The position numbers and the translations under genes were made by a program. The notes beneath the pieces are model-generated. The model did no database searches and was not told the DNA's origin. It saw nothing but the letters and a program-made list of their open reading frames with translations. From NCBI GenBank assembly GCA_028699085.1, contig JAQVVF010000001.1, positions 28,333 to 92,332 of the forward strand: a stretch of DNA of 64,000 nucleotides, read 5' to 3'. This DNA is from Patescibacteria group bacterium. Its GTDB lineage: Bacteria > Patescibacteriota > JABMPQ01 > JAQVVF01. This document shows positions 1-64,000 of this stretch, piece after piece (position 1 is the stretch's first letter; the number at the start of each line of letters is the position of its first letter).

Positions 1-157
1 TTTGGATGTTTGATACGAATTTTGATTTAGAAGCTATGATGAATGCCAGTAACGGTAAAATTTCAGTTGAAAAGCCTTGGTGGGAAACATTTGTCTTCTA
101 GAATTTAATTTCATAAAATACAAAAAATTGTGTTCCTGCATTTATCCACAAAAAACC

Positions 158-185
158 TTGACAGGTTTTTTTTTGTTGTTAAAAT
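158..185 (+). promoter_or_regulatory. sigma70-type promoter for hrcA: TTGACA (158-163), 16-nt spacer, TAAAAT (180-185)
   Basis: Hexamers read directly from the sequence. The promoter sits immediately upstream of CIRCE and the hrcA start. Confidence 0.5.
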
Positions 186-189
186 ATAA

Positions 190-216
190 TTAGCACTAAA
201 GGTAAGAGAGTGCTAA
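190..216 (+). promoter_or_regulatory. CIRCE operator (HrcA binding site): TTAGCACTA-N9-GAGTGCTAA
   Basis: Sequence ttagcactaaaggtaagagagtgctaa matches the CIRCE consensus TTAGCACTC-N9-GAGTGCTAA. It lies about 30 nt upstream of the hrcA ATG, implying autoregulation. Confidence 0.85.
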
Positions 217-243
217 CACTCAAAACATTAGAGTGCCAAATAT

Positions 244-993
244 ATGAATTCAAGACAAAAAACAATTTTAAATGCAATTATTAAAGAATATATCCAGACA
301 GCTGAACCAGTTGGCTCAAAAGTTTTAGTTGATAAATACAATTTCGATTTATCATCTGCGACTTTAAGAAATGAGATGAAAGAATTAGAAGACATGGGAT
401 TTTTAACTCAACCTCACACTTCAGCTGGCAGAACTCCAACTGATAAAGGGTACCGGTTTTTTGTTGATAGTTTGATGGGTGAAAAAGAGTTAACAGTCAA
501 CGAGCAAAGACAATTACAGACTGAATTAATTAAGACAAAAGCAAAATATAATCGATTAGCAAAATCAACTACAAGATTGTTATCTAGACTATCTGATAAT
601 TTAGTAATTTCTGGCGTTTTAGATTCACAAGATATTTGGGAAGCTGGCATGCCAAAATTATTAAAACAGCCAGAATTCAAAAATCCTGATGAGGTTTATG
701 ATGTTGCCGAAGCGCTTGATTTATTAGATGAAAATGTTGATACTCTTTGTGACAAAGCCAAGTCAAAATGCATTAAAGTCTATATTGGTAAAGAAAATCC
801 ACTTAACATAAAAAACTGTTCAATGGTTGTTTCCCAAGTAAAATATCCATCAGGCGAAAAAGGATTTATCGCTATCATCGGTCCAAAAAGAATGCATTAT
901 GATAAGAATATTTCTTTGTTGGAACATATAACTAAATTTCTTGGTTCTGGACTAATGGTTTCAATATTATTTATAGTTTTTAGTAATGTCTAA
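244..993 (+). CDS. hrcA: Heat-inducible transcription repressor HrcA
   Basis: N-terminal winged-helix region (ILNAIIKEYIQTAEPVGSKVL) is typical of HrcA. The gene is followed by grpE-dnaK and preceded by CIRCE. Confidence 0.85.
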   Translation: MNSRQKTILNAIIKEYIQTAEPVGSKVLVDKYNFDLSSATLRNEMKELEDMGFLTQPHTSAGRTPTDKGYRFFVDSLMGEKELTVNEQRQLQTELIKTKAKYNRLAKSTTRLLSRLSDNLVISGVLDSQDIWEAGMPKLLKQPEFKNPDEVYDVAEALDLLDENVDTLCDKAKSKCIKVYIGKENPLNIKNCSMVVSQVKYPSGEKGFIAIIGPKRMHYDKNISLLEHITKFLGSGLMVSILFIVFSNV

Positions 994-1098
994 ATGAAAA
1001 AATTAAAAATCAAAATGCAAAATGACAATTAAAAATAAAAGATTTACATTTTGCACTGTCATTTTACATTTTGAGATTTACATTTTAAATTTATAACA

Positions 1099-1572
1099 AT
1101 GTTTAAAAAAAAGAACGAAAATAAAGAACTTATCGAGGTCAAAAAGAAAGCAGATGAATATTTAAATGGCTGGAAACGTGCCCAAGCAGATTACCAGAAT
1201 TTAAAAAAGCAAACTGCTCAGAATCAAGTTGATTTTGTAAAATTTGCTAATGAAAATATTATTTTAGAAATAATTCCGGTATTAGACAATTTTCAGTCAG
1301 CATATAGTGCAGTATCAAAAGAGTTAGAAAACAATCCATGGGTTCAAGGAATAAAGCTTATCAAGAAGCAATTAGAAGATGTCCTAACAAGGAATGGCGT
1401 GAAGACAATTGAATGTTTAAACAAAGAATTCGATCCAAAATTCCATGAAGCTGTGAATTGTAAGAAAGAAGATAGCGCTAAAAAAGAAAAGCTAATTATT
1501 TGCAAAGAGATAAGTCGAGGCTATGAACTTAATGGCAAAATAATTAGACCATCTAAAGTTGAAGTAAAATAA
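1099..1572 (+). CDS. grpE: Nucleotide exchange factor GrpE
   Basis: Size 157 aa, coiled-coil N-terminus, position between hrcA and dnaK. Confidence 0.8.
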   Translation: MFKKKNENKELIEVKKKADEYLNGWKRAQADYQNLKKQTAQNQVDFVKFANENIILEIIPVLDNFQSAYSAVSKELENNPWVQGIKLIKKQLEDVLTRNGVKTIECLNKEFDPKFHEAVNCKKEDSAKKEKLIICKEISRGYELNGKIIRPSKVEVK

Positions 1573-1584
1573 TTTTTTAAGGAT

Positions 1585-1636
1585 CGCAGTAATATCAGAA
1601 AAAAATCAATGATTTTTTTCTGAAACCTACTGCAAA
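1585..1636. repeat. Nested perfect palindrome GCAGTA-ATAT-CAGAAAAAAATCA-A-TGATTTTTTTCTG-AAACC-TACTGC between grpE and hsp20
   Basis: Read directly: a 13-bp perfect inverted repeat centred at 1609, plus outer GCAGTA/TACTGC arms. Confidence 0.7.
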
Positions 1637-1644
1637 ATAAAAAT

Positions 1645-2058
1645 ATGCCAATAATTAAATGGCAACCATTTAACGATTTAGATCGAATGTTTGAGGAAAA
1701 CTGGTTCCCTCAAACAAAATCAGAAGAATATGTTCCAGCAATTAATGTTTCAACAACAGAAAAAGAAGTTATAATTGAAACACCACTAGCTGGAGTAAGG
1801 CCAGAAGACATAAAAATTAGCGTTGAAGACGATGTCTTAATGATCAGCGGTAAATACAAAAAAGAAGAAGAAACTGAAAAGAAAGATTATTACAAAAAAG
1901 AAATAAGAGAGGGTTCATTTCATCGTTCAGTTAATTTGCCTGTAGAGGTAAAACCAAGCGAAGCTTCTGCTGAAACAAAAAATGGCATGTTAAAGATTGT
2001 AATTCCGAAGCAAGAGGTTAAACCAAGAAGCGAGGCAATTGAAATCAAAGTAAAATAA
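1645..2058 (+). CDS. Hsp20/alpha-crystallin family small heat-shock protein
   Basis: 137 aa with the alpha-crystallin domain pattern (GMLKIVIPK C-terminal IxI-like region), inside the heat-shock cluster. Confidence 0.75.
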   Translation: MPIIKWQPFNDLDRMFEENWFPQTKSEEYVPAINVSTTEKEVIIETPLAGVRPEDIKISVEDDVLMISGKYKKEEETEKKDYYKKEIREGSFHRSVNLPVEVKPSEASAETKNGMLKIVIPKQEVKPRSEAIEIKVK

Positions 2059-2074
2059 TAGAATCTCAGAAATC

Positions 2075-2110
2075 GGAATTCAGAAATTAGAATTTCCGTT
2101 TCTGAATTCC
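2075..2110. promoter_or_regulatory. Perfect 12-bp inverted repeat GGAATTCAGAAA-N12-TTTCTGAATTCC upstream of dnaK
   Basis: Read directly. It shares the CAGAAA/TTTCTG arms with the palindrome upstream of hsp20. A related word (CAGAATTTAGAATTTCG) recurs at 55120-55150 upstream of ybaB. Confidence 0.5.
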
Positions 2111-2211
2111 ATTCTAGATTTTATTAAATCTAATTATATTAACAATTTAATCCGTATTCGAATATGTATTCGAGTAATAATATTCGGAATTGGATTAAAA
2201 AAGAATAAATT

Positions 2212-4140
2212 ATGCCAAAGATATTAGGTATTGATCTAGGAACAACAAATTCCTGTATGGCCATCATTGAAGGTGGCGAGCCAAAAGTTTTAGAAAACAA
2301 AGATGGTAATCGTACGACTCCATCAGTTGTTGCTATAAAACAAGATGGTGAAAGAATTGTCGGACAGCTAGCCAAAAGACAAGCTGTTACAAATTCTGAA
2401 AACACAGTTTACTCTGTAAAAAGACTTATCGGTCGAAAATTTGATTCCGATGAAGTTCAAAAAGATCTTAAGGTTTTACCTTACAAAATTATGCAATCTG
2501 GTGTAGGCGTTAAAGTCATTATGCATGGAAAAGAGTACACTCCCCAAGAAATTTCAGCCATGGTTTTGCAAAAACTAAAAAAAGATGCTGAAGAAAAAAC
2601 AGGCGAAGAAATTAAAGAAGCAATTATTACAGTTCCAGCATATTTTGATGATGCTCAAAGACAAGCAACAAAAGATGCTGGAAAAATTGCTGGCTTAGAA
2701 GTAAAAAGAATTATCAATGAGCCAACAGCTGCTGCATTAGCTTATGGTTTTAATAAGAAAAAGAACGAAAAAATTGCAGTCTATGATCTAGGTGGTGGTA
2801 CATTTGATATTTCGATTCTTGAAGTGGGGAATGATACAGTTGAAGTAAAATCAACAAATGGCGATACTCATTTAGGTGGTGATGATTTTGATCAAAAAAT
2901 TATCGACTATTTAGTTAGTGAATTTAAAAAAGAACAAGGTATTGATTTATCAACTGATAAAATGGCAATCCAAAGATTAAAAGAATCAGCAGAAAAAGCA
3001 AAACACGAATTATCAAGTGCTTTAGAAACTGAAGTTAATCAGCCATTTATTACAACTGACAGTACAGGTCCAAAGCACTTAAATATTAAAATCACTCGTG
3101 CTAAACTAGAAGAGTTAGTCGGTGATTTAGTTGAAAAGACTATTGAGCCATGCAAGAAAGCTTTAGAAGATGCAAAGCTAAGCATTTCTGATATTAATGA
3201 AGTTGTAATGGTTGGTGGACAAACAAGAATGCCAATGGTACAGAAAAAAGTTGAAGAATTCTTTGGAAAGAAGCCACACATGGGTGTAAATCCAGATGAA
3301 GTCGTTGCTGTTGGTGCAGCTGTTCAAGCAGGTGTCCTTCAAGGTGATGTTAAAGACATTCTATTGTTAGATGTTACGCCATTAACATTAGGCCTTGAAA
3401 CATTAGGTGGAATCAGAACTCCGTTAATCAATAGAAATACAACTGTTCCAACTTCAAAATCTCAAGTATTTTCAACTGCAGCTGATAATCAGCCACAAGT
3501 TGAAATCAATGTCTTGCAAGGTGAAAGAGAAATGGCCAACGATAATAAATCTTTAGGTAGATTCATCCTAGACGGCATTCCTCCAGCCCCACGTGGTATT
3601 CCTCAAATTGAAGTCACTTTTGATATTGATGCAAACGGTATCTTAAATGTAAAAGCAAAAGACAAAGCAACTGGCAAAGAACAAAAGATTACCATTACTG
3701 CCTCTTCAGGATTATCAGATGAAGAAGTAGAGAAAATGAAAAAAGATGCTGAAGCTCATGCTGAAGAAGACAAAAAGATTAAAGAAAAAATTGAAATCAA
3801 AAACAATGCTGAAACTTTAATCTATACTGCTGAAAAAACCTTGAAGGATTCAAAAGGCAAGGTTGATGAAAAAACTTCAAAATTGATTACTGAAAAAATT
3901 GAAGCTTTGAAGAAAGCCAAAGATACCGCAGAGGCTACAGTTGTCAAAAAAGCTACAGAAGAATTGTCTAGCGAACTTCAAAAGGTTGGTCAGAAAATGT
4001 ACCAAGATGCTCAGGCTGCTCAAGCTAAAGCACAACAGGCTTCACAAGCTCAAAGTCAGCAAGCTCAAACCGCTCCTCATGCTGATCCAAAAGGTCCAAA
4101 TACTGTCAAGGGAGAATACAAAGAAGTTCCAAAAAAATAA
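2212..4140 (+). CDS. dnaK: Molecular chaperone DnaK (Hsp70)
   Basis: Hsp70 signatures [16 protein letters not shown] and [11 protein letters not shown] are present. 642 aa. Confidence 0.95.
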
Positions 4141-4151
4141 TATAATATTTT

Positions 4152-4175
4152 GGGGGCGGAAATAATTTCGCCCCC
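4152..4175 (+). terminator. GC-rich stem-loop GGGGGCG-N10-CGCCCCC after dnaK (weak U-tract)
   Basis: 7-bp G/C stem read directly. Only two T residues follow, so this may be a partial terminator or attenuator ahead of dnaJ. Confidence 0.45.
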
Positions 4176-4185
4176 TTGAATAATC

Positions 4186-4320
4186 AATTACCAAGAAACA
4201 AGAAACAAGCAATAGTCAATAACCAAATTAAAATAATCAAACTCGTCGAATCGTTTGTCGGTTTGGTTATTGATAAATTGAAATTTGTTTGTATCTTGTT
4301 TCTTGTATCTTGGTTATTTT
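4186..4320 (+). repeat. Copy 1 of a roughly 130-nt structured intergenic repeat (outer arms ACAAGAAACAAG / CTTGTTTCTTG; inner AATAACCAAA / TTTGGTTATT; apex CAAACTCGTCGAATCGTTTG)
   Basis: Aligns with copies at 40660-40797 and 49984-50113. All three lie between co-directional plus-strand genes. Confidence 0.75.
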
Positions 4321-4331
4321 AAGAATCAAAA

Positions 4332-5471
4332 ATGGCAAAAGATTACTACGAAATATTAGGTGTTACTAAAGATTCATCAGAAGATGAAATTAAAAAAGCT
4401 TTTTATAAAAAAGCTCATCAATATCATCCTGATAAAAAAACAGGTAACGCTGAAAAATTTAAGGAAGCTAATGAGGCTTACCAAGTTTTGTCTGATAAAG
4501 AAAAAAAATCACAATATGATCAATTCGGTCAAACTTTCGAGCAGGCTCAATCAGGAGGTGGATCTTATGGGGGGAATCCTTTTAGCGGTTTTAATGGTCA
4601 AGGTTTCAATGTCAATATGGAAGATTTTGATTTAGGTGATATTTTTTCATCTTTTTTCGGTGGCAAAAGAAAATCAAAGGGCACTAGAAATGCAGTGGCT
4701 GGCAATGATATTAGCATTGATCTAAATATTAATTTTGAAGATCCAGCCAAAGCTTTAGAAAAAGAAATTGAATTGTATAAAAAAATAAAATGTGATCGCT
4801 GTACAGGACAAGGTAATGAACCAGGCACGAAAATTAATACTTGTAAGAATTGTCAAGGCAGTGGTCAAGTAACGCAAGCTCGTCAAACAATGTTTGGCGT
4901 ATTTTCGCAAGCTACAATTTGTCCAGAATGCCAAGGCAATGGACAGATATTCGAACAAAATTGTACAAAATGCAAAGGCAAAGGCCAAGTTCAAGGATAT
5001 GAAAAAGTATCAATCAATATTCCGGCCGGAATTAGAGACGGCCAAACGCTAGAATTGAGCAACAAAGGAGAAGAAGGACAAAAAGGCGGACCAGCTGGCA
5101 ATTTATATATTTCAATTCATGTTGCTTCTCACAAATATTTCAAGAGAAAAGAGGATAATTTAATTTACGAACTGCCTCTTAGCTTTACTCAAGCAGCATT
5201 AGGCGATGAAATTGAAATTCCTACTCTTAACAGCAATATTGCTTTAAAAATTCCAGCTGGAGTTCAGACTGGAAAAATTTTTGTTATCGATGGCAAAGGC
5301 TTTCCACATTTGAATCAGCAAGGAGCCGGAGATTTATTAATTCCTGTTCGAGTTATTACTCCAACAAAATTGAATAAAAAAGAAAAAGAATTGTTGTTAG
5401 AATTAGCAAAGAATAATGGTCAAACAGTTAAAGTCAAAAAGAAAAACTTTTTTCATGATTTATTTGAGTAA
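4332..5471 (+). CDS. dnaJ: Chaperone DnaJ
   Basis: J-domain with HPD motif (YHPDKK), G/F-rich linker, four CxxCxGxG zinc-finger repeats. Confidence 0.9.
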
Positions 5472-5600
5472 TTCTTGCTCTAGTTACTTGTTAATAATTA
5501 CTAGCTCCTTCTGTTCAAATTATCCACTTTCCATTTTACATAATTAGATATTATTGATATAATAAAAACAAAAGTTTAAGACTAATTAAAACAAAAATAT

Positions 5601-6140
5601 ATGTCTAGTGGATTAGCTGCCGCGGTAAATTGGAGTTTACCGTCTTGGGATTTATTTATAATAATCTTTTTTGTCTTGGCTATATTAATTTATGGCATGT
5701 CTTTAGGACGAGAAAGAGTTTTAGCTGTTTTAGTCAGTGTCTACATTTCTCTGGCTATTACAACTAATTTGCCATTCATTAATGAAAAGATGTCCATGAA
5801 ATTTGGATTAGGTCCGGTATTTGTTCTCCAAATCTTGTCATTTTTTGGTTGTATCGCCGGCATCTTTTTCTTGTTATCTAGAGTAGGAGCTTTATCTGGT
5901 TTCGTTGGTAAGCCAAGCATTCCTGTTATTGCTTTGTTTAGCGTATTACAAGTTGGTCTTATTATCAGTTGCGTATTATCATTTTTACCTCCAACAGCCT
6001 TAGCATATTTGTCTTCAATGGTTAGATTTGCTTTTGCATCTGATATCGGAAGATTCTTATGGATTCTTGCTCCAATGGGCGCATTATATTTAATCCGTGA
6101 AAAAGAGCCAACAACTCCAGAGGCTGATAAAAAGAAATAA
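5601..6140 (+). CDS. Polytopic membrane protein, CvpA-like
   Basis: 179 aa with 4-5 hydrophobic helices. The N-terminal pattern resembles the CvpA family. The assignment is weak. Confidence 0.35.
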   Translation: MSSGLAAAVNWSLPSWDLFIIIFFVLAILIYGMSLGRERVLAVLVSVYISLAITTNLPFINEKMSMKFGLGPVFVLQILSFFGCIAGIFFLLSRVGALSGFVGKPSIPVIALFSVLQVGLIISCVLSFLPPTALAYLSSMVRFAFASDIGRFLWILAPMGALYLIREKEPTTPEADKKK

Positions 6141-6253
6141 TCTTGTCATCAGAAAATTTTTGTGTTATCTTAATTAAAGAAATTTTATATTTCTTTTTTA
6201 TTTAAATTATAAACCTCACAGCCAAACGGGCTGTGCCCAGAACGAAAAATATT

Positions 6254-6332
6254 TGTCATTCTGAACTGCAGTGAAGAATCCCATAATTATTTATTTAATA
6301 ATGGGATCCTTTGCTTCGCTCAGGATGACAGA
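6254..6332 (+). repeat. GC-richer imperfect hairpin element (arms TGTCATTCTGAACTGCAGTGAAGAATCCCAT and ATGGGATCCTTTGCTTCGCTCAGGATGACA) 40 nt upstream of tRNA-Lys
   Basis: Read directly. A second copy of the same roughly 30-nt motif pair lies at 42726-42801, abutting lysS. Confidence 0.7.
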
Positions 6333-6372
6333 AAATTTATCATTTATAATTTGTAATTTTTAATTAGATATT

Positions 6373-6443
6373 GGGTCCGTAGCTCAATGGTAGAGCTGTA
6401 GCCTTTTAAGCTATAGATAAGAGTTCGATTCTCTTCGGACCCA
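6373..6443 (+). tRNA. tRNA-Lys (anticodon UUU)
   Basis: Cloverleaf folded by hand: acceptor GGGTCCG/CGGACCC, D-arm GCTC-AATGGTA-GAGC, anticodon stem GTAGC/GCTAT with loop CTTTTAA (TTT at 6405-6407), T-arm AAGAG-TTCGATT-CTCTT, discriminator A. No CCA is encoded. Confidence 0.8.
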
Positions 6444-6597
6444 AAAATATAATTTCTGGTTGCCAGAGTTCCGGAACGTCAGAACGACCGAAATGTCAAA
6501 TTTATTTAGGTTAATAATCTGCATATGAAGGCAGTTTTTTGTTGTCAAAATTTAGCTATTCCGAAATTCCGAAGCTCCAATTTCCAAAGTTCTAAAA

Positions 6598-6625
6598 TTA
6601 AAAAATCCTGTCAAATAACAGGATT
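6598..6625 (-). terminator. Rho-independent terminator for the minus-strand gene at 6638-7150 (AATCCTGT-N6-ACAGGATT, then T-run on the minus strand)
   Basis: 8-bp stem read directly. The A-run at 6599-6605 on plus becomes a U-tract on the minus transcript. Confidence 0.6.
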
Positions 6626-6637
6626 AAAAGGTACAAA

Positions 6638-7150
6638 TCAAAATGGCTGAATTGCTTTTTGAAACATAATACAATCCAGAACATCTCTTTGGTCTGGGCG
6701 TAGATGAATACAAGTAATGACTTTATTCTTATTCATTACGAAAATCAAAGTGTCATAACGACGGTATCGAATTGTCTCCTCCAAGCTTGGACTTTTAGTA
6801 CAAAAGCTCTTTAGAAACAGTTCGGCTTCCCCTGAAAGCTCAATAGCATCTGGTGCAGTGCACAAGGCAACAATTAGCATGCCTATTGTGGACAAACATA
6901 ATATACCTGTATCTTCCCACATTCTATCAAATGCTAGCAATGCTTCATCAATTCTGCCCAATTCCAGGAATCTTCTTAAGTAATTACATTGAGCTGCCAT
7001 TTCAATACGATGAGGCACTGAAATAACATGCTCTGGAGACTTAAAAAAGTTGAAAAAACCAATCTGTCCTTCTGGTATTCTCAACCTCCACTGGACAAAG
7101 CGTTCAATAGCATGAACGCTTACGTAAATCTCGGGAGTCGGGGAGCACAT
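6638..7150 (-). CDS. Hypothetical protein (170 aa), GC-richer, led by a strong SD (GGAGGG-N7-ATG), located right after tRNA-Lys
   Basis: Long ORF with its own terminator. The N-terminal HAIERF motif loosely resembles DUF4258-type small toxin motifs, which is speculative. Confidence 0.4.
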   Translation of the reverse strand: MCSPTPEIYVSVHAIERFVQWRLRIPEGQIGFFNFFKSPEHVISVPHRIEMAAQCNYLRRFLELGRIDEALLAFDRMWEDTGILCLSTIGMLIVALCTAPDAIELSGEAELFLKSFCTKSPSLEETIRYRRYDTLIFVMNKNKVITCIHLRPDQRDVLDCIMFQKAIQPF

Positions 7151-7296
7151 CTTTTTGCCCTCCTCTACTTGTTTCTTGTCTAGGGTGCAATAATATATAA
7201 TAAAACTTTTTAATTAAAAAGTCAAGTTATTTACCAAAATAAAAAAATATGCTAATCTAGATATAACAGTAAATATATTAAAAATAAAATAAAAAT

Positions 7297-7722
7297 ATGA
7301 AAGATTTTTTTCCAAAAGCATTTCGCATTTTTATGGTTGCAGCTATTTTAATTGGCGGCGGTCTCTGGTTAGATTATGAGGCCAAAAAAGGTACCAAAGA
7401 GGAATCAGCTTTGGGCAGTATTATTAAAGCATATCAGAATTTTACAAAAGTTAATAAAAAAACTACAGCTAAAAAAAAGAAGAAAAAGAAAACAACAGCT
7501 ACGAATGAAAAACAAGCAACTAATACAACTACAAATCAAGATACAACAAAGGAAACTGCCAAAAAAAAGAAAGCAACTACAAATACAGAGAATACTACAA
7601 CTCAACAAGATCCATTAAAAAGTACCGGTGGCTATATTGACGACACAATCAAAGAAAAAGCGCGACAGGAAGCTTTAGATGCAGCACGAGAAATTTACAA
7701 TCAAACACAGACTCAGCAATAA
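7297..7722 (+). CDS. Hypothetical membrane-anchored protein with a Lys/Thr-rich low-complexity region
   Basis: N-terminal hydrophobic helix, then a K/T-rich disordered stretch encoded by two A8 homopolymer tracts (about 7475 and 7562). Confidence 0.4.
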   Translation: MKDFFPKAFRIFMVAAILIGGGLWLDYEAKKGTKEESALGSIIKAYQNFTKVNKKTTAKKKKKKKTTATNEKQATNTTTNQDTTKETAKKKKATTNTENTTTQQDPLKSTGGYIDDTIKEKARQEALDAAREIYNQTQTQQ

Positions 7723-7723
7723 T

Positions 7724-8026
7724 ATGATTATCAAATTTACTACTAAATTTACTCAAAATTCTCTGAACTTAATGCGCAAAATTGGCTATATGCCATGGCG
7801 TGATCCAAGATCAAACACTAATAGTTATATTAGACACCTTGGAGCTTCTTATTATCCTCGTTTTCATGCTTATCCAAAACTTGATCAAGAGGGCAATTTT
7901 ATGATTGATTTGCATTTTGATTGGCGCAGACCAATGCACAAAATAGGCATCAAATCAACAGAAGGCGAGGAAAGTGATGTTGTCCAAAAAGAAGTAACTA
8001 GAATTAAATCAATTTTAGGACAATAA
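7724..8026 (+). CDS. Hypothetical protein (about 100 aa)
   Basis: ORF 7679-8026, trimmed to the ATG at 7724 to avoid overlap with the previous gene. An intrinsic terminator follows. No family was recognised. Confidence 0.35.
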   Translation: MIIKFTTKFTQNSLNLMRKIGYMPWRDPRSNTNSYIRHLGASYYPRFHAYPKLDQEGNFMIDLHFDWRRPMHKIGIKSTEGEESDVVQKEVTRIKSILGQ

Positions 8027-8049
8027 ATTATATACTAGATATAAAAAGA

Positions 8050-8074
8050 AAAACAGCATTTCGCTGTTTTTTTG
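8050..8074 (+). terminator. Rho-independent terminator AACAGC-ATTTC-GCTGTT plus T7
   Basis: Read directly downstream of the 8026 stop. Confidence 0.7.
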
Positions 8075-8210
8075 CGTAATTATTTTATTACTTGTTCGTA
8101 TAGTTTTTAACACTTTGCAATAGGACAATTAATCAATTTTTGCAATTAAGATTGGAAATGCTTGACATGTTATAAAATCAGTGCTAAATTAATATGAATA
8201 GCAAAACTAA

Positions 8211-8239
8211 TTGACAGATTTGTAAATTTATGCTATCAT
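8211..8239 (+). promoter_or_regulatory. Consensus sigma70 promoter TTGACA-N17-TATCAT upstream of the 8299 gene
   Basis: Read directly: TTGACA at 8211-8216, 17-nt spacer, TATCAT at 8234-8239. Confidence 0.6.
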
Positions 8240-8298
8240 TATCAAGTATAATAAATTAAATTATTTAATATAGTTTTTCACTATATTAAACCAATATT

Positions 8299-9330
8299 AT
8301 GACTAAGATTAATGAATTTAACCCAACTAAAGACATTCTAGAAATACTTAGTGGTTTGAAAAAAAGAACCAAAAGTATTTTGCTTAAAAGATTCGGTTTG
8401 GGAGAAAAGAATAAGATGACTTTAGAGAGCATCGGACAAGCTTACAAAATTACTCGTGAAAGAGTAAGACAAATTGAGTCTGTTGCTTTATCTGAATTAA
8501 AAAAATCTCCTAAAATTACTGAATTAAAAAAATATGAAGCAATGTTAGAAGACTTACTCAATGAACACGGCAAAATCATGGAGCATAATTTTTTAATGTC
8601 AGAATTTAGAAAAAAATATAATCTAGACCCTATTCACGATAATGCAATCGAATTTGTATTAAAAGTTTCTTCAAAATTTAGTTCAATCAAAGAAGATGAA
8701 GAGATTAAAAAGACTTGGTTATTAGTTGATGCAGATTTAAATTTTTCTAAAAAAGTTATTAATTCTTTTGTTTTAAATCTAGAAGGCAAAGGCAAACCAG
8801 TATTAGAAAATGAGCTTTCTAACAATTTTGAATTAGAAATCAAAGACAGTAAAACATTAATTTCATATTTATCATTGAGCAAAAAAATATTAAAGAATCC
8901 ATTCAACGAATGGGGATTATCTGATTGGAGAGAAATTGTACCAAAAGGTGTTAAAGATAAGGCATATATTGTTTTAGATAAATTTAATAAGCCAGCTCAT
9001 TTCACAAAAATTACGGAACTTATTAATTCTGCAAAATTTGATTGCAAAACCGCTATTCCTCAAACTGTACACAATGAATTAATCAAAGATCAAAGATTTG
9101 TGTTGGTCGGTAGAGGCATGTATGCTTTGAAGAAATGGGGTTTTCAACAAGGAACAGTTGCTGAAATTATTGAACAAGTTATCAAAGAATCTGGAAAAAC
9201 TTTATCTAAAGAAAATATTATAAATAAGGTACTAGAACAAAGATTTGTTAAAAAGAATACAATTGTTCTAGCTTTACAAAACAAACAAAGATTCCAAAGA
9301 GTTGATGGATTATATTGCTTGGCAAAATAA
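8299..9330 (+). CDS. Putative transcription factor: N-terminal sigma-70 region-4-like HTH plus C-terminal HARE-HTH-like domain
   Basis: N-terminal LKRFGLGEKNKMTLESIGQAYKITRERVRQIESVAL matches the sigma70 region 4 / RpoD C-terminal pattern. C-terminal FVLVGRGMYALKKWGF matches the HARE-HTH signature (FVKVGRGLFGLREW in RpoE-delta). It sits immediately upstream of the membrane + ATPase pair. Confidence 0.55.
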   Translation: MTKINEFNPTKDILEILSGLKKRTKSILLKRFGLGEKNKMTLESIGQAYKITRERVRQIESVALSELKKSPKITELKKYEAMLEDLLNEHGKIMEHNFLMSEFRKKYNLDPIHDNAIEFVLKVSSKFSSIKEDEEIKKTWLLVDADLNFSKKVINSFVLNLEGKGKPVLENELSNNFELEIKDSKTLISYLSLSKKILKNPFNEWGLSDWREIVPKGVKDKAYIVLDKFNKPAHFTKITELINSAKFDCKTAIPQTVHNELIKDQRFVLVGRGMYALKKWGFQQGTVAEIIEQVIKESGKTLSKENIINKVLEQRFVKKNTIVLALQNKQRFQRVDGLYCLAK

Positions 9331-9405
9331 TTAATATTTTGTAGAATAGATAATAAGAGTACTTGGCTTTGCCAACTAATTTATAAAACTAAAATTACAA
9401 AATAA

Positions 9406-10695
9406 ATGACTGATCTTCCGTCATTAGATATTGCTTCTCAATTGCGTGATTTTTTTAGCACGTTTGGTTTTATTTTTGTCCAAGCTTGGTGGGCAATTAT
9501 ACTTGGCTTAATTTTCTTAGCTTATTATGCTTTTTTTAGAATACAAAATAATAAATTTTTAGCTGGAATTGAATATGTTCTTCTGGCAATTTCTGTACCA
9601 GCAGATAGCGAAAAAAGTCCGAAATCAATGGAACAAGTTTTGGCCGGATTCCATGGTATTTATTCTCCGCCTAATTGGTCAGAAGTCTGGATCAAAGGAG
9701 AACAACAAGCTCATATTAGTTTGGAATTAGTTGGTATTAATGGTCATGTCAGATTTATTGTTAGAACTCCTATTAAGCTTCGTGATGCAATTGAGGCTCA
9801 CATTTACGCACAATATCCAGATGCCGAACTTACCGAAGTTGAGGATTATACAGAATTTATTCCTAACAAATGGCCGAATGATCAATATGAATTGTTCGGC
9901 ACAGATTTTAAATTAATGAAGCCAGATTCCTATCCGATTCGAACATATATGCAATTTGCTGAAGAATTCGATAAGGGTTTTATCGATCCGATTTCTGCCT
10001 TCACTGAAGTTATGGGCAAATTAAATAACGGCGAGCAAATTTGGCTACAAATAACGATTAGACCGGTCAATGATTCATGGAAAGAAGAAGGTGAAAAAGA
10101 AGTTGCAAAGCTTATTGGTAAAAAAGTTGAATTGCCAGAAGATTTTTTTCAAAAAACAGTTGTTAAAGGTTGGCATAACGTTTTAAGTGCAACTGATGCA
10201 ATTTTACAAGTTCCTGCTGCTGAATCTAAAGAAACAAAAAAAGAGTATGAGTCTTTGATGCAATTTTTATCTCCTGGAGAACAAGATGTTGTCACATCAA
10301 TTCAGAGAAATATTGCCAAAGTTGGTTTTGAAACAAAATTCCGTTTCATTTATGTTGCAAAAAAAGATGTCTATCAAAAAGGACGTGGTGTTGTTGCGAC
10401 ATTAGGCGCTTTAAAACTTTTGCACACTCAAAATCTTAATTGGTTTTGGTTAGACAAACATACTAAAACGAAACTTGATTATTGGAAATTTAGAATTCCT
10501 GGTAAGCAAAGAAAAATTGTTAGATATTATAAAGAGCGCGATATGGATGCTGGAGTGCCGCCTTGCATTTTGAGTATTGAGGAATTAGCTACTTTATTTC
10601 ATTTCCCTTATGTTTCAGTTGAATCTCCTTCAGTTATTAGCGCACAATCAAGTAAAGCCGAGCCACCTTCAGATTTACCTGTTGGCAGGCAATAA
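9406..10695 (+). CDS. Single-pass membrane protein (429 aa), paralog of the N-terminal domain of the fused ATPase at 61742 onward
   Basis: One TM helix (aa 20-44). The following domain aligns with the N-terminal 430 aa of the 61742 ORF (LAISVPADSEKSP...INGHVRFIVRTPIKLRDAIEAHIYAQYPDAE versus LISVPREVKQ...INGEIRFYVSTPKRLQDYIEKTIHSQYPKAY). Confidence 0.6.
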   Translation: MTDLPSLDIASQLRDFFSTFGFIFVQAWWAIILGLIFLAYYAFFRIQNNKFLAGIEYVLLAISVPADSEKSPKSMEQVLAGFHGIYSPPNWSEVWIKGEQQAHISLELVGINGHVRFIVRTPIKLRDAIEAHIYAQYPDAELTEVEDYTEFIPNKWPNDQYELFGTDFKLMKPDSYPIRTYMQFAEEFDKGFIDPISAFTEVMGKLNNGEQIWLQITIRPVNDSWKEEGEKEVAKLIGKKVELPEDFFQKTVVKGWHNVLSATDAILQVPAAESKETKKEYESLMQFLSPGEQDVVTSIQRNIAKVGFETKFRFIYVAKKDVYQKGRGVVATLGALKLLHTQNLNWFWLDKHTKTKLDYWKFRIPGKQRKIVRYYKERDMDAGVPPCILSIEELATLFHFPYVSVESPSVISAQSSKAEPPSDLPVGRQ

Positions 10696-10710
10696 TTTAA
10701 TTTTAAAAAC

Positions 10711-12186
10711 ATGGCAAATAATGATATATCCGTTTTCGCAACGACAAACTATCGTAACAAAAAAGTAGTTTTTGGTATCAAGCGCGATGATCGTCGCAGA
10801 CACATGTATGTGATTGGAAAAACTGGCATGGGCAAAACAAACCTTATGGAAAATATGGCGATTTCTGATATTCGTGCTGGTAATGGTATTTGTGTTGTCG
10901 ATCCGCATGGCGAGTTTGCTGAGAGAATGTTAGATTTTGTGCCTGCTAATCGTATTAACGATGTTATCTATTTTAATCCAGGTGATATGGATTATCCAAT
11001 TGCTTTTAATGTTATGGAGAATATCAATCCTGCATATAAACATTTAATATCATCAGGACTTATCGGCGTTTTTAAAAAAATCTGGGCCGATTCCTGGGGT
11101 CCTCGTCTTGAATATGTTTTAAGAAATTCAATTTTAGCCTTACTCGATTATCCAGGCTCAACAATGCTTGGCATTATGAGAATGCTTGTAGATAAAGAAT
11201 ACCGAAAAAAAGTTATTGATAAGATACAAGATCCAGTAGTCAAGCAATTCTGGGTTGAAGAATATTCAAAATATCCAGATAAATTTCAAACAGAAGCAAT
11301 CGCACCTATCCAAAATAAAGTCGGACAATTTTTATCAATTTCCTTAATCAGAAACATTGTTGGCCAGTCAAAGTCTACAATTGATATGCGTGAAGCAATG
11401 GACACAAAGAAAATTCTAATCCTCAATCTAGCAAAAGGAAGAATTGGTGAAGATGCTTCAGCATTATTTGGCGCTGTCATTATAACCAAGATTCAATTAG
11501 CCGCCATGTCTCGTGTTGATATTCCGGAAGAAGAGAGAGCTGATTTTTATCTTTATGTCGATGAGTTCCAGAATTTTGCAACTGAATCATTTGCTGATAT
11601 TTTATCCGAAGCTAGAAAATATCACTTGAATTTAATTATCGGCCATCAATATATCGGGCAATTAGAAACAGGAGGATCAACAAAAGTACGTGATGCTGTT
11701 TTTGGCAATGTCGGTACAATTGCTTGTTTTAGAGTTGGTGCAGCTGATGCTGAATTTTTAGTCAGCGAATTTGAACCAATTTTTACTGAAATTGATTTAG
11801 TTAACCTAACAAAATATAATATCTATCTGAAATTAATGATTGATGGTGTTGCTTCTCAAGCATTCAGTGCTACCACCTTACCGCCATCTACAAGAAAAGA
11901 GGGCAATGCTGAAAAAATTATTAAAGTTTCGCGTGAACGATATGCGACTGACCGCAAGATTGTTGAAGAAAGAATTTCTAAATGGTCAGAAAATATTGTC
12001 AGAGATGAAGCAACAATGCCACAAGCAAGATTTTTTCCAAAGAAAAAAGAAGCTCAGCAAAGTCATCAACCTTTCAAAAAAGCATTTGGTGAAATCTTCA
12101 AACAAAAATTACAAAAAGAAGAAACCAAGCAAGAAGAAAAACCAAGAGAGACATTAAAGCCAGGACAAGTAATAAAAATGGATTAG
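10711..12186 (+). CDS. P-loop NTPase of the FtsK/HerA/TraD-VirD4 (coupling-protein-like) superfamily, with a K/E-rich C-terminal tail
   Basis: Walker A (VIGKTGMGKT) preceded by DDRRRHMYVIG, Walker B (LYVDEFQNF), and motifs VVDPHGE and GHQY. Paralog of the C-terminal half of the 61742 ORF. Confidence 0.65.
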   Translation: MANNDISVFATTNYRNKKVVFGIKRDDRRRHMYVIGKTGMGKTNLMENMAISDIRAGNGICVVDPHGEFAERMLDFVPANRINDVIYFNPGDMDYPIAFNVMENINPAYKHLISSGLIGVFKKIWADSWGPRLEYVLRNSILALLDYPGSTMLGIMRMLVDKEYRKKVIDKIQDPVVKQFWVEEYSKYPDKFQTEAIAPIQNKVGQFLSISLIRNIVGQSKSTIDMREAMDTKKILILNLAKGRIGEDASALFGAVIITKIQLAAMSRVDIPEEERADFYLYVDEFQNFATESFADILSEARKYHLNLIIGHQYIGQLETGGSTKVRDAVFGNVGTIACFRVGAADAEFLVSEFEPIFTEIDLVNLTKYNIYLKLMIDGVASQAFSATTLPPSTRKEGNAEKIIKVSRERYATDRKIVEERISKWSENIVRDEATMPQARFFPKKKEAQQSHQPFKKAFGEIFKQKLQKEETKQEEKPRETLKPGQVIKMD

Positions 12187-12199
12187 CATAATAAATTTT

Positions 12200-12225
12200 A
12201 GCCAGGATATATTCCTGGCTTTTTA
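12200..12225 (+). terminator. Rho-independent terminator AGCCAGGA-TATAT-TCCTGGCT plus T-run
   Basis: Read directly after the ATPase gene stop. Confidence 0.7.
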
Positions 12226-12264
12226 ATATTTACAAAAATGCAATAAAAAGATATACTATCACGT

Positions 12265-13377
12265 ATGCAAAAGCATGTCATTTGTGCAATGTCTGGCGGA
12301 GTAGACAGTAGTGTCGCTGCCGCATTATTAAAAAAGCAAGGTTTTAAAGTAACCGGTGTTTTTATGCGCTTTTGGCATGAACAAAATAACAAAACCTGTG
12401 CAACAAATAGATGCTGTTCTCAAGATTCATTTGATTCTGCAAGACAAGTTTGCCAGAAATTAGGCATTAGATTATATTCGCTTAATTGTGAAAAAGAATT
12501 TAAAAATCATGTTGTTGATTATTTTTTGGATTATTCTAAAAAAGGTTTGACGCCAAATCCTTGTATTGCTTGTAACAAACACATTAAGTTTGGATTCTTG
12601 ATTAAGAAATTACAGGAACTTAATGCTGATTATTTGGCTACAGGACATTATGCTCAAGTCAAAAGTCAAAAGTCAAAAGTCAAAAGCGACAAGGAAAAAG
12701 TAAAAAAAACATATAAACTTTTACGGTCTAAAGATAAAAATAAAGACCAATCATATTTTCTATATAATTTAAATCAAAAAAAACTAGCCAGGATTTTATT
12801 CCCAATTGGAAATTATACTAAACCAGAAGTCCGTGAATTAGCGAAAAACTTTGGTTTGCCAACAGCCTCAAAAGAAGAATCGCAAGAAATTTGTTTTATT
12901 CAAGAAAAAAATTATCATAACTTTTTAAAAAGAAATTTAAAAAAAATCAAACCAGGTAAGATTAAAACAGTAAGCGGCAAAACAATAGGCGAACATCAGG
13001 GCTTATGTTTTTATACTATTGGCCAAAGAAAGGGAATAGGGCTTGGTTTAGAAAAAACTTTTTATGTTGCCAAGCTTGATTTTAAGCACAATATTTTATA
13101 TGTCACAGATAATCCGGATGATAAGCAATTATTTAGTAAAATAATTAAATTAAAAAATTTGAATCTAATAGGGGAAAGACTGACTCTCCCCTATTCTTGC
13201 CAAATAAAAATTCGTTCACATGCCTCGCCTGTTTCAGGAAAAATTATTAAAATAAACAAAAATCAAGCAATTATTTCCCTGCTTTCTTCTGTTCGTGCCG
13301 TAATGCCTGGACAATCTGCAGTTATTTATAAAAGAGAAATTTTAATTGGCGGAGGAGTCATTGCAAAAGCAGAGTAA
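12265..13377 (+). CDS. mnmA: tRNA-specific 2-thiouridylase MnmA
   Basis: PP-loop SGGVDSS motif and a Cys-containing catalytic region. Contains a K-rich insertion encoded by a heptamer repeat. Confidence 0.85.
   Translation: MQKHVICAMSGGVDSSVAAALLKKQGFKVTGVFMRFWHEQNNKTCATNRCCSQDSFDSARQVCQKLGIRLYSLNCEKEFKNHVVDYFLDYSKKGLTPNPCIACNKHIKFGFLIKKLQELNADYLATGHYAQVKSQKSKVKSDKEKVKKTYKLLRSKDKNKDQSYFLYNLNQKKLARILFPIGNYTKPEVRELAKNFGLPTASKEESQEICFIQEKNYHNFLKRNLKKIKPGKIKTVSGKTIGEHQGLCFYTIGQRKGIGLGLEKTFYVAKLDFKHNILYVTDNPDDKQLFSKIIKLKNLNLIGERLTLPYSCQIKIRSHASPVSGKIIKINKNQAIISLLSSVRAVMPGQSAVIYKREILIGGGVIAKAE
12657..12685 (+). repeat. Heptamer tandem repeat (GTCAAAA) x4 inside mnmA
   Basis: Read directly. It encodes QVKSQKSKVKS within a low-complexity loop. 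Confidence 0.8.
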
Positions 13378-13436
13378 TTGTTTTAAAATAGAAATAACAA
13401 ATAGTCAAAAATTTTAATTATAATTATTTTAAACCT

Positions 13437-13640
13437 ATGGATTTTACCGATCCAAAACGTCTTTTGCAATCAAAACTGGATGATTTTCGTGATGATATCG
13501 ATGAAAGGGAAAAAGAGCTTCGTGAAATAGATGGACAGCTCAAGGAATTAAGTAGAAAAAAGGAGCTCTTAGAAGCAGAATTAGAAGAGTTTTATGCTGA
13601 AGAAAAAAGATTGCAACAAGAAGTAAAGCGTCCAGAATGA
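13437..13640 (+). CDS. Small charged coiled-coil protein (67 aa), hypothetical
   Basis: ORF with heptad-like E/K/L content. No SD. Could be spurious. Confidence 0.3.
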   Translation: MDFTDPKRLLQSKLDDFRDDIDEREKELREIDGQLKELSRKKELLEAELEEFYAEEKRLQQEVKRPE

Positions 13641-13758
13641 TAAATATCAAAGTTCTAATGTCAAATCAAATTTAAATATCAAATGACGAATTTCGAAAAC
13701 GACGCCATTTGTCATTGAGCATTTAGCATTTGCAATTTGAATTTTGAAATTAAACTAT

Positions 13759-15549
13759 ATGACATCACAACAACTCATCGATAAATATTTAGAATTTTTT
13801 AAAAGCAAAGGACATCAAATTATTCCTGGCGCATCGCTGATTCCAGAGCATGATCCATCTGTTTTATTTACAACAGCTGGCATGCATCCTCTAGTTCCTT
13901 TTTTATTAGGCGAAAAACATCCGCAAGGAAAAAGATTAACAGATCTTCAAAGATGCATAAGAACTGTTGATATTGATAATGTCGGCGATAACTGGCATTC
14001 GACTTTTTTTGAAATGCTTGGCAATTGGTCTCTGGGTGATTATTTTAAAGAAGATGCAATTAAATTGGCTTATGAATTTTTAACAAACAAAGAATATCTT
14101 AATATTTATCCAGGCAAATTATCAGTAACAGTTTTTGCTGGCGACGATACAGCGCCAAAAGATGACGAAGCTATTAGAACTTGGTTAAGTTTAGGTATTC
14201 CAGAAGAACGGATTTATGCTTTACCGAAAGAAGACAATTGGTGGGGACCAGCCGGTGAAACAGGTCCATGCGGACCAGACACTGAAATTTTTTATGACAC
14301 AGACAAGGAAAAATGCAGTGATAAATGTCAGCCAGGTTGTGGTTGCGGAAAATATGTTGAAATCTGGAATCTTGTTTTTATGTGTTACAACAAAACAAAA
14401 GAAGGAAGGTTTTTACCTCTAGCTCAAAAAAATATTGATACTGGCATGGGAGTAGAAAGAACTTTAGCCATTTTGCATACATTCGATAATTCTTATGAAA
14501 CAGAATTATTCAAGCCGGTCATGGATTTATTGGAAGACAAATTAAGCGGACATTCTCAAGATTTTAACGATGTCAGCAAAGATCCGATTAAATCAAAAAG
14601 AATTATTGCTGATCATATTCGCGCTTCTGTATTTTTATTGATGGACGGAGTTACTCCTTCAAATCTTGATCAAGGCTATATCTTAAGACGCTTAATTAGA
14701 CGCGCAGTTCGACACGCAAAATTATTAGAAATTAAAAAAGAAGAAAAAGTTAATCAACAAATTGCCAAGCTTTACATTAATATCTATAAAGAACGTTATC
14801 CAAAGCTTTTAGAACAGCAAGATATTATTATTAACGAGTTGCAGAAAGAAGAAGACAAATTCGAAATTTCCTTAAATAATGGACTTAAAGTTTTTGCTAA
14901 AATTACCACAAATTTAAAGGATAATAAAATTACAGGCTTAGATGCTTTTCATCTTTATGATACATATGGTTTTCCAATCGAAATGACAATAGAGTTGGCT
15001 AAAGAAAAAAATCTGACCGTTGACGAAAAAGAATTTAATCAAGAATTTATCAAGCATCAAGAGCTATCACGGAAAGGCGCTGAAAAAAAATTCAAAGGTG
15101 GACTTGCCGATCATTCCGAGATGACGACAAAATTGCATACCGCCACTCATTTATTGCATCAAGCCTTACGCCAAGTTTTAGGCGAACAAGTACAACAAAA
15201 AGGCAGCAACATTAATCCTGAAAGACTACGTTTTGATTTTAATCATGGCGAAAAGATGACTCCTGAGCAATTAGCTAATGTAGAAAAAATAGTTAACGAC
15301 CAAATTCAAAAAGGTTTGGATATTAAAATGGAAGAAATGTCAGTTGACGAGGCTAAAAAATCTGGGGCTATTGGTTTATTTGCTGAAAAATACGGAGATA
15401 AAGTCAAAGTCTATTCAATTGGTGATTTTTCAAAAGAAATATGTGGCGGTCCACATGCCAAAAATACTAAAGAATTACATCATTTTAAAATAAAAAAAGA
15501 GGAATCAAGCTCTGCTGGAGTTAGAAGAATCAAAGCGATTTTACAATAA
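13759..15549 (+). CDS. alaS: Alanyl-tRNA synthetase (short form lacking the C-terminal C-Ala region)
   Basis: N-terminal class II catalytic core (FFKSKGHQIIPGASLIPEHDPSVLFTTAGM) and editing-domain HxxxH (TATHLLHQAL). The ATG at 13759 is preferred over the TTG at 13744. Confidence 0.85.
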   Translation: MTSQQLIDKYLEFFKSKGHQIIPGASLIPEHDPSVLFTTAGMHPLVPFLLGEKHPQGKRLTDLQRCIRTVDIDNVGDNWHSTFFEMLGNWSLGDYFKEDAIKLAYEFLTNKEYLNIYPGKLSVTVFAGDDTAPKDDEAIRTWLSLGIPEERIYALPKEDNWWGPAGETGPCGPDTEIFYDTDKEKCSDKCQPGCGCGKYVEIWNLVFMCYNKTKEGRFLPLAQKNIDTGMGVERTLAILHTFDNSYETELFKPVMDLLEDKLSGHSQDFNDVSKDPIKSKRIIADHIRASVFLLMDGVTPSNLDQGYILRRLIRRAVRHAKLLEIKKEEKVNQQIAKLYINIYKERYPKLLEQQDIIINELQKEEDKFEISLNNGLKVFAKITTNLKDNKITGLDAFHLYDTYGFPIEMTIELAKEKNLTVDEKEFNQEFIKHQELSRKGAEKKFKGGLADHSEMTTKLHTATHLLHQALRQVLGEQVQQKGSNINPERLRFDFNHGEKMTPEQLANVEKIVNDQIQKGLDIKMEEMSVDEAKKSGAIGLFAEKYGDKVKVYSIGDFSKEICGGPHAKNTKELHHFKIKKEESSSAGVRRIKAILQ

Positions 15550-15551
15550 AA

Positions 15552-15572
15552 AAATCACCACAAAGGTGATTA
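15552..15572 (-). terminator. Hairpin ATCACC-ACAAA-GGTGAT. A U-tract follows on the minus strand, so it terminates the minus gene at 15570-15947 and perhaps alaS
   Basis: Read directly. The A-run at 15546-15553 lies on the plus strand. Confidence 0.5.
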
Positions 15573-15947
15573 GAAACGTGCGCGCTTAGTTTTTCTTCGA
15601 GGCTTCCTTGCGAAAGTAAAAACAAATTTCGTAATTCCGAATTCTGAAGAGCTATGTCTTTTTTCGACATCTTCTTTCTTATCGAGGTTATAAAGACCTG
15701 CTAAAAATTCAGCAAAGAAAGTGGCAGTGAAGAATCGATTATTCAAGTCATGACATTGATTGTAATCCTGCAAAAAAGTTACACTTCTACTTCTCGTTTC
15801 TATTCCAAATGGATAAGTTTTATCATGAAAGCCAGGAAATAAAACTTCTTTGCCAACTTTATCAAAGAGTTCAACGTCCGTAGAACTTCCTCTTTTAAAA
15901 GTGATGATTAGCGTATAGCCAACTTTAATAAGCTTTTTTTGCCCCAT
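15570..15947 (-). CDS. Hypothetical protein (125 aa), GC-richer, strong SD (AGGAGG-N6-ATG), basic C-terminal tail
   Basis: The ORF starts at MGQKK at 15947. RBS read directly. No family was recognised. Confidence 0.4.
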   Translation of the reverse strand: MGQKKLIKVGYTLIITFKRGSSTDVELFDKVGKEVLFPGFHDKTYPFGIETRSRSVTFLQDYNQCHDLNNRFFTATFFAEFLAGLYNLDKKEDVEKRHSSSEFGITKFVFTFARKPRRKTKRARF

Positions 15948-16149
15948 CTTTTTCCTCCTGACTTTAGAGCTGGTCAATATAACATATCTTTAACAAAAGT
16001 CAAGACCAGAAAATATCTTGAAACATAGTTGTTTATAATAAAAATTAAAATGTGGTATAATAACATATAACAAGTTAACAATTAACAGTTAACAAATTTT
16101 AAGTTCGTATGTGTTAATTGTTAAATGTTAATAGTTAATTGTTTACGAT

Positions 16150-17415
16150 ATGGGATTATTCGATAAATTCTTCCCGCAAGAAAAACAAAATGGAAATTAT
16201 GCGCTCGCTTTAGATATTGGCACTGATCTTGTCAAAGCTTTGATTTTTGAAATAAAGCCAGATGAACAACGAGGTTATGTCATCGGTGTTGGCCGTCAAA
16301 AGCAAAAGCTTAGCGATATTCATGCGGGAGCTGTAACAGATATTCAAGGCGTTGTCAGATCAGCAGAAAAGGCAATTGAACAAGCCGAAAAAATGGCTGA
16401 TGTCAAACCAGACCAGGTCATCTTAGGCATTGCTGGCGAATTAGTAAAAGGTATTACAACAAATGTTCATTATGAAAGAAAAAAACCAAAATTTAAAATT
16501 GATTTTCCAGAACTAAAAAATATTTTACAAAAAGTTCAATGGCAAGCTTTTAACAAGGTTCGCAAGCAATTATCTTGGGAGACAGGCTTAGACGAGATTG
16601 ATGTAAAATTAATTAATGCTGCAATTGTTGATGTCCGCATTGACGGTTATAGAATTGCTAATCCAATTGGTTTCCAAGGCAAAGATGTCAGTATTTCGAT
16701 ATTTAACGCCTATGCTCCATTGGTTCACTTGGGTGCGCTAGAATCAATTTCAACAGATTTAGAAATGGATTTATTATCAATTGCTGCAGAGCCATACGCA
16801 GTTGCTTCCTGCCAGGATAAAGAAGACTCAAAAGAATTTTCGGCAATTTTTATTGATATTGGCGGAGGAACAACAGATGTTGCAGTTGTCAAAAACGGCA
16901 TTCTAGAAGGCACAAAAATGTTTGGTTTGGGAGGCCGTGCTTTTACTAAAAGATTAGCTAACGATTTAAAAATTAATTTTTCTGAAGCCGAAGAAATAAA
17001 AATAAAATATTCTAAGAATTTACTCAAACAAGATATCGTCAAGCAAGTTAAGAAAGCTTTAGATTCAGATTGCCAGGTTTGGCTATCTGGCGTTGAATTA
17101 GCTTTATCCGAATTTGATCATATCGATCATCTGCCATCAGAAATATTGCTTTGCGGAGGAGGCAGCGCTTTGCTTGGCATTAAAAATGCTTTGCAAAGTG
17201 ACAGCTGGGTAAAAAATTTGCCTTTTACCAAAAAACCAAAAATAAATTTTTTAAAGCCAGATGATGTAACGAGCATTGTTGATAAAACTGGTTTATTGAA
17301 AAGCCAGCAAGACGTAACTCCAATGGCTTTAGCAAATTTAGCATTAGATTTAGCTGGAGAAGAAGAACCTTTGCAAGGAATTTTGCGTAAAGTTGTCAAT
17401 ATGATGCACACCTAG
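16150..17415 (+). CDS. ftsA: Actin-like ATPase, FtsA-like (cell division)
   Basis: Phosphate-1 motif (LDIGTDLVKALIF) and phosphate-2 motif (FIDIGGGTTDVAVV). 421 aa with a C-terminal amphipathic tail. PilM cannot be excluded. Confidence 0.5.
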   Translation: MGLFDKFFPQEKQNGNYALALDIGTDLVKALIFEIKPDEQRGYVIGVGRQKQKLSDIHAGAVTDIQGVVRSAEKAIEQAEKMADVKPDQVILGIAGELVKGITTNVHYERKKPKFKIDFPELKNILQKVQWQAFNKVRKQLSWETGLDEIDVKLINAAIVDVRIDGYRIANPIGFQGKDVSISIFNAYAPLVHLGALESISTDLEMDLLSIAAEPYAVASCQDKEDSKEFSAIFIDIGGGTTDVAVVKNGILEGTKMFGLGGRAFTKRLANDLKINFSEAEEIKIKYSKNLLKQDIVKQVKKALDSDCQVWLSGVELALSEFDHIDHLPSEILLCGGGSALLGIKNALQSDSWVKNLPFTKKPKINFLKPDDVTSIVDKTGLLKSQQDVTPMALANLALDLAGEEEPLQGILRKVVNMMHT

Positions 17416-17536
17416 CTAATAACCAAATTACAATAATCAGAGAATAACCAATAATCAATAAACAATTCTAAAATCTCTGATCATTTAGCTATTGGATATT
17501 GGTTATTCTCTGGTTATTGGTTATTGATTATTAAAA
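17416..17536. repeat. Imperfect palindrome built from AATAACCAA / TTGGTTATT and CAGAGAATAACCAATA / TATTGGTTATTCTCTG words
   Basis: Read directly. The same word family occurs at 54670-54777 and in the 130-nt repeat copies. Confidence 0.6.
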
Positions 17537-17537
17537 T

Positions 17538-19175
17538 ATGCGCCACATTTATCTCGAAGAAGATGATGAAATAATATCCGTAATTGATAAAATAAAAAAC
17601 GTTCAAGATAATAACGTTGAGTTAATATTCCCAAATAAATCTCCATTAATCAGAAGTATTGTTAATTTAAAAATTCTAAAAAGGCAATCAGATATTTTGC
17701 AAAAAAATATTGTTGTTGTAACAGCAGACGAGATCGGCCAGGTATTAGCCAAAAAAGCAAAATTAAGAATAAAATCTGAAACAGAAAATAATTCTGAAGA
17801 GGAATCGTCTGGAATAGCTGATGTCTCAAAAGAACAGCCAATTTTTAAATCATATAAAGAAGAAGAAATATTGAAGAATATTAAAAAACTGAAAAAGCAA
17901 GAGACTCCGGAAGCAAATAAGCCAGACTATAAAGAAATTTCCAAAGACTCAAAAAGAAAACAAATTGAGCTTCTCAAAAAGAAATTCTCTGGAAATCAGA
18001 AATCAAAATTTGTATTGTTGCCATCTTTAACATCAAAAATTATTTTAGCATTTTTTGGAATCTGCATCGTTATCGGTGCGATCTCAATTATATTTATTTT
18101 GCCAGAAGCAAAAATTTCCTATTCACCAAAAACCGAGCCTTTCACACATAATGTAGAAGCATCTCTAATTCAAGGTCTAGGCTCGCCAAATATTTCTGAC
18201 AAACAAATTGCCTATGAGGTAGCAACTATTGAAAAAAATAGTGAAGAAGTAACCTTTAATTCAACTGGTGAAAAAGATATCGGAACAAAAGCAAAAGGTC
18301 AAATAACAATTTACAACAAATATTCATCTGATCCGCAACCATTAGTCGCAACAACTAGATTCATGGGAAATAATGGAAGAATTTATCGTTTAGTTGGCGA
18401 TGTTGATGTGCCAGGCGCAAAAATTGAAGAAGGCAAAACTGTTGCTGGCAGAACAACTGCAACAATCGAAGCTGACGCTTTTGGAAGTGAATACAATTTA
18501 GAAGCGGGTGCATTTGCAATTCCTGGACTTTCATTAGATAAACAGCAAGTTATTTATGCAGAAACAAGTTCTTCTATTATTGGTGGAGAATCAAAGAAAA
18601 TTACAATTATAACAGCTGATGATTTAAAAAAAGCAAAGGAAGATTTACAAGCTAAAGTCAGCCAAAAAATAATTGAGGAATACAAAACAAAGATACCAAA
18701 TGATAAAATAATTATTGATGGCGCAATAAAAAACGAAATTCTAGATTCCAAAACTTCTGGTGAAGAAAACAAAGAAACAAAAGATTTTAAAATGTCTATC
18801 AGTGTAAAAAGCACCGTTCCTTTTGTCTCCAAAAATGATTTGCAAAATATTGTTTTTGAAGATGCTAGAAAGTTTTTGCCAGAAAATAAACAATTGCTTG
18901 ATGAGAACCTAGATAATGGAATAAAATTTGAAAAAATTTCTCAGGAAGAAAATAAAATAAATATTAAAGTCTCTTTAGACAAAAAGATGTTCACAAAAAT
19001 TGATGAGCAGGAAGTAAAAGAAAATATCGTTGGCAAAAAATCACAGGAAGCAAAAGATTATATTTTGACCAATCCATATGTCTATAAAGCTGAAGTTAAT
19101 CTTTGGCCGTTCTGGGTGAATAAGATTCCTCGCATAAAAAGCAAGATTAAAATTAGTGAAAAAGAGCTTAATTAA
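17538..19175 (+). CDS. Hypothetical single-TM membrane protein (545 aa)
   Basis: Charged N-terminal region, one TM helix (ILAFFGICIVIGAISIIFIL), then a large C-terminal domain. No family was recognised. Confidence 0.4.
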   Translation: MRHIYLEEDDEIISVIDKIKNVQDNNVELIFPNKSPLIRSIVNLKILKRQSDILQKNIVVVTADEIGQVLAKKAKLRIKSETENNSEEESSGIADVSKEQPIFKSYKEEEILKNIKKLKKQETPEANKPDYKEISKDSKRKQIELLKKKFSGNQKSKFVLLPSLTSKIILAFFGICIVIGAISIIFILPEAKISYSPKTEPFTHNVEASLIQGLGSPNISDKQIAYEVATIEKNSEEVTFNSTGEKDIGTKAKGQITIYNKYSSDPQPLVATTRFMGNNGRIYRLVGDVDVPGAKIEEGKTVAGRTTATIEADAFGSEYNLEAGAFAIPGLSLDKQQVIYAETSSSIIGGESKKITIITADDLKKAKEDLQAKVSQKIIEEYKTKIPNDKIIIDGAIKNEILDSKTSGEENKETKDFKMSISVKSTVPFVSKNDLQNIVFEDARKFLPENKQLLDENLDNGIKFEKISQEENKINIKVSLDKKMFTKIDEQEVKENIVGKKSQEAKDYILTNPYVYKAEVNLWPFWVNKIPRIKSKIKISEKELN

Positions 19176-19204
19176 GCCAGTATACAAAAAATATCAAAAA
19201 TTCA

Positions 19205-19233
19205 TTGACATTAATAAAATTAAGATATATAAT
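19205..19233 (+). promoter_or_regulatory. Perfect consensus sigma70 promoter TTGACA-N17-TATAAT upstream of infA-rpmJ-rpsM-rpsK-rpsD-rpoA-rplQ
   Basis: Read directly: TTGACA at 19205-19210, TATAAT at 19228-19233. Confidence 0.65.
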
Positions 19234-19275
19234 TAACCTAAATAAAGTTTAACAGAGGTTAAACTCATTTCTTTT

Positions 19276-19503
19276 ATGTCTAAAAATTCGCAACGCAAGG
19301 AAATCATCGAGATGACTGGCAAGGTTGTTGAGACGTTACCTAATGCCAATTTCAAGATCAAACTTGAAAATGGTCACGAAATCTGGGGCTATGCTTCAGG
19401 CAAAATGAAGATTAATTTAATCAAGCTTTTGCCAGGAGATAAAGTTCTTATTGAGTTGAGCCCATACGATTTATCAAAAGGTAGAATCACAAGGAGGCTG
19501 TAG
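19276..19503 (+). CDS. infA: Translation initiation factor IF-1
   Basis: 75-aa S1-like OB-fold sequence typical of IF-1. Confidence 0.9.
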
Positions 19504-19575
19504 GTTTAGAGAAAAATATTTACATATCGCCTGATCAAGGCAGGCAAGAATTAGTATTAGCTATTATCTCAATAT

Positions 19576-19689
19576 ATGAAAGTACGTGCATCAGTAAAAA
19601 GATTTTGTAATAAATGTAAACCTGTTCATAGAAAAGGTCGTATTTATATTATCTGTGAAAATCCTAAACATAAACAAAGACAAGGATAA
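19576..19689 (+). CDS. rpmJ: 50S ribosomal protein L36
   Basis: Hand-translated [37 protein letters not shown], 37 aa with a C-x2-C...C...H zinc ribbon. Below the ORF-track size cutoff. Confidence 0.85.
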
Positions 19690-19718
19690 TTTTTTTAATT
19701 TTTTAGACTTTAATATTT

Positions 19719-20108
19719 ATGGCTAGAATCGCTAGTATTACAATCCCAGCCGAAAAAAGAATAGATGTCGCTTTGACATATATTTATGGTATCGGATTGC
19801 AACTCAGCAAAAAAATCTTAAAAACTGCTGATATAGCTTGGAAAAAGAAAACTAAAGAATTGACAACAGACGAAATCAACACATTAAAGAATCTTATCGA
19901 AAAGAGACACAAGGTTGAAGGTGATTTGCGTCGTGAAAAAATGCTTAATGTTAAAAGATTAAAAGAAATAAACTGCTATCGCGGCACTAGACACGCTAGA
20001 AATCTTCCTGTTCACGGACAAAGAACAAAAACCAATTCAAGAACAGTAAGAGGCAATGTAAGAAGAACAGCTGGCAGTGGAAGGCGCGCATCAGCAGAAA
20101 AGACTTAA
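19719..20108 (+). CDS. rpsM: 30S ribosomal protein S13
   Basis: MARIASITIP... is a typical S13 N-terminus. Confidence 0.9.
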   Translation: MARIASITIPAEKRIDVALTYIYGIGLQLSKKILKTADIAWKKKTKELTTDEINTLKNLIEKRHKVEGDLRREKMLNVKRLKEINCYRGTRHARNLPVHGQRTKTNSRTVRGNVRRTAGSGRRASAEKT

Positions 20109-20115
20109 AAATTTT

Positions 20116-20511
20116 ATGGCTAACACATTTACTAAAAAAAGCGCAAAGAAAAAAGTAATCCGCAAAATTAGCAAGGGTCGTGCTTATATTGCATCTACTT
20201 ATAACAACACCCATATTTCTTTAACAGATCTAAATGGCAATGTTATTTCTTGGAGCAATTCTGGAAAATTGGGATTCAAAGGCGCAAAGAGATCTACTCC
20301 ATATGCCGCAACTGAAATCGTTAAAGATGCAATTACAAAAGCAAAGCCAACAGGCATCAGTGAGATTGATGTTTTTGTTAAAGGCATCGGAGGCGGACGT
20401 GAAGCAGCAATTAGAGCTTTATATTCAAATGGCTTAAATATTGTTTCCATTAAAGACACTACTCCAATCCCACACAACGGTTGCAGACCTCCAAAAGTTC
20501 GAAGAGTATAG
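20116..20511 (+). CDS. rpsK: 30S ribosomal protein S11
   Basis: The S11 core (YIASTYNNTHISLTD) is present. The start is trimmed to the ATG at 20116. Confidence 0.9.
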   Translation: MANTFTKKSAKKKVIRKISKGRAYIASTYNNTHISLTDLNGNVISWSNSGKLGFKGAKRSTPYAATEIVKDAITKAKPTGISEIDVFVKGIGGGREAAIRALYSNGLNIVSIKDTTPIPHNGCRPPKVRRV

Positions 20512-20567
20512 TGGGCAAAAATTTTGATCAGTGTTAATTATTTATTCATACATTTTCTATTTACATT

Positions 20568-21191
20568 ATGCTATACAAGAAATGCAAAAAATGCCGTCGT
20601 TATGGTGAAAAACTTTTTTTGAAAGGTGATCGTTGTTATACAGCAAAATGCTCGATAACAAGAAGAAACTATGGTCCTGGCATTCATGGAGATACTGGAA
20701 AACCTAAAAAAATGTCTGAATTTGGTACTCAGCTTTTTGAAAAGCAAAAAGCTAAAAAGATTTATGGACTTCGTGAAAAACAATTTAGAGGCTATTACAA
20801 TAAAGCTAGCAAGCAAAAAGGCGTTACCAGTGAAAAGATTGCTCAATTATTAGAAACAAGATTAGATAACATTGTTTTTAGATTAGGATTTGCAAAGTCC
20901 AGAAATCTAAGTCGTCAGATAGTAAATCATGGTCATATTTTAGTTAATGACAAGCCAGTCGATATTGCTTCTCATCAATTAAAAATTAATGATGTTGTTA
21001 AGATTAAAGAAAAAGCAAAAGCTAATAAATATTTTATAAATATTCCAAAAACGATTGTTAAAGATTCAGTTCCTCGTTGGTTAGAAGTAAATTCAAAAGA
21101 TTTATCAGGCAAGGTGATCGCAATGCCAGGAATAGCTGATATGGATCATTCAATCGGCATGAAGCAAATTATCGAGTCATATTCTAAATAA
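20568..21191 (+). CDS. rpsD: 30S ribosomal protein S4 (zinc-ribbon form)
   Basis: CKKC...C..C zinc ribbon and an S4 domain. Confidence 0.9.
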   Translation: MLYKKCKKCRRYGEKLFLKGDRCYTAKCSITRRNYGPGIHGDTGKPKKMSEFGTQLFEKQKAKKIYGLREKQFRGYYNKASKQKGVTSEKIAQLLETRLDNIVFRLGFAKSRNLSRQIVNHGHILVNDKPVDIASHQLKINDVVKIKEKAKANKYFINIPKTIVKDSVPRWLEVNSKDLSGKVIAMPGIADMDHSIGMKQIIESYSK

Positions 21192-21215
21192 TTATTAACT
21201 AATATTAATAAATTT

Positions 21216-22175
21216 ATGGAGGAAATTATCATACCATCAAAAATTGCTGCTTTGAAAGAAGAAGGCAATGAGTCTACGATTGTTATAGAGCCTTGTTTTC
21301 CTGGATATGGCCTTACTTTAGGCAATGCATTAAGAAGAATTTTACTTTCTTCTCTTAAAGGTGCTGCAATTACTGCTATTAAGATCAAAGGTGTTGACCA
21401 TGAATTTACTGCGATTGAGCATATCAAAGAAAGTGTTATTGATATTATTTTGAATGTAAAGAAAATTAGAATTAAATCATTTTCAACTGAACCTGTTAGA
21501 GTAAAATTATCCCACAAGGGCACTGGTGAAATTACAGCTAAAGAGATAAAAGCAACTAGCGATATTGAAGTTATCAATAAAGATCAAATTATAGCTTCTG
21601 CTACAAGCAAAGATGCAAACTTCGAAATGGAATTTGTCATAGAACAAGGCATGGGTTATTTGCCAGTTGAACAAAGAAATGGCAAAGATTTAGAAATCGG
21701 CATGATTGCTATCGATGCTATTTTTTCTCCAGTTGTAGCAGTTGGCTACAAAGTAGAAAATACTCGTGTTGGACAGAGAACAGATTTTGACAAACTTATT
21801 TTAAATGTAAAAACAGACGGCTCTATTTCTCCTTTAGATGCAATTGCAAAATCAGCAAAAATTTTAGTTGATCAATTCTCAATTCTAGCTGGCAAGGAAA
21901 TGATCGAAAAGAAAATTAAAGAAGGAAAAGAAGAAAAAGATCAACCTGTAGCAGAAAAAGAAGAAACTACTACAGAGGCTGGCGACAAATTAGTTTCTGA
22001 ATTAAAATTATCAACAAGAACTTACAATTCATTAGACAAAGCAAAAATCAGAAAAGTTAACGACCTAATCAAGAAATCAGAAAAAGATCTATTGGAACTA
22101 GAAGGTTTTGGAGAAACAGCTTTGAAAGAAATCAAAAAAGAATTGAAGAAATTAGATTTAGATTTAAAAGCTTAA
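21216..22175 (+). CDS. rpoA: DNA-directed RNA polymerase alpha subunit
   Basis: Alpha N-terminal dimerisation domain and C-terminal helix-hairpin-helix domain (ELSTRTYNSL). Confidence 0.9.
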   Translation: MEEIIIPSKIAALKEEGNESTIVIEPCFPGYGLTLGNALRRILLSSLKGAAITAIKIKGVDHEFTAIEHIKESVIDIILNVKKIRIKSFSTEPVRVKLSHKGTGEITAKEIKATSDIEVINKDQIIASATSKDANFEMEFVIEQGMGYLPVEQRNGKDLEIGMIAIDAIFSPVVAVGYKVENTRVGQRTDFDKLILNVKTDGSISPLDAIAKSAKILVDQFSILAGKEMIEKKIKEGKEEKDQPVAEKEETTTEAGDKLVSELKLSTRTYNSLDKAKIRKVNDLIKKSEKDLLELEGFGETALKEIKKELKKLDLDLKA

Positions 22176-22205
22176 TGAGTTTATAATTACTTTAATTTAA
22201 CTGGA

Positions 22206-22553
22206 ATGCGACATCTTAAGAATACTAAAAAATTAGGACGCGATAGAGCACAAAGAAAAGCTTTAAAAAAAATGCTAGCTTCTTCTTTGGTTATGCATGG
22301 AAAAATTCAAACAACAGAAGCAAAAGCTTCTTTTGTTCAACCTTATATTGAAAAAATCATTACTGCCTGCAAAGAAAAAAGTTTAGTTTCTAAAAGAACT
22401 TTATATCAAGATTTAAATGCAAAAGCAGCTGAAAAATTTAGCAAAGACTTAACAGCAAAATTTTCCGGTAAAAAAAGTGGTTATACAAGAATTACAAAGC
22501 TATCAATTCGAAAAGGAGATAGCGCAAAAATGGTTTTACTAGAATTAATTTAA
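22206..22553 (+). CDS. rplQ: 50S ribosomal protein L17
   Basis: Size and conserved order after rpoA. Confidence 0.85.
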   Translation: MRHLKNTKKLGRDRAQRKALKKMLASSLVMHGKIQTTEAKASFVQPYIEKIITACKEKSLVSKRTLYQDLNAKAAEKFSKDLTAKFSGKKSGYTRITKLSIRKGDSAKMVLLELI

Positions 22554-22571
22554 TAATCAGTAGCAGATATT

Positions 22572-22964
22572 ATGAAAACATTTATCCCAAAAGCTGAAAA
22601 TATAAAAAGAGAAAAGCATGTTATAGATGCTTCAAAGGAATCTTTAGGAAGATTAGCAACAAAAGCTGCTACTTTTTTGATGGGCAAACACAAAGTTGAT
22701 TATACAAGTCATTTAGATATGGGAGATTATGTTTCTGTAATTAATACTAGTCAAGTTATTTTGACAGGAAATAAAATGGAAGATAAGAAATATCATCATT
22801 CTTCATATTATCTAGGAAATTTAAGAACATTTTCAGCTCAGGAAAAATATAATAAGAATCCTAACTTCTTGATCAAGAATGCAATTAAAGGTATGTTGCC
22901 AAAAAATAGGCTTCAAAATGCTAGATTAAAAAGATTAACAATATTCACAAATGACGGAAAATAA
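22572..22964 (+). CDS. rplM: 50S ribosomal protein L13
   Basis: Typical L13 length, followed by rpsI. Confidence 0.85.
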   Translation: MKTFIPKAENIKREKHVIDASKESLGRLATKAATFLMGKHKVDYTSHLDMGDYVSVINTSQVILTGNKMEDKKYHHSSYYLGNLRTFSAQEKYNKNPNFLIKNAIKGMLPKNRLQNARLKRLTIFTNDGK

Positions 22965-23406
22965 GAAACCAGAGACAATTAAAGAAGTTAAAGAAGAACA
23001 ACAAGCCAACGATTTAGCTGGAAAATATTATTATGGAACAGGCAGAAGAAAAAGAGCTATTGCTCAAGTTAGATTATATCGTGGCAATGGAAAATTTATC
23101 ATTAATAAAAAAGAATTAAAAATATATTTCAAAAATGCAGATTTAAGAGATATTATTTTAGAGCCTTATAAATCCGTTGGGCAAGAAGGAAAATTTGACA
23201 CAACAGTAAGAGTTTTGGGCGGCGGATCAAAAGGTCAAGCAGAAGCAGTTAGATTAGGAATTTCAAGAGCTTTAGTTGTCAAGAATCAAACTTATAAAGT
23301 TCCACTAAAGAAATTAGGATTCTTAACAAGAGATCCAAGAGAGACCGAAAGAAAAAAGCCAGGTTTGAGAAAAGCAAGACGAGCTCCACAATGGGCAAAA
23401 CGTTAA
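22951..23406 (+). CDS. rpsI: 30S ribosomal protein S9
   Basis: C-terminal GLRKARRAPQWAKR is the hallmark S9 tail. Confidence 0.9.
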   Translation: MTENKKPETIKEVKEEQQANDLAGKYYYGTGRRKRAIAQVRLYRGNGKFIINKKELKIYFKNADLRDIILEPYKSVGQEGKFDTTVRVLGGGSKGQAEAVRLGISRALVVKNQTYKVPLKKLGFLTRDPRETERKKPGLRKARRAPQWAKR

Positions 23407-23423
23407 AAAAGATTATACTTATG

Positions 23424-23447
23424 CCGCGAGATTTTCTCGCGGTTTTT
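23424..23447 (+). terminator. Rho-independent terminator CCGCGAGA-TTT-TCTCGCGG plus T5
   Basis: Read directly after the rpsI stop. Confidence 0.75.
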
Positions 23448-23506
23448 GTTTGCAAAAAAAACTGCACAACACAGCAGTTACAATTTAGTTATTAATAAAT
23501 AATCAT

Positions 23507-24937
23507 TTAAAATAAAGCATCATCCTCCGAAATTCTTGTTTCAAATAAATATTTATCTTGATTCAAAAATATCAAATTTTCGCCCTTAAGGTCAGGAGCA
23601 AAATCAGAAATCATAAAGTTATTAAATGTATACATATTTTTAGTGCTTCTTTCATCTAATTCAATCACGTTCAATCTCTTATCAATATTATACAAAACAT
23701 GCTCAAAATCTGGATACCAAATTGCTTTTTCAATTTTTGTTTGTGATCTAGCAATCAAATTTGCATTATTAATTTTGTATTCATTATGAATTATCGGAAT
23801 ATCAGAAGCACGATTTATCAACTCATAAAACCACATTTCAACATCATTATAATATAATAATTTATTTTCTTTTTCACTCCACACAAAACCTAATGGGTTT
23901 TCAAAAATTTTTGTTGCTAAAAAATCATTACTATTCTTTTTTTGTTTGACTAAATATAAAACATTATTTTCTAATTTGAATGCAACCGCATTCTTTAAAC
24001 CAACTTTAATTTCAACAATCTTAATGTTTTCAGGATTCTCAATTAAAAAAATATTAGATCCTAAAGAATTTTCTTTTGCTCTTTTTAAAACATATTTTTC
24101 ATTTTCAAATTTTTCTAAAAAAACATAATCATCACTGATCGCAAAATTTGAAACAGAAGTTAAAGCAACTGATGGAATTGATGAAGAGTCTGCATTATAG
24201 CTATACAAATTATCCTTATAGATCCAGTAAATCAAACTATCATTTTTCATTGACCAGTTAGGATTAGTTATTTCGTAACCAAAAACAGTATTCAAATTTA
24301 TAACTTTCTCAGAATTAGCAATCATATAATTCTTAGTCATTGATTTATCCTTCCAGCTAAAAAAAGCATATCTACCATTTAAAGATAATTTAAGATCAGA
24401 AAATTCTGCATTTTCGTAAATAACTGCATCGTCTTTTTCTGGAAAGATTTTGGTCAGTCTTGCTGAATCAATATTATATTCATATATGCCTTCTTTATCT
24501 TGATAGTTGCTTAACAAAAAAATCTTTTTTTCTGAAGCAATATATTTAAAATCATCAAATGTCTGATCCTTAACTAATTGTTTTAAGCTAGGATTTTCAT
24601 AGAACAATCTGACATGGCTTGCCCAATTGACCTTACCGCTTTTTACTGGCAATGTCTTTTTCCAAGCAAAAAAACCTTGTTTTTCAACTTTTATTTTATA
24701 ATTACCAGGAGTTAAAGAAGACGATTTAAATGGAGTACCATTATCAACAAATTTATTATTTAAAAATACATTAACGCTTTCTGGCTGGGACTCAACGACT
24801 AGCATACCGACCTTTGTAACTTCAAGTTTTCTAAAATCAAAACGAAAACCCATTGCATAAAAAACTAGCAATGGAGCGACAACAATAAAAATCAAAATAC
24901 TTAAAGTTAATAAAATTTGTCGATGCAATTTTCTCAT
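23507..24937 (-). CDS. Membrane-anchored PEGA-domain protein (476 aa)
   Basis: N-terminal TM helix. The PEGA-like segment (VVESQPESVNVFLNNKFVDNGTPFKSSSLTPGNYKIKVEKQGF) is present. Confidence 0.5.
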   Translation of the reverse strand: MRKLHRQILLTLSILIFIVVAPLLVFYAMGFRFDFRKLEVTKVGMLVVESQPESVNVFLNNKFVDNGTPFKSSSLTPGNYKIKVEKQGFFAWKKTLPVKSGKVNWASHVRLFYENPSLKQLVKDQTFDDFKYIASEKKIFLLSNYQDKEGIYEYNIDSARLTKIFPEKDDAVIYENAEFSDLKLSLNGRYAFFSWKDKSMTKNYMIANSEKVINLNTVFGYEITNPNWSMKNDSLIYWIYKDNLYSYNADSSSIPSVALTSVSNFAISDDYVFLEKFENEKYVLKRAKENSLGSNIFLIENPENIKIVEIKVGLKNAVAFKLENNVLYLVKQKKNSNDFLATKIFENPLGFVWSEKENKLLYYNDVEMWFYELINRASDIPIIHNEYKINNANLIARSQTKIEKAIWYPDFEHVLYNIDKRLNVIELDERSTKNMYTFNNFMISDFAPDLKGENLIFLNQDKYLFETRISEDDALF

Positions 24938-25056
24938 ATAATATATTACTTAAAAAATAACAATTTTAAACAAAATTGTAAATAGGAAGACCAGCAAGAT
25001 TATTGACTTAATGTGTTACTAAATGTAATATAATAACTGCCAGCAAGGAGGGAAAA

Positions 25057-25215
25057 GTGCCTGACCAAAATATTAAGACTGAACAATTAGAAGAAGGTAT
25101 TTCTTCAAATATTTTTGAAGAAGGCGTGCCTGAATGTTCCCCTGATCAATTACCTGATTTACCTGAATGTCCTCCCTCTTCAGACCCTCTAGACGAAGTA
25201 TGCGCCCAAGCTTAA
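25057..25215 (+). CDS. Small acidic Cys-containing protein (52 aa, GTG start) with an exceptionally strong SD (AAGGAGGG)
   Basis: Hand-translated MPDQNIKTEQLEEGISSNIFEEGVPECSPDQLPDLPECPPSSDPLDEVCAQA. SD at 25045-25052, GTG at 25057. A hairpin plus T7 follows at 25238-25260. GC-richer than the flanks. Confidence 0.35.
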   Translation: MPDQNIKTEQLEEGISSNIFEEGVPECSPDQLPDLPECPPSSDPLDEVCAQA

Positions 25216-25237
25216 AAAAATATCGTTCTTTAATTTT

Positions 25238-25260
25238 ACTGCATTATAAGCAGTTTTTTT
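25238..25260 (+). terminator. Weak rho-independent terminator ACTGC-ATTATAA-GCAGT plus T7
   Basis: Read directly after the small ORF. Confidence 0.4.
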
Positions 25261-25349
25261 ATATTGTAATTTCGATATTTTTATAGTATGCTTAAGCATA
25301 TTCGCGTAGGGGCACAAAATTTTGTGCTCCTACAATAATTAAATTTTTT

Positions 25350-26612
25350 ATGTCAAAATTCATAATCACAGGTCCAAATAAATTGTCAGGCGAAATCAGC
25401 GTTGCTGGTGCAAAAAATAGCGCCTTGAAAGCAATTGCAGCAACTGTTTTGACAGATCAAGAAGTTATCTTAAAAAATATTCCAAGCATTGAAGATGTTC
25501 ATGTAATGTTTGAAATTCTTAAAGATTTAGGCGGACAAGTTGAAAAAGTTAGCGAACATGAATATAAAGTCAAAGTTTCCGAAATTAAAAAAACAGAATT
25601 AGACAAAAATCTAGTTGCCAAATTGCGCGCTTCAATTATGTTTTTAGCTCCGTTATTAACTCGAGTTAGCGAGGTAAAATTTCCATTTCCAGGTGGCGAT
25701 ATTATTGGCAAAAGACCAATCGATATTTATTTAGACGGTTTAGATCAATTTGGTGTTGAGATAAAATATGAGCGAGATTATTATCATTTGAAAAAAACAA
25801 GCGAAAAATTAAAAGCGACAAAATTTGTATTTCCAATTATTTCTCATACTGTTACAGAAAGTTTAATTATGGCTGCAGTTTTGGCAGAAGGCAAGACAAC
25901 ACTTGTGAATACTGCCTGTGAGCCAGAGGTTACAAATTTAGTTGAATTTTTAAATTCTTTAGGCGCAAAAATTACTGGAGCCGGTACGCCAAATATTGAA
26001 ATTGAAGGTGTCTCAAAGCTTAGCGGCGGAGAATTCACTGCCATTCCAGATCGTATTGAAACTGGCACATTCGCCATTTTAGGCGCTTTGACAGGTGGCG
26101 ATCTAAAAATCACAAATTGTAATCCAAGTCATTTAGAAACTTTCTGGAAAATCTTAGAAAAGATTGGTGTTAATTTTGAAATTGGAAAAGATACTGTTAA
26201 AATAAATCCTTCCAATGATCTAAAAGCACATGAAGTTAGAACTCATGAATATCCAGGCTTTGCTACAGATTTGCAAGCTCCAGCAACAATTTTGTTAACT
26301 CAAGCCAAAGGATTGAGCATGGTTTATGAAACAATTTATGAAGGCCGTTTATTTTATACAGATATGCTAAACAAAATGGGAGCAAATATAATTATGTGCG
26401 ATCCTCATCGCATTGTCATTCAAGGTCCAACAAAATTTTATGGTGCAAAACTAGAAAGTCCTGATATTAGAGCTGGCATTGCCTTAGTTATTGCCGCACT
26501 TATAGCAGATGGCAAATCAGAAATTGACAATATTTATCAAGTTGATCGCGGTTATGAAAAAATTGAAGAAAGATTAAAAACACTCGGTGCAAAAATTGAA
26601 AGGCAAGAGTAA
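25350..26612 (+). CDS. murA: UDP-N-acetylglucosamine 1-carboxyvinyltransferase
   Basis: EPSP-synthase fold protein, 420 aa, with the conserved MurA N-terminus (GPNKLSGEISVAGAKNSALK). Confidence 0.9.
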   Translation: MSKFIITGPNKLSGEISVAGAKNSALKAIAATVLTDQEVILKNIPSIEDVHVMFEILKDLGGQVEKVSEHEYKVKVSEIKKTELDKNLVAKLRASIMFLAPLLTRVSEVKFPFPGGDIIGKRPIDIYLDGLDQFGVEIKYERDYYHLKKTSEKLKATKFVFPIISHTVTESLIMAAVLAEGKTTLVNTACEPEVTNLVEFLNSLGAKITGAGTPNIEIEGVSKLSGGEFTAIPDRIETGTFAILGALTGGDLKITNCNPSHLETFWKILEKIGVNFEIGKDTVKINPSNDLKAHEVRTHEYPGFATDLQAPATILLTQAKGLSMVYETIYEGRLFYTDMLNKMGANIIMCDPHRIVIQGPTKFYGAKLESPDIRAGIALVIAALIADGKSEIDNIYQVDRGYEKIEERLKTLGAKIERQE

Positions 26613-26649
26613 TTTTTACTTTTTCCTTTTGACTTTTTAATTTTTAAAC

Positions 26650-27660
26650 ATGTTCATAAAGAAAATCGGCATTGATCTTGGTACGGCAAATTCAGTAGTC
26701 TATTTACCAAAGAAAGGCATTGTTTTAAATGATCCTTCTGTTGTCGCTGTCTCATTAGATGATAATTCGATTCTAGCAGTAGGAAATGAAGCAAAACAAA
26801 TGCTTGGCCGAACGCCAGACACAATTGTTGCTTCTCGTCCAATGAAAGATGGCGTAATCGCTGATTATCGTGTTACTGAAGCAATGCTTCGTTATTTTAT
26901 TAACAAATCAATCGGTAATGTTAGATTATTCCGTCCTGAAGTCATGGTTTCTGTTCCAGCTGGCATTACTTCTACTGAAAGAAGAGCTGTCGTTGATGCT
27001 ACTATGCAAGCTGGTGCTAAAGCTGCTTACATTATAAAAGAGCCAATTGCTGCAGCTATTGGCGCTGGAATTCCAATTGCTCAATCATGCGGCAACATGG
27101 TCATCGATATCGGTGGCGGAACAACAGAAGTTGCTGTTATTTCTTTGGGAGGTATCGTTGCTGTTAATTCAGTTCGTGTTGCTGGAAATAAACTAGACGC
27201 TGCTATTGCCAATTATATTCGTAAAAAACATGGTTTAGTAATTGGTGATCGAACAGCTGAAGAAATTAAAATAAAAATTGGCACGTGTTTGCCAGTTGAA
27301 AAAGAAGACACAATTGAGATTCGCGGTCGCGATATGGTTCGCGGTCTGCCAAAAAATATTATTGTTACTTCAAACGAAACAACTGAAGCAATTCAAGACG
27401 AGCTTCGGGAAATAGTTCAAGCCGTTAAAGCTGTTTTACAAGAAACTCCTCCAGAATTATCAGCTGATGTTATGGACAAAGGCATGATTTTAACTGGTGG
27501 TGGGGGATTATTAAGAAATTTAGATCAGCTTTTAGCCAAGTCAACTGGTGTTCCATGTTATGTTGCTGAAGATCCATTGCTTTGTGTTGTAAAAGGTACT
27601 GCAGCAGCGCTTGAAAATTTGGACTCATACAAGAGAAGTGTATTAGCATCTAAAAGGTAA
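26650..27660 (+). CDS. mreB: MreB-like actin homolog (paralog 1)
   Basis: IGIDLGTANSVVY and DIGGGTTEVAVIS motifs are present. A second, more canonical copy is at 36197. Confidence 0.8.
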   Translation: MFIKKIGIDLGTANSVVYLPKKGIVLNDPSVVAVSLDDNSILAVGNEAKQMLGRTPDTIVASRPMKDGVIADYRVTEAMLRYFINKSIGNVRLFRPEVMVSVPAGITSTERRAVVDATMQAGAKAAYIIKEPIAAAIGAGIPIAQSCGNMVIDIGGGTTEVAVISLGGIVAVNSVRVAGNKLDAAIANYIRKKHGLVIGDRTAEEIKIKIGTCLPVEKEDTIEIRGRDMVRGLPKNIIVTSNETTEAIQDELREIVQAVKAVLQETPPELSADVMDKGMILTGGGGLLRNLDQLLAKSTGVPCYVAEDPLLCVVKGTAAALENLDSYKRSVLASKR

Positions 27661-27760
27661 TTATCAATTAGCAATTTCCAATTTTCAATCAATTATCAAT
27701 TTTCAATGATTATCAGCTCATTGTGAATTGTAAAATTGAAAATTTATTGTAAATTGATCA

Positions 27761-28885
27761 TTGAAAATTATGGTTATAGGCATTGACGCCTCGCGCGCCA
27801 ACAAACAAGTTAAAACAGGTACTGAATGGTATTCCTATAACCTTATTTTAGAATTAGCAAAAATCGATCATGAAAATGAATATTGGCTGTATTCTCCAGA
27901 CAAGTTAAAAGGAAAATTATCGCAACTGCCAGAAAATTTCAAAGAAAAAGTTTTGTCTTGGCCTCCAAAAAAACTTTGGACAATGGCAAGACTGTCTTTT
28001 GAAATGAAAAAAAATCCACCTGATTTATTATTTGTCCCTGCTCACATAATACCTTTAGCTTCACCAAAAAAAACTATTACTACAATTTGTGATATTGGTT
28101 TTGTCAGCAACAAGGAATTATATTCTCAAAAAGAAATTAAATATCATAATTTTGGATTAAAACAGGCTATCAAAAAAGCAACTTTAATTTTGACTATCTC
28201 CAAATTTACTAAAGAAGAAATGGTTAAATTCTGCAAGATTGATCCAAATAGAATCAAAGTTATTTATTTAGGCTTCAACCAGAATGATTATCGCAAAATA
28301 GAAGATCAAAAAAAGATTAAGCAGATTAAAAATAAATACAAATTACCAGATAATTATTTATTTTATACAGGTCGCTTAAATTTAAAAAAGAATATCCCGA
28401 ATTTAATCAAAGCATTCAAACAAGTCATTGATGACAATAAATTTAAAGATTATAAACTAGTCATGGCTGGTGTGCCTGAAAATGGTTATGAAGTAATTAA
28501 AGAAGAAATAAAGCTGCAAGGAATTCGTGACAAAATTATTGAGCTTGGCTGGACAAAAGAAGAAGATTTGCCCTATTTAATGAATGGCGCAAAACTTTTT
28601 GTTTTTCCATCAAATTATGAAGGTTTTGGAATCCCGCCACTAGAAGCCATGGCTTGTGGTACTCCCGTTGTTTCTTCAAACGCGGCCTCTCTTCCAGAAG
28701 TCTGTGGCAATGCTGCTTTATTATTTGATCCAAAAAATGTCGATCAAATGGCAGAAAAAATAAAATTAGGCTTAAGCGATGAAAATTTAAGGCATGATTT
28801 AATTCAAAAAGGTTTTTTGCAAATCAGAAAATTCTCATGGGAAAAATGCGCGAAAGAAACTCTAGATGCTTTAGAAGAAGAATAA
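27761..28885 (+). CDS. Family GT4-type glycosyltransferase (GT-B)
   Basis: C-terminal EGFGIPPLEAMACGTPVV is the GT4 signature. Confidence 0.75.
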   Translation: MKIMVIGIDASRANKQVKTGTEWYSYNLILELAKIDHENEYWLYSPDKLKGKLSQLPENFKEKVLSWPPKKLWTMARLSFEMKKNPPDLLFVPAHIIPLASPKKTITTICDIGFVSNKELYSQKEIKYHNFGLKQAIKKATLILTISKFTKEEMVKFCKIDPNRIKVIYLGFNQNDYRKIEDQKKIKQIKNKYKLPDNYLFYTGRLNLKKNIPNLIKAFKQVIDDNKFKDYKLVMAGVPENGYEVIKEEIKLQGIRDKIIELGWTKEEDLPYLMNGAKLFVFPSNYEGFGIPPLEAMACGTPVVSSNAASLPEVCGNAALLFDPKNVDQMAEKIKLGLSDENLRHDLIQKGFLQIRKFSWEKCAKETLDALEEE

Positions 28886-28952
28886 TTTTTAATTTGAGTA
28901 GTACATAATTTGTGTTATACTATATTTAAAATACTTAAAATATAAAATAAAA

Positions 28953-30815
28953 TTGATTATGAAAAAAAACAAAAAACAATTGTTATTAATTTTTCTATTT
29001 TTATTGATTGGCTCTCTAGGAATAGTAAAAGGTAGTTTAGCAGGAAGCTGGAGTGCCTTAAGTTCTGGTGTTAATAACTCGACTGCACTAGCTGTATACA
29101 ATAATGAATTATACGTCGGTGGTTCATTCTCAACTGCTGGCGGAATTACGGCCAATAACATCGCTAAATGGAATGGCACATCTTGGAGTGCGGTTGGTTC
29201 TGGCGTAAACCAAGGAGTTAATACACTAGCTGTATATAATAATGAATTGTATGCTGGAGGTTATTTCACAACTGCTGGCGGTAGTGCTGCATCTCATGTT
29301 GCTAAATGGAATGGCACTTCTTGGAGCGCGCTGAGTTCTGGCATTAACAGTCAGGCTTATGCAATGGCTGTTTACAATAATGAGCTCTATGTTGGTGGAA
29401 ATTTCACAACCGCTGGTGGTAATGTCGCATCTTATATTGCTAAATGGAATGGTGATTCCTGGAGCGCGCTAGGTACCGGAATGAATGCTGAAGTTGATTC
29501 CTTTACAGTTTATAATAACCAACTGTTCGTTGGCGGATTATTCTCAACTGCTAATGGGGTATCGGCAAATCGGATTGCGCAATTTGATGGCACTTCTTCT
29601 TGGAGTGCAGTAGGTTCAGGAATGGGGAGTGGCTATTATTATGTTTATGGCCTGACAGTTTATAACAATGAACTTTATGCAGCTGGAAATTTTACAACTT
29701 CTAGTGGCGCTCCATATAATTATCTAGCTAAATGGAACGGTTCCTCTTGGAGCTCTGTAGGTTCTGAAATGAATCAATCTATTAATGATTTAGCTGTTTA
29801 TAACGGTGAATTATATGCTGCTGGAGACTTCACGGCAGTTGGGGGTGTATCAACTGGTAGAATAGCCAGATGGAATGGTGCTTCATGGAATACAATAGAC
29901 CCAGGAACTAATAGTACCATCAATTCTTTAGCTACTTTTGGAGATGGATTATATGTGGGAGGAAATTTTTCTACTGCTGGTGGAAATACAGCGAATGGAA
30001 TTGCAAAATGGCTAGATGACATTGTAAGCCCTGTTACTACTGCTTCTCCGGCTGGTGGCACATATACAGAAAACCAGTCAGTTACTTTAACTGCTGTCGA
30101 TGTTAGTTCCAGTATTTCAGCAACCTATTACACAACCGATGGTTCAACTCCAACAACTTCTTCATTAGTTTATTCATCGCCAATTTCAATTACAGAAGAT
30201 ACAACATTGAAATTCTTTTCTGTTGATAGTGTCGGAAATACAGAAGAAGTTAAAACTGAAACATACATTATCAATAAAGATGATACTGCAGAAAAAGTAG
30301 CTGAAGCTGAAAGGAAATTAAAAAAAGGCAAAAAAATATATTTAGTTTCAGAATTAAATGGACAATCAATTTCTGGACAATCCCTGAAGATTACTTTTAC
30401 CAATTTGCCTTACAAGCTAACCAAAAATAGCAATTACTGGATTCAATTAGTCAAGCACAAAGCATATCCAGGCAGCCTCGAGCTCGGCTCGCATCTATCT
30501 TTGAAGAAATATTGGTTATTCAAAACTAATATTAATAAGTATAAAGTAAACAATTCAACACAGAAATTTAAAATCAAAATTGTATACAAATACACAGCCA
30601 AAGAATTAAAAGTTCTAAAAAATATTGAGCCTAGCCTGCCAACAAAAGATCTTAAACTCAAATATCGTGTCAAAGCTGGTTTGAATTGGTATCAACTTAA
30701 TAATCAATGGAAAAATGCAAAAGTAAAACACAACCTGTCAAAAAAGAAATTTACAGTAAAATATTTTAAGAAATTTCTCAAGAGCACCTATTACTTTGCG
30801 ATTATTAAGAAATAG
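28953..30815 (+). CDS. Secreted repeat protein: about 8 tandem 48-aa repeats (WNGTSWSALGSG...VYNNELYVGG.FTTAGG) plus a CHB_HEX_C-like domain and a K-rich C-terminus
   Basis: Signal peptide. The repeats are read directly. YTTDGSTPTTSS...FFSVDSVGN matches the chitobiase/beta-hexosaminidase C-terminal-like domain pattern. Confidence 0.6.
   Translation: MIMKKNKKQLLLIFLFLLIGSLGIVKGSLAGSWSALSSGVNNSTALAVYNNELYVGGSFSTAGGITANNIAKWNGTSWSAVGSGVNQGVNTLAVYNNELYAGGYFTTAGGSAASHVAKWNGTSWSALSSGINSQAYAMAVYNNELYVGGNFTTAGGNVASYIAKWNGDSWSALGTGMNAEVDSFTVYNNQLFVGGLFSTANGVSANRIAQFDGTSSWSAVGSGMGSGYYYVYGLTVYNNELYAAGNFTTSSGAPYNYLAKWNGSSWSSVGSEMNQSINDLAVYNGELYAAGDFTAVGGVSTGRIARWNGASWNTIDPGTNSTINSLATFGDGLYVGGNFSTAGGNTANGIAKWLDDIVSPVTTASPAGGTYTENQSVTLTAVDVSSSISATYYTTDGSTPTTSSLVYSSPISITEDTTLKFFSVDSVGNTEEVKTETYIINKDDTAEKVAEAERKLKKGKKIYLVSELNGQSISGQSLKITFTNLPYKLTKNSNYWIQLVKHKAYPGSLELGSHLSLKKYWLFKTNINKYKVNNSTQKFKIKIVYKYTAKELKVLKNIEPSLPTKDLKLKYRVKAGLNWYQLNNQWKNAKVKHNLSKKKFTVKYFKKFLKSTYYFAIIKK
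29040..30010 (+). repeat. In-frame tandem DNA repeats of about 144 bp (about 8 copies) inside the surface protein gene
   Basis: Periodic recurrence of aaatggaatggcac-ttcttggagtgc and tataataatgaattgtatg. Confidence 0.7.
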
Positions 30816-30908
30816 AATAAGTAATAATTTTTGGAAAACGGGACAAAAATCCCGTTTTTATTTACTCTTTTAACGAAAGTAAATCTATGTTAAATTATAT
30901 ATGAAGTT

Positions 30909-31796
30909 ATGAAAATCATCGGCAACGAAAGAATAGAGGAGGCAATCCAAAAAAGTGCTCAAAATCACCAGTTTTTTCATGCCTACTTATTCAGCGGACC
31001 TGCTAATTTAGGCAAAAAAACATTGGCTTTACAATTTGCAGAGCTTTTAAAATGCTCAAAAAATGACATTCATATTCTCGAAAAAAGTTCTGCTATAAAA
31101 ATTGACGAAGTTCGTGATTTACAGCACAAATTATTATTATCATCACAATCAGAATTCAAGATCATGATTATTGATGATGCATCAAATATTTCTAATCAAG
31201 CTGCAAGTGCTTTATTAAAAACATTAGAAGAACCAACTAAGAATACTGTTATAGTTTTAATCACTTCCAACAAATCAAAAGTTCTTCCAACAATTATTTC
31301 GCGATGTATCAATTATGAATTCAGCTTAGTTAGCAAAGAAAAGATAAATATTTTACTCGACGATTTTAATTTATCAGAACAAGAAAGAAACCAGATTTTA
31401 CAATTCTCACAAGGCCGTCCTGGAATAGCTCTTGCTCTCGCTAACAATAGGAAAGGGATTCTTGCTAGACAAAGCTTCATTTCAAATTTCTCAAATTTAT
31501 TAAATTCAGATATTAATTCCAAATTCATTTTTGTTGAAAAAATATACAAAGAATCAAAGGAAAATTATAATAAAATAATTAATCTTTGGACTTCTTTTTT
31601 CCGTGATTGTCTTCTACTAAAGTCAAATAATCAAGAACTAATTTTGAATCAAGCAAATTTAAACGAGTTAAATCAATATTCAAAAAATAATAGCAAAGAA
31701 AAAATAATTAACTTGATAAACTACCTTACAGAAATTAATAATGCAGCAATCATCAATGAAAAGCTTGCTCTAGAAAATTTCTTTTTAAAAGTTTAA
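30909..31796 (+). CDS. holB: DNA polymerase III delta-prime subunit (clamp-loader AAA+)
   Basis: AYLFSGPANLGKKTLA P-loop-like motif and an SRC-type motif (IISRC). Confidence 0.7.
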   Translation: MKIIGNERIEEAIQKSAQNHQFFHAYLFSGPANLGKKTLALQFAELLKCSKNDIHILEKSSAIKIDEVRDLQHKLLLSSQSEFKIMIIDDASNISNQAASALLKTLEEPTKNTVIVLITSNKSKVLPTIISRCINYEFSLVSKEKINILLDDFNLSEQERNQILQFSQGRPGIALALANNRKGILARQSFISNFSNLLNSDINSKFIFVEKIYKESKENYNKIINLWTSFFRDCLLLKSNNQELILNQANLNELNQYSKNNSKEKIINLINYLTEINNAAIINEKLALENFFLKV

Positions 31797-31823
31797 ATAA
31801 AAATTTCTAATAATTTAAAAAAT

Positions 31824-32864
31824 ATGTTTCAAAACAAAAAAATATTTCTTATCGCATTACTCGCATTATTTATATTAACAGGTGCAACTTGCAACAAGCC
31901 AAAGGATTTATTTGTTTATAAAACGGTTGATTCAGGAAAAAATTGGGAACAAAAAGCAGTAACTGATAACAAAAAATCATTAGCCTCAACAAGTGTCCTT
32001 TGTATTGCTATCGATCCCAAAAATCCTAATAATATAATTATCGGAACAGTCGGCAAGGGAATTTTAAGAAGCCAAAATGCCGGCGATACCTGGGAACAAA
32101 CATCGTTAAAACAAGGCACAATTAATACAGTCGCAATCAATCCAAAGGACAGTAATGTTGTTTATGCAGGTGGAAGTATCGGCAATCTTGGTAAAATGTA
32201 CAAAAGCATTGATAATGCTGCCAATTTTAACGAAATATATTCTGAAACTCACGCCAAAATTGATATAATGAGCATTCTTATTGATCATTACAGTCCAAAA
32301 ATTATTTATGCCGGTCTGACTAATGGCGGATTTTTAAAAAGCTCTGATTCTGGCCAGAGCTGGCTAGCAACAAATTGGTTTTCTGGCCCAGTTCAAGCGA
32401 TGGCCATGAGTCCAAAGGATTCTCGAAAAATGTACGTTGCTATCAAAGGTAGATATGCTTATTTAACAAAAGATGGCGGAAAAACTTGGGTAGATCTTAA
32501 AGAAAGCTTAATTGATTTTCGTGGCGCAAATTTAATTACAGCAATTGAGTTTGATCCTAAAGATGATCGAATCGCTTATTTAGGCTCTCATTTCGGAGTT
32601 ACAAAAACAATTGATGATGGAAAAAAATGGGTAGATACAGGATTATTGCTTGAACCAGGAAAATTTATCAATGTTGCAATGAGCGTTAGTCCAAAAACTC
32701 CAGACACAATTTATGTTGGCGTTGATACAACAATTCACAAATCAATTAATGGCGGAAAAGATTGGATTATTAAAAAAATTACTAATAGTGTAATTACAAG
32801 TCTTGCAATTGATCCAAAAAATCCGAAAAATGTTTTTGCTGGAGTCATGGAAGTTAAAGAATAA
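31824..32864 (+). CDS. Lipoprotein with BNR/Asp-box repeats (Ycf48/sialidase-like beta-propeller)
   Basis: Lipobox LTGATC. Six S-x-D-x-G-x-T-W-like repeats (SVDSGKNW, SQNAGDTW, SSDSGQSW, TKDGGKTW, TIDDGKKW, SINGGKDW). Confidence 0.55.
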   Translation: MFQNKKIFLIALLALFILTGATCNKPKDLFVYKTVDSGKNWEQKAVTDNKKSLASTSVLCIAIDPKNPNNIIIGTVGKGILRSQNAGDTWEQTSLKQGTINTVAINPKDSNVVYAGGSIGNLGKMYKSIDNAANFNEIYSETHAKIDIMSILIDHYSPKIIYAGLTNGGFLKSSDSGQSWLATNWFSGPVQAMAMSPKDSRKMYVAIKGRYAYLTKDGGKTWVDLKESLIDFRGANLITAIEFDPKDDRIAYLGSHFGVTKTIDDGKKWVDTGLLLEPGKFINVAMSVSPKTPDTIYVGVDTTIHKSINGGKDWIIKKITNSVITSLAIDPKNPKNVFAGVMEVKE

Positions 32865-32894
32865 TTAATATTTAATAAAAAATAATTTAAAAAT

Positions 32895-33452
32895 ATGTCT
32901 AATCAAATTGTTAGCCAAACAAAGAAAAATATGGACGAAGCATTGGACTTTATGCAGAATGAATTAAGAAAATTTAAAACAGGAAGAGCGCAATCTGCAT
33001 TAGTTGAAGATATTTTAGTTGAATATTATGGAACAAAAACACCTTTGAAACAAATTGCAACAATCAGCGTGCCAGAGCCAGCTATGATCGCGATTTCTCC
33101 CTTTGACAAGAATTCAATGAAAGATATCGAAAAAGCTATCTCAGAATCAAAATTAAATTTGACTGCAAGTAACGATGGACAAATTATCAGAATAAAAATT
33201 CCTCCATTAACTGAAGAAAGAAGACAAGAGTTAGCGCAAGTTTTGAATCAAAAAGTTGAAGAAGTAAAAGTTTCAATCAGAAGTTCTCGTGAAGAAACAA
33301 TGAAAAAACTTAAAGACATGGAAAACGCAAAACAAATTAGCGAGGATGAAAAATTTAAAATTAAAGAGGATTTAGATAAGCTGGTAGAAGAATATAACAA
33401 GAAGATAGAGGATATCAGAAAGACAAAAGAAGAAGAAATAATGACAGTTTAA
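32895..33452 (+). CDS. frr: Ribosome recycling factor
   Basis: 185 aa. The RRF N-terminus MDEALDFMQNELRKFKTGRA is present. Confidence 0.9.
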   Translation: MSNQIVSQTKKNMDEALDFMQNELRKFKTGRAQSALVEDILVEYYGTKTPLKQIATISVPEPAMIAISPFDKNSMKDIEKAISESKLNLTASNDGQIIRIKIPPLTEERRQELAQVLNQKVEEVKVSIRSSREETMKKLKDMENAKQISEDEKFKIKEDLDKLVEEYNKKIEDIRKTKEEEIMTV

Positions 33453-33545
33453 TCGTAAAAACTTAAAAATATAAAAAACTAAAAATAAATTCAAATTTTA
33501 TATATTTATTTTTTTAGGTTTTTATTAATAATCAATACAAATAAT

Positions 33546-34745
33546 ATGATAACTCTAATAACTTTTATAATAATTCTAGGCCTATTAATCTTTGTCCATG
33601 AGCTGGGCCATTTTGTTGCTGCAAAAAAATCAGGAATTAAGGTTGATGAATTTGGTTTTGGCTATCCGCCAAGAATCATCGGCACTTATAAAGATCCAAA
33701 AACTAAAAAATTTGTTTTAGTCTTGCCAAAGAGAGGCAAAGGAAAAAAACAACTTGCAGCTGTCGCTGGTCAAGAATCAGAAGAGAATTTTCCAGCCACA
33801 GTTTATTCATTGAATTGGTTGCCGCTTGGCGGTTTTTGCAAAATGAAAGGCGAGAATGGCGATGGCAAATCAGATCCTGATAGTTTTTCAGCCAAAAAAG
33901 CTTGGCAAAGAATTATTGTATTAATTGCTGGAGTTGCCATGAACTTTGTTTTAGCTACGCTTGTTTTAATGATTGGCTTCAAAGTTGGTCTGCCTACAGC
34001 AATAGATTCTCAAAACAAAAGCTATGCCAAAGATCAAAAAGTTCAAATCATGTCGATTGCCACAGATTCGCCAGCCGAAAAAGTTGGTTTAAAAATTGGC
34101 GATCAGATTGTCTCAATTAACGATAAAAAGCTAGAAAATGTTACCCAAGTTCAAAAAGTAATTGATAAAAACAAAGGCAAAGAAATTGATTTAAAAATTA
34201 AAAGATATAATGAGAATTTAGATGTTAAAGTTGAGCCCAGAAAAAATCCGCCCGAAGATCAAGGAGCAATGGGCGTTGGTTTAGTCGAAACAGGCATTGT
34301 CTCCTATCCATTTTTTACCTCGATTTGGAAGGGAATTACTGCTACTTTCAATTTGACAATTGCCATCCTTGTTGGTTTTTATGATATCTTTAAGAATCTT
34401 TTTGCTGGCAACAAGATCGGTGCGGATGTTGCCGGACCAATTGGCATTGCTGTTATGACAGGTCAGGTTTCTAAAATGGGATTTAGCTATTTATTACAGT
34501 TCGTTGCTTTATTATCTATAAATCTTGCAATAATTAATGCCTTGCCAATTCCAGCAATCGATGGAGGCAGAATACTATTCATTATCATTGAAAAAATCAG
34601 ACGCAAGCCGATTTCTATGAGGATCGAAAATTATATTCATACTATAGGCTTTGCCATATTAATTTTACTGATGGTCGTCGTGACTTTTCGAGATGTATTC
34701 AAATTCAAAGACATATTTATCAATTTATGGAACAAAATAATATAA
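33546..34745 (+). CDS. rseP: RIP metalloprotease RseP (site-2 protease) with a PDZ domain
   Basis: HELGH zinc motif in TM1, a PDZ segment, and a C-terminal LDGG motif (AIDGGR). Confidence 0.8.
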   Translation: MITLITFIIILGLLIFVHELGHFVAAKKSGIKVDEFGFGYPPRIIGTYKDPKTKKFVLVLPKRGKGKKQLAAVAGQESEENFPATVYSLNWLPLGGFCKMKGENGDGKSDPDSFSAKKAWQRIIVLIAGVAMNFVLATLVLMIGFKVGLPTAIDSQNKSYAKDQKVQIMSIATDSPAEKVGLKIGDQIVSINDKKLENVTQVQKVIDKNKGKEIDLKIKRYNENLDVKVEPRKNPPEDQGAMGVGLVETGIVSYPFFTSIWKGITATFNLTIAILVGFYDIFKNLFAGNKIGADVAGPIGIAVMTGQVSKMGFSYLLQFVALLSINLAIINALPIPAIDGGRILFIIIEKIRRKPISMRIENYIHTIGFAILILLMVVVTFRDVFKFKDIFINLWNKII

Positions 34746-34756
34746 AAAAGAAAAAA

Positions 34757-34838
34757 TCAAAATGGAAAATGACAATGAAAAATAAAAAATTAATTTTAAA
34801 TTTTAAATTGTTATTTTGATTTTTGATTTTTACATTTT
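34757..34838. repeat. Imperfect palindrome of the CAAAATG-N-AAATGACAAT / ATTGTCATTT-CATTTTG word family
   Basis: Related copies at 1011-1073 and 36153-36172. Confidence 0.5.
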
Positions 34839-34849
34839 AATTTAACTTT

Positions 34850-36139
34850 ATGTTACAATCACAATTATTTACAAAAACTAAAAGGCAGGCTCCTACTGAT
34901 GAAATATCAAAGAATGCTAGATTATTAATTCAAGCTGGATTTATAAACAAAGAAATGGCCGGAGTCTATGATCTTCTGCCTTTAGGCCTAAGAGTAGTAA
35001 ACAGAATTAGAAAAATAGTCAGTGAAGAGATGGAAAAACTAGGATCTGAAGAAATAAGCATGTCTAGCTTGCAAAACAAAGAGATCTGGAAAAAAACTGG
35101 AAGATGGGAAGATAAGGCTGTAGATGTTTGGTTCAAATCAAAATTCAAAAATGATACGGAAGTTGGTTTTGGTTGGTCGCATGAAGAACCAATTATAGAA
35201 ATGATAAAATCTTATGCGGAAAGCTATAAAGATTTTCCAAGATATGTACATCAATTTCAGAATAAAATGCGAAACGAAGTTAGGGCCAAAAGCGGAATAA
35301 TTAGATGCCGAGAATTTTTAATGAAAGATATGTACGCCTTTTGCGCTTCCGAAGAAGATAATTTAGCATTTTATAAAAAATCTACAGATGCTTATTTAAA
35401 AATATTCGAACATATCGGATTAGGAGATATTACTTATGTAACTTCAGCTTCAGGTGGTGTTTTTACGGATAAATTCAGTCATGAATTTCAAGCTCTTTGT
35501 GATTCAGGTGAAGACATTATTTATGTGAATAAAAATAAAAAAATTGCCGTTAATGAAGAAATCTATAATGAAGAAAATATCAAAAAGATGGGTATGGAAA
35601 TGAAAGATTTTGAAAAAAGGAAAGCTGCTGAAGTTGGCAATATTTTTAATTTTGGTACCGGCAAATGCGAGCAAATGGGATTTTACTTCATTGATAAAGA
35701 TGGAACTAAAAAACCAGCACATTTAAGTTCTTATGGTATTGGCATTACGAGACTAATGGGAGTATTAACTGAAGTATTCGCAGATGACAAAGGTATTATT
35801 TGGCCAAAAGAAGTTGCGCCATTTCAAATTCACTTATTATGTTTACAACAAGACAATCAGGAAGTTTCAAGTAAGGCAAAAGAATTATATATCGATTTAC
35901 AAGAAGCCGGATATGAAGTATTGTATGATGATAGGTCAGAATCAGCCGGATTTAAACTAAGGGATGCTGATTTACTTGGAGTACCGCTTCGAATTGTCAT
36001 TAGTGGAAAAACATTAGAAAAAGAATCATATGAAATTAAGGTTAGATGTCTAAAGGACCAAAAAATAATGCCTCTTCCAAAAAAAGATTCCATTGATTTT
36101 AAAGCCACAATTCAATCCTATCTCAACCAATCAATATAA
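34850..36139 (+). CDS. proS: Prolyl-tRNA synthetase (short form, no editing insertion)
   Basis: Class II motifs FRNEVRAKSGIIRCREFLMKDMYAF, plus a C-terminal anticodon-binding domain. Confidence 0.7.
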   Translation: MLQSQLFTKTKRQAPTDEISKNARLLIQAGFINKEMAGVYDLLPLGLRVVNRIRKIVSEEMEKLGSEEISMSSLQNKEIWKKTGRWEDKAVDVWFKSKFKNDTEVGFGWSHEEPIIEMIKSYAESYKDFPRYVHQFQNKMRNEVRAKSGIIRCREFLMKDMYAFCASEEDNLAFYKKSTDAYLKIFEHIGLGDITYVTSASGGVFTDKFSHEFQALCDSGEDIIYVNKNKKIAVNEEIYNEENIKKMGMEMKDFEKRKAAEVGNIFNFGTGKCEQMGFYFIDKDGTKKPAHLSSYGIGITRLMGVLTEVFADDKGIIWPKEVAPFQIHLLCLQQDNQEVSSKAKELYIDLQEAGYEVLYDDRSESAGFKLRDADLLGVPLRIVISGKTLEKESYEIKVRCLKDQKIMPLPKKDSIDFKATIQSYLNQSI

Positions 36140-36196
36140 TTTTTAATTTTGAATTGTCATTTCGCATTTTGATTTTTTACTTTTTATTTTTTTAAC

Positions 36197-37261
36197 ATGT
36201 CTATCGTAAATAATGTTTTAGGTCGCTTTTCCAAAGATATCGGAATCGATTTAGGCACAGCTAATACTTTGGTTTATGTCAAAGACAAAGGCATAGTTAT
36301 TAACGAACCTTCTGTTGTTGCAGTTAATAAAAGAACAAACCAAGTTCTAGCAATTGGTAATGAAGCAAAAAAAATGGTTGGAAAGACCCCAGCCCACATT
36401 GTTGCAACTAGACCTCTAGTTGACGGAGTTGTCTCTGATTTTGAAGTTACTGAACAAATGCTTCGTTATTTTATTGAAAAAGTTCATCAAGAAGGCTTTA
36501 CAATCTTCCCTCGTCCAAGAGTTGTGATTGGCATTCCATCTGGCGTTACTGAAGTTGAAAGAAGAGCAGTAGAAGATGCTTCAATCAGCGCTGGAGCAAG
36601 GCAAGCATTTTTGATTGAAGAGCCAATGGCAGCTGCAATTGGCGCGCGTCTTCCAGTTCAAGATGCTTCTGGAAATATGATTGTTGATATCGGTGGTGGC
36701 ACGACAGAAGTTGCCGTCATCTCTTTAGGCGGTCTAGTTACCGCAAAATCATTAAGAATAGCAGGCGATGAATTAAACCAAAACATTATTGAATATGCTC
36801 GCTCAGAATTCAATTTACTTTTAGGTGAAAGAACAGCCGAAGATATAAAAATTGCAATTGGTTCAGCTGCAAAAATTGACGAACCGCTTGAAACAACGAT
36901 GCGTGGACGTGATTTAGTGACTGGCTTGCCGAAGGAGGTTGTCATTAATGACGAACAAGTTCGCGAAGCCTTGATGCGTTCAGTCAGAATAATTGTTAAT
37001 AGCATCAAAACAACAGTTGAAGAAACGCCTCCAGAGTTAGTTGCTGATATCATGAAAAGAGGAATCGTCTTGGCCGGTGGCGGATCACTGCTTCGTGGCT
37101 TAGATAAGGTATTATCAGAGCAGACTCAAATGCCTGTTCATATTGCTGATGATCCATTGACTTGCGTTGTTCGTGGTTGCGGTATTGTTTTGGAAGACAT
37201 CGACGCCTTGAAAGATGTTTTGATTCCAACTCAATATGAAAAGCCTCCAAGAATATTTTAA
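36197..37261 (+). CDS. mreB: Rod-shape determining protein MreB (canonical copy, followed by mreC and mreD)
   Basis: IGIDLGTANTLVYV and DIGGGTTEVAVIS motifs. Operon context mreBCD-mrdA. Confidence 0.9.
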   Translation: MSIVNNVLGRFSKDIGIDLGTANTLVYVKDKGIVINEPSVVAVNKRTNQVLAIGNEAKKMVGKTPAHIVATRPLVDGVVSDFEVTEQMLRYFIEKVHQEGFTIFPRPRVVIGIPSGVTEVERRAVEDASISAGARQAFLIEEPMAAAIGARLPVQDASGNMIVDIGGGTTEVAVISLGGLVTAKSLRIAGDELNQNIIEYARSEFNLLLGERTAEDIKIAIGSAAKIDEPLETTMRGRDLVTGLPKEVVINDEQVREALMRSVRIIVNSIKTTVEETPPELVADIMKRGIVLAGGGSLLRGLDKVLSEQTQMPVHIADDPLTCVVRGCGIVLEDIDALKDVLIPTQYEKPPRIF

Positions 37262-37275
37262 ACAAACACTATTAA

Positions 37276-38079
37276 ATGATTAATAAATCAGATTCATCAA
37301 CAACATTATTTATAGTCAGCGGAGCAATAATTATATTGTTGATAATTCTTCATGTCTTTAAAATATTAAGTCCAATTGAAAATGTATTTATTCGGATTTT
37401 TTCGCCAATTCAAAAATATATTTATCTTTCTGGCAATCGTTTTTCCGGCAGTATAAAATTTTTTACATCAATTAAAGATTTGAGAAAAGAAAATAAAGAA
37501 CTAAATGAAAAGGTAAATAAACTAACTTTCGAAAACTCAAAATTAATTCGTTTAGAAAAAGAAAACAAAGATTTGCTTTCTCAATTAGGTTTATTAAAAA
37601 AAGAAGAATTTAATTTAGTTGCCGCCAATGTTATTGGCCAAGATCCAAATAATCTTATTCAATTCATCAATATTGATAAAGGGAGCAGCGATGGAATAAA
37701 AAACAATCAGCCAGTAATTATTGCTAATAATTTTTTGATCGGCAGAGTTTCGGAAGTTCAAAGTCATTCTGCAAAAGTAATTTTAATTACTGATGCCAGG
37801 AGCAAAGTTAATGCTCAAATTCAAGGTGCTGATGCTAATGGTATTGTCAAAGGAGAGCATAATTTAGGCTTAATGATGGAAATGATTCCGCAAGATAAAA
37901 TTATTCAGCGTGGTGATAAAGTAGTCACATCCGGAGTCGGCGGAGATATGCCAGTCGGTCTCTTTATCGGTGAAGTCGAAGAAGTTAAGACCACAGATAA
38001 CGAATTATTCCAGACAGCCAGAATAAAAACACAAGCCGATTTCAAAAGCCTAAAAATTATTTTTGTTATTCTTGAATAA
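37276..38079 (+). CDS. mreC: Rod-shape determining protein MreC
   Basis: N-terminal TM helix, a coiled coil, then a beta-rich domain. Position after mreB. Confidence 0.75.
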   Translation: MINKSDSSTTLFIVSGAIIILLIILHVFKILSPIENVFIRIFSPIQKYIYLSGNRFSGSIKFFTSIKDLRKENKELNEKVNKLTFENSKLIRLEKENKDLLSQLGLLKKEEFNLVAANVIGQDPNNLIQFINIDKGSSDGIKNNQPVIIANNFLIGRVSEVQSHSAKVILITDARSKVNAQIQGADANGIVKGEHNLGLMMEMIPQDKIIQRGDKVVTSGVGGDMPVGLFIGEVEEVKTTDNELFQTARIKTQADFKSLKIIFVILE

Positions 38080-38085
38080 AATAAT

Positions 38086-38619
38086 ATGCGTATTGCAATT
38101 TCAATAATTAGTTTAATATTGCTAGCTTTTTTACAAATCTCTTTTTTACCGAATTTTATAATTCTAGGATCAATTCCAAATTTAATTTTAATTGTTGCAA
38201 TAGCTTGGTGTATTGCTGGCAATTTTAAAGAAGCAATCTTTTGGGGAATAGCTGGGGGAATCATTCTAGATCTCTTTTCTCCTTTTTATTTTGGAATAAT
38301 ATCATTGACTAATCTTGCAGTAATCTCTTTAGTTTATTTTATTGCAAAAAATATTATTAACAGCGATGACCGGATATCTGTTGCGGCAATATGTGCCATT
38401 GCAACATTATTATATAATTTTTTTCTAATTTTTTTCATTCTAATTGCAAAATTAGTCAAGCTCGATGATTTAATCCAGCCTTTCAATTTTAGTTTTCTAC
38501 TAACTATTTTTGTTCAAATGATTTTTAATACAATAATAATTTCATTGATTTATAATTACGTAAAATCAATTCAAGAAGTAGAAAATTATTATGAACAACG
38601 CCGTCAAATCAAAGCATAA
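38086..38619 (+). CDS. mreD: Rod-shape determining protein MreD (polytopic membrane)
   Basis: 177 aa, 5-6 TM helices, located between mreC and mrdA. Confidence 0.55.
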   Translation: MRIAISIISLILLAFLQISFLPNFIILGSIPNLILIVAIAWCIAGNFKEAIFWGIAGGIILDLFSPFYFGIISLTNLAVISLVYFIAKNIINSDDRISVAAICAIATLLYNFFLIFFILIAKLVKLDDLIQPFNFSFLLTIFVQMIFNTIIISLIYNYVKSIQEVENYYEQRRQIKA

Positions 38620-38630
38620 TTTTGCATTTT

Positions 38631-38657
38631 CCTGCCTGCCGGCAGGCAGGGATTTTT
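38631..38657 (+). terminator. Perfect palindrome CCTGCCTGCC-GGCAGGCAGG followed by a T-run
   Basis: Read directly between mreD and mrdA. It may attenuate rather than fully terminate. Confidence 0.6.
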
Positions 38658-38673
38658 AAATTTTAAATTTATT

Positions 38674-40653
38674 ATGCGCGACCCTTTTGAAATAAAAAAC
38701 TCATTAAATTTTGATAGCCACTCTACCGGCTCGGACTATGGATCAGATTGGGACGTCGATCCTTTTTTTTCCTCTAAAAGCTCGCGTCCTGATATCAAAA
38801 AACCTTTTTATAAACATCAAAAAATTAGATGGCTTTATTTTGTTGTTCTTGGCGTTTTTATTGTCTTGATAAGCCGCACATTTTTTTTACAAATTGTTCA
38901 GGGAGATTCACTGAAAGCTGCAGCTGAAGAAAATCGATATAGAGTTAATATTACAAGAGCGCCTCGCGGTGTCATATATGATTCAAAAAAACAATTGCTT
39001 GTTAAAAATGTTCCAAGTTTTGACGCTACAATTATTCCTGCAGATTTACCATTAGAAAGAAATACTGAAACTAGAGAAAGAGAATGTAAAAGCAAATGCG
39101 AAGATGTATTTTATTTACTGAAAACTGTCTTAAATATTTCTGATGATGATTTTAATAAAGCTATTAAAAAAATAGATTATAATTCATACGAGCCTTTGTT
39201 AATTAAAGAAAATATTTCAAGAGATGAAACGCTAATAATCAATTCAAGAGATGCAGATTTATTAGGCGTTGTAGTTGAAAAAAATCCGATTAGAGATTAT
39301 CAGTTCTCTAGTACTTTTGCGCATATGATGGGCTATATCGGAAAAATTACAGAAGAAGAATTAGAAGAAAAACAGAATGCTTCAAAAAAATATTTATTAA
39401 ATGATTATATCGGAAAACAAGGACTTGAATTATCATATGAAGAAATATTAAAAGGCATCAACGGCCAACAGCAAGTTGAAGTAGATTCTACCGGACGTGT
39501 TAAAAAAATAGTAAAGCAAGATGAACCACAAGCAGGAAATGACATTGTTTTGAGCATTAATAAAGATTTTCAAATTCAGCTAGAAAAATCACTAAAAGCA
39601 GGAGCCGAAGTTACAAGCTCTAAAAAAGCTGCCGCAGTAGCTTTAAATCCTCAAAATGGTGAAATATTAGGCTATGTTTCTCTGCCAACATATGATAATA
39701 ATCTTTTTGCAAAAGGAATTTCAGAAAAAGATTATCGCCAGATTGCTAATGATGAGAATAAGCCATTAATTGATAGAATTATAAATGGTCTGTATCCGCC
39801 AGCTTCAACAATTAAGCCAGTAGTTGCTTCGGCAGCTTTAACAGAGGGATTAATTGATCACAATACAACTGTTGATGATAAAGGATCAATTAAAGTTCCA
39901 AATAAATATAATCCAGATATTATTTATAATTTTGTTGGTTGGAATTTACAAGGCTTAGGTCCAGTAAACATTTATAGCGCAATTGCAAAATCATCAGACA
40001 TCTACTTCTATTATGTTGGCGGCGGTTTTGATGAATTTCCAGGTCTTGGCGAAAAAAAGTTAGAAGAATATTATAAAAAATTTGGTATGGGTTCTCAAAC
40101 GGGAATAGATCTTCCAAACGAATCTGAAGGCTTAATACCAAATCCAGCATGGAAAGAAAAAACAAAAAATGAAGTCTGGTATTTAGGCGATACTTATCAT
40201 ATGGCAATCGGACAAGGTGACGTTCTGTCTACCCCATTACAAGTTGCTAATTGGACCTCAATTTTTGCTAATGGCGGAACATTTTATAAACCGCACTTAG
40301 TAAAAAAGGTTATCAATAATCAGCAGAATATGATTAGTGAAACAGAGCCAAGAATTATTAGAGAAAACTTTATACCCCAAGGTCATATTGAAACAGTTAG
40401 ACAAGCAATGAAGCAAACGGTTGAAGATGGTTCTGCTAAGATGCTTCAAGGCTTAAAAGTTTCAACAGCAGGCAAGACAGGAACAGCTGAACATAGCGGT
40501 AGTGATAAAAACCATGCCTGGTTTACAGTTTTCGCTCCTTATGAAAATCCAGAGATAGTGCTTACAGTTTTAGTTGAGGAAGGCATCGGCGGAGAATCGG
40601 CTGCTGTTCCTATTGCCAAAGAAGTACTTCAGTGGTATTTTGATAATAAGTAA
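38674..40653 (+). CDS. mrdA: Penicillin-binding protein 2 (transpeptidase)
   Basis: Motifs SxxK (STIK), SxN-like (SSD) and KTGT (KTGTAE) are present. N-terminal TM anchor. Confidence 0.85.
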   Translation: MRDPFEIKNSLNFDSHSTGSDYGSDWDVDPFFSSKSSRPDIKKPFYKHQKIRWLYFVVLGVFIVLISRTFFLQIVQGDSLKAAAEENRYRVNITRAPRGVIYDSKKQLLVKNVPSFDATIIPADLPLERNTETRERECKSKCEDVFYLLKTVLNISDDDFNKAIKKIDYNSYEPLLIKENISRDETLIINSRDADLLGVVVEKNPIRDYQFSSTFAHMMGYIGKITEEELEEKQNASKKYLLNDYIGKQGLELSYEEILKGINGQQQVEVDSTGRVKKIVKQDEPQAGNDIVLSINKDFQIQLEKSLKAGAEVTSSKKAAAVALNPQNGEILGYVSLPTYDNNLFAKGISEKDYRQIANDENKPLIDRIINGLYPPASTIKPVVASAALTEGLIDHNTTVDDKGSIKVPNKYNPDIIYNFVGWNLQGLGPVNIYSAIAKSSDIYFYYVGGGFDEFPGLGEKKLEEYYKKFGMGSQTGIDLPNESEGLIPNPAWKEKTKNEVWYLGDTYHMAIGQGDVLSTPLQVANWTSIFANGGTFYKPHLVKKVINNQQNMISETEPRIIRENFIPQGHIETVRQAMKQTVEDGSAKMLQGLKVSTAGKTGTAEHSGSDKNHAWFTVFAPYENPEIVLTVLVEEGIGGESAAVPIAKEVLQWYFDNK

Positions 40654-40659
40654 CGTAGT

Positions 40660-40797
40660 AACAAGATACAAGAAACAAGATACAAACAATATTCAATACT
40701 CAAAAATCAATAACCAAATCGTCATCCGTCGAGTTTGGTAATTGATTATTCTAATTTGAAATTTGTTTGTTTCTTGTTTCTTGTTTCTTGGTTATTT
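40660..40797 (+). repeat. Copy 2 of the roughly 130-nt structured intergenic repeat
   Basis: Aligns with 4186-4320 and 49984-50113. Shared stretches are AATAACCAAAT, a CGTC-containing apex, TTTGGT, TTGAAATTTGTTTGT and CTTGTTTCTTG. Confidence 0.75.
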
Positions 40798-40802
40798 ACC
40801 AC

Positions 40803-41636
40803 ATGTTAAAAATCATAAACGGCACTCAATCTGCCAAAAAATTATTATCGCAAATCCAACGCAAAGTAACCCTGCTTAAGCAACAAGGTCGTCATTTGAA
40901 AATGGCGGTAGTTTTGGTTGGCGAAGATCTTGCTTCTCTGAGTTTTATTAGAAAAAAAGAAGAATCATGTAAAAAAATTGGCATTGCATTTGAACTCTTT
41001 AAATTTCAGGCAGACATCGATACTCTTAGTCTTTGTCAAAAAATTAAAATTATCCAAGAAGATCCTAGATTATCAGCCTTAGTTGTTCAGCTTCCTTTGC
41101 CTCCAAAAGTTAATACGCGCCAAGTTTTAGAAATGATCGATCCAAGACTCGACGTTGATTGTCTGACATCCCATAATTTAGGAAAATTAGCTTCAGGGAT
41201 TTATAAAATATTACCTCCAACTCCAGCTGCAATCTTGCATCTTATCAAGGAATATAATATTAATTTACAAAGAAAACATATTGTAATTGTCGGTAAAGGA
41301 GAATTAGTTGGAAAGCCATTGGGAATTTTGCTTACTCAAGACCAAAATACTTTAACAATTTGTACTAAATTCACTAAAAATTTAGGTAATTATACTAGAC
41401 AAGCTGATGTTTTAATTACTGCAGTCGGCAAGCCAAATTTAATAAATGCTGGCATGATTAAGGATAATATTATTATTTTAGATGCTGGAACAAGCTACAA
41501 AGGCAAGAAGCTTTGCGGTGATGTCAACTACAAACAAGTTTTAGAAAAAGTTAAAATGATTACTCCAGTTCCAGGAGGTATTGGTCCAGTCACAGTTGCC
41601 AAGTTGCTCGAAAACATTATTATTTTAAACTCTTAA
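40803..41636 (+). CDS. folD: Bifunctional methylenetetrahydrofolate dehydrogenase/cyclohydrolase
   Basis: Motifs VVLVGEDLAS, VQLPLP and VGKGELVGKPL match FolD. The start is moved to the ATG at 40803, because the 40767 start lies inside the repeat. Confidence 0.8.
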   Translation: MLKIINGTQSAKKLLSQIQRKVTLLKQQGRHLKMAVVLVGEDLASLSFIRKKEESCKKIGIAFELFKFQADIDTLSLCQKIKIIQEDPRLSALVVQLPLPPKVNTRQVLEMIDPRLDVDCLTSHNLGKLASGIYKILPPTPAAILHLIKEYNINLQRKHIVIVGKGELVGKPLGILLTQDQNTLTICTKFTKNLGNYTRQADVLITAVGKPNLINAGMIKDNIIILDAGTSYKGKKLCGDVNYKQVLEKVKMITPVPGGIGPVTVAKLLENIIILNS

Positions 41637-41722
41637 ATACAAAAAGAAAAATATAGAAATTTTTTGGAAATATCTAATATTTCAAGGTTTTTAATTATTT
41701 CATAAATTGTGGATAAGCCTAT

Positions 41723-41751
41723 TTGACAATAATTATAAACCAGCGTATATT
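41723..41751 (+). promoter_or_regulatory. sigma70 promoter TTGACA-N17-TATATT upstream of greA
   Basis: Read directly. Confidence 0.5.
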
Positions 41752-41784
41752 ACTAACATTATTATCATACATAATCATACGAAA

Positions 41785-42240
41785 ATGACACCATTTTACA
41801 TCACTAAAGAAGGTCTTGAAGAACTGAAACAACAACTAGCTACATTAAAAACTTCAAAAAGGCAAGAAATTGCCGCCCGTCTTAAGCGTGCTTTGGAACA
41901 AGGCGATTTATCTGAAAATGCAGAATATCAAGATGCCAAAGATGAACAAGCCTGGTTAGAGGGAAAAATTGCAGAGCTAGATTCTAAAATTAAAAATGCT
42001 CAAATTATCTCAAAAGATAAAAATGGTAATATTTCCATTGGCTCTCAAATCAAAATCAAGAATGGCGGAAAAGCTCTAGAATATACTATTGTTGGCTCTC
42101 AAGAAGCTAATCCAGCTGAAGGAAAAATATCCAATGAATCACCAATTGGCATGGCATTCTTAGGTCACAAAAAAGGAGAAAAAGTCAAAGTTCAGACTCC
42201 TGACGGCTTTATTGAATACAAGATTTTACAAGTTAGCTAA
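41785..42240 (+). CDS. greA: Transcription elongation factor GreA
   Basis: N-terminal coiled coil (ITKEGLEELKQQLATLK...DLSENAEYQDAK) and C-terminal FKBP-like domain. Start at the ATG at 41785. Confidence 0.85.
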   Translation: MTPFYITKEGLEELKQQLATLKTSKRQEIAARLKRALEQGDLSENAEYQDAKDEQAWLEGKIAELDSKIKNAQIISKDKNGNISIGSQIKIKNGGKALEYTIVGSQEANPAEGKISNESPIGMAFLGHKKGEKVKVQTPDGFIEYKILQVS

Positions 42241-42276
42241 TTGCAACGAAACACAAAAAACAATAAAACACTTAAA

Positions 42277-42303
42277 CAATCGCTACTAAAGTGGCGATTT
42301 TTG
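42277..42303 (+). terminator. Rho-independent terminator AATCGCTAC-TAAA-GTGGCGATT plus T5
   Basis: Read directly after greA. Confidence 0.7.
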
Positions 42304-42416
42304 TTGAACTATATTGGCTTATTTAAAGAAAAATTAAGTTAAAGTATTGACAATAATAATAAAATATGCAATACTAATATGCTAGCCGTGGGATAAAAAA
42401 GAGAGGGGAGAAAACA

Positions 42417-42593
42417 ATGCAGAACAATGCAGATCTGAGCTGGGTGAAAGAGATAAAAAACACACCTGAGGAAAAAGAGGTAAATGAACTCCTGAGGAAC
42501 GGATGGAAACTCATAGCAATCACTCCTACTACACTTTTTTGTCCGGGAATACAAGTGTGTGAAACTTACAACATTTATATTCTTGGACGTTAA
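42417..42593 (+). CDS. Small protein (58 aa), possibly DUF4177-like, with its own promoter, a strong SD (GAGGGGAG) and a terminator
   Basis: Hand-translated MQNNADLSWVKEIKNTPEEKEVNELLRNGWKLIAITPTTLFCPGIQVCETYNIYILGR. ELLRNGWKLIAITP and YILGR loosely match the DUF4177 pattern (LNE.G.EGWELV...FKR). GC-richer. Confidence 0.35.
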   Translation: MQNNADLSWVKEIKNTPEEKEVNELLRNGWKLIAITPTTLFCPGIQVCETYNIYILGR

Positions 42594-42620
42594 ATGAACC
42601 CTTTATTGTTTTTTTGCTGA

Positions 42621-42646
42621 AGAGCCAGATAACTGGTTCTTTTTTT
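42621..42646 (+). terminator. Rho-independent terminator AGAGCCAG-ATAA-CTGGTTCT plus T6
   Basis: Read directly after the small gene. Confidence 0.65.
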
Positions 42647-42725
42647 ATGGCTAAAATTTCAAAATTTTATAGCCAAAAGCATCAAAACTTGATAAAATAA
42701 TTATATTAGAAAATCTAAATAATTT

Positions 42726-42801
42726 ATCATTCTGAGCCAAAGCTTCGAATCCCATTGGTTTTTGGAAAGCATGGGATCCCTCACTTCGTTCGGGATGACA
42801 G
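42726..42801 (+). repeat. Second copy of the GC-richer hairpin element (arms ATCATTCTGAGCCAAAGCTTCGAATCCCAT and ATGGGATCCCTCACTTCGTTCGGGATGACAG), ending 9 nt before the lysS ATG
   Basis: Read directly. It is homologous to 6254-6332, upstream of tRNA-Lys. Confidence 0.7.
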
Positions 42802-42810
42802 CTTTTAATT

Positions 42811-44889
42811 ATGCAAAGTGAACTTCGCCAAAATAGAATTAAAAAATTAGAAGAAATTAAAAATTTAGGAATTAATCCTTATCCTGCCAAGGCAGAAAGG
42901 ACGAATACTTGCCAAGAAGTCATTGATAGTTTTGACAAGCTTAAAGATCAAAAAAATATTATTGTTGGTCGTATTTTTTTGTTTCGTCCATTTGGCAAAG
43001 CAACATTTGCTCAACTTGGTGATGAATCAGCTAGATTGCAAATTTATTTTAAAGAAGAAACTTTAGGCAAAGAGCAATATAATTTAGTTAAAAAATTAGA
43101 TATTGGTGACTTCATCCAAGTTAGCGGTACATTATTTTTAACTAAAACCAATGAAAAAACTTTGCAGGTTAGTGAAATAAAATTATTAACCAAATCAATT
43201 TTGCCTCTTCCAGAAAAATTTCATGGCTTAAAAAATGAAGAGGAACGTTATCGCAAAAGATATTTGGATTTGATTTCTAACAGAGAAACTTTTGAATTAT
43301 TTAAAAAAAGAACTCAATTTGTTAATTCGATCAGAAACTTTATGCAGGACTCTGGCTTCATGGAAGTTGAGACTCCAGTTTTAGAGCACATTCCAGGTGG
43401 AGCAGATGCAACTCCATTTGTCACTCATCACAATAGCTTAGACATCGATTTGTATTTGAGAATTTCACTTGAGCTTCATTTAAAAAGGTTAATTGTTGGC
43501 GGTTACGAAAAGATTTTTGAAATTGGCAAAGTTTTTCGTAATGAAGGAATTTCAACTCAACATTTGCAAGAATTCACATTATTGGAATATTATTGGGCTT
43601 ATGCAAATTGGGAGGATTTAATTGGTTTTATAGAAAATTTTTATACTAAAATAATTAATGATACTTTTGGAACATTAAAAATTAAATATAAAGACCAAGT
43701 TTTAGATTTTACAGCTCCATGGAAACAATATGATTATACAGAGCTAATCAAAGAAAAAACCGGTATTGATTTGAACAAAGCCAATACTTTTGAAAAATTA
43801 ATAGAAGAAATAAGAGCTAAAAAAATTGATGTTGAAAATGTAATTGGTTATGGCAGGTTAGTTGATAACCTTTACAAGAAAACAGTCAGACCAAGTTTAA
43901 TTCAGCCATGCTTTTTAATTAATCAGCCCGTTGCAATCTCTCCATTAGCTAAAAAGAATGAAGAAAATCAAAATACAACTCAACGCCTGCAAGTTTTAAT
44001 TGCAGGTTCAGAATTAGGCAATGGTTTTTCTGAGCTTAATGATCCATTAGATCAGCGACAGCGATTCGAAGAGCAAGCAAAATTACGCAAAGAAGGCGAT
44101 GCAGAAGCGCAAATGATGGACGAAGACTTTGTAGAAAGTCTAGAATATGGCATGCCTCCAACAGCTGGATTTGGTGTTGGTATTGATCGATTATTTGCGA
44201 TTTTAACAAATTCAGAAAATATTAGAGATGTCATCTTTTTTCCATTGATGCGTCCAGAGAAAAAATCAGAAGAAATTAAATTTAAACCTTCAAAATCTTT
44301 AGAAATTGAAGAAGTAAAAGAATTAGATTCAGTCATTGATCGCAAAACAGCTTGGGAATTATTGAAACAAAATATTAAGACTGAAAATTTAATTAAACAT
44401 TGTTTAGCATCAGAAAGCATCATGAAGGCTTTAGCTAAAAAATTAAATAAACCAGAGCAAGCTTGGGGCATTACTGGTCTTGTTCATGATTTAGATTTTG
44501 ATTATACAAAAGACAAACCAGAAAAGCATACTTTAATGACAGCCGAGATTTTGGAAGAATATGATCTGCCAGAAGACATGATTGATGCAATTAAGTCACA
44601 TAATTACGAAAATACTGGCATTACCAAAAAAACAGATTTAGATTTCGCTTTGTCAGCTTCCGAACAGCTTAGCGGTTTAATTGTTTCTGCTGCCTTAGTT
44701 TTGCCAGACAAAAAATTAGCATTTTTAAAACCAGAATCAGTTGTTAAAAAAATGAAAGAAAAATCTTTTGCCAGAAATATTAACAGGCAAGATATTCAAG
44801 ATATCGAAAAATTAGGAATTAGTTTAGATGAATTTGTTGCTCTTGCTGTCAAAGCAATGCAAGAAATTAATAATGATTTAGGATTATAA
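42811..44889 (+). CDS. lysS: Lysyl-tRNA synthetase (class II) fused to a C-terminal HD-domain phosphohydrolase (about aa 520-692)
   Basis: N-terminal anticodon-binding domain and class II core (GINPYPAKAERT...FRNEGISTQHLQEFTLLE...GMPPTAGFGVGIDRL). The C-terminus carries the HD motifs H...HD...H...H...D (KHCLASE, GLVHDLDFDY, KHTLMTAE, KSHNYE, DLDFALS). Confidence 0.85.
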   Translation: MQSELRQNRIKKLEEIKNLGINPYPAKAERTNTCQEVIDSFDKLKDQKNIIVGRIFLFRPFGKATFAQLGDESARLQIYFKEETLGKEQYNLVKKLDIGDFIQVSGTLFLTKTNEKTLQVSEIKLLTKSILPLPEKFHGLKNEEERYRKRYLDLISNRETFELFKKRTQFVNSIRNFMQDSGFMEVETPVLEHIPGGADATPFVTHHNSLDIDLYLRISLELHLKRLIVGGYEKIFEIGKVFRNEGISTQHLQEFTLLEYYWAYANWEDLIGFIENFYTKIINDTFGTLKIKYKDQVLDFTAPWKQYDYTELIKEKTGIDLNKANTFEKLIEEIRAKKIDVENVIGYGRLVDNLYKKTVRPSLIQPCFLINQPVAISPLAKKNEENQNTTQRLQVLIAGSELGNGFSELNDPLDQRQRFEEQAKLRKEGDAEAQMMDEDFVESLEYGMPPTAGFGVGIDRLFAILTNSENIRDVIFFPLMRPEKKSEEIKFKPSKSLEIEEVKELDSVIDRKTAWELLKQNIKTENLIKHCLASESIMKALAKKLNKPEQAWGITGLVHDLDFDYTKDKPEKHTLMTAEILEEYDLPEDMIDAIKSHNYENTGITKKTDLDFALSASEQLSGLIVSAALVLPDKKLAFLKPESVVKKMKEKSFARNINRQDIQDIEKLGISLDEFVALAVKAMQEINNDLGL

Positions 44890-44919
44890 AATTTGAACCT
44901 TAAACAAGGAGAGAAAAAC

Positions 44920-45504
44920 ATGAACCAACTCCTTATCGCCACACATAATCCAGGTAAATTGAATGATTACAGAATCCTTCTAGCAAATTCAGGACTTGCT
45001 TTAGTTAGCTTGACTGATCTAGGAATTACGACTGAGCCAGAAGAAACTGGCAAGACTTTCCTAGAGAATGCAGAACTAAAGGCGAGATACTATTTCGAAC
45101 TATCAAAAATTCCTACTTTAGCTGAAGACGGTGGTCTTGAGATTGATTATTTGAATGGTGAACCAGGAGTAAGATCAAGAAGATGGCCAGGCTATGAAGC
45201 TACTGATGAAGAGCTAATTGCATTTGCGTTGCATAAAATGGCTGGGGTTCCTGATGAACAAAGAACATGCAACATGACAGCAGCCGCAGTATATTTCGAT
45301 GGAAAAAATATGAAAACAGGGCAGGGATTTACGAAGGGCATATTGACGCAACAGGCTGATTCAAAAATAGAAAAAGGATTTCCATACAGATCAATATTTT
45401 GGTCAACAAAATTTGGAAAATTAGCTGTTCATCTTTCAGATAAAGAAAAAAAACAGCTCCACCATCGCAAAGAAGCATTACAACAATTAGGCTTAATTAA
45501 ATGA
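44920..45504 (+). CDS. rdgB: Non-canonical purine NTP pyrophosphatase (RdgB/HAM1 family)
   Basis: LLIATHNPGKLNDY and the SRRW motif are present. GC-richer, with SD AAGGAGAG. Start at the ATG at 44920. Confidence 0.8.
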   Translation: MNQLLIATHNPGKLNDYRILLANSGLALVSLTDLGITTEPEETGKTFLENAELKARYYFELSKIPTLAEDGGLEIDYLNGEPGVRSRRWPGYEATDEELIAFALHKMAGVPDEQRTCNMTAAAVYFDGKNMKTGQGFTKGILTQQADSKIEKGFPYRSIFWSTKFGKLAVHLSDKEKKQLHHRKEALQQLGLIK

Positions 45505-45908
45505 AAAAAGTTCTCATCTTCGGCGCGTTTGATCTTTTGCACCCAGGCCATCTTGATTTTTTTAAACAAGCTAAAAAATTAGGGGATAGTCTAACTGTTA
45601 TAGTTGCACGTGATCAAACAGTTAGCGCCATCAAAAAACATCGCACATTGTTTAACGAGCAAGAAAGATTGGCTAATGTTAAAAATCAAAAGATAGTTAA
45701 TGAAGCAAGATTAGGCAATTTAGATGACCCGTACAAGATAGTGAAGCAGGAAAAGCCAGATATTATTGCTTTAGGCTATGATCAAAATTCATACACCGAA
45801 GAATTAGAAGACAAAATCAAAGAATTTGGTTTTAAAACAAAAGTTGTCAGACTGAAACCATTCAAGCCAGAAAAATATAAATCATCAAAGCTAAAGCTTA
45901 ATTTATGA
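45501..45908 (+). CDS. Cytidylyl/adenylyltransferase-family protein (RibL/TagD-like nucleotidyltransferase)
   Basis: IFGAFDLLHPGHLDF matches the (H/T)xGH nucleotidyltransferase signature. 135 aa. Overlaps rdgB by 4 nt. Confidence 0.6.
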   Translation: MKKVLIFGAFDLLHPGHLDFFKQAKKLGDSLTVIVARDQTVSAIKKHRTLFNEQERLANVKNQKIVNEARLGNLDDPYKIVKQEKPDIIALGYDQNSYTEELEDKIKEFGFKTKVVRLKPFKPEKYKSSKLKLNL

Positions 45909-46222
45909 CCATGTTTTATGATATTCACACAACTTGCAAAAATGTAGCTGAAGCCAGAAAAATTGGCAAGAATTTAGTCGAGCAAAAAATAGCAATTTGT
46001 GTTAATATAATAGAAAAGGTTAATTCAATTTATTGGTGGGGGGGAAAGATTGTTGATGAAGATGAATCATTGTTATCATTAAAAACAAAAAAAGAAAAAG
46101 TTAATCAGGCAATCAAATTAATTACCAAAATGCATAGTTATAAATTGCCAGGCATTTCTGTTTACAAAATAGACAAAACAACACCAGGCATTGAAAAATG
46201 GATCAATGAAACATTAAAATAA
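45905..46222 (+). CDS. cutA: Divalent-cation tolerance protein CutA
   Basis: 105 aa, CutA1-like (AICVNIIEKVNSIYWWGGKIVDEDESLL). Confidence 0.7.
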   Translation: MTMFYDIHTTCKNVAEARKIGKNLVEQKIAICVNIIEKVNSIYWWGGKIVDEDESLLSLKTKKEKVNQAIKLITKMHSYKLPGISVYKIDKTTPGIEKWINETLK

Positions 46223-46237
46223 TTAATTTATAAAAAA

Positions 46238-47473
46238 ATGAAAACAAAAATTATCATTTTTGCTTTCTCCTTGCTTTTACTGCTTCCAGTTGGCTTTGTA
46301 TCTGCTTATGATATCAGGAGCACAGAAGGAACAACAACAATCGAAAGCACAGAAACTGTTCAAGATGATTTAATGATTGCTGGGCAATCAGTTCAGATCG
46401 ATGGCGTAATTAGTGGTGATGTTTATGCTGTTGGTCAGACAGTTACAGTTAGTTCTAATGCAAAAATTTTAGGAAATCTTTTTACAGCTGGTCAAATAAT
46501 TAATATCGATGGAATTGTAGAAGGTGATCTTTTTACAGCAGGTGCAAATGTTAATATTACAGGTTCAGTAAAAAATGGCATCATGGCTTTTGCCGGAATG
46601 ATTTCAGTAGCTCCAAAAGCTACATTAGATAGCAACAATGCAACATTTTTTGGCGGAACTATAGATATCAGCAAAAATGCAAATTTTTCTAGAGACATGA
46701 TTGCAAATGGCGGAGCAATTAATTATAAAGGCACAGTTGATAATAATTTAACAATCAATGGCGGAACAGTTGACGTTTCTGGTTTAGTTAAAAAAGACGC
46801 AACGATCACAGCTTCAGAAAAAATGGTTTTTAATTCCGGTGCAAAAGTTGATGGAAATTTGAATTATTCATCTCCAAAGCAAGCTGAATTCAAAAACGGC
46901 TCACAAGTTGTTGGCGAAACAAAATTTACGCAATTAGTCGAAACACAGAAAAAAGCAGGAAAGAAAAACAGCATGAATTGGTTTGCGATGTCAGCTTTCA
47001 AAGTCGTAACAAATTTTATCTCAATGATTTCTTTGATGATTGTTGCGATTGTAACAGCCGCAATTTGTAAGAAGTATAGTCTCAATGTTATTGATAAATT
47101 GAAAACAAAAACTTGGGCATCATTGGGTTGGGGATTATTAGTACTTTTTGTAACACCAATTGCTTTTATAATATTATTAATCACAATTTTAGGCATGCCG
47201 ATTGCTTTTCTGATTTTGCCAATCTACCTTGTTTTGATTTATTTTGCTAAGGTATTTGCTACAATCTGTACAGGCTATTTTATTCTCAAATCAATAGGCA
47301 AGAATGAACCAAATTTGATCTGGTCAGCAGTTCTTGGCGTTATTGTCTTGAGTATCATCATGATGATCCCATTTATCGGATTTTTGGCAAAATTAGCAGT
47401 AATTTCACTTGGAATTGGAGCTATGGTTTTAGCTTTGAAGGCATATCACAAAAATTCATCAGCAAAAGCCTAA
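46238..47473 (+). CDS. Signal-peptide protein with bactofilin-like beta-helix repeats and a C-terminal 4-TM domain
   Basis: Repeated G.V.I.G.V.GD-type units (VQIDGVISGDVYAVGQTVTVSS...). C-terminal hydrophobic helices. Confidence 0.45.
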   Translation: MKTKIIIFAFSLLLLLPVGFVSAYDIRSTEGTTTIESTETVQDDLMIAGQSVQIDGVISGDVYAVGQTVTVSSNAKILGNLFTAGQIINIDGIVEGDLFTAGANVNITGSVKNGIMAFAGMISVAPKATLDSNNATFFGGTIDISKNANFSRDMIANGGAINYKGTVDNNLTINGGTVDVSGLVKKDATITASEKMVFNSGAKVDGNLNYSSPKQAEFKNGSQVVGETKFTQLVETQKKAGKKNSMNWFAMSAFKVVTNFISMISLMIVAIVTAAICKKYSLNVIDKLKTKTWASLGWGLLVLFVTPIAFIILLITILGMPIAFLILPIYLVLIYFAKVFATICTGYFILKSIGKNEPNLIWSAVLGVIVLSIIMMIPFIGFLAKLAVISLGIGAMVLALKAYHKNSSAKA

Positions 47474-47569
47474 TTTTGACTACAGATTGACAATTCTGTG
47501 GTTTTCTTATAACTTATAGCTGTTAGTGGTTGTTTTGAATTTTTACTTTTAACTTTTTAATTTTTAAAC

Positions 47570-48835
47570 ATGCTTGATATTAATTTAATCAGAAAAGACA
47601 AAAAATTAGTCATGAAAGCACTTCATGACCGTAATATGAAGTTTGATATTGATAAACTTCTTGATCTTGATTTTGAAAAAAGAAAACTACAAACGAAAGT
47701 TGATGAACTTCGTGCTAAACAAAATACAGCCTCAGATGAAATTGCCAAACTTAACGGACCAGAAAAACAACAAGCGATTCTTGATATCAAAGGCACATCA
47801 GAAAGATTGAAAGATTTAGAATCAAAATGTAGCAAGCTTGATGAAGAGCTATCGAAATTAATGCTTGAACTTCCAAATATTCCGCGACCTGATGTCAAAG
47901 TTGGTAAGAATGAATCAGAAAATGAAATTATAAAAAAAGTTGGCGAGCCAACAAAATTTGATTTTGAGCCAAAAGATCATTTAGCTTTAGGCGAAAAATT
48001 AGATTTAATTGATACAAAAAGAGCTGGCAAGGTTTCTGGTTCTCGTTTCAATTACTTAAAAAGAGAATTAGTTTTATTGGAATTTGCTCTAGCAAGATTT
48101 GTTATTGATGAATTAACAAAAGAAGGATTTATTCCAGTAATTCCGCCTCAAATTGTTTCTGAAAAAGCAATGCAAGCAATGGGCTACCTTGCTCATGGCG
48201 GAGAAGAAGAAACTTATCATTTTGCCAAAGACAAACAATACTTTGTTGGCACTTCAGAACAATCAGTGATTCCAATGCACATGAACGAAGTTTTGAAAGA
48301 GTCAGACTTGCCAAAACGTTACATTGCTTTCTCAACTTGTTTTCGCCGAGAAGCAGGATCTTATGGTAAGGATACATACGGAATTTTACGTCAGCACCAA
48401 TTTGATAAATTAGAGATGCTGGTGCTTGCAAAACCAGAGGATTCTGAGAAAGAACAAGAATTTCTATTGAATATAGAGGAAAGATTAGTTAAAGCTTTAA
48501 ATTTGCCTTATCAAGTTGTTAAAATGTGCACTGGAGATCTAGGCGATCCTGCAGCTCGCAAATATGACATTGAAACTTGGATTCCATCACAAAAAAAATA
48601 TCGCGAAACGCATTCTTGTTCGACTTGTACTGATTTTCAAGCTCGTCGTTTAAATATTAAATACCGAGATACTAAAAAAAATAAAAATGAATTAGTCCAC
48701 ACATTAAATGCTACAGGATTTGCTATCGGTAGAATTTTGATTGCTATCATGGAAAATAATCAACAAAAAGATGGCTCCATAAAAATTCCAGAGGTTTTGT
48801 GGGGTTATTCTGGAATTAAAGAAATCAAGCGATGA
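47570..48835 (+). CDS. serS: Seryl-tRNA synthetase
   Basis: N-terminal coiled-coil arm plus class II core (FRREAGSYGKDTYGILRQHQFDKLE). Confidence 0.9.
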   Translation: MLDINLIRKDKKLVMKALHDRNMKFDIDKLLDLDFEKRKLQTKVDELRAKQNTASDEIAKLNGPEKQQAILDIKGTSERLKDLESKCSKLDEELSKLMLELPNIPRPDVKVGKNESENEIIKKVGEPTKFDFEPKDHLALGEKLDLIDTKRAGKVSGSRFNYLKRELVLLEFALARFVIDELTKEGFIPVIPPQIVSEKAMQAMGYLAHGGEEETYHFAKDKQYFVGTSEQSVIPMHMNEVLKESDLPKRYIAFSTCFRREAGSYGKDTYGILRQHQFDKLEMLVLAKPEDSEKEQEFLLNIEERLVKALNLPYQVVKMCTGDLGDPAARKYDIETWIPSQKKYRETHSCSTCTDFQARRLNIKYRDTKKNKNELVHTLNATGFAIGRILIAIMENNQQKDGSIKIPEVLWGYSGIKEIKR

Positions 48836-49983
48836 TTAATCACAAAACTTGGGTTGAAATAAGCAAGCAAGCTTTAATTTTTAATCTAAAACAATTTAGA
48901 AAAATAATTGGCCAAGATAAAAAATTGGCTGCAATTATAAAATCCAATGCTTATGGCCATGGACTGCAAGATACAGCCCAAATTTTAGCTAAGTCAGAAG
49001 CAGATTGGTTTGGTGTTGATTCAATTGATGAAGCAATCGCAATAAAACAAGAAAACAATAAAACAATAAAACAAATTATTATTTTAGGCTATACTGTTTA
49101 CAATCATTTATCTGAAGTTATTAAAAATGAGTTTAGGCAAATAGTTTATAATTCAGAAACTATAAAAAAACTTGGCGAGCTTTCTTCAAAGTTAAAAAAG
49201 AGAACTTATCTTCATATCAAACTAGAAACAGGTACATCAAGGCAAGGAGTTTTGGAAAAAGATTTATCAAAAATTGTTAAATTAATTAAGAAATATCCTT
49301 ATCTAGTTTTAGAAGGCGCATCAACTCATTTTGCGAATATCGAAGATACAACTGATCATTCTTATGCTGAACAACAATTAAAAAATTTTCAGCGTCTAAT
49401 AAATTTAGCAGAAAAAGAATACGGCCAAAAAATAAAAATAAAACATACTGCTTGTTCAGCTGCAACAATATTATTTCCAGAAACTCATTTTGATTTAGTA
49501 AGACTTGGAATTAGCATGTATGGATTATGGTCATCTAGCGAAACAAAAGTTTCGGCTTCCCACAAAAAGATTAATTTAAGTTTAAAACCTGTATTATCCT
49601 GGAAAACAATAGTTGCCCAAGTTAAAAAGCTGAAATCTGGGACACCGATTAGTTATGGACTTACAGAAACCTTGCATCATGATTCAACAATCGCAATATT
49701 ACCAATCGGATACAATGACGGTTTTGATCGTAAATTATCAAACATCGGCAATGTTTTAATAAAAGGTAAACGTTGTAAAATATTAGGTCGTATTTGCATG
49801 AATATGTGTGTTGTTGATGTTAGCCATATCAAAAACCTCAAACCAGAAGATGAAGTAGTTTTAATCGGCAAGCAAGGTAAAGAACAAATAACAGCTGATG
49901 AAATTGCTAAGAAGATAAATACGATAAATTACGAAATTGTAACAAGGATTAATCCACTAATAAAAAGAGTAATAGTTAAATAA
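48832..49983 (+). CDS. alr: Alanine racemase
   Basis: PLP site AIIKSNAYGHG is present. 383 aa. Confidence 0.85.
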   Translation: MINHKTWVEISKQALIFNLKQFRKIIGQDKKLAAIIKSNAYGHGLQDTAQILAKSEADWFGVDSIDEAIAIKQENNKTIKQIIILGYTVYNHLSEVIKNEFRQIVYNSETIKKLGELSSKLKKRTYLHIKLETGTSRQGVLEKDLSKIVKLIKKYPYLVLEGASTHFANIEDTTDHSYAEQQLKNFQRLINLAEKEYGQKIKIKHTACSAATILFPETHFDLVRLGISMYGLWSSSETKVSASHKKINLSLKPVLSWKTIVAQVKKLKSGTPISYGLTETLHHDSTIAILPIGYNDGFDRKLSNIGNVLIKGKRCKILGRICMNMCVVDVSHIKNLKPEDEVVLIGKQGKEQITADEIAKKINTINYEIVTRINPLIKRVIVK

Positions 49984-50113
49984 ATAACCAAGAAACAAGA
50001 TACAAACAATTCTCAAATTACAAATTAAAATAATCAAACTCGTCGTCGTGTTTGGAAATTAGTAATTTGGATTTGAAATTTGTTTGTCAATTGTATCTTG
50101 TTTCTTGATTATT
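49984..50113 (+). repeat. Copy 3 of the roughly 130-nt structured intergenic repeat
   Basis: Aligns with 4186-4320 and 40660-40797. Confidence 0.75.
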
Positions 50114-50125
50114 AATTAGAATATT

Positions 50126-50917
50126 ATGATAGGTATTTTTGATTCAGGAGTTGGCGGATTGACAGTCGCTCGCCAGATAATTAAAAAACTGCCAGAGTAT
50201 CAGATAATTTATTTTGGCGATACTGCCAGAACTCCTTATGGCAATAAAAGTAAAGAAACAATTATTAAGTATGCTATTCAGGATACAAAATTTTTATTAA
50301 AAAATGGCGCTAAAATAATTGTTATTGCTTGTCATACCGCATCTGCCGTTGCTGCATCAGAATTAAGAAAAAAGTTCCCAGATGTTCCAATTTTTAATGT
50401 GGTCAAGGCTGGATTAATCAAAGCAGAACGAGTAACAAAAAATAAAAAAGTCGGTATTATTGGAACAAGAGCAACGATTTTCAGCCAAGTTCATGAAAAC
50501 TATTTAAAAAAAATAGATAAAGATATCAAAGTCTACACTGAAGCTTGTCCTCTTATTGTTCCCTTAGTAGAAGAAGACTGGATCAATCGTCCAGAAACAA
50601 AAAAGATTGTAAAATTTTATTTAAAACCATTTAGAAAGGAAAAAATAGATACTTTGGTTTTAGCCTGCACACATTATCCACTTGCAAAAGAAGCGATCAA
50701 AAAGGCGATTAAGCGGAAAATAAATATCATTGATCCAGGAGAAGAAGTGGCAAAAGAAGTTGATCTTTTTTTAAAAAATCATCCAATCATTGAAAAAAGA
50801 TTAGCAAAAAGCAAAAAACACAAATTCTTTGTTAGCGATATTCCTTTTAAATTTCAAGAATTTTCTGAAAAAATATTAGATCAAAAAATAAAAGTCAAAC
50901 AAATAAGTCTTGATTAA
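50126..50917 (+). CDS. murI: Glutamate racemase
   Basis: IGIFDSGVGGLTV and VIACHTAS motifs are present. Confidence 0.85.
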   Translation: MIGIFDSGVGGLTVARQIIKKLPEYQIIYFGDTARTPYGNKSKETIIKYAIQDTKFLLKNGAKIIVIACHTASAVAASELRKKFPDVPIFNVVKAGLIKAERVTKNKKVGIIGTRATIFSQVHENYLKKIDKDIKVYTEACPLIVPLVEEDWINRPETKKIVKFYLKPFRKEKIDTLVLACTHYPLAKEAIKKAIKRKINIIDPGEEVAKEVDLFLKNHPIIEKRLAKSKKHKFFVSDIPFKFQEFSEKILDQKIKVKQISLD

Positions 50918-52020
50918 TGGAGATATTCTTTACTAAATTTAATTTTATTCTAGCCTTTGCTTTGGCTTTTTTGATTACTGTATTATTTACATATTTAGTT
51001 AGAAAATTAGCTCTTCAATATAATATAGTCGATCGTCCAAACAGGAAAAGAAAAATCCATAAGAGCAATATTCCACTTATGGGAGGTTTAGCCGTTTTTA
51101 TCGGCTTTTTTATTACCTTAAGTTATTTTGTTTTAATAGACCGTGATTTCTTCGGCGGTTATATGCTTCCAAAATATATTCTAGGCCTAGCATTAGGCGG
51201 ATTAATCTTAATTATTGGTGGAATAATTGATGACAAATATAATCTAAGTCCAAAACAGCAATTTATTTTTCCGATAATTTCTTGTCTTGTTGTCATTATT
51301 TCTGGCATTGGCATTACTTTTATCAGTAATCCAATTGGTAACACAATAAATTTAGACGAAATCAGAATTAAGCTTTTTACAATTAATAATATTCCTTATT
51401 TTTTTACAGTTTTTGCTGATATTTTCACCATGATTTGGTTATTAGGCATGATTTATACTACAAAATTTTTAGATGGCATGGATGGACTTGTTTCCGGAAT
51501 ATCTGTAATTGCTTCAGTGATATTATTCTTTTTAAGTTTAAGTACGAAGGTAATGCAACCAGAAACTGCATTGCTTTGCATAATTCTAGCTGGAGCATCT
51601 TTAGGATTCTTAATCTTTAATTTTCATCCTGCCAAGATCTTTTTAGGAGAGGGAGGCAGTACATTCATTGGATTTATGTTAGGATCTCTAGCCATAATTT
51701 CTGGCGGAAAAATTGCTACAGCATTATTAATAATGGGCATTCCAATTCTTGACGTAATCTGGGTAATTTTAAGAAGAATTTTTAAACACAAATCTCCATT
51801 TCAAGCTGATCGTCAACATCTGCATTTTCGTCTTTACGATCTAGGATTCTCACAAAGGAGTGCTGTCATCTTTTTATGGTCAATTTCTGCATTATTTGGG
51901 CTTTTTGCGTTGTTTGTCCAAGGAAAAGAAAAGATACTAGCTTTTATCATTTTAATCGGCTTGATGACAATTATGGCAATATTACTATTAATTTTTTACA
52001 AGAAAAAACAGACTAGATAG
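50917..52020 (+). CDS. MraY/WecA-family polyprenyl-phosphate sugar-1-phosphate transferase (GT4)
   Basis: 10-11 TM helices. DRPNRKRKIHKSNIPLMGG is closer to WecA/TagO than to the MraY TPTMGG motif. Confidence 0.7.
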   Translation: MEIFFTKFNFILAFALAFLITVLFTYLVRKLALQYNIVDRPNRKRKIHKSNIPLMGGLAVFIGFFITLSYFVLIDRDFFGGYMLPKYILGLALGGLILIIGGIIDDKYNLSPKQQFIFPIISCLVVIISGIGITFISNPIGNTINLDEIRIKLFTINNIPYFFTVFADIFTMIWLLGMIYTTKFLDGMDGLVSGISVIASVILFFLSLSTKVMQPETALLCIILAGASLGFLIFNFHPAKIFLGEGGSTFIGFMLGSLAIISGGKIATALLIMGIPILDVIWVILRRIFKHKSPFQADRQHLHFRLYDLGFSQRSAVIFLWSISALFGLFALFVQGKEKILAFIILIGLMTIMAILLLIFYKKKQTR

Positions 52021-52024
52021 TCTG

Positions 52025-52426
52025 TTAATGAGCAATCGATTGAGGAGCAATCTGTTGTGGAAAATGTAGTCCAAATCTAGAAATCTTATAAACCGTATTG
52101 TCATCAATTATTTCAAGAGGAATTTCTTGTTCTTGACAATGCAAACTGATTATTTTCATATAACCGTCACGACCATCAATAGTTGGAGCAATAAGTGCAA
52201 ATCCAAGCGTGTAACCAGCTTTCAAAACATGCATGCAAGAGCTTAAATCATTGCACACATAAACATCGAATCCTGCATCTTCCAGCGCTTTCAAAAGTGC
52301 TCTACATCTCTTTACTTCACATTCCATCAAGAGTACCATCATTTTTTTTCCAGAAGTACAGCCTGCAGTTTTACTGCCAGGATCCTGGCCGTTTGCAGGC
52401 TTCTCGGAAGCTTTTTTCGCTGGCAT
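52025..52426 (-). CDS. Degenerate receiver-like (pseudo-REC) protein, GC-richer, SD GGAGGG
   Basis: REC-like alpha/beta layout, but the phospho-acceptor Asp position reads LIAPTIDGRDG (D replaced by A). Confidence 0.4.
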   Translation of the reverse strand: MPAKKASEKPANGQDPGSKTAGCTSGKKMMVLLMECEVKRCRALLKALEDAGFDVYVCNDLSSCMHVLKAGYTLGFALIAPTIDGRDGYMKIISLHCQEQEIPLEIIDDNTVYKISRFGLHFPQQIAPQSIAH

Positions 52427-52546
52427 GTTGATTTCCCTCCAACCATCAGCGACCCAACCTTAGTTTAACAGATTATTTACAACCACACAAAAATTTTTAA
52501 AGTGGATATCTAATAAAAAAAGACAGGCAACTGTCTTATATAGTAC

Positions 52547-52888
52547 TCAAGCTAGAATTAAAAGAACAATTTCGATCAAAATAGAAATATCTGTTTTGCC
52601 CCAAAAATAATCATAATATCCCTCGAGATCTTCTCTTGCAGTGCTCATTACAATACAAGGAATTTTATGCTCATCGCAATAGGCCTTTACAACATCGCCA
52701 TTTGCAATCGGCATATAAAAGTCAGTGACTGCCAAATGAATATTTCTTTCTGTTTGAAGTACTCTTAGTGCATCATGCCCATTTCGCGCATGCACTACTT
52801 CAAACCCCTTCATTTCCAACTCTATTTCAATCAAATCACGCAAGTCAATATTATCGTCAACAACTAATATCTTTTTGCTTCCCCGCAT
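52547..52888 (-). CDS. Stand-alone response-regulator receiver (CheY-like REC) domain protein, with a G8 tract abutting the start codon
   Basis: Motifs ILVVDDN, LAVTDFYMP...NG and IVMSTA are present. A C8 run at 52889-52896 (G8 on the coding strand) lies immediately 5' of the ATG. Confidence 0.6.
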   Translation of the reverse strand: MRGSKKILVVDDNIDLRDLIEIELEMKGFEVVHARNGHDALRVLQTERNIHLAVTDFYMPIANGDVVKAYCDEHKIPCIVMSTAREDLEGYYDYFWGKTDISILIEIVLLILA

Positions 52889-52994
52889 CCCCCCCCTGTT
52901 GTCGCTGACAGCAATTTATATATACAACATTATAATAAAAAAGTCAATACAAAAAGTCTTGACCAAAGTGGAAAACAAGCATATACTTAAATAT

Positions 52995-53309
52995 ATGACA
53001 AAATTTGCAATTATAAAAACAGGCGGAAAACAATACAAAGTCTCTGAAGGAGATATTATTTTGATTGACAAAATCATCGAACCTAAAAAGACTTTAGAAT
53101 TTAAAGAAGTACTTTTATTTGCTGATGAAAAAGATACTAAGATTGGCGCTCCAAAAATATCTGGAACAAAGGTTGAAGCTGATGTTCTAAGAGCAGAAGT
53201 AAAAGGGGACAAGGTCTTAACTGTAAAATATAAATCTAAAAAAAGATTCAAAAAAACAGTTGGTTTCAGACCAAGGTATACAGAAGTAAAAATAACAAAA
53301 ATTTCTTAA
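52995..53309 (+). CDS. rplU: 50S ribosomal protein L21
   Basis: MTKFAIIKTGGKQYKVSEGD is the typical L21 N-terminus. ATG at 52995. Confidence 0.85.
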   Translation: MTKFAIIKTGGKQYKVSEGDIILIDKIIEPKKTLEFKEVLLFADEKDTKIGAPKISGTKVEADVLRAEVKGDKVLTVKYKSKKRFKKTVGFRPRYTEVKITKIS

Positions 53310-53320
53310 AGAATATTTAA

Positions 53321-53350
53321 AAGACTGCATTAAAAAGCAGTCTTTTTTTT
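53321..53350 (+). terminator. Rho-independent terminator AAGACTGC-ATTAAAAA-GCAGTCTT plus T9
   Basis: Read directly after rplU. Confidence 0.8.
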
Positions 53351-53395
53351 TGTATAAAAAAAGACATATATTATGTCTAAAAAAGTACGTATTAA

Positions 53396-53932
53396 TTAAG
53401 ATGTCGAAGATATTCTCCTGTACAAAATCAAGTCATTTAACGAAATGTTAAGATGTGTAGCTTTATCATGAGAATTAAAAACTTCATAAAGGTTATTTCC
53501 GATTATGTTTGCAATGTGCCCTTCAATGTAAGCACCTTTTTTAAATGCTCTGATAAAATCTCCAACCTTAAGCTCAACGAATACATTTTTGCCTTCAGCA
53601 AATATCATCTCTGAACTAGGTATTTCAAGTATTTCTGCCGAACCATTTTTCAACATTTTTTCCAAAAAGAGTAATGAATATTTTCGAGTTTGTTGAATGC
53701 CATCGATGCAATAACAAACTTCGACAAAACTGTGGAAAAATGGTTGTGCTAATCCGTCAATAACTCGTTTTACAATTTCAACATCTTGAGCAACAACTGT
53801 TGCAGAAACAATAAGAATTTTCTTCTTAAGCCATAAAAAGCCACATCTATGAGTTAATATCAATCTTAAAGTAGTGCCCAACGGAAACTTTTCAAAAGCA
53901 GCACCAGTTTCCCATTGCAACTGCTCGCTCAT
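53396..53932 (-). CDS. Hypothetical protein (about 178 aa), GC-richer, SD GGAGG-N4-ATG
   Basis: ORF starting at MSEQLQWETG. No family was recognised. Located downstream of ybaB-recR. Confidence 0.35.
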   Translation of the reverse strand: MSEQLQWETGAAFEKFPLGTTLRLILTHRCGFLWLKKKILIVSATVVAQDVEIVKRVIDGLAQPFFHSFVEVCYCIDGIQQTRKYSLLFLEKMLKNGSAEILEIPSSEMIFAEGKNVFVELKVGDFIRAFKKGAYIEGHIANIIGNNLYEVFNSHDKATHLNISLNDLILYRRISSTS

Positions 53933-54065
53933 TTTTCCTCCATAACCTGCCGACTTCGGCAGGCAAAATAGAATGTGCAAGTATCTAATTTAGCAAACAT
54001 AGTATTTAATGTCAAATAAAAAAAAGCTATTCAGCTCTTTCAAAATTACATATTTTTGTTATATG

Positions 54066-54665
54066 CTAATATTCTTTACGACCTTTCATTGCATTGCTTA
54101 AAGTTACTTCATCTGCATATTCTAAATCTCCTCCTGAAGGCAGACCTCTAGCTATTCTAGTCGTTTTTATGCCAAGTGGTTTAACTAATTTTGCAATATA
54201 CATTGCCGTAGCTTCACCTTCCAAATTCGGGTTAGTTGCCAATATGATTTCCTTTATATCTACATTTTGCTTTAAGCGATTTAACAATTCATTAATCTTA
54301 AGATCTTCTGGACCTACATTATTTATAGGAGAAATCGATCCATGCAACACATGATAAAGTCCATTAAATTCGCCAGAAGAATTAATTGCCACAATATCCA
54401 TTGGTTCTTCGACAACGCAAATCAACGATTTATCTCGTCTTAAATCAGCGCATATTGGGCAAGGATTTTTTTCAGTCAAATTAAAACAACAAGAGCAAAA
54501 AGTTACTGTCTTCTTTAATTCAGATAGAGCCCTTGCAAAAGATTCGACATCAGTAGCCTTAGATTTTAATAAATAAAAAGACAACCTAGAAGCAGTTTTT
54601 GGACCGATTCCAGGAAGTTTTGAAAACTCAATTATCAAATTTTGAAGCGGTATTGGTAGTATGTT
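54066..54665 (-). CDS. recR: Recombination protein RecR
   Basis: HhH motif (LPGIGPKTASRL), C4 zinc finger (CSCC...CPIC) and Toprim domain. Confidence 0.85.
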   Translation of the reverse strand, partial: NILPIPLQNLIIEFSKLPGIGPKTASRLSFYLLKSKATDVESFARALSELKKTVTFCSCCFNLTEKNPCPICADLRRDKSLICVVEEPMDIVAINSSGEFNGLYHVLHGSISPINNVGPEDLKINELLNRLKQNVDIKEIILATNPNLEGEATAMYIAKLVKPLGIKTTRIARGLPSGGDLEYADEVTLSNAMKGRKEY

Positions 54666-54669
54666 CATA

Positions 54670-54777
54670 AATAACCAATTATCAATAACCAAAAAATAAT
54701 CAATATATAATAACCAATAATCAAATTTTAGTTATTAGATTTTTGGTTATTCGTTGATTATTAGTTATTGATTATTT
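54670..54777. repeat. Imperfect palindrome of AATAACCAA / TTGGTTATT and AATCAATAA / TTATTGATT words between ybaB and recR
   Basis: Read directly. Same word family as 17416-17536. Confidence 0.55.
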
Positions 54778-55069
54778 ACATCTGTGGCATCTGAATTTCG
54801 CCAGCTTGCATTTTTCTAACCATCATCATCTGTAATTCTTTATTTGCTTTAGAAAAAGCATCTTTAATTGCATTTTGTAATTTGTCTTGATTGGAAGCTT
54901 CTAATAATGATTCATCAATAAAAACTTCTTTGATTTTTTGGCTGCCATCCATAGAAATTTTTACTTGGCCGTTCAAACTCTCTCCAGTGATTAATTCAGA
55001 TTCTAATTGTTTTTTCATTTCACTAGCTTGCTTTCTTAAGCTAGCTAAATTTTTTAATTGTTCAAACAT
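54776..55069 (-). CDS. ybaB: Nucleoid-associated protein YbaB/EbfC
   Basis: 97 aa. N-terminal MFEQLKNLASLRKQASEMKKQLE is typical of the family. Sits upstream of recR. Confidence 0.8.
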   Translation of the reverse strand: MFEQLKNLASLRKQASEMKKQLESELITGESLNGQVKISMDGSQKIKEVFIDESLLEASNQDKLQNAIKDAFSKANKELQMMMVRKMQAGEIQMPQM

Positions 55070-55216
55070 AATTTTAAATTAATATTTAATTTTGAATTTA
55101 GAATTTTAAATCAATTTTGAAATCAGAATTTAGAATTTCGAAACAGTTAGCCGCATTTAAAAATTAAATTATTCAAAATTCATTCTAAATTTAAAATTCG
55201 AAATTCAAAATTATAG

Positions 55217-56569
55217 CTAGATTTCACGTCTTTTTTCAAGATTTCTAAAGCTTGCAACATTCTGTTCAAAGAATAGATCAACAACACCTGTTGGTCCATT
55301 TCTATGCTTCTTTATATGAATCTCAGCAATATGTTTACGATCTGTATCTTTTTTATAAACTTCTTCACGATAAATAAACATTACTACATCGGCATCCTGT
55401 TCAATACTACCACTTTCTCTTAAATCTGACAATTGTGGAATTTGCGGTGTTCTATTCTCTACGGCACGAGATAATTGAGATAAAGCCAAAACAGGTACAT
55501 TGAGTTCGCGAGCTATACCTTTTAGTGCTCTAGATATTTCGGAAACTTCTTGGACTCTGCTTTCTGTATTTCGGCCTTCCATTAATTGCAAATAATCGAC
55601 AACCAAAAAACCTAATCCATGTTCAGCATGCAATCTTCTTGCTTTCGTTCTTATTTCCATGATATTTGAAGAAGGGGAGTCATCAATAAATAATGGCGCT
55701 TCCGAAAGCACACCCATCGCATGTCCGATTCTTGGAAAATCATCATCTTCTTCGCGATCGGAAAGTTTTCCTGTTCTCATTCGCCATAAATCAACATTTG
55801 CTTCAGAGCAAAGTATTCTATCAACAAGCTGCTCTTTCGACATTTCTAAACTAAATATGCCAACAGGAATTTTTTGTTTAGCAATATTCTTTGCAAAATC
55901 TAATGCTAGAGAAGTTTTACCCATAGATGGTCTAGCAGCTAGAATAATCAAATCAGATCGCTGAAAACCAGCCAAGACATTATCTAGATCTGGAAAGCCA
56001 GTTGGAATTCCACGCAATTTACTGCCATCTCGATGCAATTCATCAATCCTTTCAAAGGCGTCAGTCAAAACATCTTTAATAACAATAAAATTTTGCTTTA
56101 AATATTTTTGCGAAATACCAAACAGTTTTTGTTCAGCTTCATCCAGAAGTTTTTCAATATCTTTTCCTTCTTGATATCCTAATCTCGAAATATCACCAGC
56201 AGCAGTAATCAATTTTCTTAATGTCGATTTTCTTTGAACTATTTTAGCATAATGAATAATATTTCCAGCAGTTGGCACAATATTTGCTAAAGAAACTAAA
56301 TAGCTTCTTCCGCCAATCAAATCAAGATGTCCTTTGTCAGTTAGAGAATTAGCCAAACTTACGACATCAATAGGTTCACGTTTTTCATACAATTCCAACA
56401 TTGAAGAAAAAATAATGCTATTTTTTTCTTCATAAAAATCTTCCGGACGTAAAAAATCAGAAACTTTTATAACTGCATCTTTATCAATCAAAAGTGAGCC
56501 TAAAACAGATTTTTCAGCTTCTTTATTTCTTGGCGGTAATTTTTCAACAACGTCGTTTTGGTTTTCCAT
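55217..56569 (-). CDS. dnaB: Replicative DNA helicase DnaB
   Basis: N-terminal primase-interaction domain (EAEKSVLGSLL) and RecA-like core with Walker A (ARPSMGKTSLAL). Confidence 0.9.
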   Translation of the reverse strand: MENQNDVVEKLPPRNKEAEKSVLGSLLIDKDAVIKVSDFLRPEDFYEEKNSIIFSSMLELYEKREPIDVVSLANSLTDKGHLDLIGGRSYLVSLANIVPTAGNIIHYAKIVQRKSTLRKLITAAGDISRLGYQEGKDIEKLLDEAEQKLFGISQKYLKQNFIVIKDVLTDAFERIDELHRDGSKLRGIPTGFPDLDNVLAGFQRSDLIILAARPSMGKTSLALDFAKNIAKQKIPVGIFSLEMSKEQLVDRILCSEANVDLWRMRTGKLSDREEDDDFPRIGHAMGVLSEAPLFIDDSPSSNIMEIRTKARRLHAEHGLGFLVVDYLQLMEGRNTESRVQEVSEISRALKGIARELNVPVLALSQLSRAVENRTPQIPQLSDLRESGSIEQDADVVMFIYREEVYKKDTDRKHIAEIHIKKHRNGPTGVVDLFFEQNVASFRNLEKRREI

Positions 56570-56666
56570 ACAAAATTTAGTGATATATCAATATATCATT
56601 TTTACATAAAAAAACAATCCTCTACATTGAGGATAATTTTTTAAATAAATATTCAATATTAAATAT

Positions 56667-58007
56667 TTAATATTTTAAAATTTTTGATCCTTTTTCAGTA
56701 TCTTCTACTTCATATCCTAACTTTATAATTTCTTTTCTCAGTTCGTCAGCTTTTTGCCAATCTTTATTCTTTCTTGCATTTTCACGTTCTTTAACAAGTT
56801 TCAAAACTTCTTCAGGAATTATGATCTCATCAACTTTATTTAGATTTAAACCTAATACTTTATCAAAATCAATCAGAGTAGCTTTTTTGTCAGAATCATC
56901 TAAACCAGATTTCAATAATTCCCAAACAATCGTTAAAGCTTTTGGCATATCCAAATCATTATTGATCGCTTCCAAAAATTTTTCTTTATATTCTTTAGAA
57001 ATTTCGCCAGAATCTTTAAAATCTTTAATTCTTTCGCAAAGTTTATTCAAAGAATTTTTAGCAGACTTTAAACCAGACCAATTAAAATTTAATTTTGTTC
57101 TATAATGTGCTTGCAAACATAAATATCTAAAATCAAGAGGGGAAAAGAATTCTTTTTCAAGATCTTTCAACGTATAAAAGTTATGTAGACTCTTAGACAT
57201 TTTTGCATTATCAACAAGCAAATGTTCACCATGTATAAAATAATTTGCAAAAGGTTTATCTGTTTTAGCTTCTGCTTGAGCAATCTCATTTTCATGATGA
57301 GGAAAAATTAGATCAATTGCTCCGGCATGAATATCTAAAGTATCACCAAGTATATCTTGAGCCATTGTTGAACATTCAATATGCCATCCTGGCCTGCCTT
57401 TTCCTAATTTTGTTTCCCAATAAATTTCGCCGTCATCTTGATCATAACTTTTCCACAAAACAAAGTCAGACAAATTTTCTTTTTCGTAATTATCATGCTT
57501 GACTCTTGCACCAACCTTTAAGCCAGATTTATCAAGCTTTGCTAATTTTCCATAATCTTTGAATTTCTCAATTTTAAAATAGACTGATCCGTCAATTGCT
57601 TTATAAGCAAAGCCTTTATTAATTAATTCTTGAATAAAATCAGCCATTTTCTCAATATATTTTGTGGCATTTGTAATAACATCAGGCTTAATAATGTTTA
57701 AACTTTTTAAATCTTCAAAAAATTTATTTTCAAAATCTTTTGTTAATTTTGCAAATTCTTTTTTATTACCATTTGAAGCTTTAATAGTTTTATCATCAAC
57801 ATCAGTAATATTCATAACGTGTTTGACTTCAAAGCCATCATATAGTAGGACACGTTTTAATAGATCTTCAAAAATGTAAGTTCGAAAATTTCCAATATGG
57901 GCATAATCATAAACTGTTGGCCCGCATGTATATAATCCAACTTCTTTGTCTTTTAGCGGTTTAAATTCCTCAATTTTTCTCGATAATGTATTGTATATTT
58001 TTAGCAT
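56667..58007 (-). CDS. cysS: Cysteinyl-tRNA synthetase
   Basis: Class I HIGH motif (HIGNFRTY), KMSKS motif, and Cys-binding CGPTVYD. Confidence 0.9.
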   Translation of the reverse strand: MLKIYNTLSRKIEEFKPLKDKEVGLYTCGPTVYDYAHIGNFRTYIFEDLLKRVLLYDGFEVKHVMNITDVDDKTIKASNGNKKEFAKLTKDFENKFFEDLKSLNIIKPDVITNATKYIEKMADFIQELINKGFAYKAIDGSVYFKIEKFKDYGKLAKLDKSGLKVGARVKHDNYEKENLSDFVLWKSYDQDDGEIYWETKLGKGRPGWHIECSTMAQDILGDTLDIHAGAIDLIFPHHENEIAQAEAKTDKPFANYFIHGEHLLVDNAKMSKSLHNFYTLKDLEKEFFSPLDFRYLCLQAHYRTKLNFNWSGLKSAKNSLNKLCERIKDFKDSGEISKEYKEKFLEAINNDLDMPKALTIVWELLKSGLDDSDKKATLIDFDKVLGLNLNKVDEIIIPEEVLKLVKERENARKNKDWQKADELRKEIIKLGYEVEDTEKGSKILKY

Positions 58008-58143
58008 AGTAATTTAAAAATAACATTAAATTCAATAATTTTCAAATATAATAGGGAAGGTAAGCAGTCCATCTTGTGTTTTTCAGACAAAAGATTATAA
58101 TATTACAAACAAGTTCTTTCAAACCAAGAAGGAGGAAAAGAAA

Positions 58144-58494
58144 ATGGGACTGATAGTTGGAATCATTGTTGTCATCATACTTATTTTTGGAGTCTTTTTT
58201 GTTCTTGGCGCTGCAATTGGCGGAATCTTAGGAGTTCTTGGCGTTGTCGCTTTGATTTGGATTACCGCTGGATTTATTATTTCCAATACTAAAGAAGGCA
58301 GTATTAGCGCAATAGTTGGTATTATTGCTTTAGTTTTGACTATCCTTTTCTTTTCAACTGGAGCTTGTAAGCATGTATATGTTGCATGCAATAATGTTCC
58401 TTATGGCGTTTTAGATTCCATCAGTCCATTCCCAGGAAAATCAATGGTCTGTAACGGAAAAGTAGTTTGGAGATCAAACGGAAAATGTCCATGA
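58144..58494 (+). CDS. Small membrane protein (116 aa) with a Cys-rich C-terminus, SD GGAGGA
   Basis: Three hydrophobic helices followed by C...C...C...C. A terminator follows at 58524-58554. Confidence 0.4.
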   Translation: MGLIVGIIVVIILIFGVFFVLGAAIGGILGVLGVVALIWITAGFIISNTKEGSISAIVGIIALVLTILFFSTGACKHVYVACNNVPYGVLDSISPFPGKSMVCNGKVVWRSNGKCP

Positions 58495-58523
58495 TAATGG
58501 AATCTTAAAATTTTGCGCAATCA

Positions 58524-58554
58524 AAAACCGGCATTCAATCTACCGGTTTTTTTT
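58524..58554 (+). terminator. Rho-independent terminator AACCGG-N11-CCGGTT plus T8
   Basis: Read directly. Confidence 0.65.
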
Positions 58555-58581
58555 AATATAAATATTTATTTGATATTTTAG

Positions 58582-59988
58582 TTATCTCATGTCTCCACTA
58601 TTTCTAACATCAGCTCTCTTCATCGGCCACCAATTTTTTCCTGATTTATCATAAAAATCAGATAGATTCCAGATATAAACAGAATTATCAGTTAGGCTAG
58701 AAATAACTTCTAGAACCTTATTATTATCAATATCAGATAAAGTTGGATAAGTTAAAAAATTTCCGCCAGAAGATTCCGTCATTAATGGCCAGCTATCTTT
58801 GATAGCATCGCCATTATTTTTCCAAGCATAAATTCTATCATCAGCAGTACCTAAGATTTCGCAACTTCCATCATTATCAACATCAGCTAGATTTACAAAT
58901 TTTATGCCCTTATCAGATTTCTTTGGCCAGCCTTTTATTTCAGCTCCGAAATTACCAAGAACATGAACACCAGATTTATTTGCAAAAGCAATATTTGCAA
59001 TTCCATCGCTATCAATATCTCCAAGTGCAAGATCAGAAACCCCATCTTCATTATTTATTGTTAAAATCTGCTGACCATCTTTTGTATAGACTAAAATACT
59101 ATTTTCTTTCGTGCTTACAATAATATTAGAGTCAGCTTTATTTATAACATTACCTAATACAATTTCCATATCTACAGATTGCGAATTAATTTCCTGCGGA
59201 AATCCAGATAGCATCTGTCCATCTTCTTTTGCCACAAAAAGATTTGTTTTCCCAGATGATAAAGCTGTATAAATAATTTCTGATTTTGTATCATTATTCA
59301 AATCTCCAGAAGCTACTGAAGAATTAATTTTTTCGCCTGTTTCTTTCGGCCAACCAGAAATTATTAAACCATTATCTGAAAGTGCATAAATTATCCTGTC
59401 TCCAAAAGCAATTACTTCCATTTTATTATCTGATGTAATATTAGAAATTACAGGAGTATTCTCATTGCCTAAATTGCTCAGAGCTCTTGGCCAGCCTTCA
59501 ATAATTTCAGCATCACCGGAAAAAGCGTATATCGAATTACTTGTTCCAATTATAACATCTAACTTGCCGTCTGCATTCAAGTCAGCAATCGATGGAGTTG
59601 ATTTTCCTAAATATTCATCAATCTTAATAGGCCAATTTGGAACTTCTGATCCGTCATCATTTAGAGCATAAATCAGATGATCGCTTGTGCCAAAAATAAT
59701 TTCTGGTTTTTTGTCCGCATCAATATCGCCAACGGTTGTTCTTGAAGGTATTCCGCTAATACTTCTTGGCCAGCCTGCTTTATAAACCAAAACAGGAAAC
59801 AAATCCTTGATATTTGGACCTTGATTTTTCTTCTTTACAATTGATTGAGGAATGATTGGTTCGTTTTTGTAGGCACCTTTATAAACAGTGTATCCCATTG
59901 CTGCCATCATTGCAGCACCAGCAAATAAAACGCCAATCAAAGTCCCAACACGAACCTTAGTTTTTGTTTGTGTCAGTGTCTCTGGCAT
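58582..59988 (-). CDS. Membrane-anchored FG-GAP/VCBS-repeat beta-propeller protein
   Basis: N-terminal TM helix. Repeated D.D.DG-type FG-GAP motifs (ADLNADGKLDVIIGT, GDLNNDTKSEIIYTA, GDIDSDGIANIAFAN, ADVDNDGSCEILGTA). Confidence 0.55.
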   Translation of the reverse strand: MPETLTQTKTKVRVGTLIGVLFAGAAMMAAMGYTVYKGAYKNEPIIPQSIVKKKNQGPNIKDLFPVLVYKAGWPRSISGIPSRTTVGDIDADKKPEIIFGTSDHLIYALNDDGSEVPNWPIKIDEYLGKSTPSIADLNADGKLDVIIGTSNSIYAFSGDAEIIEGWPRALSNLGNENTPVISNITSDNKMEVIAFGDRIIYALSDNGLIISGWPKETGEKINSSVASGDLNNDTKSEIIYTALSSGKTNLFVAKEDGQMLSGFPQEINSQSVDMEIVLGNVINKADSNIIVSTKENSILVYTKDGQQILTINNEDGVSDLALGDIDSDGIANIAFANKSGVHVLGNFGAEIKGWPKKSDKGIKFVNLADVDNDGSCEILGTADDRIYAWKNNGDAIKDSWPLMTESSGGNFLTYPTLSDIDNNKVLEVISSLTDNSVYIWNLSDFYDKSGKNWWPMKRADVRNSGDMR

Positions 59989-60020
59989 AATTTTTTATTT
60001 AGTTATTTTTTATTTAGTTA

Positions 60021-61136
60021 TTATTCAACGTCCTTGCCAATCCATTCTTCCAATACATCTTTGATATCAATTGCTTTAACTTCAGGAAGTTTTGTTCCAG
60101 CTTTATCTTCTTGTGCTGATAATTGTAACCGTTCAATCTTTTCGTTAATTGCTAATTCTTTCTGTGACAATTTTTTAATCTCAATTTCATCAGTTGATTT
60201 TTCTCTTTTTTGCTGAACATCTGAAAGTGTAGCTTCTAATTGTTTTATTTTTCCAGGAGCATCAATAATCTGTAATCTAACCATAGCTGAAGATTCATCA
60301 ATTAGATCAATAGCTTTATCAGGCAAATATCTATTTTTAATATACTTATCAGATAATTTCGCGGCAGCTTCAATTGCATCAGAAGAAATAATAACTTTAT
60401 GATGATCTTCGTAAACTTTCTTCAAACCATCTAATATTCTTATTGTCATCAAAACATCAGGCGGGTCAACCATTACTGGTTGAAAACGTCTTTCTAAGCT
60501 TGCTTCTGGTTTTATATATTGATTATATTCATCTAACGTTGTTGCACCAACAGCCTGTAAATCGCCGCGAGCTAATGCTGGCTTAATAATATCCGAAGGA
60601 TCCAAAGCTCCTTCAGCGCCTTTTGATTGGACAATTAAATGGACTTCATCAATAAACAATATAATAGTTCTATTGGAAGCTTTAAGCTCATCCATTACTT
60701 TTCTTAACCTTTGTTCAAATTCACCTCTGTATTTTGTTCCTGCAATTAAACTGCTGACATTCAATGCTAGTACTCTTTTATTTTGCAAACTTTCTGGCAC
60801 TTTTTTTTCTACAATTCTTTGCGCTAAACCTTCCACAATTGCCGTTTTTCCAACACCAGCTTTTCCTAATAAAATTGGATTATTTTTAGTTCTTCTAGAT
60901 AATATCTGGGTAATTCTCTCTATTTCCGATTCGCGGTCAATGACAGGATCTAATTTTTTGTCTCTTGCATCAGCTGTAACATCTATAGAATAAGAATCTA
61001 GTATTGGTGTTTTACCTCCGCCAGAGATTTTAGAGCCAGATCCTGGAGACCTTTTAAATCGATCGCGATTTAGCCAAATTAAATAAGCAATCGCTACAAC
61101 AACTAAAAAAATAATTGCCCATATGCTTGTCGTCAT
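60021..61136 (-). CDS. Membrane-anchored AAA+ ATPase corresponding to the ClpB/ClpC first nucleotide-binding domain (NBD1) plus the start of the middle domain. There is no NBD2
   Basis: N-terminal TM helix. Strong collinear similarity to ClpB NBD1 (NPILLGKAGVGKTAIVEGLAQRIV, ILFIDEVH, GATTLDEYNQYIKPEASLERRFQPV, LPDKAIDLIDE). The ORF ends after the coiled-coil start. Confidence 0.6.
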   Translation of the reverse strand: MTTSIWAIIFLVVVAIAYLIWLNRDRFKRSPGSGSKISGGGKTPILDSYSIDVTADARDKKLDPVIDRESEIERITQILSRRTKNNPILLGKAGVGKTAIVEGLAQRIVEKKVPESLQNKRVLALNVSSLIAGTKYRGEFEQRLRKVMDELKASNRTIILFIDEVHLIVQSKGAEGALDPSDIIKPALARGDLQAVGATTLDEYNQYIKPEASLERRFQPVMVDPPDVLMTIRILDGLKKVYEDHHKVIISSDAIEAAAKLSDKYIKNRYLPDKAIDLIDESSAMVRLQIIDAPGKIKQLEATLSDVQQKREKSTDEIEIKKLSQKELAINEKIERLQLSAQEDKAGTKLPEVKAIDIKDVLEEWIGKDVE

Positions 61137-61269
61137 ATAAATTTTATTTTAATTTTAAAAATTGATAGCCAACTAACTATAAAAACATTATATAACAAAT
61201 TATTAAAAAATAAAAATATTTGTTGCATTTTAAAAATATGCTATTATAACAATAAGTTAATCTTTACCC

Positions 61270-61737
61270 ATGATAAAAAACATACAAGAAAAAACTCCAC
61301 AAGGAAAAGAGCCTCAAGATGTAGAATCAGAAATCGAAAGGTTAAAAAGAGATTTAGCAGAAAAGGAAAAAGCTCTCAAGGAACAAAAAGAAATAAAACC
61401 AGAAGCAGAAACGCTCAAGCCAGAAAAACAGGAGCAAGAAGAAGTTACAAAAGCTGAAGAAAAAAAGGAAACCTCAGAAGCGCCTAAAAAAGAAAAAGCA
61501 CCAGAACAATTATCTCCAAGAATGAATGATCCTGAAATTTTAAAAGAACTAACCGAACTTAAAGAATCAGGACAACCGAGGCAAGTCATTGAGCTTGCTT
61601 ATCTTGCTTTTGAAAAGGGTACTTCCTATGCGCTTGATATTGCTAACAAAACAAAAGATCCTTCTATTATTGCGGGATTTCGTGGTATACTAACTAGTAA
61701 GTTGGGCGAAAGATTAAAAGAAAAAAACAAACTTTAA
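61270..61737 (+). CDS. Hypothetical K/E-rich protein (155 aa), immediately upstream of the fused membrane-ATPase gene
   Basis: ORF with a charged low-complexity N-terminal half. The 4-nt gap to the next gene suggests an operon. Confidence 0.35.
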   Translation: MIKNIQEKTPQGKEPQDVESEIERLKRDLAEKEKALKEQKEIKPEAETLKPEKQEQEEVTKAEEKKETSEAPKKEKAPEQLSPRMNDPEILKELTELKESGQPRQVIELAYLAFEKGTSYALDIANKTKDPSIIAGFRGILTSKLGERLKEKNKL

Positions 61738-61741
61738 AAAA

Positions 61742-64000
61742 TGCAAAATCAAATCGAAAACATAACTAGTTCTATAAACGAGTCGTATCTTGGCATTATT
61801 TTTATTACTGCAGTTTTTCTTGTCGGAATATTATTAATTATCAGCTTATTAAAAATAATGCGAAAAAGGAATATTATTCCACATTCTTTGAATATGGTTA
61901 CTTTGCTAATTTCTGTCCCAAGAGAAGTCAAGCAAGTTACAGAAGAAGCAAAAAAAGAAGAAAAAGAAATGATTTCAATCGCAGAAACAATGTTTGCTAA
62001 TATCTATTCTATTGAAACTGCGTCGAATGGTTTGATGTCTGGACTCTATGGAAAAGAATATGTTTCTTTTGAAATAGTCGCCATTAACGGTGAGATTCGT
62101 TTTTATGTCTCTACTCCGAAAAGATTGCAGGATTATATTGAAAAGACAATTCATTCTCAATATCCGAAAGCCTATATTTCCGAAGAAGGCGAGTACAATG
62201 TGTTTAAACCCAAAAGTCAAGTTAGGGGTGTTATGCTTGTAACTGAAAAACAAAACTATTTGCCATTTAAAACATATCAAACAATAGAAACCGATCCTCT
62301 GAATGCTATTACAAATGCATTAAGCAAATTAGATGAAAAAACAGAAGGGGCAGCAATTCAATATTTAATTAGACCAGCTGGAAAAAAATGGATGAAAAAA
62401 GGTCCTCATATTGCTAGAGAAATGCAACGCGGAAAAACTTATGAATATGCATCAGCAAGCCTTTTAGGCAAACTTTTTAAAAGAAAAGAAGAAGGCAAAT
62501 CTAGTGTCCTAGAGCAAGCAGTGTTGCCTGGAGCTTCAGAACAACAAATGTCTGGAGGAGCGCCAATGCTTTCTCCGATGATTCAAGAACAAATTAAAGC
62601 TTTGGAAGTAAAATCTTCTAAGCTTGGTTTTGAAACAAATATTAGAATTATTTCCTCATCAGATTTAGATACAAAAGCAGAAGCAAATTTAAGAAATATT
62701 GTCGGCGCTTTTACAGAATATACGGATCCAAACCTGAACAAATTTGTTGAAAAGAAATTGAATGTTCAGAAACTAATTCAGGCTTTCATTTTTCGCACTT
62801 TTGACGAAAAAAGAAAAAGCATTTTGAACACTGAAGAATTAGCATCTGTATTCCATTTGCCGACAAAATTTGCCGAAACACCAAATATTCATTGGCTATT
62901 AGCAAGAGATGCTCCGGCTCCACATAATGTTCCTAAAGAAGGATTATTATTAGGTAAAAACACATTTCGAGGTATCGAAACACCTATTCGGATTAAAGAT
63001 GATGATCGAAGAAGACACATGTATATTATTGGCCAAACTGGTGTTGGTAAATCAAACTTTTTACAAAACATGATTGTTCAAGATATTAAAGATGGCAAAG
63101 GTCTTTGCGTTGTTGATCCACATGGAGATTTAGTTGAAAGTGTCTTGCCATTTATTCCAAAAGAAAGAGTTGATGATATTATTCTTTTTGAACCTTTTGA
63201 TGTTAATCGACCGATGGGCTTAAATATGCTTGAATTTAAAACTGAAGACCAAAAAGATTTTGCTGTCCAGGAAATGATGCAAATTTTTTACAAACTATTT
63301 CCGCCAGAAATGATTGGCCCAATGTTCGAGCATCAAATGAGAAATGTCATGCTGACATTAATGGCTGACAAAGAAAATCCTGGAACTTTAGCCGAAATTC
63401 CAAGAATGTTCACAGATAATGAATATGCCAAAGAATGGATTGAAAAATTGAAAGATCCTGTTGTTAAAGCTTTTTGGGAGAAAGAAATGGCAAAGACTTC
63501 AGATTTTCACAAATCAGAAATGCTTGGTTATCTAATTTCTAAAGTTGGTCGTTTTGTTGAAAATGAAATGATGAGAAATATAATTGGCCAAAGCCATTCT
63601 TCTTTTGATCTTAGAAAAATCATGGATGAGGGTAAAGTCTTGCTTGTAAATTTATCAAAAGGAAAAATTGGTGAAACAAATTCTTCTTTATTAGGCTTAA
63701 TTATTGTTTCTAAAATTCAGATGGCAGCTTATTCACGTGCTGATATTCCAGAATCAGAAAGAAAAGACTTTTATTTATACGTTGATGAGTTCCAAAATTT
63801 TGCTACCGACAGTTTTGCTTCAATATTATCCGAAGCCAGAAAATACAGACTTAATTTAATCGTCGCTCACCAATATGTTAAACAGCTTGAAGAGAAGATC
63901 AGAGATGCTGTCTTTGGAAATGTCGGTACTTTTACTGCATTTCGTGTTGGTGTAGAGGATGCTGAGATTGTCGCCAAAGAGCTTGAACCTGTTTTTACAG
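61742..64000 (+). CDS. Fused single-TM membrane domain plus TraD/VirD4-like P-loop ATPase (partial, runs off the window end)
   Basis: Hand-translated open frame from the ATG at 61742 with no stop to 64000. The N-terminal 430 aa is paralogous to the 9406 protein. The C-terminal part is paralogous to the 10711 ATPase (DDRRRHMYIIGQTGVGKS, VVDPHGD, LYVDEFQNF, AHQY). Confidence 0.6.

What the first reader, a model, noticed from the sequence alone, without database searches (positions are those of the whole stretch)
4186..4320. Roughly 130-nt structured intergenic repeat present three times (4186-4320, 40660-40797, 49984-50113)
All three copies are on the same strand between co-directional genes (dnaK-dnaJ, mrdA-folD, alr-murI). 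They share outer inverted arms (ACAAGAAACAAG...CTTGTTTCTTG), inner arms (AATAACCAAA...TTTGGTTATT) and an apical stem-loop. The apical stem CAAAC/GTTTG is preserved while the loop varies around a conserved TCGTC. Three copies in 64 kb implies many copies genome-wide. This could be a REP/MITE-like element, a family of intercistronic processing or attenuation sites, or an sRNA family. The spurious upstream start of folD (40767) lies inside one copy.
Basis: seen in the sequence. Interest (0 to 1): 0.65.

Follow-up and report, generated by a model that had tools for sequence, protein, structure and literature searches.

The report
Heptad-periodic palindromic intergenic repeat family
The three look-alike spacers of about 135 bases are real copies of a widespread and apparently undescribed family of non-coding DNA elements; their two arms are mirror-image runs of 7-base units (CAA+4 bases / 4 bases+TTG), and they behave like small dispersed (probably mobile) repeats, not like an RNA whose fold is under selection.

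Summary
Three copies lie at 4179-4318, 40657-40796 and 49983-50113. They fill the dnaK-dnaJ, PBP2-folD and alr-murI spacers, and both strands fold far better than shuffles (z -7.6 to -13).

They are not a private family. A 23-nt arm pattern hit at least 118 stretches in MAGs labelled Omnitrophota, Patescibacteria, Chloroflexota, Ratteibacteria and others, and most sit in 110-150-nt hairpins with the same ordered consensus. Each arm is a run of degenerate heptads. CAA (5' arm) and TTG (3' arm) recur every 7 nt, and the four bases between them vary.

Tests for an RNA structure fail:
- There is no covariation. The alifold covariation term is +0.3, partner shuffles pair equally well, and chimeric arms fold as well as real ones.
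- There is no sense/antisense difference and no orientation bias.
- Elements occur in co-directional, divergent and convergent spacers.
- There is no Rfam match.

Near-identical copies sit at different loci of one genome. One orthologous spacer holds this element in one genome and a different heptad palindrome in its relative.

Best reading: a MITE/foldback-like dispersed repeat whose heptads are protein-recognition units. No transposase or target duplication was found, and the function is unknown. I found no description of it.

The parts
4179..4318 (.). Copy 1 (dnaK-dnaJ spacer). 5' arm of CAA-N4 heptads at 4179-4242, centre TCGTCGAATCGTTTGTCG at 4243-4260, 3' arm of N4-TTG heptads at 4261-4318. 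It ends 13 nt before the dnaJ ATG at 4332.
   Evidence: 89 bits, E 3e-25; z -8.95 / -7.62
40657..40796 (.). Copy 2 (PBP2/mrdA-folD spacer). 5' arm at 40657-40718, centre TCGTCATCCGTCGAG at 40719-40733, 3' arm at 40734-40796. It starts 3 nt after the mrdA stop and ends 6 nt before the folD ATG at 40803. The spurious TTG start at 40767 lies inside it.
   Evidence: 98 bits, E 6e-28; z -13.1 / -9.9
49983..50113 (.). Copy 3 (alr-murI spacer). 5' arm at 49983-50039, centre TCGTCGTCGT at 50040-50049, 3' arm at 50050-50113. It overlaps the last base of the alr stop codon and ends 12 nt before the murI ATG at 50126.
   Evidence: 85 bits, E 7e-24; z -8.2 / -8.6
17418..17533 (.). Weaker family member built of AATAACC/AATAATC ... 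GGTTATT/GATTATT heptads, between the ftsA-like gene and the next ORF. It ends 4 nt before the ATG at 17538.
   Evidence: D2, D16; I5; 35 bits, E 2e-8
54667..54777 (.). Weaker family member upstream of a minus-strand RecR-like gene. The likely start is ATG 54668; the TTG at 54692 inside the element is probably spurious.
   Evidence: I11; 26 bits, E 9e-6
27665..27769 (.). CAA/TTG heptad hairpin with a different unit order (CAATTTN / NAAATTG), between mreB and a GT4 glycosyltransferase. It abuts the ATG at 27770.
   Evidence: I13; lag-7 autocorrelation 0.60
984..1093 (.). Another 7-nt-periodic hairpin (CAAAATG / CATTTTG units). A sister copy lies at 34734-34849.
   Evidence: D8, D12, D17; I1, I4
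34734..34849 (.). Sister of 984-1093 (CAAAATG / CATTTTG units). It ends at the ATG at 34850.
   Evidence: (I1)
4152..4176 (+). GC-rich stem-loop (GGGGGCGGAAATAATTTCGCCCCC) that reads as the dnaK terminator by eye, although the terminator scan did not call it. It lies just upstream of copy 1 and is not part of the element; it suggests that copy 1 is not needed as a terminator.

Best explanation
The three copies belong to a dispersed, non-coding, pseudo-palindromic DNA repeat family that resembles MITEs or foldback elements. Each element is two opposed arrays of about 7-9 degenerate heptads, (CAA-N4)n ... centre ... (N4-TTG)n. The order is conserved from outside to inside: AATAACC, AAGAWAC, AAGAWAC, AAACAA, AT-rich units, AATAACCAAAC, loop.

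**Shown:**
- The elements sit in any kind of intergenic spacer.
- They occur at unrelated loci within one genome.
- They are gained or replaced at an orthologous spacer.
- They are found in several phyla.

**Inferred:**
- They spread as DNA. The conserved CAA/TTG triplets at a 7-bp register are the contact points of a protein (a transposition or recombination protein, or another DNA-binding protein) that binds each arm in opposite orientation.
- The hairpin potential is a by-product of the mirror-image arrays.
- When an element lands inside an operon, as in all three window cases, it is transcribed passively. It can then fold into a long imperfect stem that brings the upstream stop and the downstream start together, which may be why it is tolerated in tiny spacers of a genome without Shine-Dalgarno sites.
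For: **Family and grammar.**
- 111 of 133 pattern matches lie in hairpins (median 133 nt) with the same termini.
- The 5' arm, which was not used for selection, is conserved.
- CAA and TTG are spaced 7 nt apart in 275/390 and 265/375 successive occurrences, against about 1-5 in shuffles.

**No selection on pairing.**
- RNAalifold gives a covariation term of +0.3 and 0 compensatory pairs.
- 75.5% of cells are paired against 76.9% after shuffling partners among sequences; 487 of 500 shuffles are at least as high.
- Chimeric arms fold and align as well as real ones.
- Rare 7-mers are not mirrored in their own other arm (0.8% against 0.44%).

**Blind to context and orientation.**
- 53 co-directional, 10 divergent and 7 convergent spacers.
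- Sense and antisense MFE are -39.6 and -40.0, with G.U counts of 172 and 189.
- The TCGTC loop is sense in four elements (three in the window, one in L060) and antisense in a fifth, also in L060.

**Dispersal and turnover.**
- L045 and L104, two contigs of one assembly, carry copies differing at only a few aligned positions in different flanks.
- L015 has two copies 3.5 kb apart, one with an apex deletion.
- Copy 1 is 86% identical to an element between other genes in L060.
- An orthologous spacer holds this element in L045 but a different heptad palindrome in L003.
- Distribution is patchy: 1 element in 668 kb of DnaJ-related loci.

**Breadth across phyla.** Profile-confirmed elements by record title: Omnitrophota 26, Patescibacteria 14, Planctomycetota-labelled 10, Chloroflexota 4, Ratteibacteria 3. 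Two half-length profile hits on a 1.2-Mb Chloroflexia contig may be an interrupted copy, which would argue against a binning artefact.
Against: - No target-site duplication is visible. The A/T-rich ends would hide a 2-bp one.
- No transposase or any other recurrent gene lies near 118 loci, and no arms were found flanking an ORF.
- The window copies are old (74-80% identical) yet keep the CAA/TTG register. In alignments, triplet positions differ 5-fold less than N4 positions (3.5% against 18%, with a register-alignment caveat).
- Retained orthologous copies are at least as conserved as the flanking coding DNA (92% against 82-90%, and 98% against 88-90%).
- These last two points suggest constraint on copies in place, which a purely selfish element does not predict.
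Confidence: 0.5

Rival explanations
1. Host-functional DNA arrays. The heptads are operator- or centromere-like binding sites for an abundant sequence-specific DNA-binding protein that covers one 7-bp unit per dimer, as the ribbon-helix-helix protein omega (ParB of pSM19035) does. The arrays would serve nucleoid organisation or global repression, and the elements would be maintained by selection in place.
For: - CAA/TTG triplets are at least 90% conserved per column, while the N4 bases vary and the arms are not kept complementary.
- Old, diverged copies still obey the grammar.
- Retained orthologous copies are at least as conserved as the flanking coding DNA.
- Placement is blind to context.
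- Precedent: 7-10 contiguous 7-bp repeats WATCACW, with one dimer per repeat (PMC9499535).
Against: - No candidate protein was found, and none is recurrent nearby.
- Distribution among related genomes is patchy, and an orthologous spacer shows replacement by another heptad type. This is hard to reconcile with a conserved host system shared by at least 5 phyla.
- No excess of promoter-like sites overlaps the arrays.
Confidence: 0.2
2. RNA-level element. Once transcribed inside operons, the long imperfect stem would act as an RNase III processing or stability site, or would juxtapose stop and start codons to keep translation coupled. It could also be opened by a protein that reads CAA-N4 repeats on one arm, as HutP reads NAG-N4 repeats on a terminator hairpin. 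Because the grammar is symmetric, it would work in either orientation.
For: - Both strands fold very stably.
- In the window all six CAA/TTG elements end 0-13 nt from the downstream ATG. Four of the five with a clearly called upstream gene start -1 to +4 nt from its stop (copy 1 starts 38 nt downstream, after the dnaK stem-loop).
- The genome lacks Shine-Dalgarno sites (8 of 64 genes by a crude test).
- The symmetric grammar explains why there is no orientation or G.U asymmetry.
- HutP is a precedent for a triplet-plus-4 register (PMC2425495).
Against: - There is no covariation at all, although variation is ample.
- 17 of 70 elements lie in divergent or convergent spacers.
- Copy 1 follows a GC-rich stem-loop that looks like the dnaK terminator, so it may not be co-transcribed with dnaK (the scan did not call it).
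- No Rfam family matches.
Confidence: 0.17
3. Local origin without mobility. Inverted heptad arrays would arise again and again in AT-rich spacers by replication slippage of 7-nt units (the commonest unit length of long simple repeats in prokaryotes). Similarity between copies would then be convergence on a mutationally favoured sequence.
For: - Several unrelated heptad 'flavours' coexist in the window and in L003.
- One-armed direct arrays of CTTGTTT exist in viral and other contigs.
- Heptanucleotide repeats are reported as the most abundant long simple repeats (cited in PMC4679880).
Against: - The family has an ordered, non-repetitive consensus about 60 nt long per arm, shared across phyla with GC 0.27-0.59.
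- Very similar copies lie at different loci of one genome.
- Slippage gives identical units, not a fixed order of different units.
Confidence: 0.08
4. A trans-acting sRNA family or a transcription attenuator/terminator.
For: Stable hairpins lie between co-directional genes.
Against: - No orientation bias and no covariation.
- No terminator-like site (GC-rich stem followed by a T-run) was scored in the scans of the three regions on the element strand.
- The genome has conventional-looking GC-rich stem-loops after several genes.
- Elements also lie between divergent genes.
Confidence: 0.03

Closest known systems
MITEs and foldback-type non-autonomous elements (for example the Correia/NEMIS, RUP and Nezha bacterial MITEs; Drosophila FB elements, whose long inverted arms are made of short tandem repeats). 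Comparison from my own knowledge.
   Same: Small, non-coding, with long inverted arms. Many dispersed copies in intergenic DNA. Copies at unrelated loci in one genome. Gain or replacement at an orthologous spacer. Tolerated inside operons.
   Different: No target-site duplication and no autonomous partner was found. The arms are arrays of degenerate 7-bp units with only 3 of 7 positions fixed. Copies within a genome are no more alike than copies from different phyla.
Intergenic heptanucleotide direct repeats: cyanobacterial STRR repeats (CCCCAGT, TTGGTCA, CAACAGT; from my own knowledge) and the TAACTGA repeats of Beggiatoaceae, cyanobacteria and Bacteroidetes (PMC4679880).
   Same: 7-nt unit. 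Intergenic, often just upstream of start codons in spacers that lack ribosome-binding sites. Scattered distribution across phyla with no known transfer mechanism. Function unknown. STRR2 (TTG-GTCA) and STRR3 (CAA-CAGT) even fit the TTG-N4 / CAA-N4 format.
   Different: Those are direct tandem repeats of one identical unit, with an orientation bias towards the downstream gene. Here there are two opposed arrays of different units in a fixed order, and no orientation bias.
REP/BIME and REPIN elements with RAYT transposases
   Same: Abundant intergenic palindromic repeats that form hairpins and occur between co-transcribed genes.
   Different: REPs are 20-40-nt GC-rich imperfect palindromes without 7-nt periodicity. 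No RAYT-like gene recurred near the loci.
Heptad operator/centromere arrays bound by the RHH protein omega (ParB of pSM19035), PMC9499535
   Same: Contiguous 7-bp units, at least 4-10 per array, in direct and inverted orientation, with a short conserved core per unit.
   Different: Different core (WATCACW). Those arrays are plasmid-borne and overlap promoters. No cognate protein is known here. Membership was not tested.
HutP-bound NAG-N4 repeats on the hut terminator hairpin, PMC2425495
   Same: A triplet plus a 4-nt spacer, repeated at least 3 times at two sites of one hairpin.
   Different: HutP sites carry the same triplet on both sides of the RNA, whereas here the RNA would carry CAA on one arm and UUG on the other. 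The hut system is a single locus, not a dispersed family.

Membership tests
MITE / foldback-type non-autonomous mobile element | Small non-coding element with terminal inverted repeats | tested here: met
   131-140 nt. The termini AATAACCAAGAWACAAG... / ...CTTGTWTCTTGGTTATT are conserved in 44 elements with AATAA/TTATT ends.
MITE / foldback-type non-autonomous mobile element | Multiple copies at unrelated loci in one genome | tested here: met
   Three strong and two weak copies in the window. L045 and L104, from the same assembly, have very similar copies in different flanks. L015 has two copies and L060 has two.
MITE / foldback-type non-autonomous mobile element | Presence/absence polymorphism at orthologous sites | tested here: inconclusive
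   One case: between the same flanking genes, L045 has the element and L003 has a different heptad palindrome. This shows turnover but is not a clean empty site.
MITE / foldback-type non-autonomous mobile element | Target-site duplication | tested here: inconclusive
   No consistent direct repeat in the 20-nt flanks of 44 elements. The A/T-rich ends make a 2-bp duplication unresolvable.
MITE / foldback-type non-autonomous mobile element | Autonomous partner with the same ends that encodes a transposase | tested here: not met
   No protein family recurs in more than 8 of 118 loci. No 5' and 3' arms flank an ORF within 4 kb. Whole genomes were not searched.
Structured cis-regulatory RNA or sRNA family | Covariation that supports a conserved secondary structure | tested here: not met
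   Covariation term +0.3 and 0 compensatory pairs. Observed covariation score 0.064 against 0.073 in shuffles; 451 of 500 shuffles are at least as high. Chimeras fold as well as real elements.
Structured cis-regulatory RNA or sRNA family | Fixed orientation relative to flanking genes | tested here: not met
   The loop motif is antisense in L060:1668-1794.
Structured cis-regulatory RNA or sRNA family | Match to a described Rfam family | tested here: not met
   Only a tRNA reaches the gathering threshold. Sub-threshold hits are chance hairpins, for example MIR8562 at 30.6 bits against a gathering score of 211.
REP / REPIN | 20-40-nt GC-rich palindromic unit; linked RAYT gene | tested here: not met
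   The units are AT-rich heptads, and no recurrent neighbouring gene was found. RAYT presence elsewhere in the genome is not testable.
Heptanucleotide direct repeats (STRR, TAACTGA) | Tandem direct repeats of one identical 7-nt unit | tested here: not met
   The period is 7, but the units differ and follow a fixed order, and the two arrays are inverted.
Intrinsic terminator | GC-rich stem followed by a U-tract, downstream of genes | tested here: not met
   No terminator-like site falls inside any of the three elements; the only sites scored (three, on the minus strand) lie downstream of copy 2. 10 of 70 elements lie between divergent genes.
Omega-type RHH heptad arrays | At least 4 contiguous 7-bp units, and a cognate RHH protein that binds them | not testable with these tools
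   Contiguous heptads are present. Binding by any protein cannot be tested here.

The most novel reading that the evidence does not exclude
The CAA-N4 / N4-TTG grammar may be the recognition code of an undescribed protein system shared by ultra-small and other uncultivated bacteria (Omnitrophota, Patescibacteria, Ratteibacteria, some Chloroflexota). This could be a new kind of transposition machinery that uses arrays of 7-bp sites as its ends. It could instead be a host DNA- or RNA-binding protein that reads a triplet every 7 nt and uses these elements as genome-wide landing pads, for example for nucleoid organisation or for translation re-initiation in genomes without Shine-Dalgarno sites.
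Probability: 0.25. Interest if true: 0.8.

Novelty: new variant of a known kind. Interest (0 to 1): 0.6.

Why it matters
- **A shared non-coding element.** A 130-nt non-coding element with a strict 7-nt grammar is shared, at about 70-90% identity, by genomes labelled as at least five phyla with GC from 0.27 to 0.59. That implies either horizontal spread of a non-autonomous element among uncultivated lineages or a conserved reader protein. Either would give a new handle on the biology of Omnitrophota and Patescibacteria, where almost nothing is known about non-coding DNA.
- **Effect on annotation.** The elements fill whole spacers next to start codons. They create spurious upstream TTG starts (folD, the GT4 gene, the recR-like gene) and can break short-read assemblies.
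- **A caution about hairpins.** A very stable predicted hairpin (z about -10) can carry no evidence of selection on pairing.

Tried and rejected
- **Rfam:** searches at the gathering and E-value thresholds found nothing.
- **Promoter or terminator reading:** consensus matches are not above shuffles, and none of the terminator-like sites scored lies inside an element.
- **Sense-strand RNA signature:** G.U counts and MFE do not differ between sense and antisense. I later realised that the symmetric grammar makes this test weak on its own.
- **Closely related genomes through DnaJ in metagenome contigs:** the best hit was only 52% identical, so there are no orthologous spacers for the window itself.
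- **Exact-protein look-up:** this gave only an 8-kb Logan contig from SRR22315503, so the genome-wide copy number of the source organism could not be counted.
- **Linked transposase:** all-against-all BLASTP of ORFs from 118 loci found none.
- **Split arms flanking cargo ORFs:** none found.
- **Plasmid and phage collections (blastn):** no match. The viral-contig pattern scan found only one-armed direct arrays.
- **Literature (seven searches, including sequence strings):** these returned only papers on heptamer direct repeats and the omega and HutP precedents. The library lacks most subscription journals, so a description elsewhere is not excluded.
- **Taxonomic placement of the window:** only suggestive. 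The best tblastn hits are to Patescibacteria loci at 53-58% identity.

Full report
**Observation.** The three copies are real. Reading the sequence and folding it gives hairpins at 4179-4318, 40657-40796 and 49983-50113. They align at 78% mean column identity. The arm word CAAGAAACAAG (at most 1 mismatch) occurs 13 times in the window against 3.0 +/- 1.5 in shuffles. Each copy folds far better than 200 dinucleotide shuffles on both strands (z -8.95/-7.62, -13.10/-9.92 and -8.22/-8.60). Pfam confirms the flanking genes as Hsp70/DnaJ, a PBP2-type transpeptidase/FolD and alanine racemase/an Asp-Glu racemase. It also shows that the TTG start at 40767 inside copy 2 is spurious, because FolD starts at ATG 40803.

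**Anatomy.** Each arm is a run of degenerate 7-nt units. The 5' arm reads AATAACC AAGAAAC AAGATAC AAACAAT..., and the 3' arm reads ...ATTTGTTT GTATCTT GTTTCTT GGTTATT. Lag-7 autocorrelation is 0.52-0.63 in the three copies, against 0.28 in dnaK. The window holds more such structures:
- Two weaker members of the same family, 17418-17533 and 54667-54777 (profile E 2e-8 and 9e-6).
- A CAA/TTG hairpin with another unit order, 27665-27769.
- Hairpins built of other heptads at 984-1093, 34734-34849, 2059-2130, 13650-13743, 16059-16140 and 55070-55213.

The genome has almost no Shine-Dalgarno sequences (8 of 64 genes by a crude test). All six CAA/TTG elements end 0-13 nt before the downstream ATG. 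Four of them start within -1 to +4 nt of the upstream stop; copy 1 starts 38 nt downstream of it, after the dnaK stem-loop, and the upstream neighbour of 54667-54777 is only a doubtful small ORF.

- 111 of 133 matches lie in hairpins with a median length of 133 nt.
- The 5' arm, which played no part in the selection, shows the consensus AATAACCAAGAWACAAGAWACAAACAA.
- CAA in 5' arms and TTG in 3' arms are spaced exactly 7 nt apart in 275/390 and 265/375 successive occurrences. A secondary spacing of 4 comes from CAAACAA. Shuffles give 1/84 and 5/69.
- A profile built from 24 elements finds 251 strand-hits in these loci.
- By record title, elements of at least 40 bits number: Omnitrophota 26, Patescibacteria 14, Planctomycetota-labelled 10, Chloroflexota 4, Ratteibacteria 3, Pseudomonadota-labelled 2, Saganbacteria 1, unclassified 18.
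- Labels of binned genomes can be wrong. However, full-length copies lie on a 209-kb Omnitrophota contig and on Chloroflexota-labelled contigs with GC 0.56-0.58. Two half-length hits on a 1.2-Mb Chloroflexia contig may be one copy interrupted by an insert.
- The distribution is patchy. 80 metagenome loci encoding DnaJ relatives (668 kb, at most 52% identity) hold a single element. That element also sits just upstream of dnaJ, in L146.

**Is the fold selected?** No test shows it.
- RNAalifold on 24 elements gives -0.77 kcal/mol with a covariation term of +0.3. It predicts 11 pairs, all of them the nearly invariant consensus bases (mostly the CAA:TTG triplets), and none has a compensatory change.
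- On a full hairpin structure taken from copy 2, 75.5% of cells pair. After dealing the 3' partners out among the sequences the figure is 76.9% (487 of 500 shuffles at least as high). The covariation score is 0.064 against 0.073. Sliding the partners drops pairing to about 36-49%, so the consensus itself is palindromic in register.
- Chimeras made of the 5' arm of one element and the 3' arm of another fold as well as real elements (-38.8 against -37.3 kcal/mol; inner parts -15.7 against -15.9). They also align equally well.
- Rare 7-mers of a 5' arm have their complement in their own 3' arm in 0.8% of cases, against 0.44% in foreign arms.

The two arms are therefore independent draws from one grammar. 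The triplets at a 7-nt register are what is conserved, not the pairs.

**Context and orientation.**
- Of 70 elements with genes called on both sides, 53 lie between co-directional genes, 10 between divergent genes and 7 between convergent genes. I judge this close to what any intergenic feature would show.
- In the 53 co-directional cases, sense and antisense strands fold equally (-39.6 against -40.0 kcal/mol, p = 0.79) with equal G.U counts (172 against 189).
- The only asymmetric feature of the window copies is the TCGTC-rich loop, which is on the sense strand in all three. It recurs in a Saccharibacteria-labelled MAG (L060), once sense and once antisense to the genes.
- Promoter-like matches in all three regions are not above shuffles, and no terminator-like site lies within an element.
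- Rfam has no matching family at either threshold.

**Dispersal and turnover.**
- The window copies are 74-80% identical to each other and 69-72% identical on average to copies from other genomes.
- Copy 1 is closest (86%) to L060:5704-5835, which lies between an M23-peptidase-like gene and tsaD.
- Two contigs of one assembly (L045, L104) carry very similar copies in unrelated flanks.
- L015 has two copies 3.5 kb apart, one lacking 43 nt at the apex.
- In the related pair L003/L045 (about 82% DNA identity), one orthologous spacer keeps the element (92% identical). Another spacer between the same two genes holds the CAA/TTG element in L045 but a different heptad palindrome (CACGGAT/ATCCGTG units) in L003.
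- No protein family recurs near the elements (the largest cluster covers 8 of 118 loci). No arms flank an ORF. No target duplication is visible.
- Viral contigs carry only one-armed direct arrays. Plasmid and phage collections have no match.

**Interpretation.** The evidence fits a dispersed repeat of the MITE/foldback type whose arms are arrays of 7-bp recognition units. The hairpin would be a consequence of the mirror-image arrays, not the selected feature. I put this at about 0.5.

The main doubt is that old, diverged copies still keep the CAA/TTG register. Triplet positions differ 3.5% against 18% for the spacer positions, although aligning periodic sequences inflates this contrast. Retained orthologous copies are also at least as conserved as the neighbouring coding DNA. 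Both points hint at constraint in place, which favours two rivals:
- Binding arrays for a host DNA-binding protein. The precedent is the 7-bp WATCACW heptads bound one dimer each by omega/ParB of pSM19035 (PMC9499535).
- An RNA-level role that works in either orientation because the grammar is symmetric. The precedent for a triplet-plus-4 register is HutP on the hut terminator (PMC2425495).

In the window, the tight fit between stop and start codons in a genome without Shine-Dalgarno sites would suit a role in keeping translation coupled. It could equally reflect insertion into very short spacers.

**Comparison with known elements and novelty.** The nearest described phenomena are intergenic heptanucleotide direct repeats: STRR in cyanobacteria (my own knowledge) and TAACTGA in Beggiatoaceae, cyanobacteria and Bacteroidetes. 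The latter are also close to start codons, also scattered across phyla and also unexplained (PMC4679880). Those are direct repeats of one unit with an orientation bias. Here there are two opposed arrays of different units in a fixed order, with no bias. Seven literature searches, including searches for the sequence words themselves, found no description of this family, though the library is incomplete. I rate it a new variant of a known kind (dispersed intergenic palindromic repeat), with a real chance that a new reader protein or transposition system lies behind it.

**Limits.** The source genome could not be retrieved; only an 8-kb Logan contig from SRR22315503 carries the same DnaJ. Genome-wide copy number is therefore an extrapolation. 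Gene calls in the fetched loci are crude ORF calls. Taxon labels are those of the records. The window organism is only tentatively a member of the Patescibacteria.

Noticed in passing
window 6255-6345 and 42725-42800: A second, GC-richer hairpin repeat (GTCATTCTGAAC...GAAGAATCCCAT...ATGGGATCC...GCTTCGCTCAGGATGACAG). The motif GTCATYCYGARC / GYTCRGRATGAC also occurs in 8 pattern loci and 5 DnaJ loci. In some loci it lies inside or next to heptad elements (L077, L081, L099, L111).
   Followed up: partly
window 26613-26652, 36160-36199, 47533-47572: T-rich leaders with a period of about 6-7 nt (ACTTTTTAATTTTTAAACATG) abut start codons and have no partner arm. They are 75-90% identical to each other.
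   Followed up: no
window, all gene starts: The genome has essentially no Shine-Dalgarno motifs (8 of 64 by a crude test, several of them on doubtful ORFs). The upstream regions are A/T runs.
   Followed up: partly
window 27761, 54692, 40767, 13744: First-start ORF calls begin at TTG codons inside heptad hairpins. In-frame ATGs just past the hairpins (27770, 54668, 40803, 13759) are the likelier starts. This would be a systematic annotation artefact caused by the TTG-rich arms.
   Followed up: partly
L003 5880-6010: A different heptad palindrome (CACGGAT / ATCCGTG units) occupies the spacer that holds a CAA/TTG element in the orthologous region of L045. Similar CAGTGAT/GTTCACT-type units lie inside elements of L007 and L027.
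   Followed up: partly
L146 1638-1766: This is the only family member among the 80 DnaJ-related metagenome loci. It too lies directly upstream of dnaJ (ATG at 1777), although the upstream gene is not dnaK.
   Followed up: partly
L028, L043, L062, L076, L085, L099, L116 (element interiors): Some elements carry 60-150 nt of unrelated, often GC-rich hairpin sequence between the two heptad arms. This could be nested insertions or cargo.
   Followed up: no
window 10786-11786 vs 63001-63998; 26665-26907 vs 36239-36481: Two pairs of paralogous coding regions, 71-75% identical at the DNA level. One pair is the two MreB-like genes. The other is an ATPase gene with a 58% identical relative in a Patescibacteria SAG.
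   Followed up: no
L023, L050, L086, L095 and viral loci L200-L212: Long one-armed direct arrays of CTTGTTT (up to about 9 units) without a partner arm occur in Bacteroidales, Anaerolineaceae, Patescibacteria and viral contigs. Their relation to the two-armed family is unknown.
   Followed up: partly

Follow-up and report, generated by a model that had tools for sequence, protein, structure and literature searches.

Why do a few genes scattered through a Parcubacteria-type genome start behind strong Shine-Dalgarno (SD) sequences, when the core genes around them start without one? The question arises from a 64-kb stretch of DNA (positions 1–64000, hereafter the window) belonging to the small, AT-rich genome of a CPR bacterium (Patescibacteria), Parcubacteria / Falkow-Magasanikbacteria in type. 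The first-pass annotation had described at least nine such genes and offered two explanations, acquisition from SD-using, higher-GC donors or a distinct translation-initiation class. Non-SD genomes that retain the anti-SD have been described (Lomsadze 2018, PMC6028130), and no more than 48% of the 16S genes of Parcubacteria had a detectable anti-SD motif (Tsurumaki 2022, PMC9297842). The whole data set comprised this part of one genome and related loci, namely approximately 55 related Patescibacteria loci (~1 Mb, all centred on one gene), with Firmicutes loci as controls. No rRNA gene was present in the window or in 80 related loci, and rpsU, rpsR and rpsF were found in neither the window nor the related loci.

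SD duplex energy was scored for 65 genes against the anti-SD tail ACCUCCUUA, from which the host's own 16S 3′ end may differ. A strong SD was defined as a duplex at or below −8.5 kcal/mol. Nine genes had energies of −8.5 to −12.5 kcal/mol, and the 56 others were at or above −6.9 kcal/mol. The gap persisted when the best candidate start within the first 30 codons was scored for each gene. Each motif was present where it had been reported, and the claim of nine genes with a strong SD (9/65) was upheld. The core was of the AGGAGG type, (A)GGAGG(G), in six to seven of the nine genes, while 42417, rdgB and 52547 (genes are named by their lower coordinate where no family name applies) carried a weaker or atypical SD. 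The spacer measured 4–9 nt in eight of the nine; in 52547, the exception, the G8 run sits directly against the ATG. When the window and relatives were pooled, the spacer was 4–9 nt in 41 of 44 GGAGG-led genes and an A preceded the GGAGG in 31 of 44.

Matches in the window numbered 8/70 at the SD position and 0–2/70 at shifted control positions. A start codon followed by an ORF of 50 aa or more lay downstream of 10/44 GGAGG occurrences, compared to 0/44 for CCTCC. Chance as the source of the SD motifs was excluded by these shifted-position and CCTCC controls. A further GGAGG, at 62554, is not an SD but an internal part of a long VirB4-like ORF. In the pooled relatives, 41 of 875 ORFs reached a dG of −10 or lower at the true position, against 6–15 at shifted positions, and 93% of ORFs were without an SD. 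Approximately half of the pooled matches at the −8 threshold were background; choosing the best among several starts gave a match rate of 3–4% at control positions. The SD-led share was ~14% in the window (about one gene in eight) and ~5% in the relatives after background subtraction. The two-class pattern recurred in the ~55 related Patescibacteria loci and was absent from the Firmicutes controls, in which 45% of genes were SD-led with no GC association. The sequence evidence points to two coexisting modes of translation start, divided by gene class.

The background class of 56 genes without an SD spans the window and includes hrcA-grpE-dnaK-dnaJ, infA-rpsM-rpsK-rpsD-rpoA-rplQ-rplM-rpsI, murA, two mreB genes, mreCD, pbp2, frr, folD, greA, rplU, recR, dnaB, alaS, proS, lysS, serS, cysS, alr and murI. 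Core gene starts were fixed by NCBIfam profile alignments beginning within the first residues. The core leaders were ~20% GC, with G making up only 2–10% at most sites between −20 and −1, and were A-rich at −12, −11 and −6 to −2, with T at −1. The claim that core genes start without an SD after A/T-rich leaders was confirmed. Canonical promoters were located 42–59 nt upstream of hrcA, infA, serS and a sigma-like gene, which indicates that the core mRNAs are leadered, not leaderless. With few SD-led genes, leaders present and an A-rich signal near the start, this part of the genome resembles the group B genomes discussed below.

Eight of the nine SD-led genes are monocistronic cassettes. Each runs from a sigma-70-like promoter through a GC-richer 5′UTR of 20–48 nt, with its SD, and a short CDS to an intrinsic terminator. 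The first (6600–7225, minus strand) has the promoter TTGACT-17-TATTAT (7197–7225), the SD GAGGAGGG (7158–7165), the CDS 6638–7150 and a terminator at 6600–6625, and adjoins a tRNA at 6373–6443. Its 170-aa product contains a PPR-like helical motif at residues 56–108, with PDB profile matches to designer PPR proteins (E about 3e-8), and belongs to a family of P0001–P0003 by exhaustive HMMER search. The gene is syntenic in L081–L084 and L088, where the SD GAGGAGGGCAAGA, promoter and terminator are kept. The protein is 45–49% identical in relatives, while its neighbours are 85–95% identical. The second cassette (15548–16003, minus strand) consists of the promoter TTGACT-16-TATATT (15976–16003), the SD AGGAGG (15954–15959), the CDS 15570–15947 and a terminator at 15548–15569. 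It encodes a hypothetical protein of 125 aa with a basic C-terminus. Its homologues, P0011 (97%) and P0012 (86%), are from the same lineage only, and the gene is syntenic in L088–L090 with a dN/dS of 0.22.

The third cassette (25003–25260, plus strand) has the promoter TTGACT-17-TAATAT (25003–25031), the SD AAGGAGGG (25045–25052), a CDS with a GTG start (25057–25215) and a terminator at 25239–25260. The predicted protein is 52 aa, acidic and Pro/Cys-rich. In L088 the ORF was likewise called as a gene, of 52 aa, with two nonsynonymous and no synonymous differences, giving no measurable coding constraint, and is the least certain member of the class as a protein. The fourth (42347–42646, plus strand) carries a promoter-like TTGACA-17-AATACT (42347–42375), the SD-like GAGAGGGGAG (42401–42410), the CDS 42417–42593 for a 58-aa protein and a terminator at 42621–42646. 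This whole unit is precisely missing from L001, and four further assemblies (L091–L094) encode an identical protein at that site. The rdgB gene (44906–45504, plus strand; SD AAGGAGAG at 44906–44913, moderate, dG −8.5; CDS 44920–45504) encodes a Ham1 family protein of 194 aa (Pfam Ham1p_like, E 9e-41), and follows directly after lysS, with neither its own promoter nor its own terminator. L085 and L091 have kept the gene, L001 carries a different one in its place, and the distant homologues in L045 and L056 are without an SD. The rdgB gene is the outlier of the class, and it and the 52-aa and 58-aa ORFs match the class less well.

The fifth cassette (52003–52490, minus strand) has a putative promoter TTGTGT-17-TAAACT (52462–52490), the SD GGAGGG (52435–52440), the CDS 52025–52426 and a terminator at 52003–52024. 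It encodes a degenerate CheY-like receiver domain of 133 aa that lacks the acceptor Asp. Orthologues with the SD kept lie at the same position in L001 (66%), L002 (30%) and L085 (98.5%), with dN/dS of 0.05–0.19. The sixth (52515–52947, minus strand) consists of the promoter TTGACT-17-TATATA (52919–52947), the G8 run (52889–52896), the CDS 52547–52888 for a receiver domain protein of 113 aa (Pfam Response_reg, E 7e-11) and a terminator at 52515–52536. In L085 and L001 the promoter, the 3′ end and the terminator remain and ~300 nt between them are missing, so 52547 is the ancestral state and these relatives have lost the gene through an internal deletion. The seventh (53356–54015, minus strand) has the promoter TTGACA-17-TAAATT (with TG; 53987–54015), a 5′UTR hairpin CCTGCCG-N4-CGGCAGG (53946–53963), the SD TGGAGGA (53936–53942), the CDS 53396–53932 for a hypothetical protein of 178 aa and a terminator at 53356–53378. 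The orthologue in L001 (46% identity) has kept the promoter, hairpin stem and SD; that in L085 (P0010) is 90% identical, and dN/dS was 0.24–0.45. The eighth (58074–58554, plus strand) comprises the promoter TTGTGT-16-TATAAT (58074–58101), the SD AAGGAGGA (58129–58136), the CDS 58144–58494 and a terminator at 58526–58554. The N-terminal two-thirds of its 116-aa product are hydrophobic and the C-terminus is Cys-rich; orthologues were identified in L001 (85%, SD kept) and L085 (92%), with dN/dS of 0.12–0.19.

The SD-led genes had also been described as GC-richer, and a comparison of composition and anti-SD energy had been proposed. When this was run on the window genes, the GC difference survived but was modest (0.378 in SD-led genes versus 0.329 in the others, MWU p = 6e-5), as was that in GC3 (0.291 versus 0.231, p = 5e-4); both also held among genes of 210 aa or fewer. 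The GC distributions overlapped, with non-SD genes such as mreB (0.39–0.40), infA (0.386) and rpsK (0.379) at the high end. The claim of bimodality thus holds for SD strength and not for GC. The GC excess of the window SD-led genes was located in amino-acid composition and twofold codons: GC3 was 0.302 versus 0.202 at twofold sites (p = 3e-8) and 0.236 versus 0.208 at fourfold sites, which was not significant (p = 0.18). In the pooled relatives, a fourfold-site excess was present (+0.042, p = 0.012), and the overall GC excess was significant solely at the true SD position (+0.033, p = 5e-8). The initiation regions (−30 to +35) of the SD-led genes were predicted to fold more stably (−10.3 versus −4.9 kcal/mol, p = 0.002), and some SDs were predicted to be partly paired. 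UTR GC was 0.40 in SD-led genes versus 0.20, a figure to which the SD itself contributes G+C.

Under recent horizontal transfer, the SD-led genes would have been imported from SD-using, higher-GC donors and would have kept the donor's start signal and composition. Lawrence and Ochman reportedly described such atypical acquired genes, and their amelioration, in 1997. The higher GC content would fit, and presence or absence differs among close relatives for 42417, 52547 and rdgB; L001 is missing 42417 and rdgB and has one extra SD-led gene. The 6638 gene lies beside a tRNA, dS of 58144 relative to L001 is below that of its neighbours, and some SD-led genes of relatives resemble, by sequence reading without a family search, a MazF-like toxin, a DUF559-like endonuclease and argG. 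However, close relatives carry six of the nine (6638, 15570, 25057, 52025, 53396 and 58144) at the same position. Four of these six families extend to more distant relatives, in which the promoter, SD and terminator are retained. The SD was kept in orthologues at 30–66% protein identity. Values of dN/dS were 0.05–0.45 for SD-led genes and 0.02–0.17 for most neighbours, and no orthologue pair for which a value could be measured reached 0.5. The polymorphism at 52547 is a deletion in the relatives and not an insertion in the window.

The suggested donor search was carried out for three families (6638, 15570 and 53396) by exhaustive or indexed protein searches, and homologues of these three were identified solely within the lineage; REC and Ham1 are universal families. 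No phage or defence families were matched except for the generic receiver domain of 52547 (phage families) and one marginal match for 42417. Inspection of two indels revealed no integrase, transposase or target-site duplication. The 6638-family gene of the relatives, which is not GC-richer than its surroundings, argues against transfer; the fourfold-site GC3, not significantly raised in the window and raised in the pooled relatives, may do so less clearly. Acquisition from such donors was not borne out as a general explanation and is unlikely, while transfer is possible for 42417 and rdgB. Most SD-led genes have probably resided in the lineage for a long time, with whole cassettes being gained or lost, and are not recent imports.

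The other proposal, a distinct translation-initiation class, is supported descriptively by the separate 5′UTR architecture, the conserved SD and the lineage-wide pattern. The explanation that we consider probable is a non-SD default combined with SD-dependent cassettes that have structured starts. The default route operates without an SD, on core leaders that are A/U-rich, almost G-free and weakly structured. The ribosome would keep a working anti-SD, a view that the conserved canonical SDs suggest. The cassette mRNAs, with GC-richer and more structured start regions, would be unable to use the open A/U-rich route and would depend on SD–anti-SD pairing, with the SD compensating for the structure. 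Such dependence would lead selection to preserve the SD while the protein diverges. Structure may also be the reason for the link with GC, and its relation to SD use is correlative. The GC-rich core genes mreB and infA manage without an SD, which is a counter-point to a structural explanation. The cassette products include the PPR-like helical protein, two single-domain receivers, a membrane/Cys-rich protein and several hypotheticals, and appear to be small, lineage-restricted and fast-evolving, yet constrained.

The same minority could instead represent regulated, specialised translation, in which the anti-SD is normally sequestered and the cassettes form a translational regulon that is switched on jointly upon anti-SD exposure. 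A precedent comes from Flavobacterium johnsoniae (PMC9976891, PMC7797042, PMC13000453); in Bacteroidia, bS21, bS18 and bS6 sequester the 16S anti-SD and the SD-led rpsU is autoregulatory (PMC7797042, PMC9976891). Consistent with this, the genome is SD-poor with A-rich leaders like those of Bacteroidia, a coherent minority class shows strong conservation of the SD, receiver domains of the signalling kind account for two of its members, and partial pairing is predicted for some SDs. However, no common operator or UTR motif was found beyond the generic promoter and SD (a TTGCAC box downstream of the −10 was present in some cassettes only), and the cassette functions are heterogeneous, with no functional theme found. 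In addition, bS21 is frequently absent in Parcubacteria (Tsurumaki 2022, PMC9297842), the rpsU, bS18 and bS6 genes lie outside the window, and F. johnsoniae has essentially one strong-SD gene (rpsU) compared to about one in eight here. A regulon of this kind is doubtful. It is conceivable, but again improbable, that SD pairing has been retained as a dedicated, possibly switchable channel for fast-evolving, lineage-specific small proteins (the receiver-domain, PPR-like and membrane/Cys-rich products), perhaps in host/phage interaction, giving two separable translation programmes; this would be analogous to the Bacteroidia bS21/rpsU circuit but much broader. That chance GGAGG words precede ORFs that are spurious or wrongly called, in DNA of locally higher GC with its fewer stop codons and more G-rich words, would fit the background match rate and the unconstrained 52-aa ORF, but this reading is largely refuted and highly improbable given the positional enrichment and CCTCC control, the dN/dS values, the REC, Ham1 and PPR-like domain matches, the promoter and terminator framing each cassette ORF and the conservation of the motifs across relatives.

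The preferred reading, a non-SD default with SD-dependent cassettes, has several partial parallels. Scharff et al., in PLoS Genet in 2011, are said to have separated SD-dependent from SD-independent initiation by structure in plastids and bacteria. Non-SD initiation has been tied to reduced structure around the start codon (Nakagawa 2017, PMC5397173), and the loci are alike in that non-SD genes are unstructured and A/U-rich while SD-led genes tolerate structure; here, however, the split also tracks gene class and composition and is conserved across the clade. The Bacteroidia group B genomes (Lomsadze 2018, PMC6028130; Jha 2021, PMC7797042; McNutt 2023, PMC9976891) share SD-poor, A-rich leadered mRNAs and a small minority that keeps a strong conserved SD. 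They belong to another phylum, and their SD-led minority amounts to ~one gene or ~3% weak matches, versus ~5–14% here, and consists of rpsU and not of accessory, fast-evolving cassettes. The cassettes are similar to "atypical genes" (PMC6028130) in being short, compositionally deviant and patchy, with their own expression signals. They differ from atypical acquired genes in that the deviation is to higher GC, mainly in amino-acid usage and twofold codons, and in that most are syntenic and old in the lineage, with no donor homologues or mobility genes found. The loss of the anti-SD motif in part of the Parcubacteria (PMC9297842) concerns the same superphylum and similarly unusual SD/anti-SD biology; that study reports rRNA and ribosomal-protein features, whereas gene-level SD usage is described here.

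Answers to why SD-poor bacteria retain the anti-SD have so far come from single Bacteroidia genes (rpsU, prfB). Here, in an uncultured CPR lineage, a sizeable gene class appears to keep canonical SDs under selection, while the rest of the genes are without them. The lineage would offer a natural system for studying what sets the choice of initiation route. The promoter, SD and terminator cassettes provide a simple sequence mark for the fast-evolving accessory proteome of CPR bacteria, gene callers trained on a single kind of start will get start positions wrong in one class or the other, and an SD combined with higher GC is an unsafe signature of recent horizontal transfer.

Two translation initiation architectures coexist in the window and are partitioned by gene class, which supports, at the descriptive level, the distinct initiation class proposed in the first-pass annotation. 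For each candidate start within the first 30 codons, pairing of ACCUCCUUA with positions -18 to -3 was scored as duplex energy and the best value was kept, a procedure biased in favour of detecting a Shine-Dalgarno (SD) sequence. Nine of the 65 window genes scored between -8.5 and -12.5 kcal/mol (named by their lower coordinate: 6638, 15570, 25057, 42417, rdgB at 44920, 52025, 52547, 53396 and 58144), and the motifs previously assigned to them were present at all nine sites. The remaining 56 genes scored -6.9 kcal/mol or weaker, in line with the earlier claim that core genes carry no SD. For core genes, profile alignments beginning at ORF residues 1-11 fix the start. The true SD position gave 8 matches in 70 ORFs, compared with 0-2 of 70 at controls shifted by -45, -30, +40 and +70 nt. 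Similarly, 10 of 44 GGAGG words in the window, and none of 44 CCTCC words, were followed by a start codon opening an ORF of 50 amino acids or more. A GGAGG at 62554 was rejected as a tenth SD, being located inside a long VirB4-like ORF.

The GC difference between the classes held when quantified for the window genes (window GC 32.4%). The overall GC was 0.378 in the SD-led genes and 0.329 in the others (p = 6 × 10−5), GC3 was 0.291 and 0.231 (p = 5 × 10−4), and the GC excess persisted among genes of at most 210 amino acids. The predicted GC bimodality was not seen; the GC distributions overlap, with mreB, infA and rpsK equally GC-rich yet without an SD. It is SD strength that is bimodal, and GC is merely shifted. 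GC3 at fourfold sites was not significantly raised (0.236 versus 0.208, p = 0.18). The excess lay in twofold codons (0.302 versus 0.202, p = 3 × 10−8) and, further, in amino-acid usage, the SD-led proteins as a group having 3.6 times the Cys of core proteins and fewer Lys and Asn. This distribution indicates effects of codon choice or of amino acids rather than a distinct mutational background.

Eight of the nine SD-led genes are stand-alone cassettes, that is, monocistronic units with a sigma-70-like promoter (TTGACx or TTGTGT, 16-17 nt, TAxxxT/A), a 5′UTR of 20-48 nt, an SD-to-start spacer of 4-9 nt, a short coding sequence and a hairpin-plus-T-run terminator. The spacer exception is 52547, in which a run of eight G touches the ATG. 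The ninth gene, rdgB, directly follows lysS and has AAGGAGAG alone as its SD. In core leaders, which are approximately 20% GC, G makes up just 2-10% of the bases at most positions between -20 and -1, A is enriched at -12, -11 and -6 to -2, and T occupies -1. As canonical promoters are located 42-59 nt upstream of several core genes, several core mRNAs are leadered and not leaderless. The predicted folding energy from -30 to +35 was -10.3 kcal/mol for the SD-led genes and -4.9 kcal/mol for the others (p = 0.002).

A TTGCAC/TCGCAC box was identified just 3′ of the -10 element in 6638, 53396 and some of the relatives' cassettes, too few for a shared operator. Sequestration of the SD by 5′UTR pairing was rejected, being inconsistent among the cassettes and not conserved in the 6638 family. 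A 5′UTR hairpin (CCTGCCG-N4-CGGCAGG; 53946-53963, minus strand) lies directly 5′ of the 53396 SD, and its stem is identical upstream of 12706 in L001, the closest species-representative relative, where the loop differs (AAGT versus AGAA). The G8 homopolymer acting as the "SD" of 52547 (52889-52896, minus strand) is unusual at a genomic GC of 32%; the run is a candidate site of phase-variable translation through slipped-strand events. The cumulative GC skew peaks at about 52000, where gene orientation switches from plus to minus; the 52025, 52547 and 53396 cassettes cluster at this switch.

The SD-led genes had been described as mostly hypothetical. The 52547 protein is a receiver domain; in the 52025 family the receiver domain is degenerate and the acceptor Asp is missing. 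The 6638 protein (170 amino acids; 6638-7150, minus strand) has a pentatricopeptide-repeat (PPR)-like helical motif at residues 56-108, and its family matched designer-PPR proteins in the PDB (E about 3 × 10−8). PPR motifs are rare in bacteria. From its sequence, 58144 was read as a membrane protein whose C-terminal tail is rich in Cys. Family searches with the 15570, 25057, 42417 and 53396 proteins gave no match, and an AlphaFold fold of the 53396 protein was unusable (two-sequence alignment, pLDDT 31.6). The dN/dS values relative to L001 were 0.19 for 52025, 0.45 for 53396 and 0.19 for 58144, with 0.03-0.14 for neighbours; relative to closer strains the SD-led genes gave 0.05-0.24. These values are evidence that the SD-led genes are real genes, with the exception of the 52-amino-acid ORF 25057, which differs too little between strains to judge. 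The dS of 58144-58494 relative to L001 17833-18183 was 0.35, well under that of all neighbours (0.86-1.18), and may reflect a more recent exchange or constrained synonymous sites.

Relatives were found by scanning species-representative genomes with the wecA-like protein; the matches included Patescibacteria MAGs carrying the labels Falkow-, Magasanik- and Parcubacteria. In L001 this protein shares 95% identity, the DNA is approximately 80% identical, and synteny spans 41.3-61.4 kb of the window. Closer strains come from JGI and Logan assemblies (L085-L094; 87-100% DNA identity). These matches place the organism within the CPR/Patescibacteria. Identity to close strains, across 5600-26000 relative to L088 and 43050-63464 relative to L085, is mosaic. 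The ribosomal protein/rpoA block and the 6638 cassette match at 100%, other parts at 87-95%, and dS changes from one gene to the next, from 0 to 0.5. The sequence mosaic and the dS variation indicate recombination between strains.

Transfer from higher-GC donors, the other reading in the first-pass annotation, is largely rejected as a recent origin of the SD-led genes. The 6638-family gene occupies the same site in four other assemblies, beside a p141 homologue and near dnaJ, and keeps its promoter, SD (GAGGAGGGCAAGA) and terminator at a protein identity of 33-49%, compared with 85-95% for its neighbours. The position and SD of 52025 are kept in L001 (66%) and in the related locus L002 (30%), the promoter, 5′UTR hairpin stem and SD of the 53396 family at 46% identity, and the SD of 58144 at 85%. 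The 52547 gene is gone from L001 and L085, yet its promoter, 3′ end and terminator remain in both, and it was therefore deleted there. Homologue searches, run for three families, found members of the same lineage only, and GC3 at fourfold sites was not significantly raised in the window. Taken together, these results are hard to reconcile with a recent arrival of the DNA from a higher-GC donor. Among the nine, only 42417, whose cassette is cleanly missing in L001, and rdgB, which is replaced in L001 and whose SD is absent from distant homologues, resemble possible gains.

"ORFan" status, suggested when seven hypothetical proteins joined into one query matched nothing, was discarded as single-protein searches found homologues. 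PHROGs, PADLOC and phage tblastn gave no phage or defence origin, bar generic receiver-domain matches; the 42417 protein had one marginal PHROG match (E 0.0015). No att-like repeat was found for a tRNA-linked integration of 6638, and a metagenome scan with the 6638-family alignment returned a single, already known contig.

The window carries chaperone genes (hrcA-grpE-hsp20-dnaK-dnaJ), a ribosomal protein/rpoA block (infA-rpsM-rpsK-rpsD-rpoA-rplQ-rplM-rpsI), cell wall and shape genes (murA, two mreB, mreC/D, pbp2, alr, murI, wecA/mraY-like, ftsA-like), tRNA-related genes (mnmA, a short 601-amino-acid AlaRS, proS, lysS, serS, cysS), and frr, rseP, folD, greA, rplU, recR, ybaB, dnaB and VirD4/VirB4-like ATPases. 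Unusual core-side proteins (8299-9330; 9406-12186; 61737-64000; 42811-44889) include a 343-amino-acid protein with an N-terminal sigma-70 region-4 match and a delta/HARE-HTH-like part, two paralogous sets of DUF8128 and TrwB/VirD4-like ATPase (10786-10925 resembles 63001-63140), and a LysRS bearing a C-terminal HDIG domain. An Rfam scan of the window (gathering and E-value thresholds) found one tRNA and nothing else, giving no indication of known ncRNAs at the GC-richer spots.

An intergenic element of approximately 130 nt (CCAAGAAACAAGAAACAAG ... CTTGTTTCTTGTATCTTGG), dispersed and imperfectly palindromic, has copies at 4182-4318, 40655-40796 and 49979-50113 and degenerate copies at 17431-17556 and 54676-54800. 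It sits between core genes (dnaK|dnaJ, pbp2|folD, alr|murI), is kept in L001 (13853-13946), L085 and L086, and could be REP/MITE-like, or act in RNA processing or as a terminator. A second intergenic module (997-1100; 26613-26652; 34744-34852; 36130-36199; 47533-47572) stops exactly at the ATG of grpE, mreB, proS, the second mreB and serS, ending ...TTTTGAxTTTTTACTTTTTAATTTTTAAAC ATG; a short palindrome (AAAATGCAAAATGACA / TGTCATTTTACATTTT) precedes it in three copies. The module may serve core genes as a common leader or regulatory element. Upstream of hrcA, a CIRCE-like inverted repeat (TTAGCACT-N9-AGAGTGCTAA; 190-216) fits the expectation for an HrcA-controlled chaperone operon.

Across 55 pooled Patescibacteria loci (875 ORFs), an SD of -8 or stronger was present in 6.9% of ORFs compared with 3-4% at control positions, and of -10 or stronger in 4.7% compared with about 1%. 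The SD-led ORFs of the relatives had a GC excess of 0.033 (p = 5 × 10−8), with no significant excess at most control positions. In the Firmicutes loci from the same scan, used as a control, 45% of ORFs were SD-led and the GC link was absent. The relatives' SD-led class also holds further hypothetical small proteins and, on sequence reading alone, a MazF-like toxin, a DUF559-like endonuclease and argG. In more distant relatives, a conserved family of 61-70 amino acids with a strong SD is the divergent neighbour of the wecA-like gene (L017 9710-9895; L026 9677-9889; L031 9723-9908; L041 3130-3315).

GGAGG motifs that are conserved, preceded by A and set at the right distance from the start imply a ribosome that would still read SDs. 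The 16S 3′ end was sought in the window and 80 related loci and was not found; part of the Parcubacteria is reported to be without the anti-SD motif (PMC9297842). Use of the anti-SD in a regulated, Bacteroidia-like way (PMC9976891, PMC7797042) is a possible but improbable explanation. The most economical mechanism is a structure-dependent need for the SD, a correlative link. A/U-rich open leaders would be enough for the core genes (PMC5397173); the cassettes, whose mRNAs are GC-richer and more structured around the start, would need the SD. The literature searched held no account of gene-level SD usage in Patescibacteria. The genome of the window would belong with the known non-SD genomes, as a variant.

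What the first reader, a model, noticed from the sequence alone, without database searches (positions are those of the whole stretch)
8299..9330. Unusual regulator architecture: sigma70 region-4 HTH fused to a HARE-HTH, behind a perfect consensus promoter and heading the membrane/ATPase locus
The N-terminus matches the sigma-70 region 4 (-35-binding) helix-turn-helix (TLESIGQAYKITRERVRQIE). The C-terminus carries a HARE-HTH-like motif (FVLVGRGMYALKKWGF). No sigma region 2 is present, so this is not a sigma factor. It may be an anti-sigma-like or promoter-binding accessory protein. It sits directly upstream of the membrane + ATPase pair, consistent with a dedicated regulator.
Basis: partly seen in the sequence, partly recalled or inferred. 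Interest (0 to 1): 0.55.

Follow-up and report, generated by a model that had tools for sequence, protein, structure and literature searches.

The report
Essential sigma-domain-4 winged-helix protein, Patescibacteria
This gene encodes a protein found across the ultrasmall Patescibacteria (CPR) that joins a copy of the main sigma factor's promoter-binding domain to four winged-helix domains; published transposon data show its counterpart is essential, yet nobody has worked out what it does.

Summary
Residues 9-69 form a sigma-70 region-4 domain closest to primary sigma factors. It is followed by four tandem winged helices, the last two HARE-HTH-like. There is no sigma region 2, so it is not a sigma factor.

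The family is large (at least 7,982 clusters at 90% identity) and appears confined to Patescibacteria. In 67 of 74 species the gene is followed directly by a DUF8128 membrane protein, whose fold resembles the VirB4 N-terminal domain. In about half, a TrwB/VirD4-like ATPase comes next, and the two are sometimes fused, including a second copy in this window.

The promoter here matches consensus at 11 of 12 positions, not 12. A TTGAC -35 element lies upstream in 92% of species, against 21% of other intergenic regions.

Published Tn-seq in Southlakia epibionticum scores the counterpart gene as essential and the downstream ATPase fusion as non-essential. That argues against a purely local regulator. 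My best reading is a general factor that binds promoters or RNA polymerase. The mechanism is untested.

The parts
8049..8071 (+). Terminator-like hairpin closing the upstream unit (AAAAACAGC...GCTGTTTTT plus a T run); marks the start of an independent transcription unit
   Evidence: the scan reports it on the - strand; the sequence is palindromic and is followed by a T run on the + strand
8162..8190 (+). Second TTGACA -35-like hexamer with a weak -10 (TAAATT), 49 bp upstream of the main one
   Evidence: 10 of 12 matches; extra TTGAC copies occur upstream of this gene in 21 of 66 species against 10 of 568 other intergenic regions
8211..8239 (+). Main promoter: TTGACA, 17 nt, TG-n-TATCAT (extended -10); 11 of 12 consensus matches
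   Evidence: the same layout, TTGAC(a/t)-N14-TG-N-TAtAAT, emerges as the consensus 50-140 nt upstream of the homologs
8299..9330 (+). Gene for the sigma-4 + 4x winged-helix protein (343 aa), here called SigHARE
8323..8505 (+). Sigma-70 domain 4 (aa 9-69). The residues that align without gaps to E. coli sigma70 R554, R562, T572-E574, T583-R586, R588 and Q589 are invariant in 84 homologs
8509..8565 (+). Long connecting helix (aa 71-89)
8575..8724 (+). Winged helix 1 (aa 93-142); no Pfam match; net charge -1
8737..8919 (+). Winged helix 2 (aa 147-207); no Pfam match; net charge 0
8950..9138 (+). Winged helix 3, a HARE-HTH (aa 218-280). Most of helix 254-263 is invariant or nearly so (Q255, T256, V257, H258, N259, E260, L261, I262, K263; P254 varies), as are wing residues R266, F267, L269, G271-G273, Y275 and L277. 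Net charge +7
9151..9327 (+). Winged helix 4, HARE-HTH-like (aa 285-343; 21.6 bits when scanned alone); R315 and T321 invariant, K318 and N320 nearly so; net charge +5
9406..10695 (+). DUF8128 (PF26449) membrane protein, 429 aa: one N-terminal transmembrane segment (aa ~16-47) plus a cytoplasmic alpha/beta domain whose fold resembles the VirB4/TrwK N-terminal domain
10711..12186 (+). Soluble TrwB/VirD4-like (type IV coupling protein-like) P-loop ATPase, 491 aa, with no transmembrane segment
12200..12220 (+). Strong bidirectional terminator-like hairpin ending the three-gene unit
61741..64000 (+). Second, fused DUF8128-ATPase paralog: one uninterrupted ORF running off the window end, with no SigHARE gene upstream

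Best explanation
The gene encodes a Patescibacteria-specific, essential, general DNA- or RNA-polymerase-associated factor. It is not a sigma factor and not a purely local regulator. It was built from a duplicated copy of the primary sigma factor's domain 4, the module that binds the -35 element and the beta-flap, placed at the N-terminus and fused through a long helix to four tandem winged helices. The last two winged helices are HARE-HTH domains of the kind found in the RNA polymerase delta subunit.

Shown: the architecture; invariance of every residue that aligns with the -35-contacting residues of sigma70; basic charge on sigma-4 and on the two HARE domains; its position as first gene of an operon with a DUF8128 membrane anchor, usually followed by or fused to a TrwB/VirD4-like ATPase; an unusually conserved -35 plus extended -10 promoter; and, for the counterpart gene in another species, essentiality independent of the ATPase.

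Inferred: sigma-4 docks on TTGACA-type hexamers, or on the polymerase beta-flap tip in competition with sigma-A domain 4. The basic HARE winged helices contact adjacent nucleic acid or the polymerase. The protein thereby modulates sigma-A-dependent transcription genome-wide. Binding to the TTGAC element(s) of its own promoter would give autoregulation. The membrane module is a co-expressed, possibly interacting partner, but it is not needed for the essential role.
For: Domains: Pfam hits above cutoff. Confident AF2 model with sigma-4 and four winged helices. Sigma-4 superposes on SigA region 4 at 1.1-1.4 A, and the rest resembles the tandem winged-helix arrays of SelB and UFL1/DDRGK1.

Origin from the primary sigma: the family profile matches SigA/RpoD region 4 at E ~2e-19. 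Identity is 43% to a CPR RpoD region 4 and 37% to E. coli sigma70 region 4, both without gaps.

DNA-contact residues: R23, R31, T41, L42, E43, T52, R53, E54, R55, R57 and Q58 are invariant in 84 homologs. They align with sigma70 R554, R562, T572-E574, T583-R586, R588 and Q589. The roles of those sigma70 residues are from my recollection of Campbell et al. 2002 and the Gardella and Siegele 1989 genetics.

Charge: sigma-4 +6, WH3 +7, WH4 +5.

Breadth: at least 7,982 clusters at 90% identity, and all 120 listed carry PF04545 + PF05066. There are 494 clusters at 50% identity with E <= 1e-30. At least 576 species genomes carry it, and nearly all of the 80 loci kept are titled as Patescibacteria or unclassified bacteria.

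Essentiality: SEML1_0294 (349 aa, PF04545 27-72 + PF05066 225-283, flagged core and Patescibacteria-enriched) is ES/ES/ES. The downstream gene SEML1_0293 is NE/NE/NE, so polarity cannot explain the result (PMC10633639 Tables S1/S2).

Promoter: TTGAC is present in 61 of 66 upstream intergenic regions against 122 of 568 others (Fisher p 8e-31). Two or more copies occur in 21 of 66 against 10 of 568 (p 2e-15). The consensus is TTGACa/t-N14-TG-N-TAtAAT.
Against: No binding experiment or complex model exists, so the DNA, beta-flap and RNA-polymerase contacts are all inferences from homology. The near-universal adjacency to DUF8128 (67 of 74) across two different flanking contexts suggests the main function could lie with the membrane module rather than with RNA polymerase. 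[quoted passage not shown] TTGACA is not enriched in this window overall (21 and 24 occurrences per strand against 21.6 expected), so there is no sign of a large regulon of special sites. The conserved strong promoter may simply reflect high expression. I inferred that SEML1_0294 is the counterpart of this gene from its architecture, length and synteny, not from an alignment I made.
Confidence: 0.45

Rival explanations
1. The protein is the DNA-recognition or adaptor subunit of the membrane machine. DUF8128 (transmembrane segment plus VirB4-N-domain-like fold) and the TrwB-like ATPase would form a membrane-anchored hexameric translocase. The five-HTH protein would load or orient DNA on it, as the winged-helix gamma domain does for FtsK/SpoIIIE or as TraM/TrwA-type accessory proteins do for conjugative coupling proteins.
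For: DUF8128 lies directly downstream on the same strand in 67 of 74 species, in two otherwise different neighbourhoods: secD-secF...ATPase, and leuS...mltG-like. The intergenic regions before DUF8128 and the ATPase almost never contain TTGAC (2% and 0%), which implies co-transcription. DUF8128 and the ATPase are fused in L040, L076, L079, in the second copy in this window and in SEML1_0293, so they form one machine. The ATPase's closest solved relatives are the DNA-coupling proteins TrwB and DotL. 5,713 VirD4-like homologs occur in 2,918 Patescibacteria genomes, only 148 lie near virB4, and the authors suggest they may have been exapted for other functions (PMC12102498).
Against: In S. epibionticum the ATPase fusion is dispensable while the HTH protein is essential, so this cannot be its only job. 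Half of the loci lack the ATPase next to DUF8128 (31 of 62). The second fused paralog in this window has no such gene upstream. Conserved gene order is generally strong in these genomes: mnmA, alaS and ftsA also stay nearby.
Confidence: 0.2
2. This is the first reader's view: a dedicated local transcription regulator (activator or repressor) of the operon it heads, acting at the operon promoter.
For: It is the first gene of the unit. Co-occurrence with the pair is confirmed. The promoter retains one or more TTGAC elements that its own sigma-4 could recognise. An essential repressor of a toxic membrane ATPase would fit the Tn-seq pattern.
Against: The regulator is essential while its target is dispensable. 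The family is phylum-wide, is not duplicated within one genome in the cases I examined, and keeps dozens of invariant residues at 40% overall identity, which is unlike typical local regulators. Five DNA-binding-type domains is elaborate for a one-operator regulator. No conserved operator appears beyond the -35 and -10 elements in 59 aligned promoters.
Confidence: 0.15
3. It is the Patescibacteria version of the RNA polymerase delta subunit, as JGI annotates several members. It would be a stoichiometric polymerase subunit that binds the beta' shelf/jaw through the HARE-HTH and promotes recycling.
For: HARE-HTH scores above the Pfam cutoff. There is a weak hit to TIGR04567, RNAP_delt_lowGC (28.7 bits). 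The DPAM parse of SEML1_0294 assigns aa 216-285 to ECOD domain e7f75L1, and 7f75 chain L is B. subtilis delta. JGI names some members 'RNA polymerase delta subunit'.
Against: The TIGR04567 score is below its cutoff of 42. Delta's function depends on a roughly 80-residue acidic disordered tail with net charge -47 (PMC7749165). This protein ends right after WH4, and its C-terminal domains are basic. Delta has one HARE domain and no sigma-4.
Confidence: 0.1
4. It is a degenerate or split sigma factor that supplies region 4 in trans to a primary sigma lacking it.
For: Its region 4 is most similar to that of primary sigma factors. Some annotations call members 'RpoS'.
Against: There is no sigma-2 or sigma-3 domain by sequence or by fold, and region 4 is N-terminal. 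Patescibacteria RpoD proteins keep their own region 4: L049 9215..10492 (425 aa) ends in ...[28 protein letters not shown]..., and SEML1_0063 has regions 1.2, 2, 3 and 4.
Confidence: 0.03

Closest known systems
Domain 4 (regions 4.1-4.2) of primary sigma factors (SigA/RpoD)
   Same: Same fold (1.1-1.4 A rmsd). 37-43% identity without gaps. All residues aligned to the -35-contacting residues are invariant.
   Different: It is N-terminal rather than C-terminal. There are no sigma-2, sigma-3 or sigma-1.1 domains. It is followed by four winged helices. The residues aligned to the basic activator-contact patch (sigma70 K593-H600) are not conserved.
RNA polymerase delta subunit (RpoE) of Firmicutes (PDB 7f75_L, 2krc)
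   Same: Contains a HARE-HTH winged helix. An independent DPAM parse of SEML1_0294 assigned its HARE domain to the delta N-terminal domain.
   Different: It has no acidic disordered tail. It has two HARE-like domains plus two further winged helices plus sigma-4. It scores below the NCBIfam cutoff. Its domains are basic.
SEML1_0294 of Southlakia epibionticum ML1 (Saccharibacteria), PROKKA-annotated 'RpoS' in Wang et al. 2023 (PMC10633639)
   Same: Same length class (349 aa), same Pfam pair at the same positions, same sigma-4 plus winged-helix parse, and the same downstream partner, there fused into one 921-aa protein. It is the only member with experimental data: essential by Tn-seq.
   Different: The 'RpoS' label is a mis-annotation. 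The paper does not discuss the gene. I inferred that the two genes correspond from architecture and synteny, not from an alignment.
Tandem winged-helix arrays: the four C-terminal winged helices of SelB (1lva, 2uwm) and UFL1/DDRGK1 (8b9x)
   Same: A string of consecutive winged helices (Foldseek E 5e-5 to 3e-4).
   Different: There is no sequence similarity (10-12% identity) and global rmsd is high. SelB's array binds an RNA hairpin and UFL1's binds the ribosome, so the resemblance is of fold arrangement only.
Stand-alone sigma-70 region-4 proteins of phages (BFVD A0A6J5S254, A0A6J5LKM7)
   Same: They show that isolated sigma-4 domains exist as separate proteins.
   Different: They are 94-136 aa with no winged-helix array, and their functions are unknown.
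Type IV coupling proteins TrwB/VirD4, and VirB4 (for the downstream pair)
   Same: The ATPase matches TrwB_AAD_bind, DUF87 and TraG-D_C, and matches TrwB (1e9r) at E 1e-8. The DUF8128 fold resembles the VirB4/TrwK N-terminal domain (E 1e-5).
   Different: The membrane anchor is a separate polypeptide here. No relaxase or type IV secretion genes turned up in what I examined of the neighbourhood (I did not search for them), and in Patescibacteria most such homologs lie far from virB4 (PMC12102498). The N-half is VirB4-like and the C-half VirD4-like.

Membership tests
Sigma-70 family sigma factor | Sigma-2 domain (regions 2.1-2.4: core binding, -10 recognition and melting) | tested here: not met
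   No Sigma70_r2 hit at E <= 1. The AF2 model has winged helices where sigma-2 or sigma-3 would be. A genuine CPR RpoD does contain it.
Sigma-70 family sigma factor | Sigma-4 domain (region 4) located at the C-terminus | tested here: not met
   Region 4 is present (44.3 bits) but lies at the N-terminus, aa 9-69 of 343.
Pfam Sigma70_r4 (PF04545) domain family | Score at or above the gathering threshold of 24.1 bits | tested here: met
   44.3 bits, E 1.3e-11. The profile matches PDB SigA region 4 at E 2e-19.
Pfam HARE-HTH (PF05066) domain family | Score at or above the gathering threshold of 25.9 bits | tested here: met
   36.8 bits for the whole protein. Scanned separately, WH3 gives 25.1 bits and WH4 gives 21.6 bits.
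RNA polymerase delta subunit (RpoE, TIGR04567) | Equivalog score at or above 42 bits | tested here: not met
   28.7 bits over aa 220-280.
RNA polymerase delta subunit (RpoE, TIGR04567) | Long acidic intrinsically disordered C-terminal region | tested here: not met
   The protein ends at aa 343, directly after WH4. The C-terminal domains carry net charges of +7 and +5 and are modelled at pLDDT above 90. Delta's tail is described in PMC7749165.
RNA polymerase delta subunit (RpoE, TIGR04567) | Binds RNA polymerase core at the beta' shelf/jaw | not testable with these tools
   This needs a pull-down, cryo-EM or a multimer prediction.
Patescibacteria sigma-4 + HARE-HTH family (NCBI name 'sigma factor-like helix-turn-helix DNA-binding protein'; flagged core and CPR-enriched in Wang et al. 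2023) | A protein of about 330-410 aa with N-terminal PF04545 and C-terminal PF05066 | tested here: met
   All 120 listed homologs have this architecture, at 38-100% identity over 94-100% of the query.
Patescibacteria sigma-4 + HARE-HTH family (NCBI name 'sigma factor-like helix-turn-helix DNA-binding protein'; flagged core and CPR-enriched in Wang et al. 2023) | A DUF8128 gene directly downstream on the same strand | tested here: met
   In this window the gap is 75 bp. The arrangement holds in 67 of 74 related loci and is confirmed with called genes in L081-L083.
Anti-sigma factor | Binds and sequesters a sigma factor; carries a recognisable anti-sigma domain | tested here: inconclusive
   No anti-sigma Pfam or NCBIfam domain was found. 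Binding cannot be tested here. A sigma-4 mimic could still compete with sigma-A for the beta-flap or for -35 DNA.
Type IV coupling protein (VirD4/TrwB), for the downstream ATPase | P-loop nucleotide-binding domain of the TrwB type | tested here: met
   TrwB_AAD_bind at E 7.5e-13 (48.6 bits, cutoff 20.5). TrwB 1e9r at E 1e-8.
Type IV coupling protein (VirD4/TrwB), for the downstream ATPase | Its own N-terminal transmembrane anchor | tested here: not met
   The ATPase has no hydrophobic segment (maximum KD19 of 1.52). The anchor is on the separate DUF8128 protein, and is fused in the paralog at 61741 onward.
Type IV coupling protein (VirD4/TrwB), for the downstream ATPase | Genetic association with a relaxase or a type IV secretion channel | not tested
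   I made no systematic search for VirB4 or relaxase genes in the window. The literature reports that only 148 of 5,713 Patescibacteria homologs lie near virB4 (PMC12102498).

The most novel reading that the evidence does not exclude
An essential, lineage-defining component of Patescibacteria transcription: a sigma-4 mimic that occupies the RNA polymerase beta-flap or -35 elements genome-wide. It would either be a new polymerase subunit or initiation factor, or it would physically tether polymerase or promoter DNA to a membrane VirB4/VirD4-like motor, linking transcription to translocation of DNA or protein across the membrane. Its own conserved, often duplicated TTGAC promoter element would serve as the autoregulatory sensor.
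Probability: 0.2. Interest if true: 0.85.

Novelty: new variant of a known kind. Interest (0 to 1): 0.66.

Why it matters
Patescibacteria make up a large share of bacterial diversity, yet almost nothing is known about how they control transcription. The 2024 PNAS perspective I searched contains no mention of sigma factors, transcription factors or RNA polymerase.

This protein has several properties that make it a good entry point:
- It is essential in the one genetically tractable species.
- It is flagged as a core, Patescibacteria-enriched family.
- It is made from recognisable transcription parts: a copy of the primary sigma factor's -35/beta-flap module plus delta-like winged helices.

An essential non-sigma protein that keeps every -35-contacting residue of sigma-A would be a new way to modulate bacterial promoter recognition.

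The protein also gives the first functional handle on DUF8128 and on the thousands of orphan VirD4-like ATPases in these genomes, whose role is an open question (PMC12102498).

Practically, several annotations need correcting: 'RpoS' in S. epibionticum, 'RNA polymerase delta subunit' in JGI records, and generic 'hypothetical protein' labels.

Tried and rejected
- Split-sigma idea, in which the protein supplies region 4 to a truncated RpoD: rejected. CPR RpoD genes found in L049 and L004 keep region 4, as does SEML1_0063.
- Apparent paralogs P0101 and P0103 on one 1.22-Mb contig: both sit in the same secA-secDF-...-alaS-ftsA block at opposite ends of the contig. This looks like two related genomes joined in assembly, not true paralogy. 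The second 'SigHARE' ORF in L049 is simply RpoD.
- Defence-system reading: PADLOC gives only a region-4 match to MzaA and generic HerA/mad8 P-loop matches, and nothing for DUF8128.
- Phage origin: no viral structure matches the whole architecture.
- A conserved operator or leader RNA: aligning 59 promoters shows nothing conserved beyond the -35 and extended -10 elements. Rfam finds nothing credible between 7600 and 12600. A small AU hairpin in the 5' UTR is unremarkable (z = -1.96).
- Global TTGACA enrichment in the window: absent.
- Sequence search of PDB with the winged-helix half alone: only designed repeat proteins and noise.
- Pfam on isolated WH1, WH2 and the linker: no hits.
- Literature: no paper in the library combines HARE-HTH with Patescibacteria, and none mentions DUF8128. 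The 2012 HARE-HTH paper (Aravind and Iyer) was not retrievable, so I cannot say whether it noted a sigma-4 fusion.
- One synteny script had a bug (zero counts). It was corrected. The Fisher tests are unaffected.
Full report
**1. The observation**

Pfam assigns Sigma70_r4 to aa 17-69 (E 1.3e-11, 44.3 bits, cutoff 24.1) and HARE-HTH to aa 218-280 (E 5.4e-9, 36.8 bits, cutoff 25.9). No other sigma region is found. NCBIfam returns only partial region-4 matches to RpoD, RpoS and MzaA, hundreds of bits below their cutoffs, plus a sub-threshold match to the low-GC delta subunit (28.7 bits against a cutoff of 42). No curated full-length family therefore claims the protein.

It matches consensus at 11 of 12 positions. 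A second TTGACA lies at 8162. Promoter-like matches in this AT-rich stretch are no more frequent than in shuffles. Terminator-like hairpins at 8049-8071 and 12200-12220 bracket a three-gene unit with internal gaps of 75 and 15 bp.

**2. Anatomy of the protein**

I built an 84-sequence alignment (A2) and obtained an AlphaFold2 model with mean pLDDT 92 and pTM 0.80. The model contains, in order:
- sigma domain 4 (aa 9-69);
- a long helix (aa 71-89);
- four consecutive winged helices (aa 93-142, 147-207, 218-277 and 287-341).

Foldseek against PDB superposes the N-terminal domain on SigA region 4 at 1.1-1.4 A over 57-72 residues. It matches the remainder to tandem winged-helix arrays in UFL1/DDRGK1, the four C-terminal winged helices of SelB, and Dcc1. 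Scanned separately, WH3 and WH4 both score as HARE-HTH (25.1 and 21.6 bits), while WH1 and WH2 hit nothing.

Net charges are +6 (sigma-4), -1, 0, +7 and +5. The outer domains therefore look like nucleic-acid binders and the middle two like spacers or protein-contact modules.

**3. The sigma-4 domain is a copy of the primary sigma's domain 4, with its DNA-reading residues intact**

The family profile matches region 4 of SigA/RpoD structures at E ~2e-19, better than it matches alternative sigma factors. It aligns to region 4 of a Patescibacteria RpoD at 43% identity.

Under that alignment, the family-invariant residues R23, R31, T41-L42-E43, T52-R53-E54-R55, R57 and Q58 correspond to sigma70 R554, R562, T572-E574, T583-R586, R588 and Q589. 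From my knowledge of the Taq sigma-A region 4/-35 DNA structure (Campbell et al. 2002) and of the classical specificity mutants at R584 and R588 (Gardella 1989; Siegele 1989), these are the residues that contact the TTGACA element. Their invariance is the strongest sequence-level clue to function. It also fits retention of the whole fold for beta-flap binding, and I could not separate the two possibilities.

**4. It is not a sigma factor and not a detached piece of one**

No sigma-2 or sigma-3 domain exists by sequence or by fold, and region 4 is at the wrong end of the protein. I asked whether Patescibacteria RpoD might lack region 4, which would make this protein a trans-acting region 4. It does not. 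An RpoD in locus L049 (9215..10492, 425 aa) has regions 2, 3 and 4. S. epibionticum RpoD (SEML1_0063) has regions 1.2, 2, 3 and 4.

**5. Family size and distribution**

All 120 listed share the PF04545 + PF05066 architecture at 330-410 aa. Source names include 'sigma factor-like helix-turn-helix DNA-binding protein' (NCBI) and 'RNA polymerase delta subunit' (JGI), all from Patescibacteria/Parcubacteria-type MAGs.

An exhaustive search with only the winged-helix half found 494 clusters at 50% identity with E <= 1e-30. The top 150 again have the same length and layout, so the array does not turn up with other N-terminal domains. Nearly all are titled Patescibacteria or unclassified 'bacterium'. 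Three contigs are labelled Gammaproteobacteria, Thermodesulfobacteriota and Spirochaetaceae. The two that are long enough to show flanking genes have the same Patescibacteria synteny, so all three are probably mis-binned.

**6. Gene neighbourhood**

In the 80 loci kept, a homolog of the downstream membrane protein starts within 700 bp on the same strand in 67 of 74 loci that have enough flanking sequence. Three more have it after an inserted gene. The ATPase follows in 31 of 62.

Two arrangements recur (flanking genes identified by eye and, for L081-L083, by precomputed Pfam):
- secD-secF-SigHARE-DUF8128-ATPase;
- (membrane protein)-leuS-SigHARE-DUF8128-mltG-like-mnmA.

The SigHARE-DUF8128 pair is the invariant core of both. 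General synteny is strong in these genomes, since mnmA, alaS and ftsA also persist nearby. Adjacency alone is therefore weaker evidence here than it would be in other phyla. Persistence of the pair across two different flanking contexts is still notable.

**7. What the partner genes are**

The membrane protein belongs to PF26449/DUF8128. No paper in the library mentions that name. It has one transmembrane segment (aa ~16-47) with the more positive flank on the C-terminal side. Its AlphaFold2 model (pLDDT 84) resembles the N-terminal domain of VirB4/TrwK in R388 type IV secretion structures (Foldseek E 1e-5, probability 1.0, query-normalised TM-score 0.36, high global rmsd). I treat this as a fold-level resemblance of moderate confidence.

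The ATPase has no transmembrane segment. It matches TrwB_AAD_bind, DUF87 and TraG-D_C, and its nearest solved relatives are TrwB and DotL.

The two proteins are one functional unit:
- they are a single ORF in L040, L076 and L079;
- they are fused in S. epibionticum SEML1_0293 (921 aa);
- a second paralog in this same window is one uninterrupted ORF from 61741 to the window end, and it has no SigHARE gene upstream.

A recent survey counted 5,713 VirD4-like homologs in 2,918 Patescibacteria genomes. Only 148 lie near virB4, and the authors suggested exaptation to other functions (PMC12102498). That paper does not mention a sigma-like partner.

**8. The promoter is a conserved feature**

Across species, 61 of 66 intergenic regions upstream of this gene contain TTGAC, against 122 of 568 other intergenic regions of at least 40 bp in the same loci (Fisher p 8e-31). 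Two or more copies occur in 21 of 66 against 10 of 568 (p 2e-15), often 5-12 bp apart.

Anchoring on the motif yields the consensus TTGAC(a/t)-N14-TG-N-TAtAAT, located 50-140 nt before the start codon, with nothing else conserved. The anchor itself is by construction. The extended -10 at the correct spacing is only partly independent, because anchors followed by a TA...T match were preferred.

Intergenic regions before DUF8128 and the ATPase almost never contain TTGAC (2% and 0%), which supports co-transcription from the SigHARE promoter. A gene whose product carries a -35-reading domain has an exceptionally well-kept, and often duplicated, -35 element. That could reflect high expression or autoregulation, and I cannot tell which.

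**9. Experimental evidence from the literature**

Wang et al. 2023 (Cell; PMC10633639) performed Tn-seq in the Saccharibacterium Southlakia epibionticum.

SEML1_0294 appears in their Table S2 as PROKKA 'RNA polymerase sigma factor RpoS', with PF04545 at aa 27-72 and PF05066 at aa 225-283. Its DPAM parse is 'tri-helical, winged, winged, winged', and the HARE domain is assigned to ECOD e7f75L1. 7f75 chain L is B. subtilis delta. Table S1 gives it as 1,050 bp (349 aa) and flags it as a core family and as Patescibacteria-enriched, following Meheust et al. 2019. It is called ES/ES/ES: 24 insertions in the input DNA, then 1, 1 and 2 after selection.

The adjacent downstream gene SEML1_0293, the fused DUF8128-ATPase, is NE/NE/NE with 87-120 insertions, although its normalised reads fall about four-fold over the passages. 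Polarity therefore cannot explain the essentiality.

The paper's text does not discuss the gene, and neither does Meheust et al.. I inferred that SEML1_0294 corresponds to this gene from architecture, size and synteny, not from an alignment.

**10. Interpretation**

An activator dedicated to a dispensable target should not be essential. This protein is also phylum-wide, shows no duplication within one genome in the cases I examined, and keeps dozens of invariant residues at about 40% overall identity.

The best-supported reading (confidence about 0.45) is a general factor acting on promoters or on RNA polymerase. Sigma-4 would bind TTGACA-type elements or the beta-flap tip. The basic HARE winged helices would bind neighbouring nucleic acid or the polymerase. 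The protein's own promoter would be a plausible feedback site.

The main rival (about 0.2) is that the protein is the DNA-recognition subunit of the DUF8128/TrwB-like membrane motor, with a further essential role.

A true delta subunit is unlikely (about 0.1). The acidic tail that defines delta's mechanism is absent, and delta's binding site on the beta' shelf/jaw (PMC7749165) is remote from the flap.

**11. Comparison with what is known, and novelty**

The parts are familiar: region 4 of a primary sigma factor, the HARE-HTH of delta, tandem winged helices, and a coupling-protein-like ATPase. I could not find the combination described in the searchable literature. That combination is an N-terminal primary-sigma domain 4 fused to four winged helices, essential, lineage-wide, and heading an operon with a VirB4-N-like anchor and a VirD4-like motor.

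Databases carry the family only under generic or wrong names. I could not retrieve the 2012 HARE-HTH paper to check whether it mentions such a fusion.

I rate it a new variant of a known kind (sigma-derived, delta-like transcription accessory proteins), with a real chance of being more than that.

**12. Limits**

- No binding, localisation or complex-structure evidence exists.
- Both structure-prediction slots went to monomers.
- The 80 loci are the best matches to this query and under-sample distant Patescibacteria classes.
- The intergenic-region statistics rest on my own simple ORF calls.

Noticed in passing
window 61741-64000 (+): A second DUF8128 + TrwB-like ATPase paralog, here one uninterrupted ORF that runs off the window end. 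The N-part is 26% identical to the 9406 gene and the ATPase part 49% identical to the 10711 gene. No sigma-4/HARE gene precedes it. Upstream lie a 155-aa Lys/Glu-rich ORF (61270-61737) and a divergent gene that looks AAA+/Clp-like by eye, not checked (60021-61136, - strand).
   Followed up: partly
L082 and L083 (JGI contig Ga0606640_0000003, 1,223,257 bp; positions 1,072,916-1,090,040 and 1-14,982): The same secA/phosphodiesterase/secD/secF/SigHARE/DUF8128/ATPase/mnmA/alaS/ftsA block occurs twice on one contig with diverged sequences (P0101 and P0103). This suggests two related genomes were joined in assembly rather than a real duplication.
   Followed up: partly
L007, L043, L052 (record titles): Contigs carrying this gene are labelled Gammaproteobacteria, Thermodesulfobacteriota and Spirochaetaceae MAGs. 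L007 and L043 show flanking genes typical of the Patescibacteria arrangement; L052 is too short to tell much. All three are probably mis-binned contigs.
   Followed up: no
L002, L020, L033, L036, L041, L042, L049, L056 (upstream of the homologous gene): Tandem TTGAC repeats 5-12 bp apart, for example TTGACTTGACatTTGACat in L020 and TTGACattcgcTTGACtt in L041. These could be overlapping promoters or extra binding sites for a sigma-4 domain.
   Followed up: partly
Literature: S. epibionticum SEML1_0294 and SEML1_0293 (PMC10633639 Tables S1/S2): SEML1_0294 is PROKKA-annotated 'RNA polymerase sigma factor RpoS' but has only region 4 plus a HARE-HTH, so the name is a mis-annotation. Normalised reads for the 'non-essential' neighbour SEML1_0293 fall from 5817 to 2940 to 1372 over the passages, which hints at a mild fitness cost.
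   Followed up: partly
window 7297-7722 (+) and 6638-7150 (-): Two ORFs with no family match lie upstream. One is a 141-aa protein with a hydrophobic N-terminal stretch (by eye) and long Lys/Thr/Asn-rich low-complexity runs. The other is a 170-aa ORF on the opposite strand with no homolog in any of the 80 related loci.
   Followed up: no
L049 7347-10492 (+): A 425-aa RpoD with a highly Lys-rich N-terminal extension of about 70 aa lies about 5 kb downstream of the SigHARE operon. The preceding 620-aa ORF has a size and position that suggest dnaG, which I did not check. RpoD's region 4 caused my clustering to mislabel it as a second SigHARE.
   Followed up: yes
window 8264-8290 (5' UTR of the gene): A small AU-rich hairpin (11 bp stem, -7.6 kcal/mol, z = -1.96 against shuffles) lies just before the start codon. 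There is no Rfam match, and it is probably not significant.
   Followed up: yes
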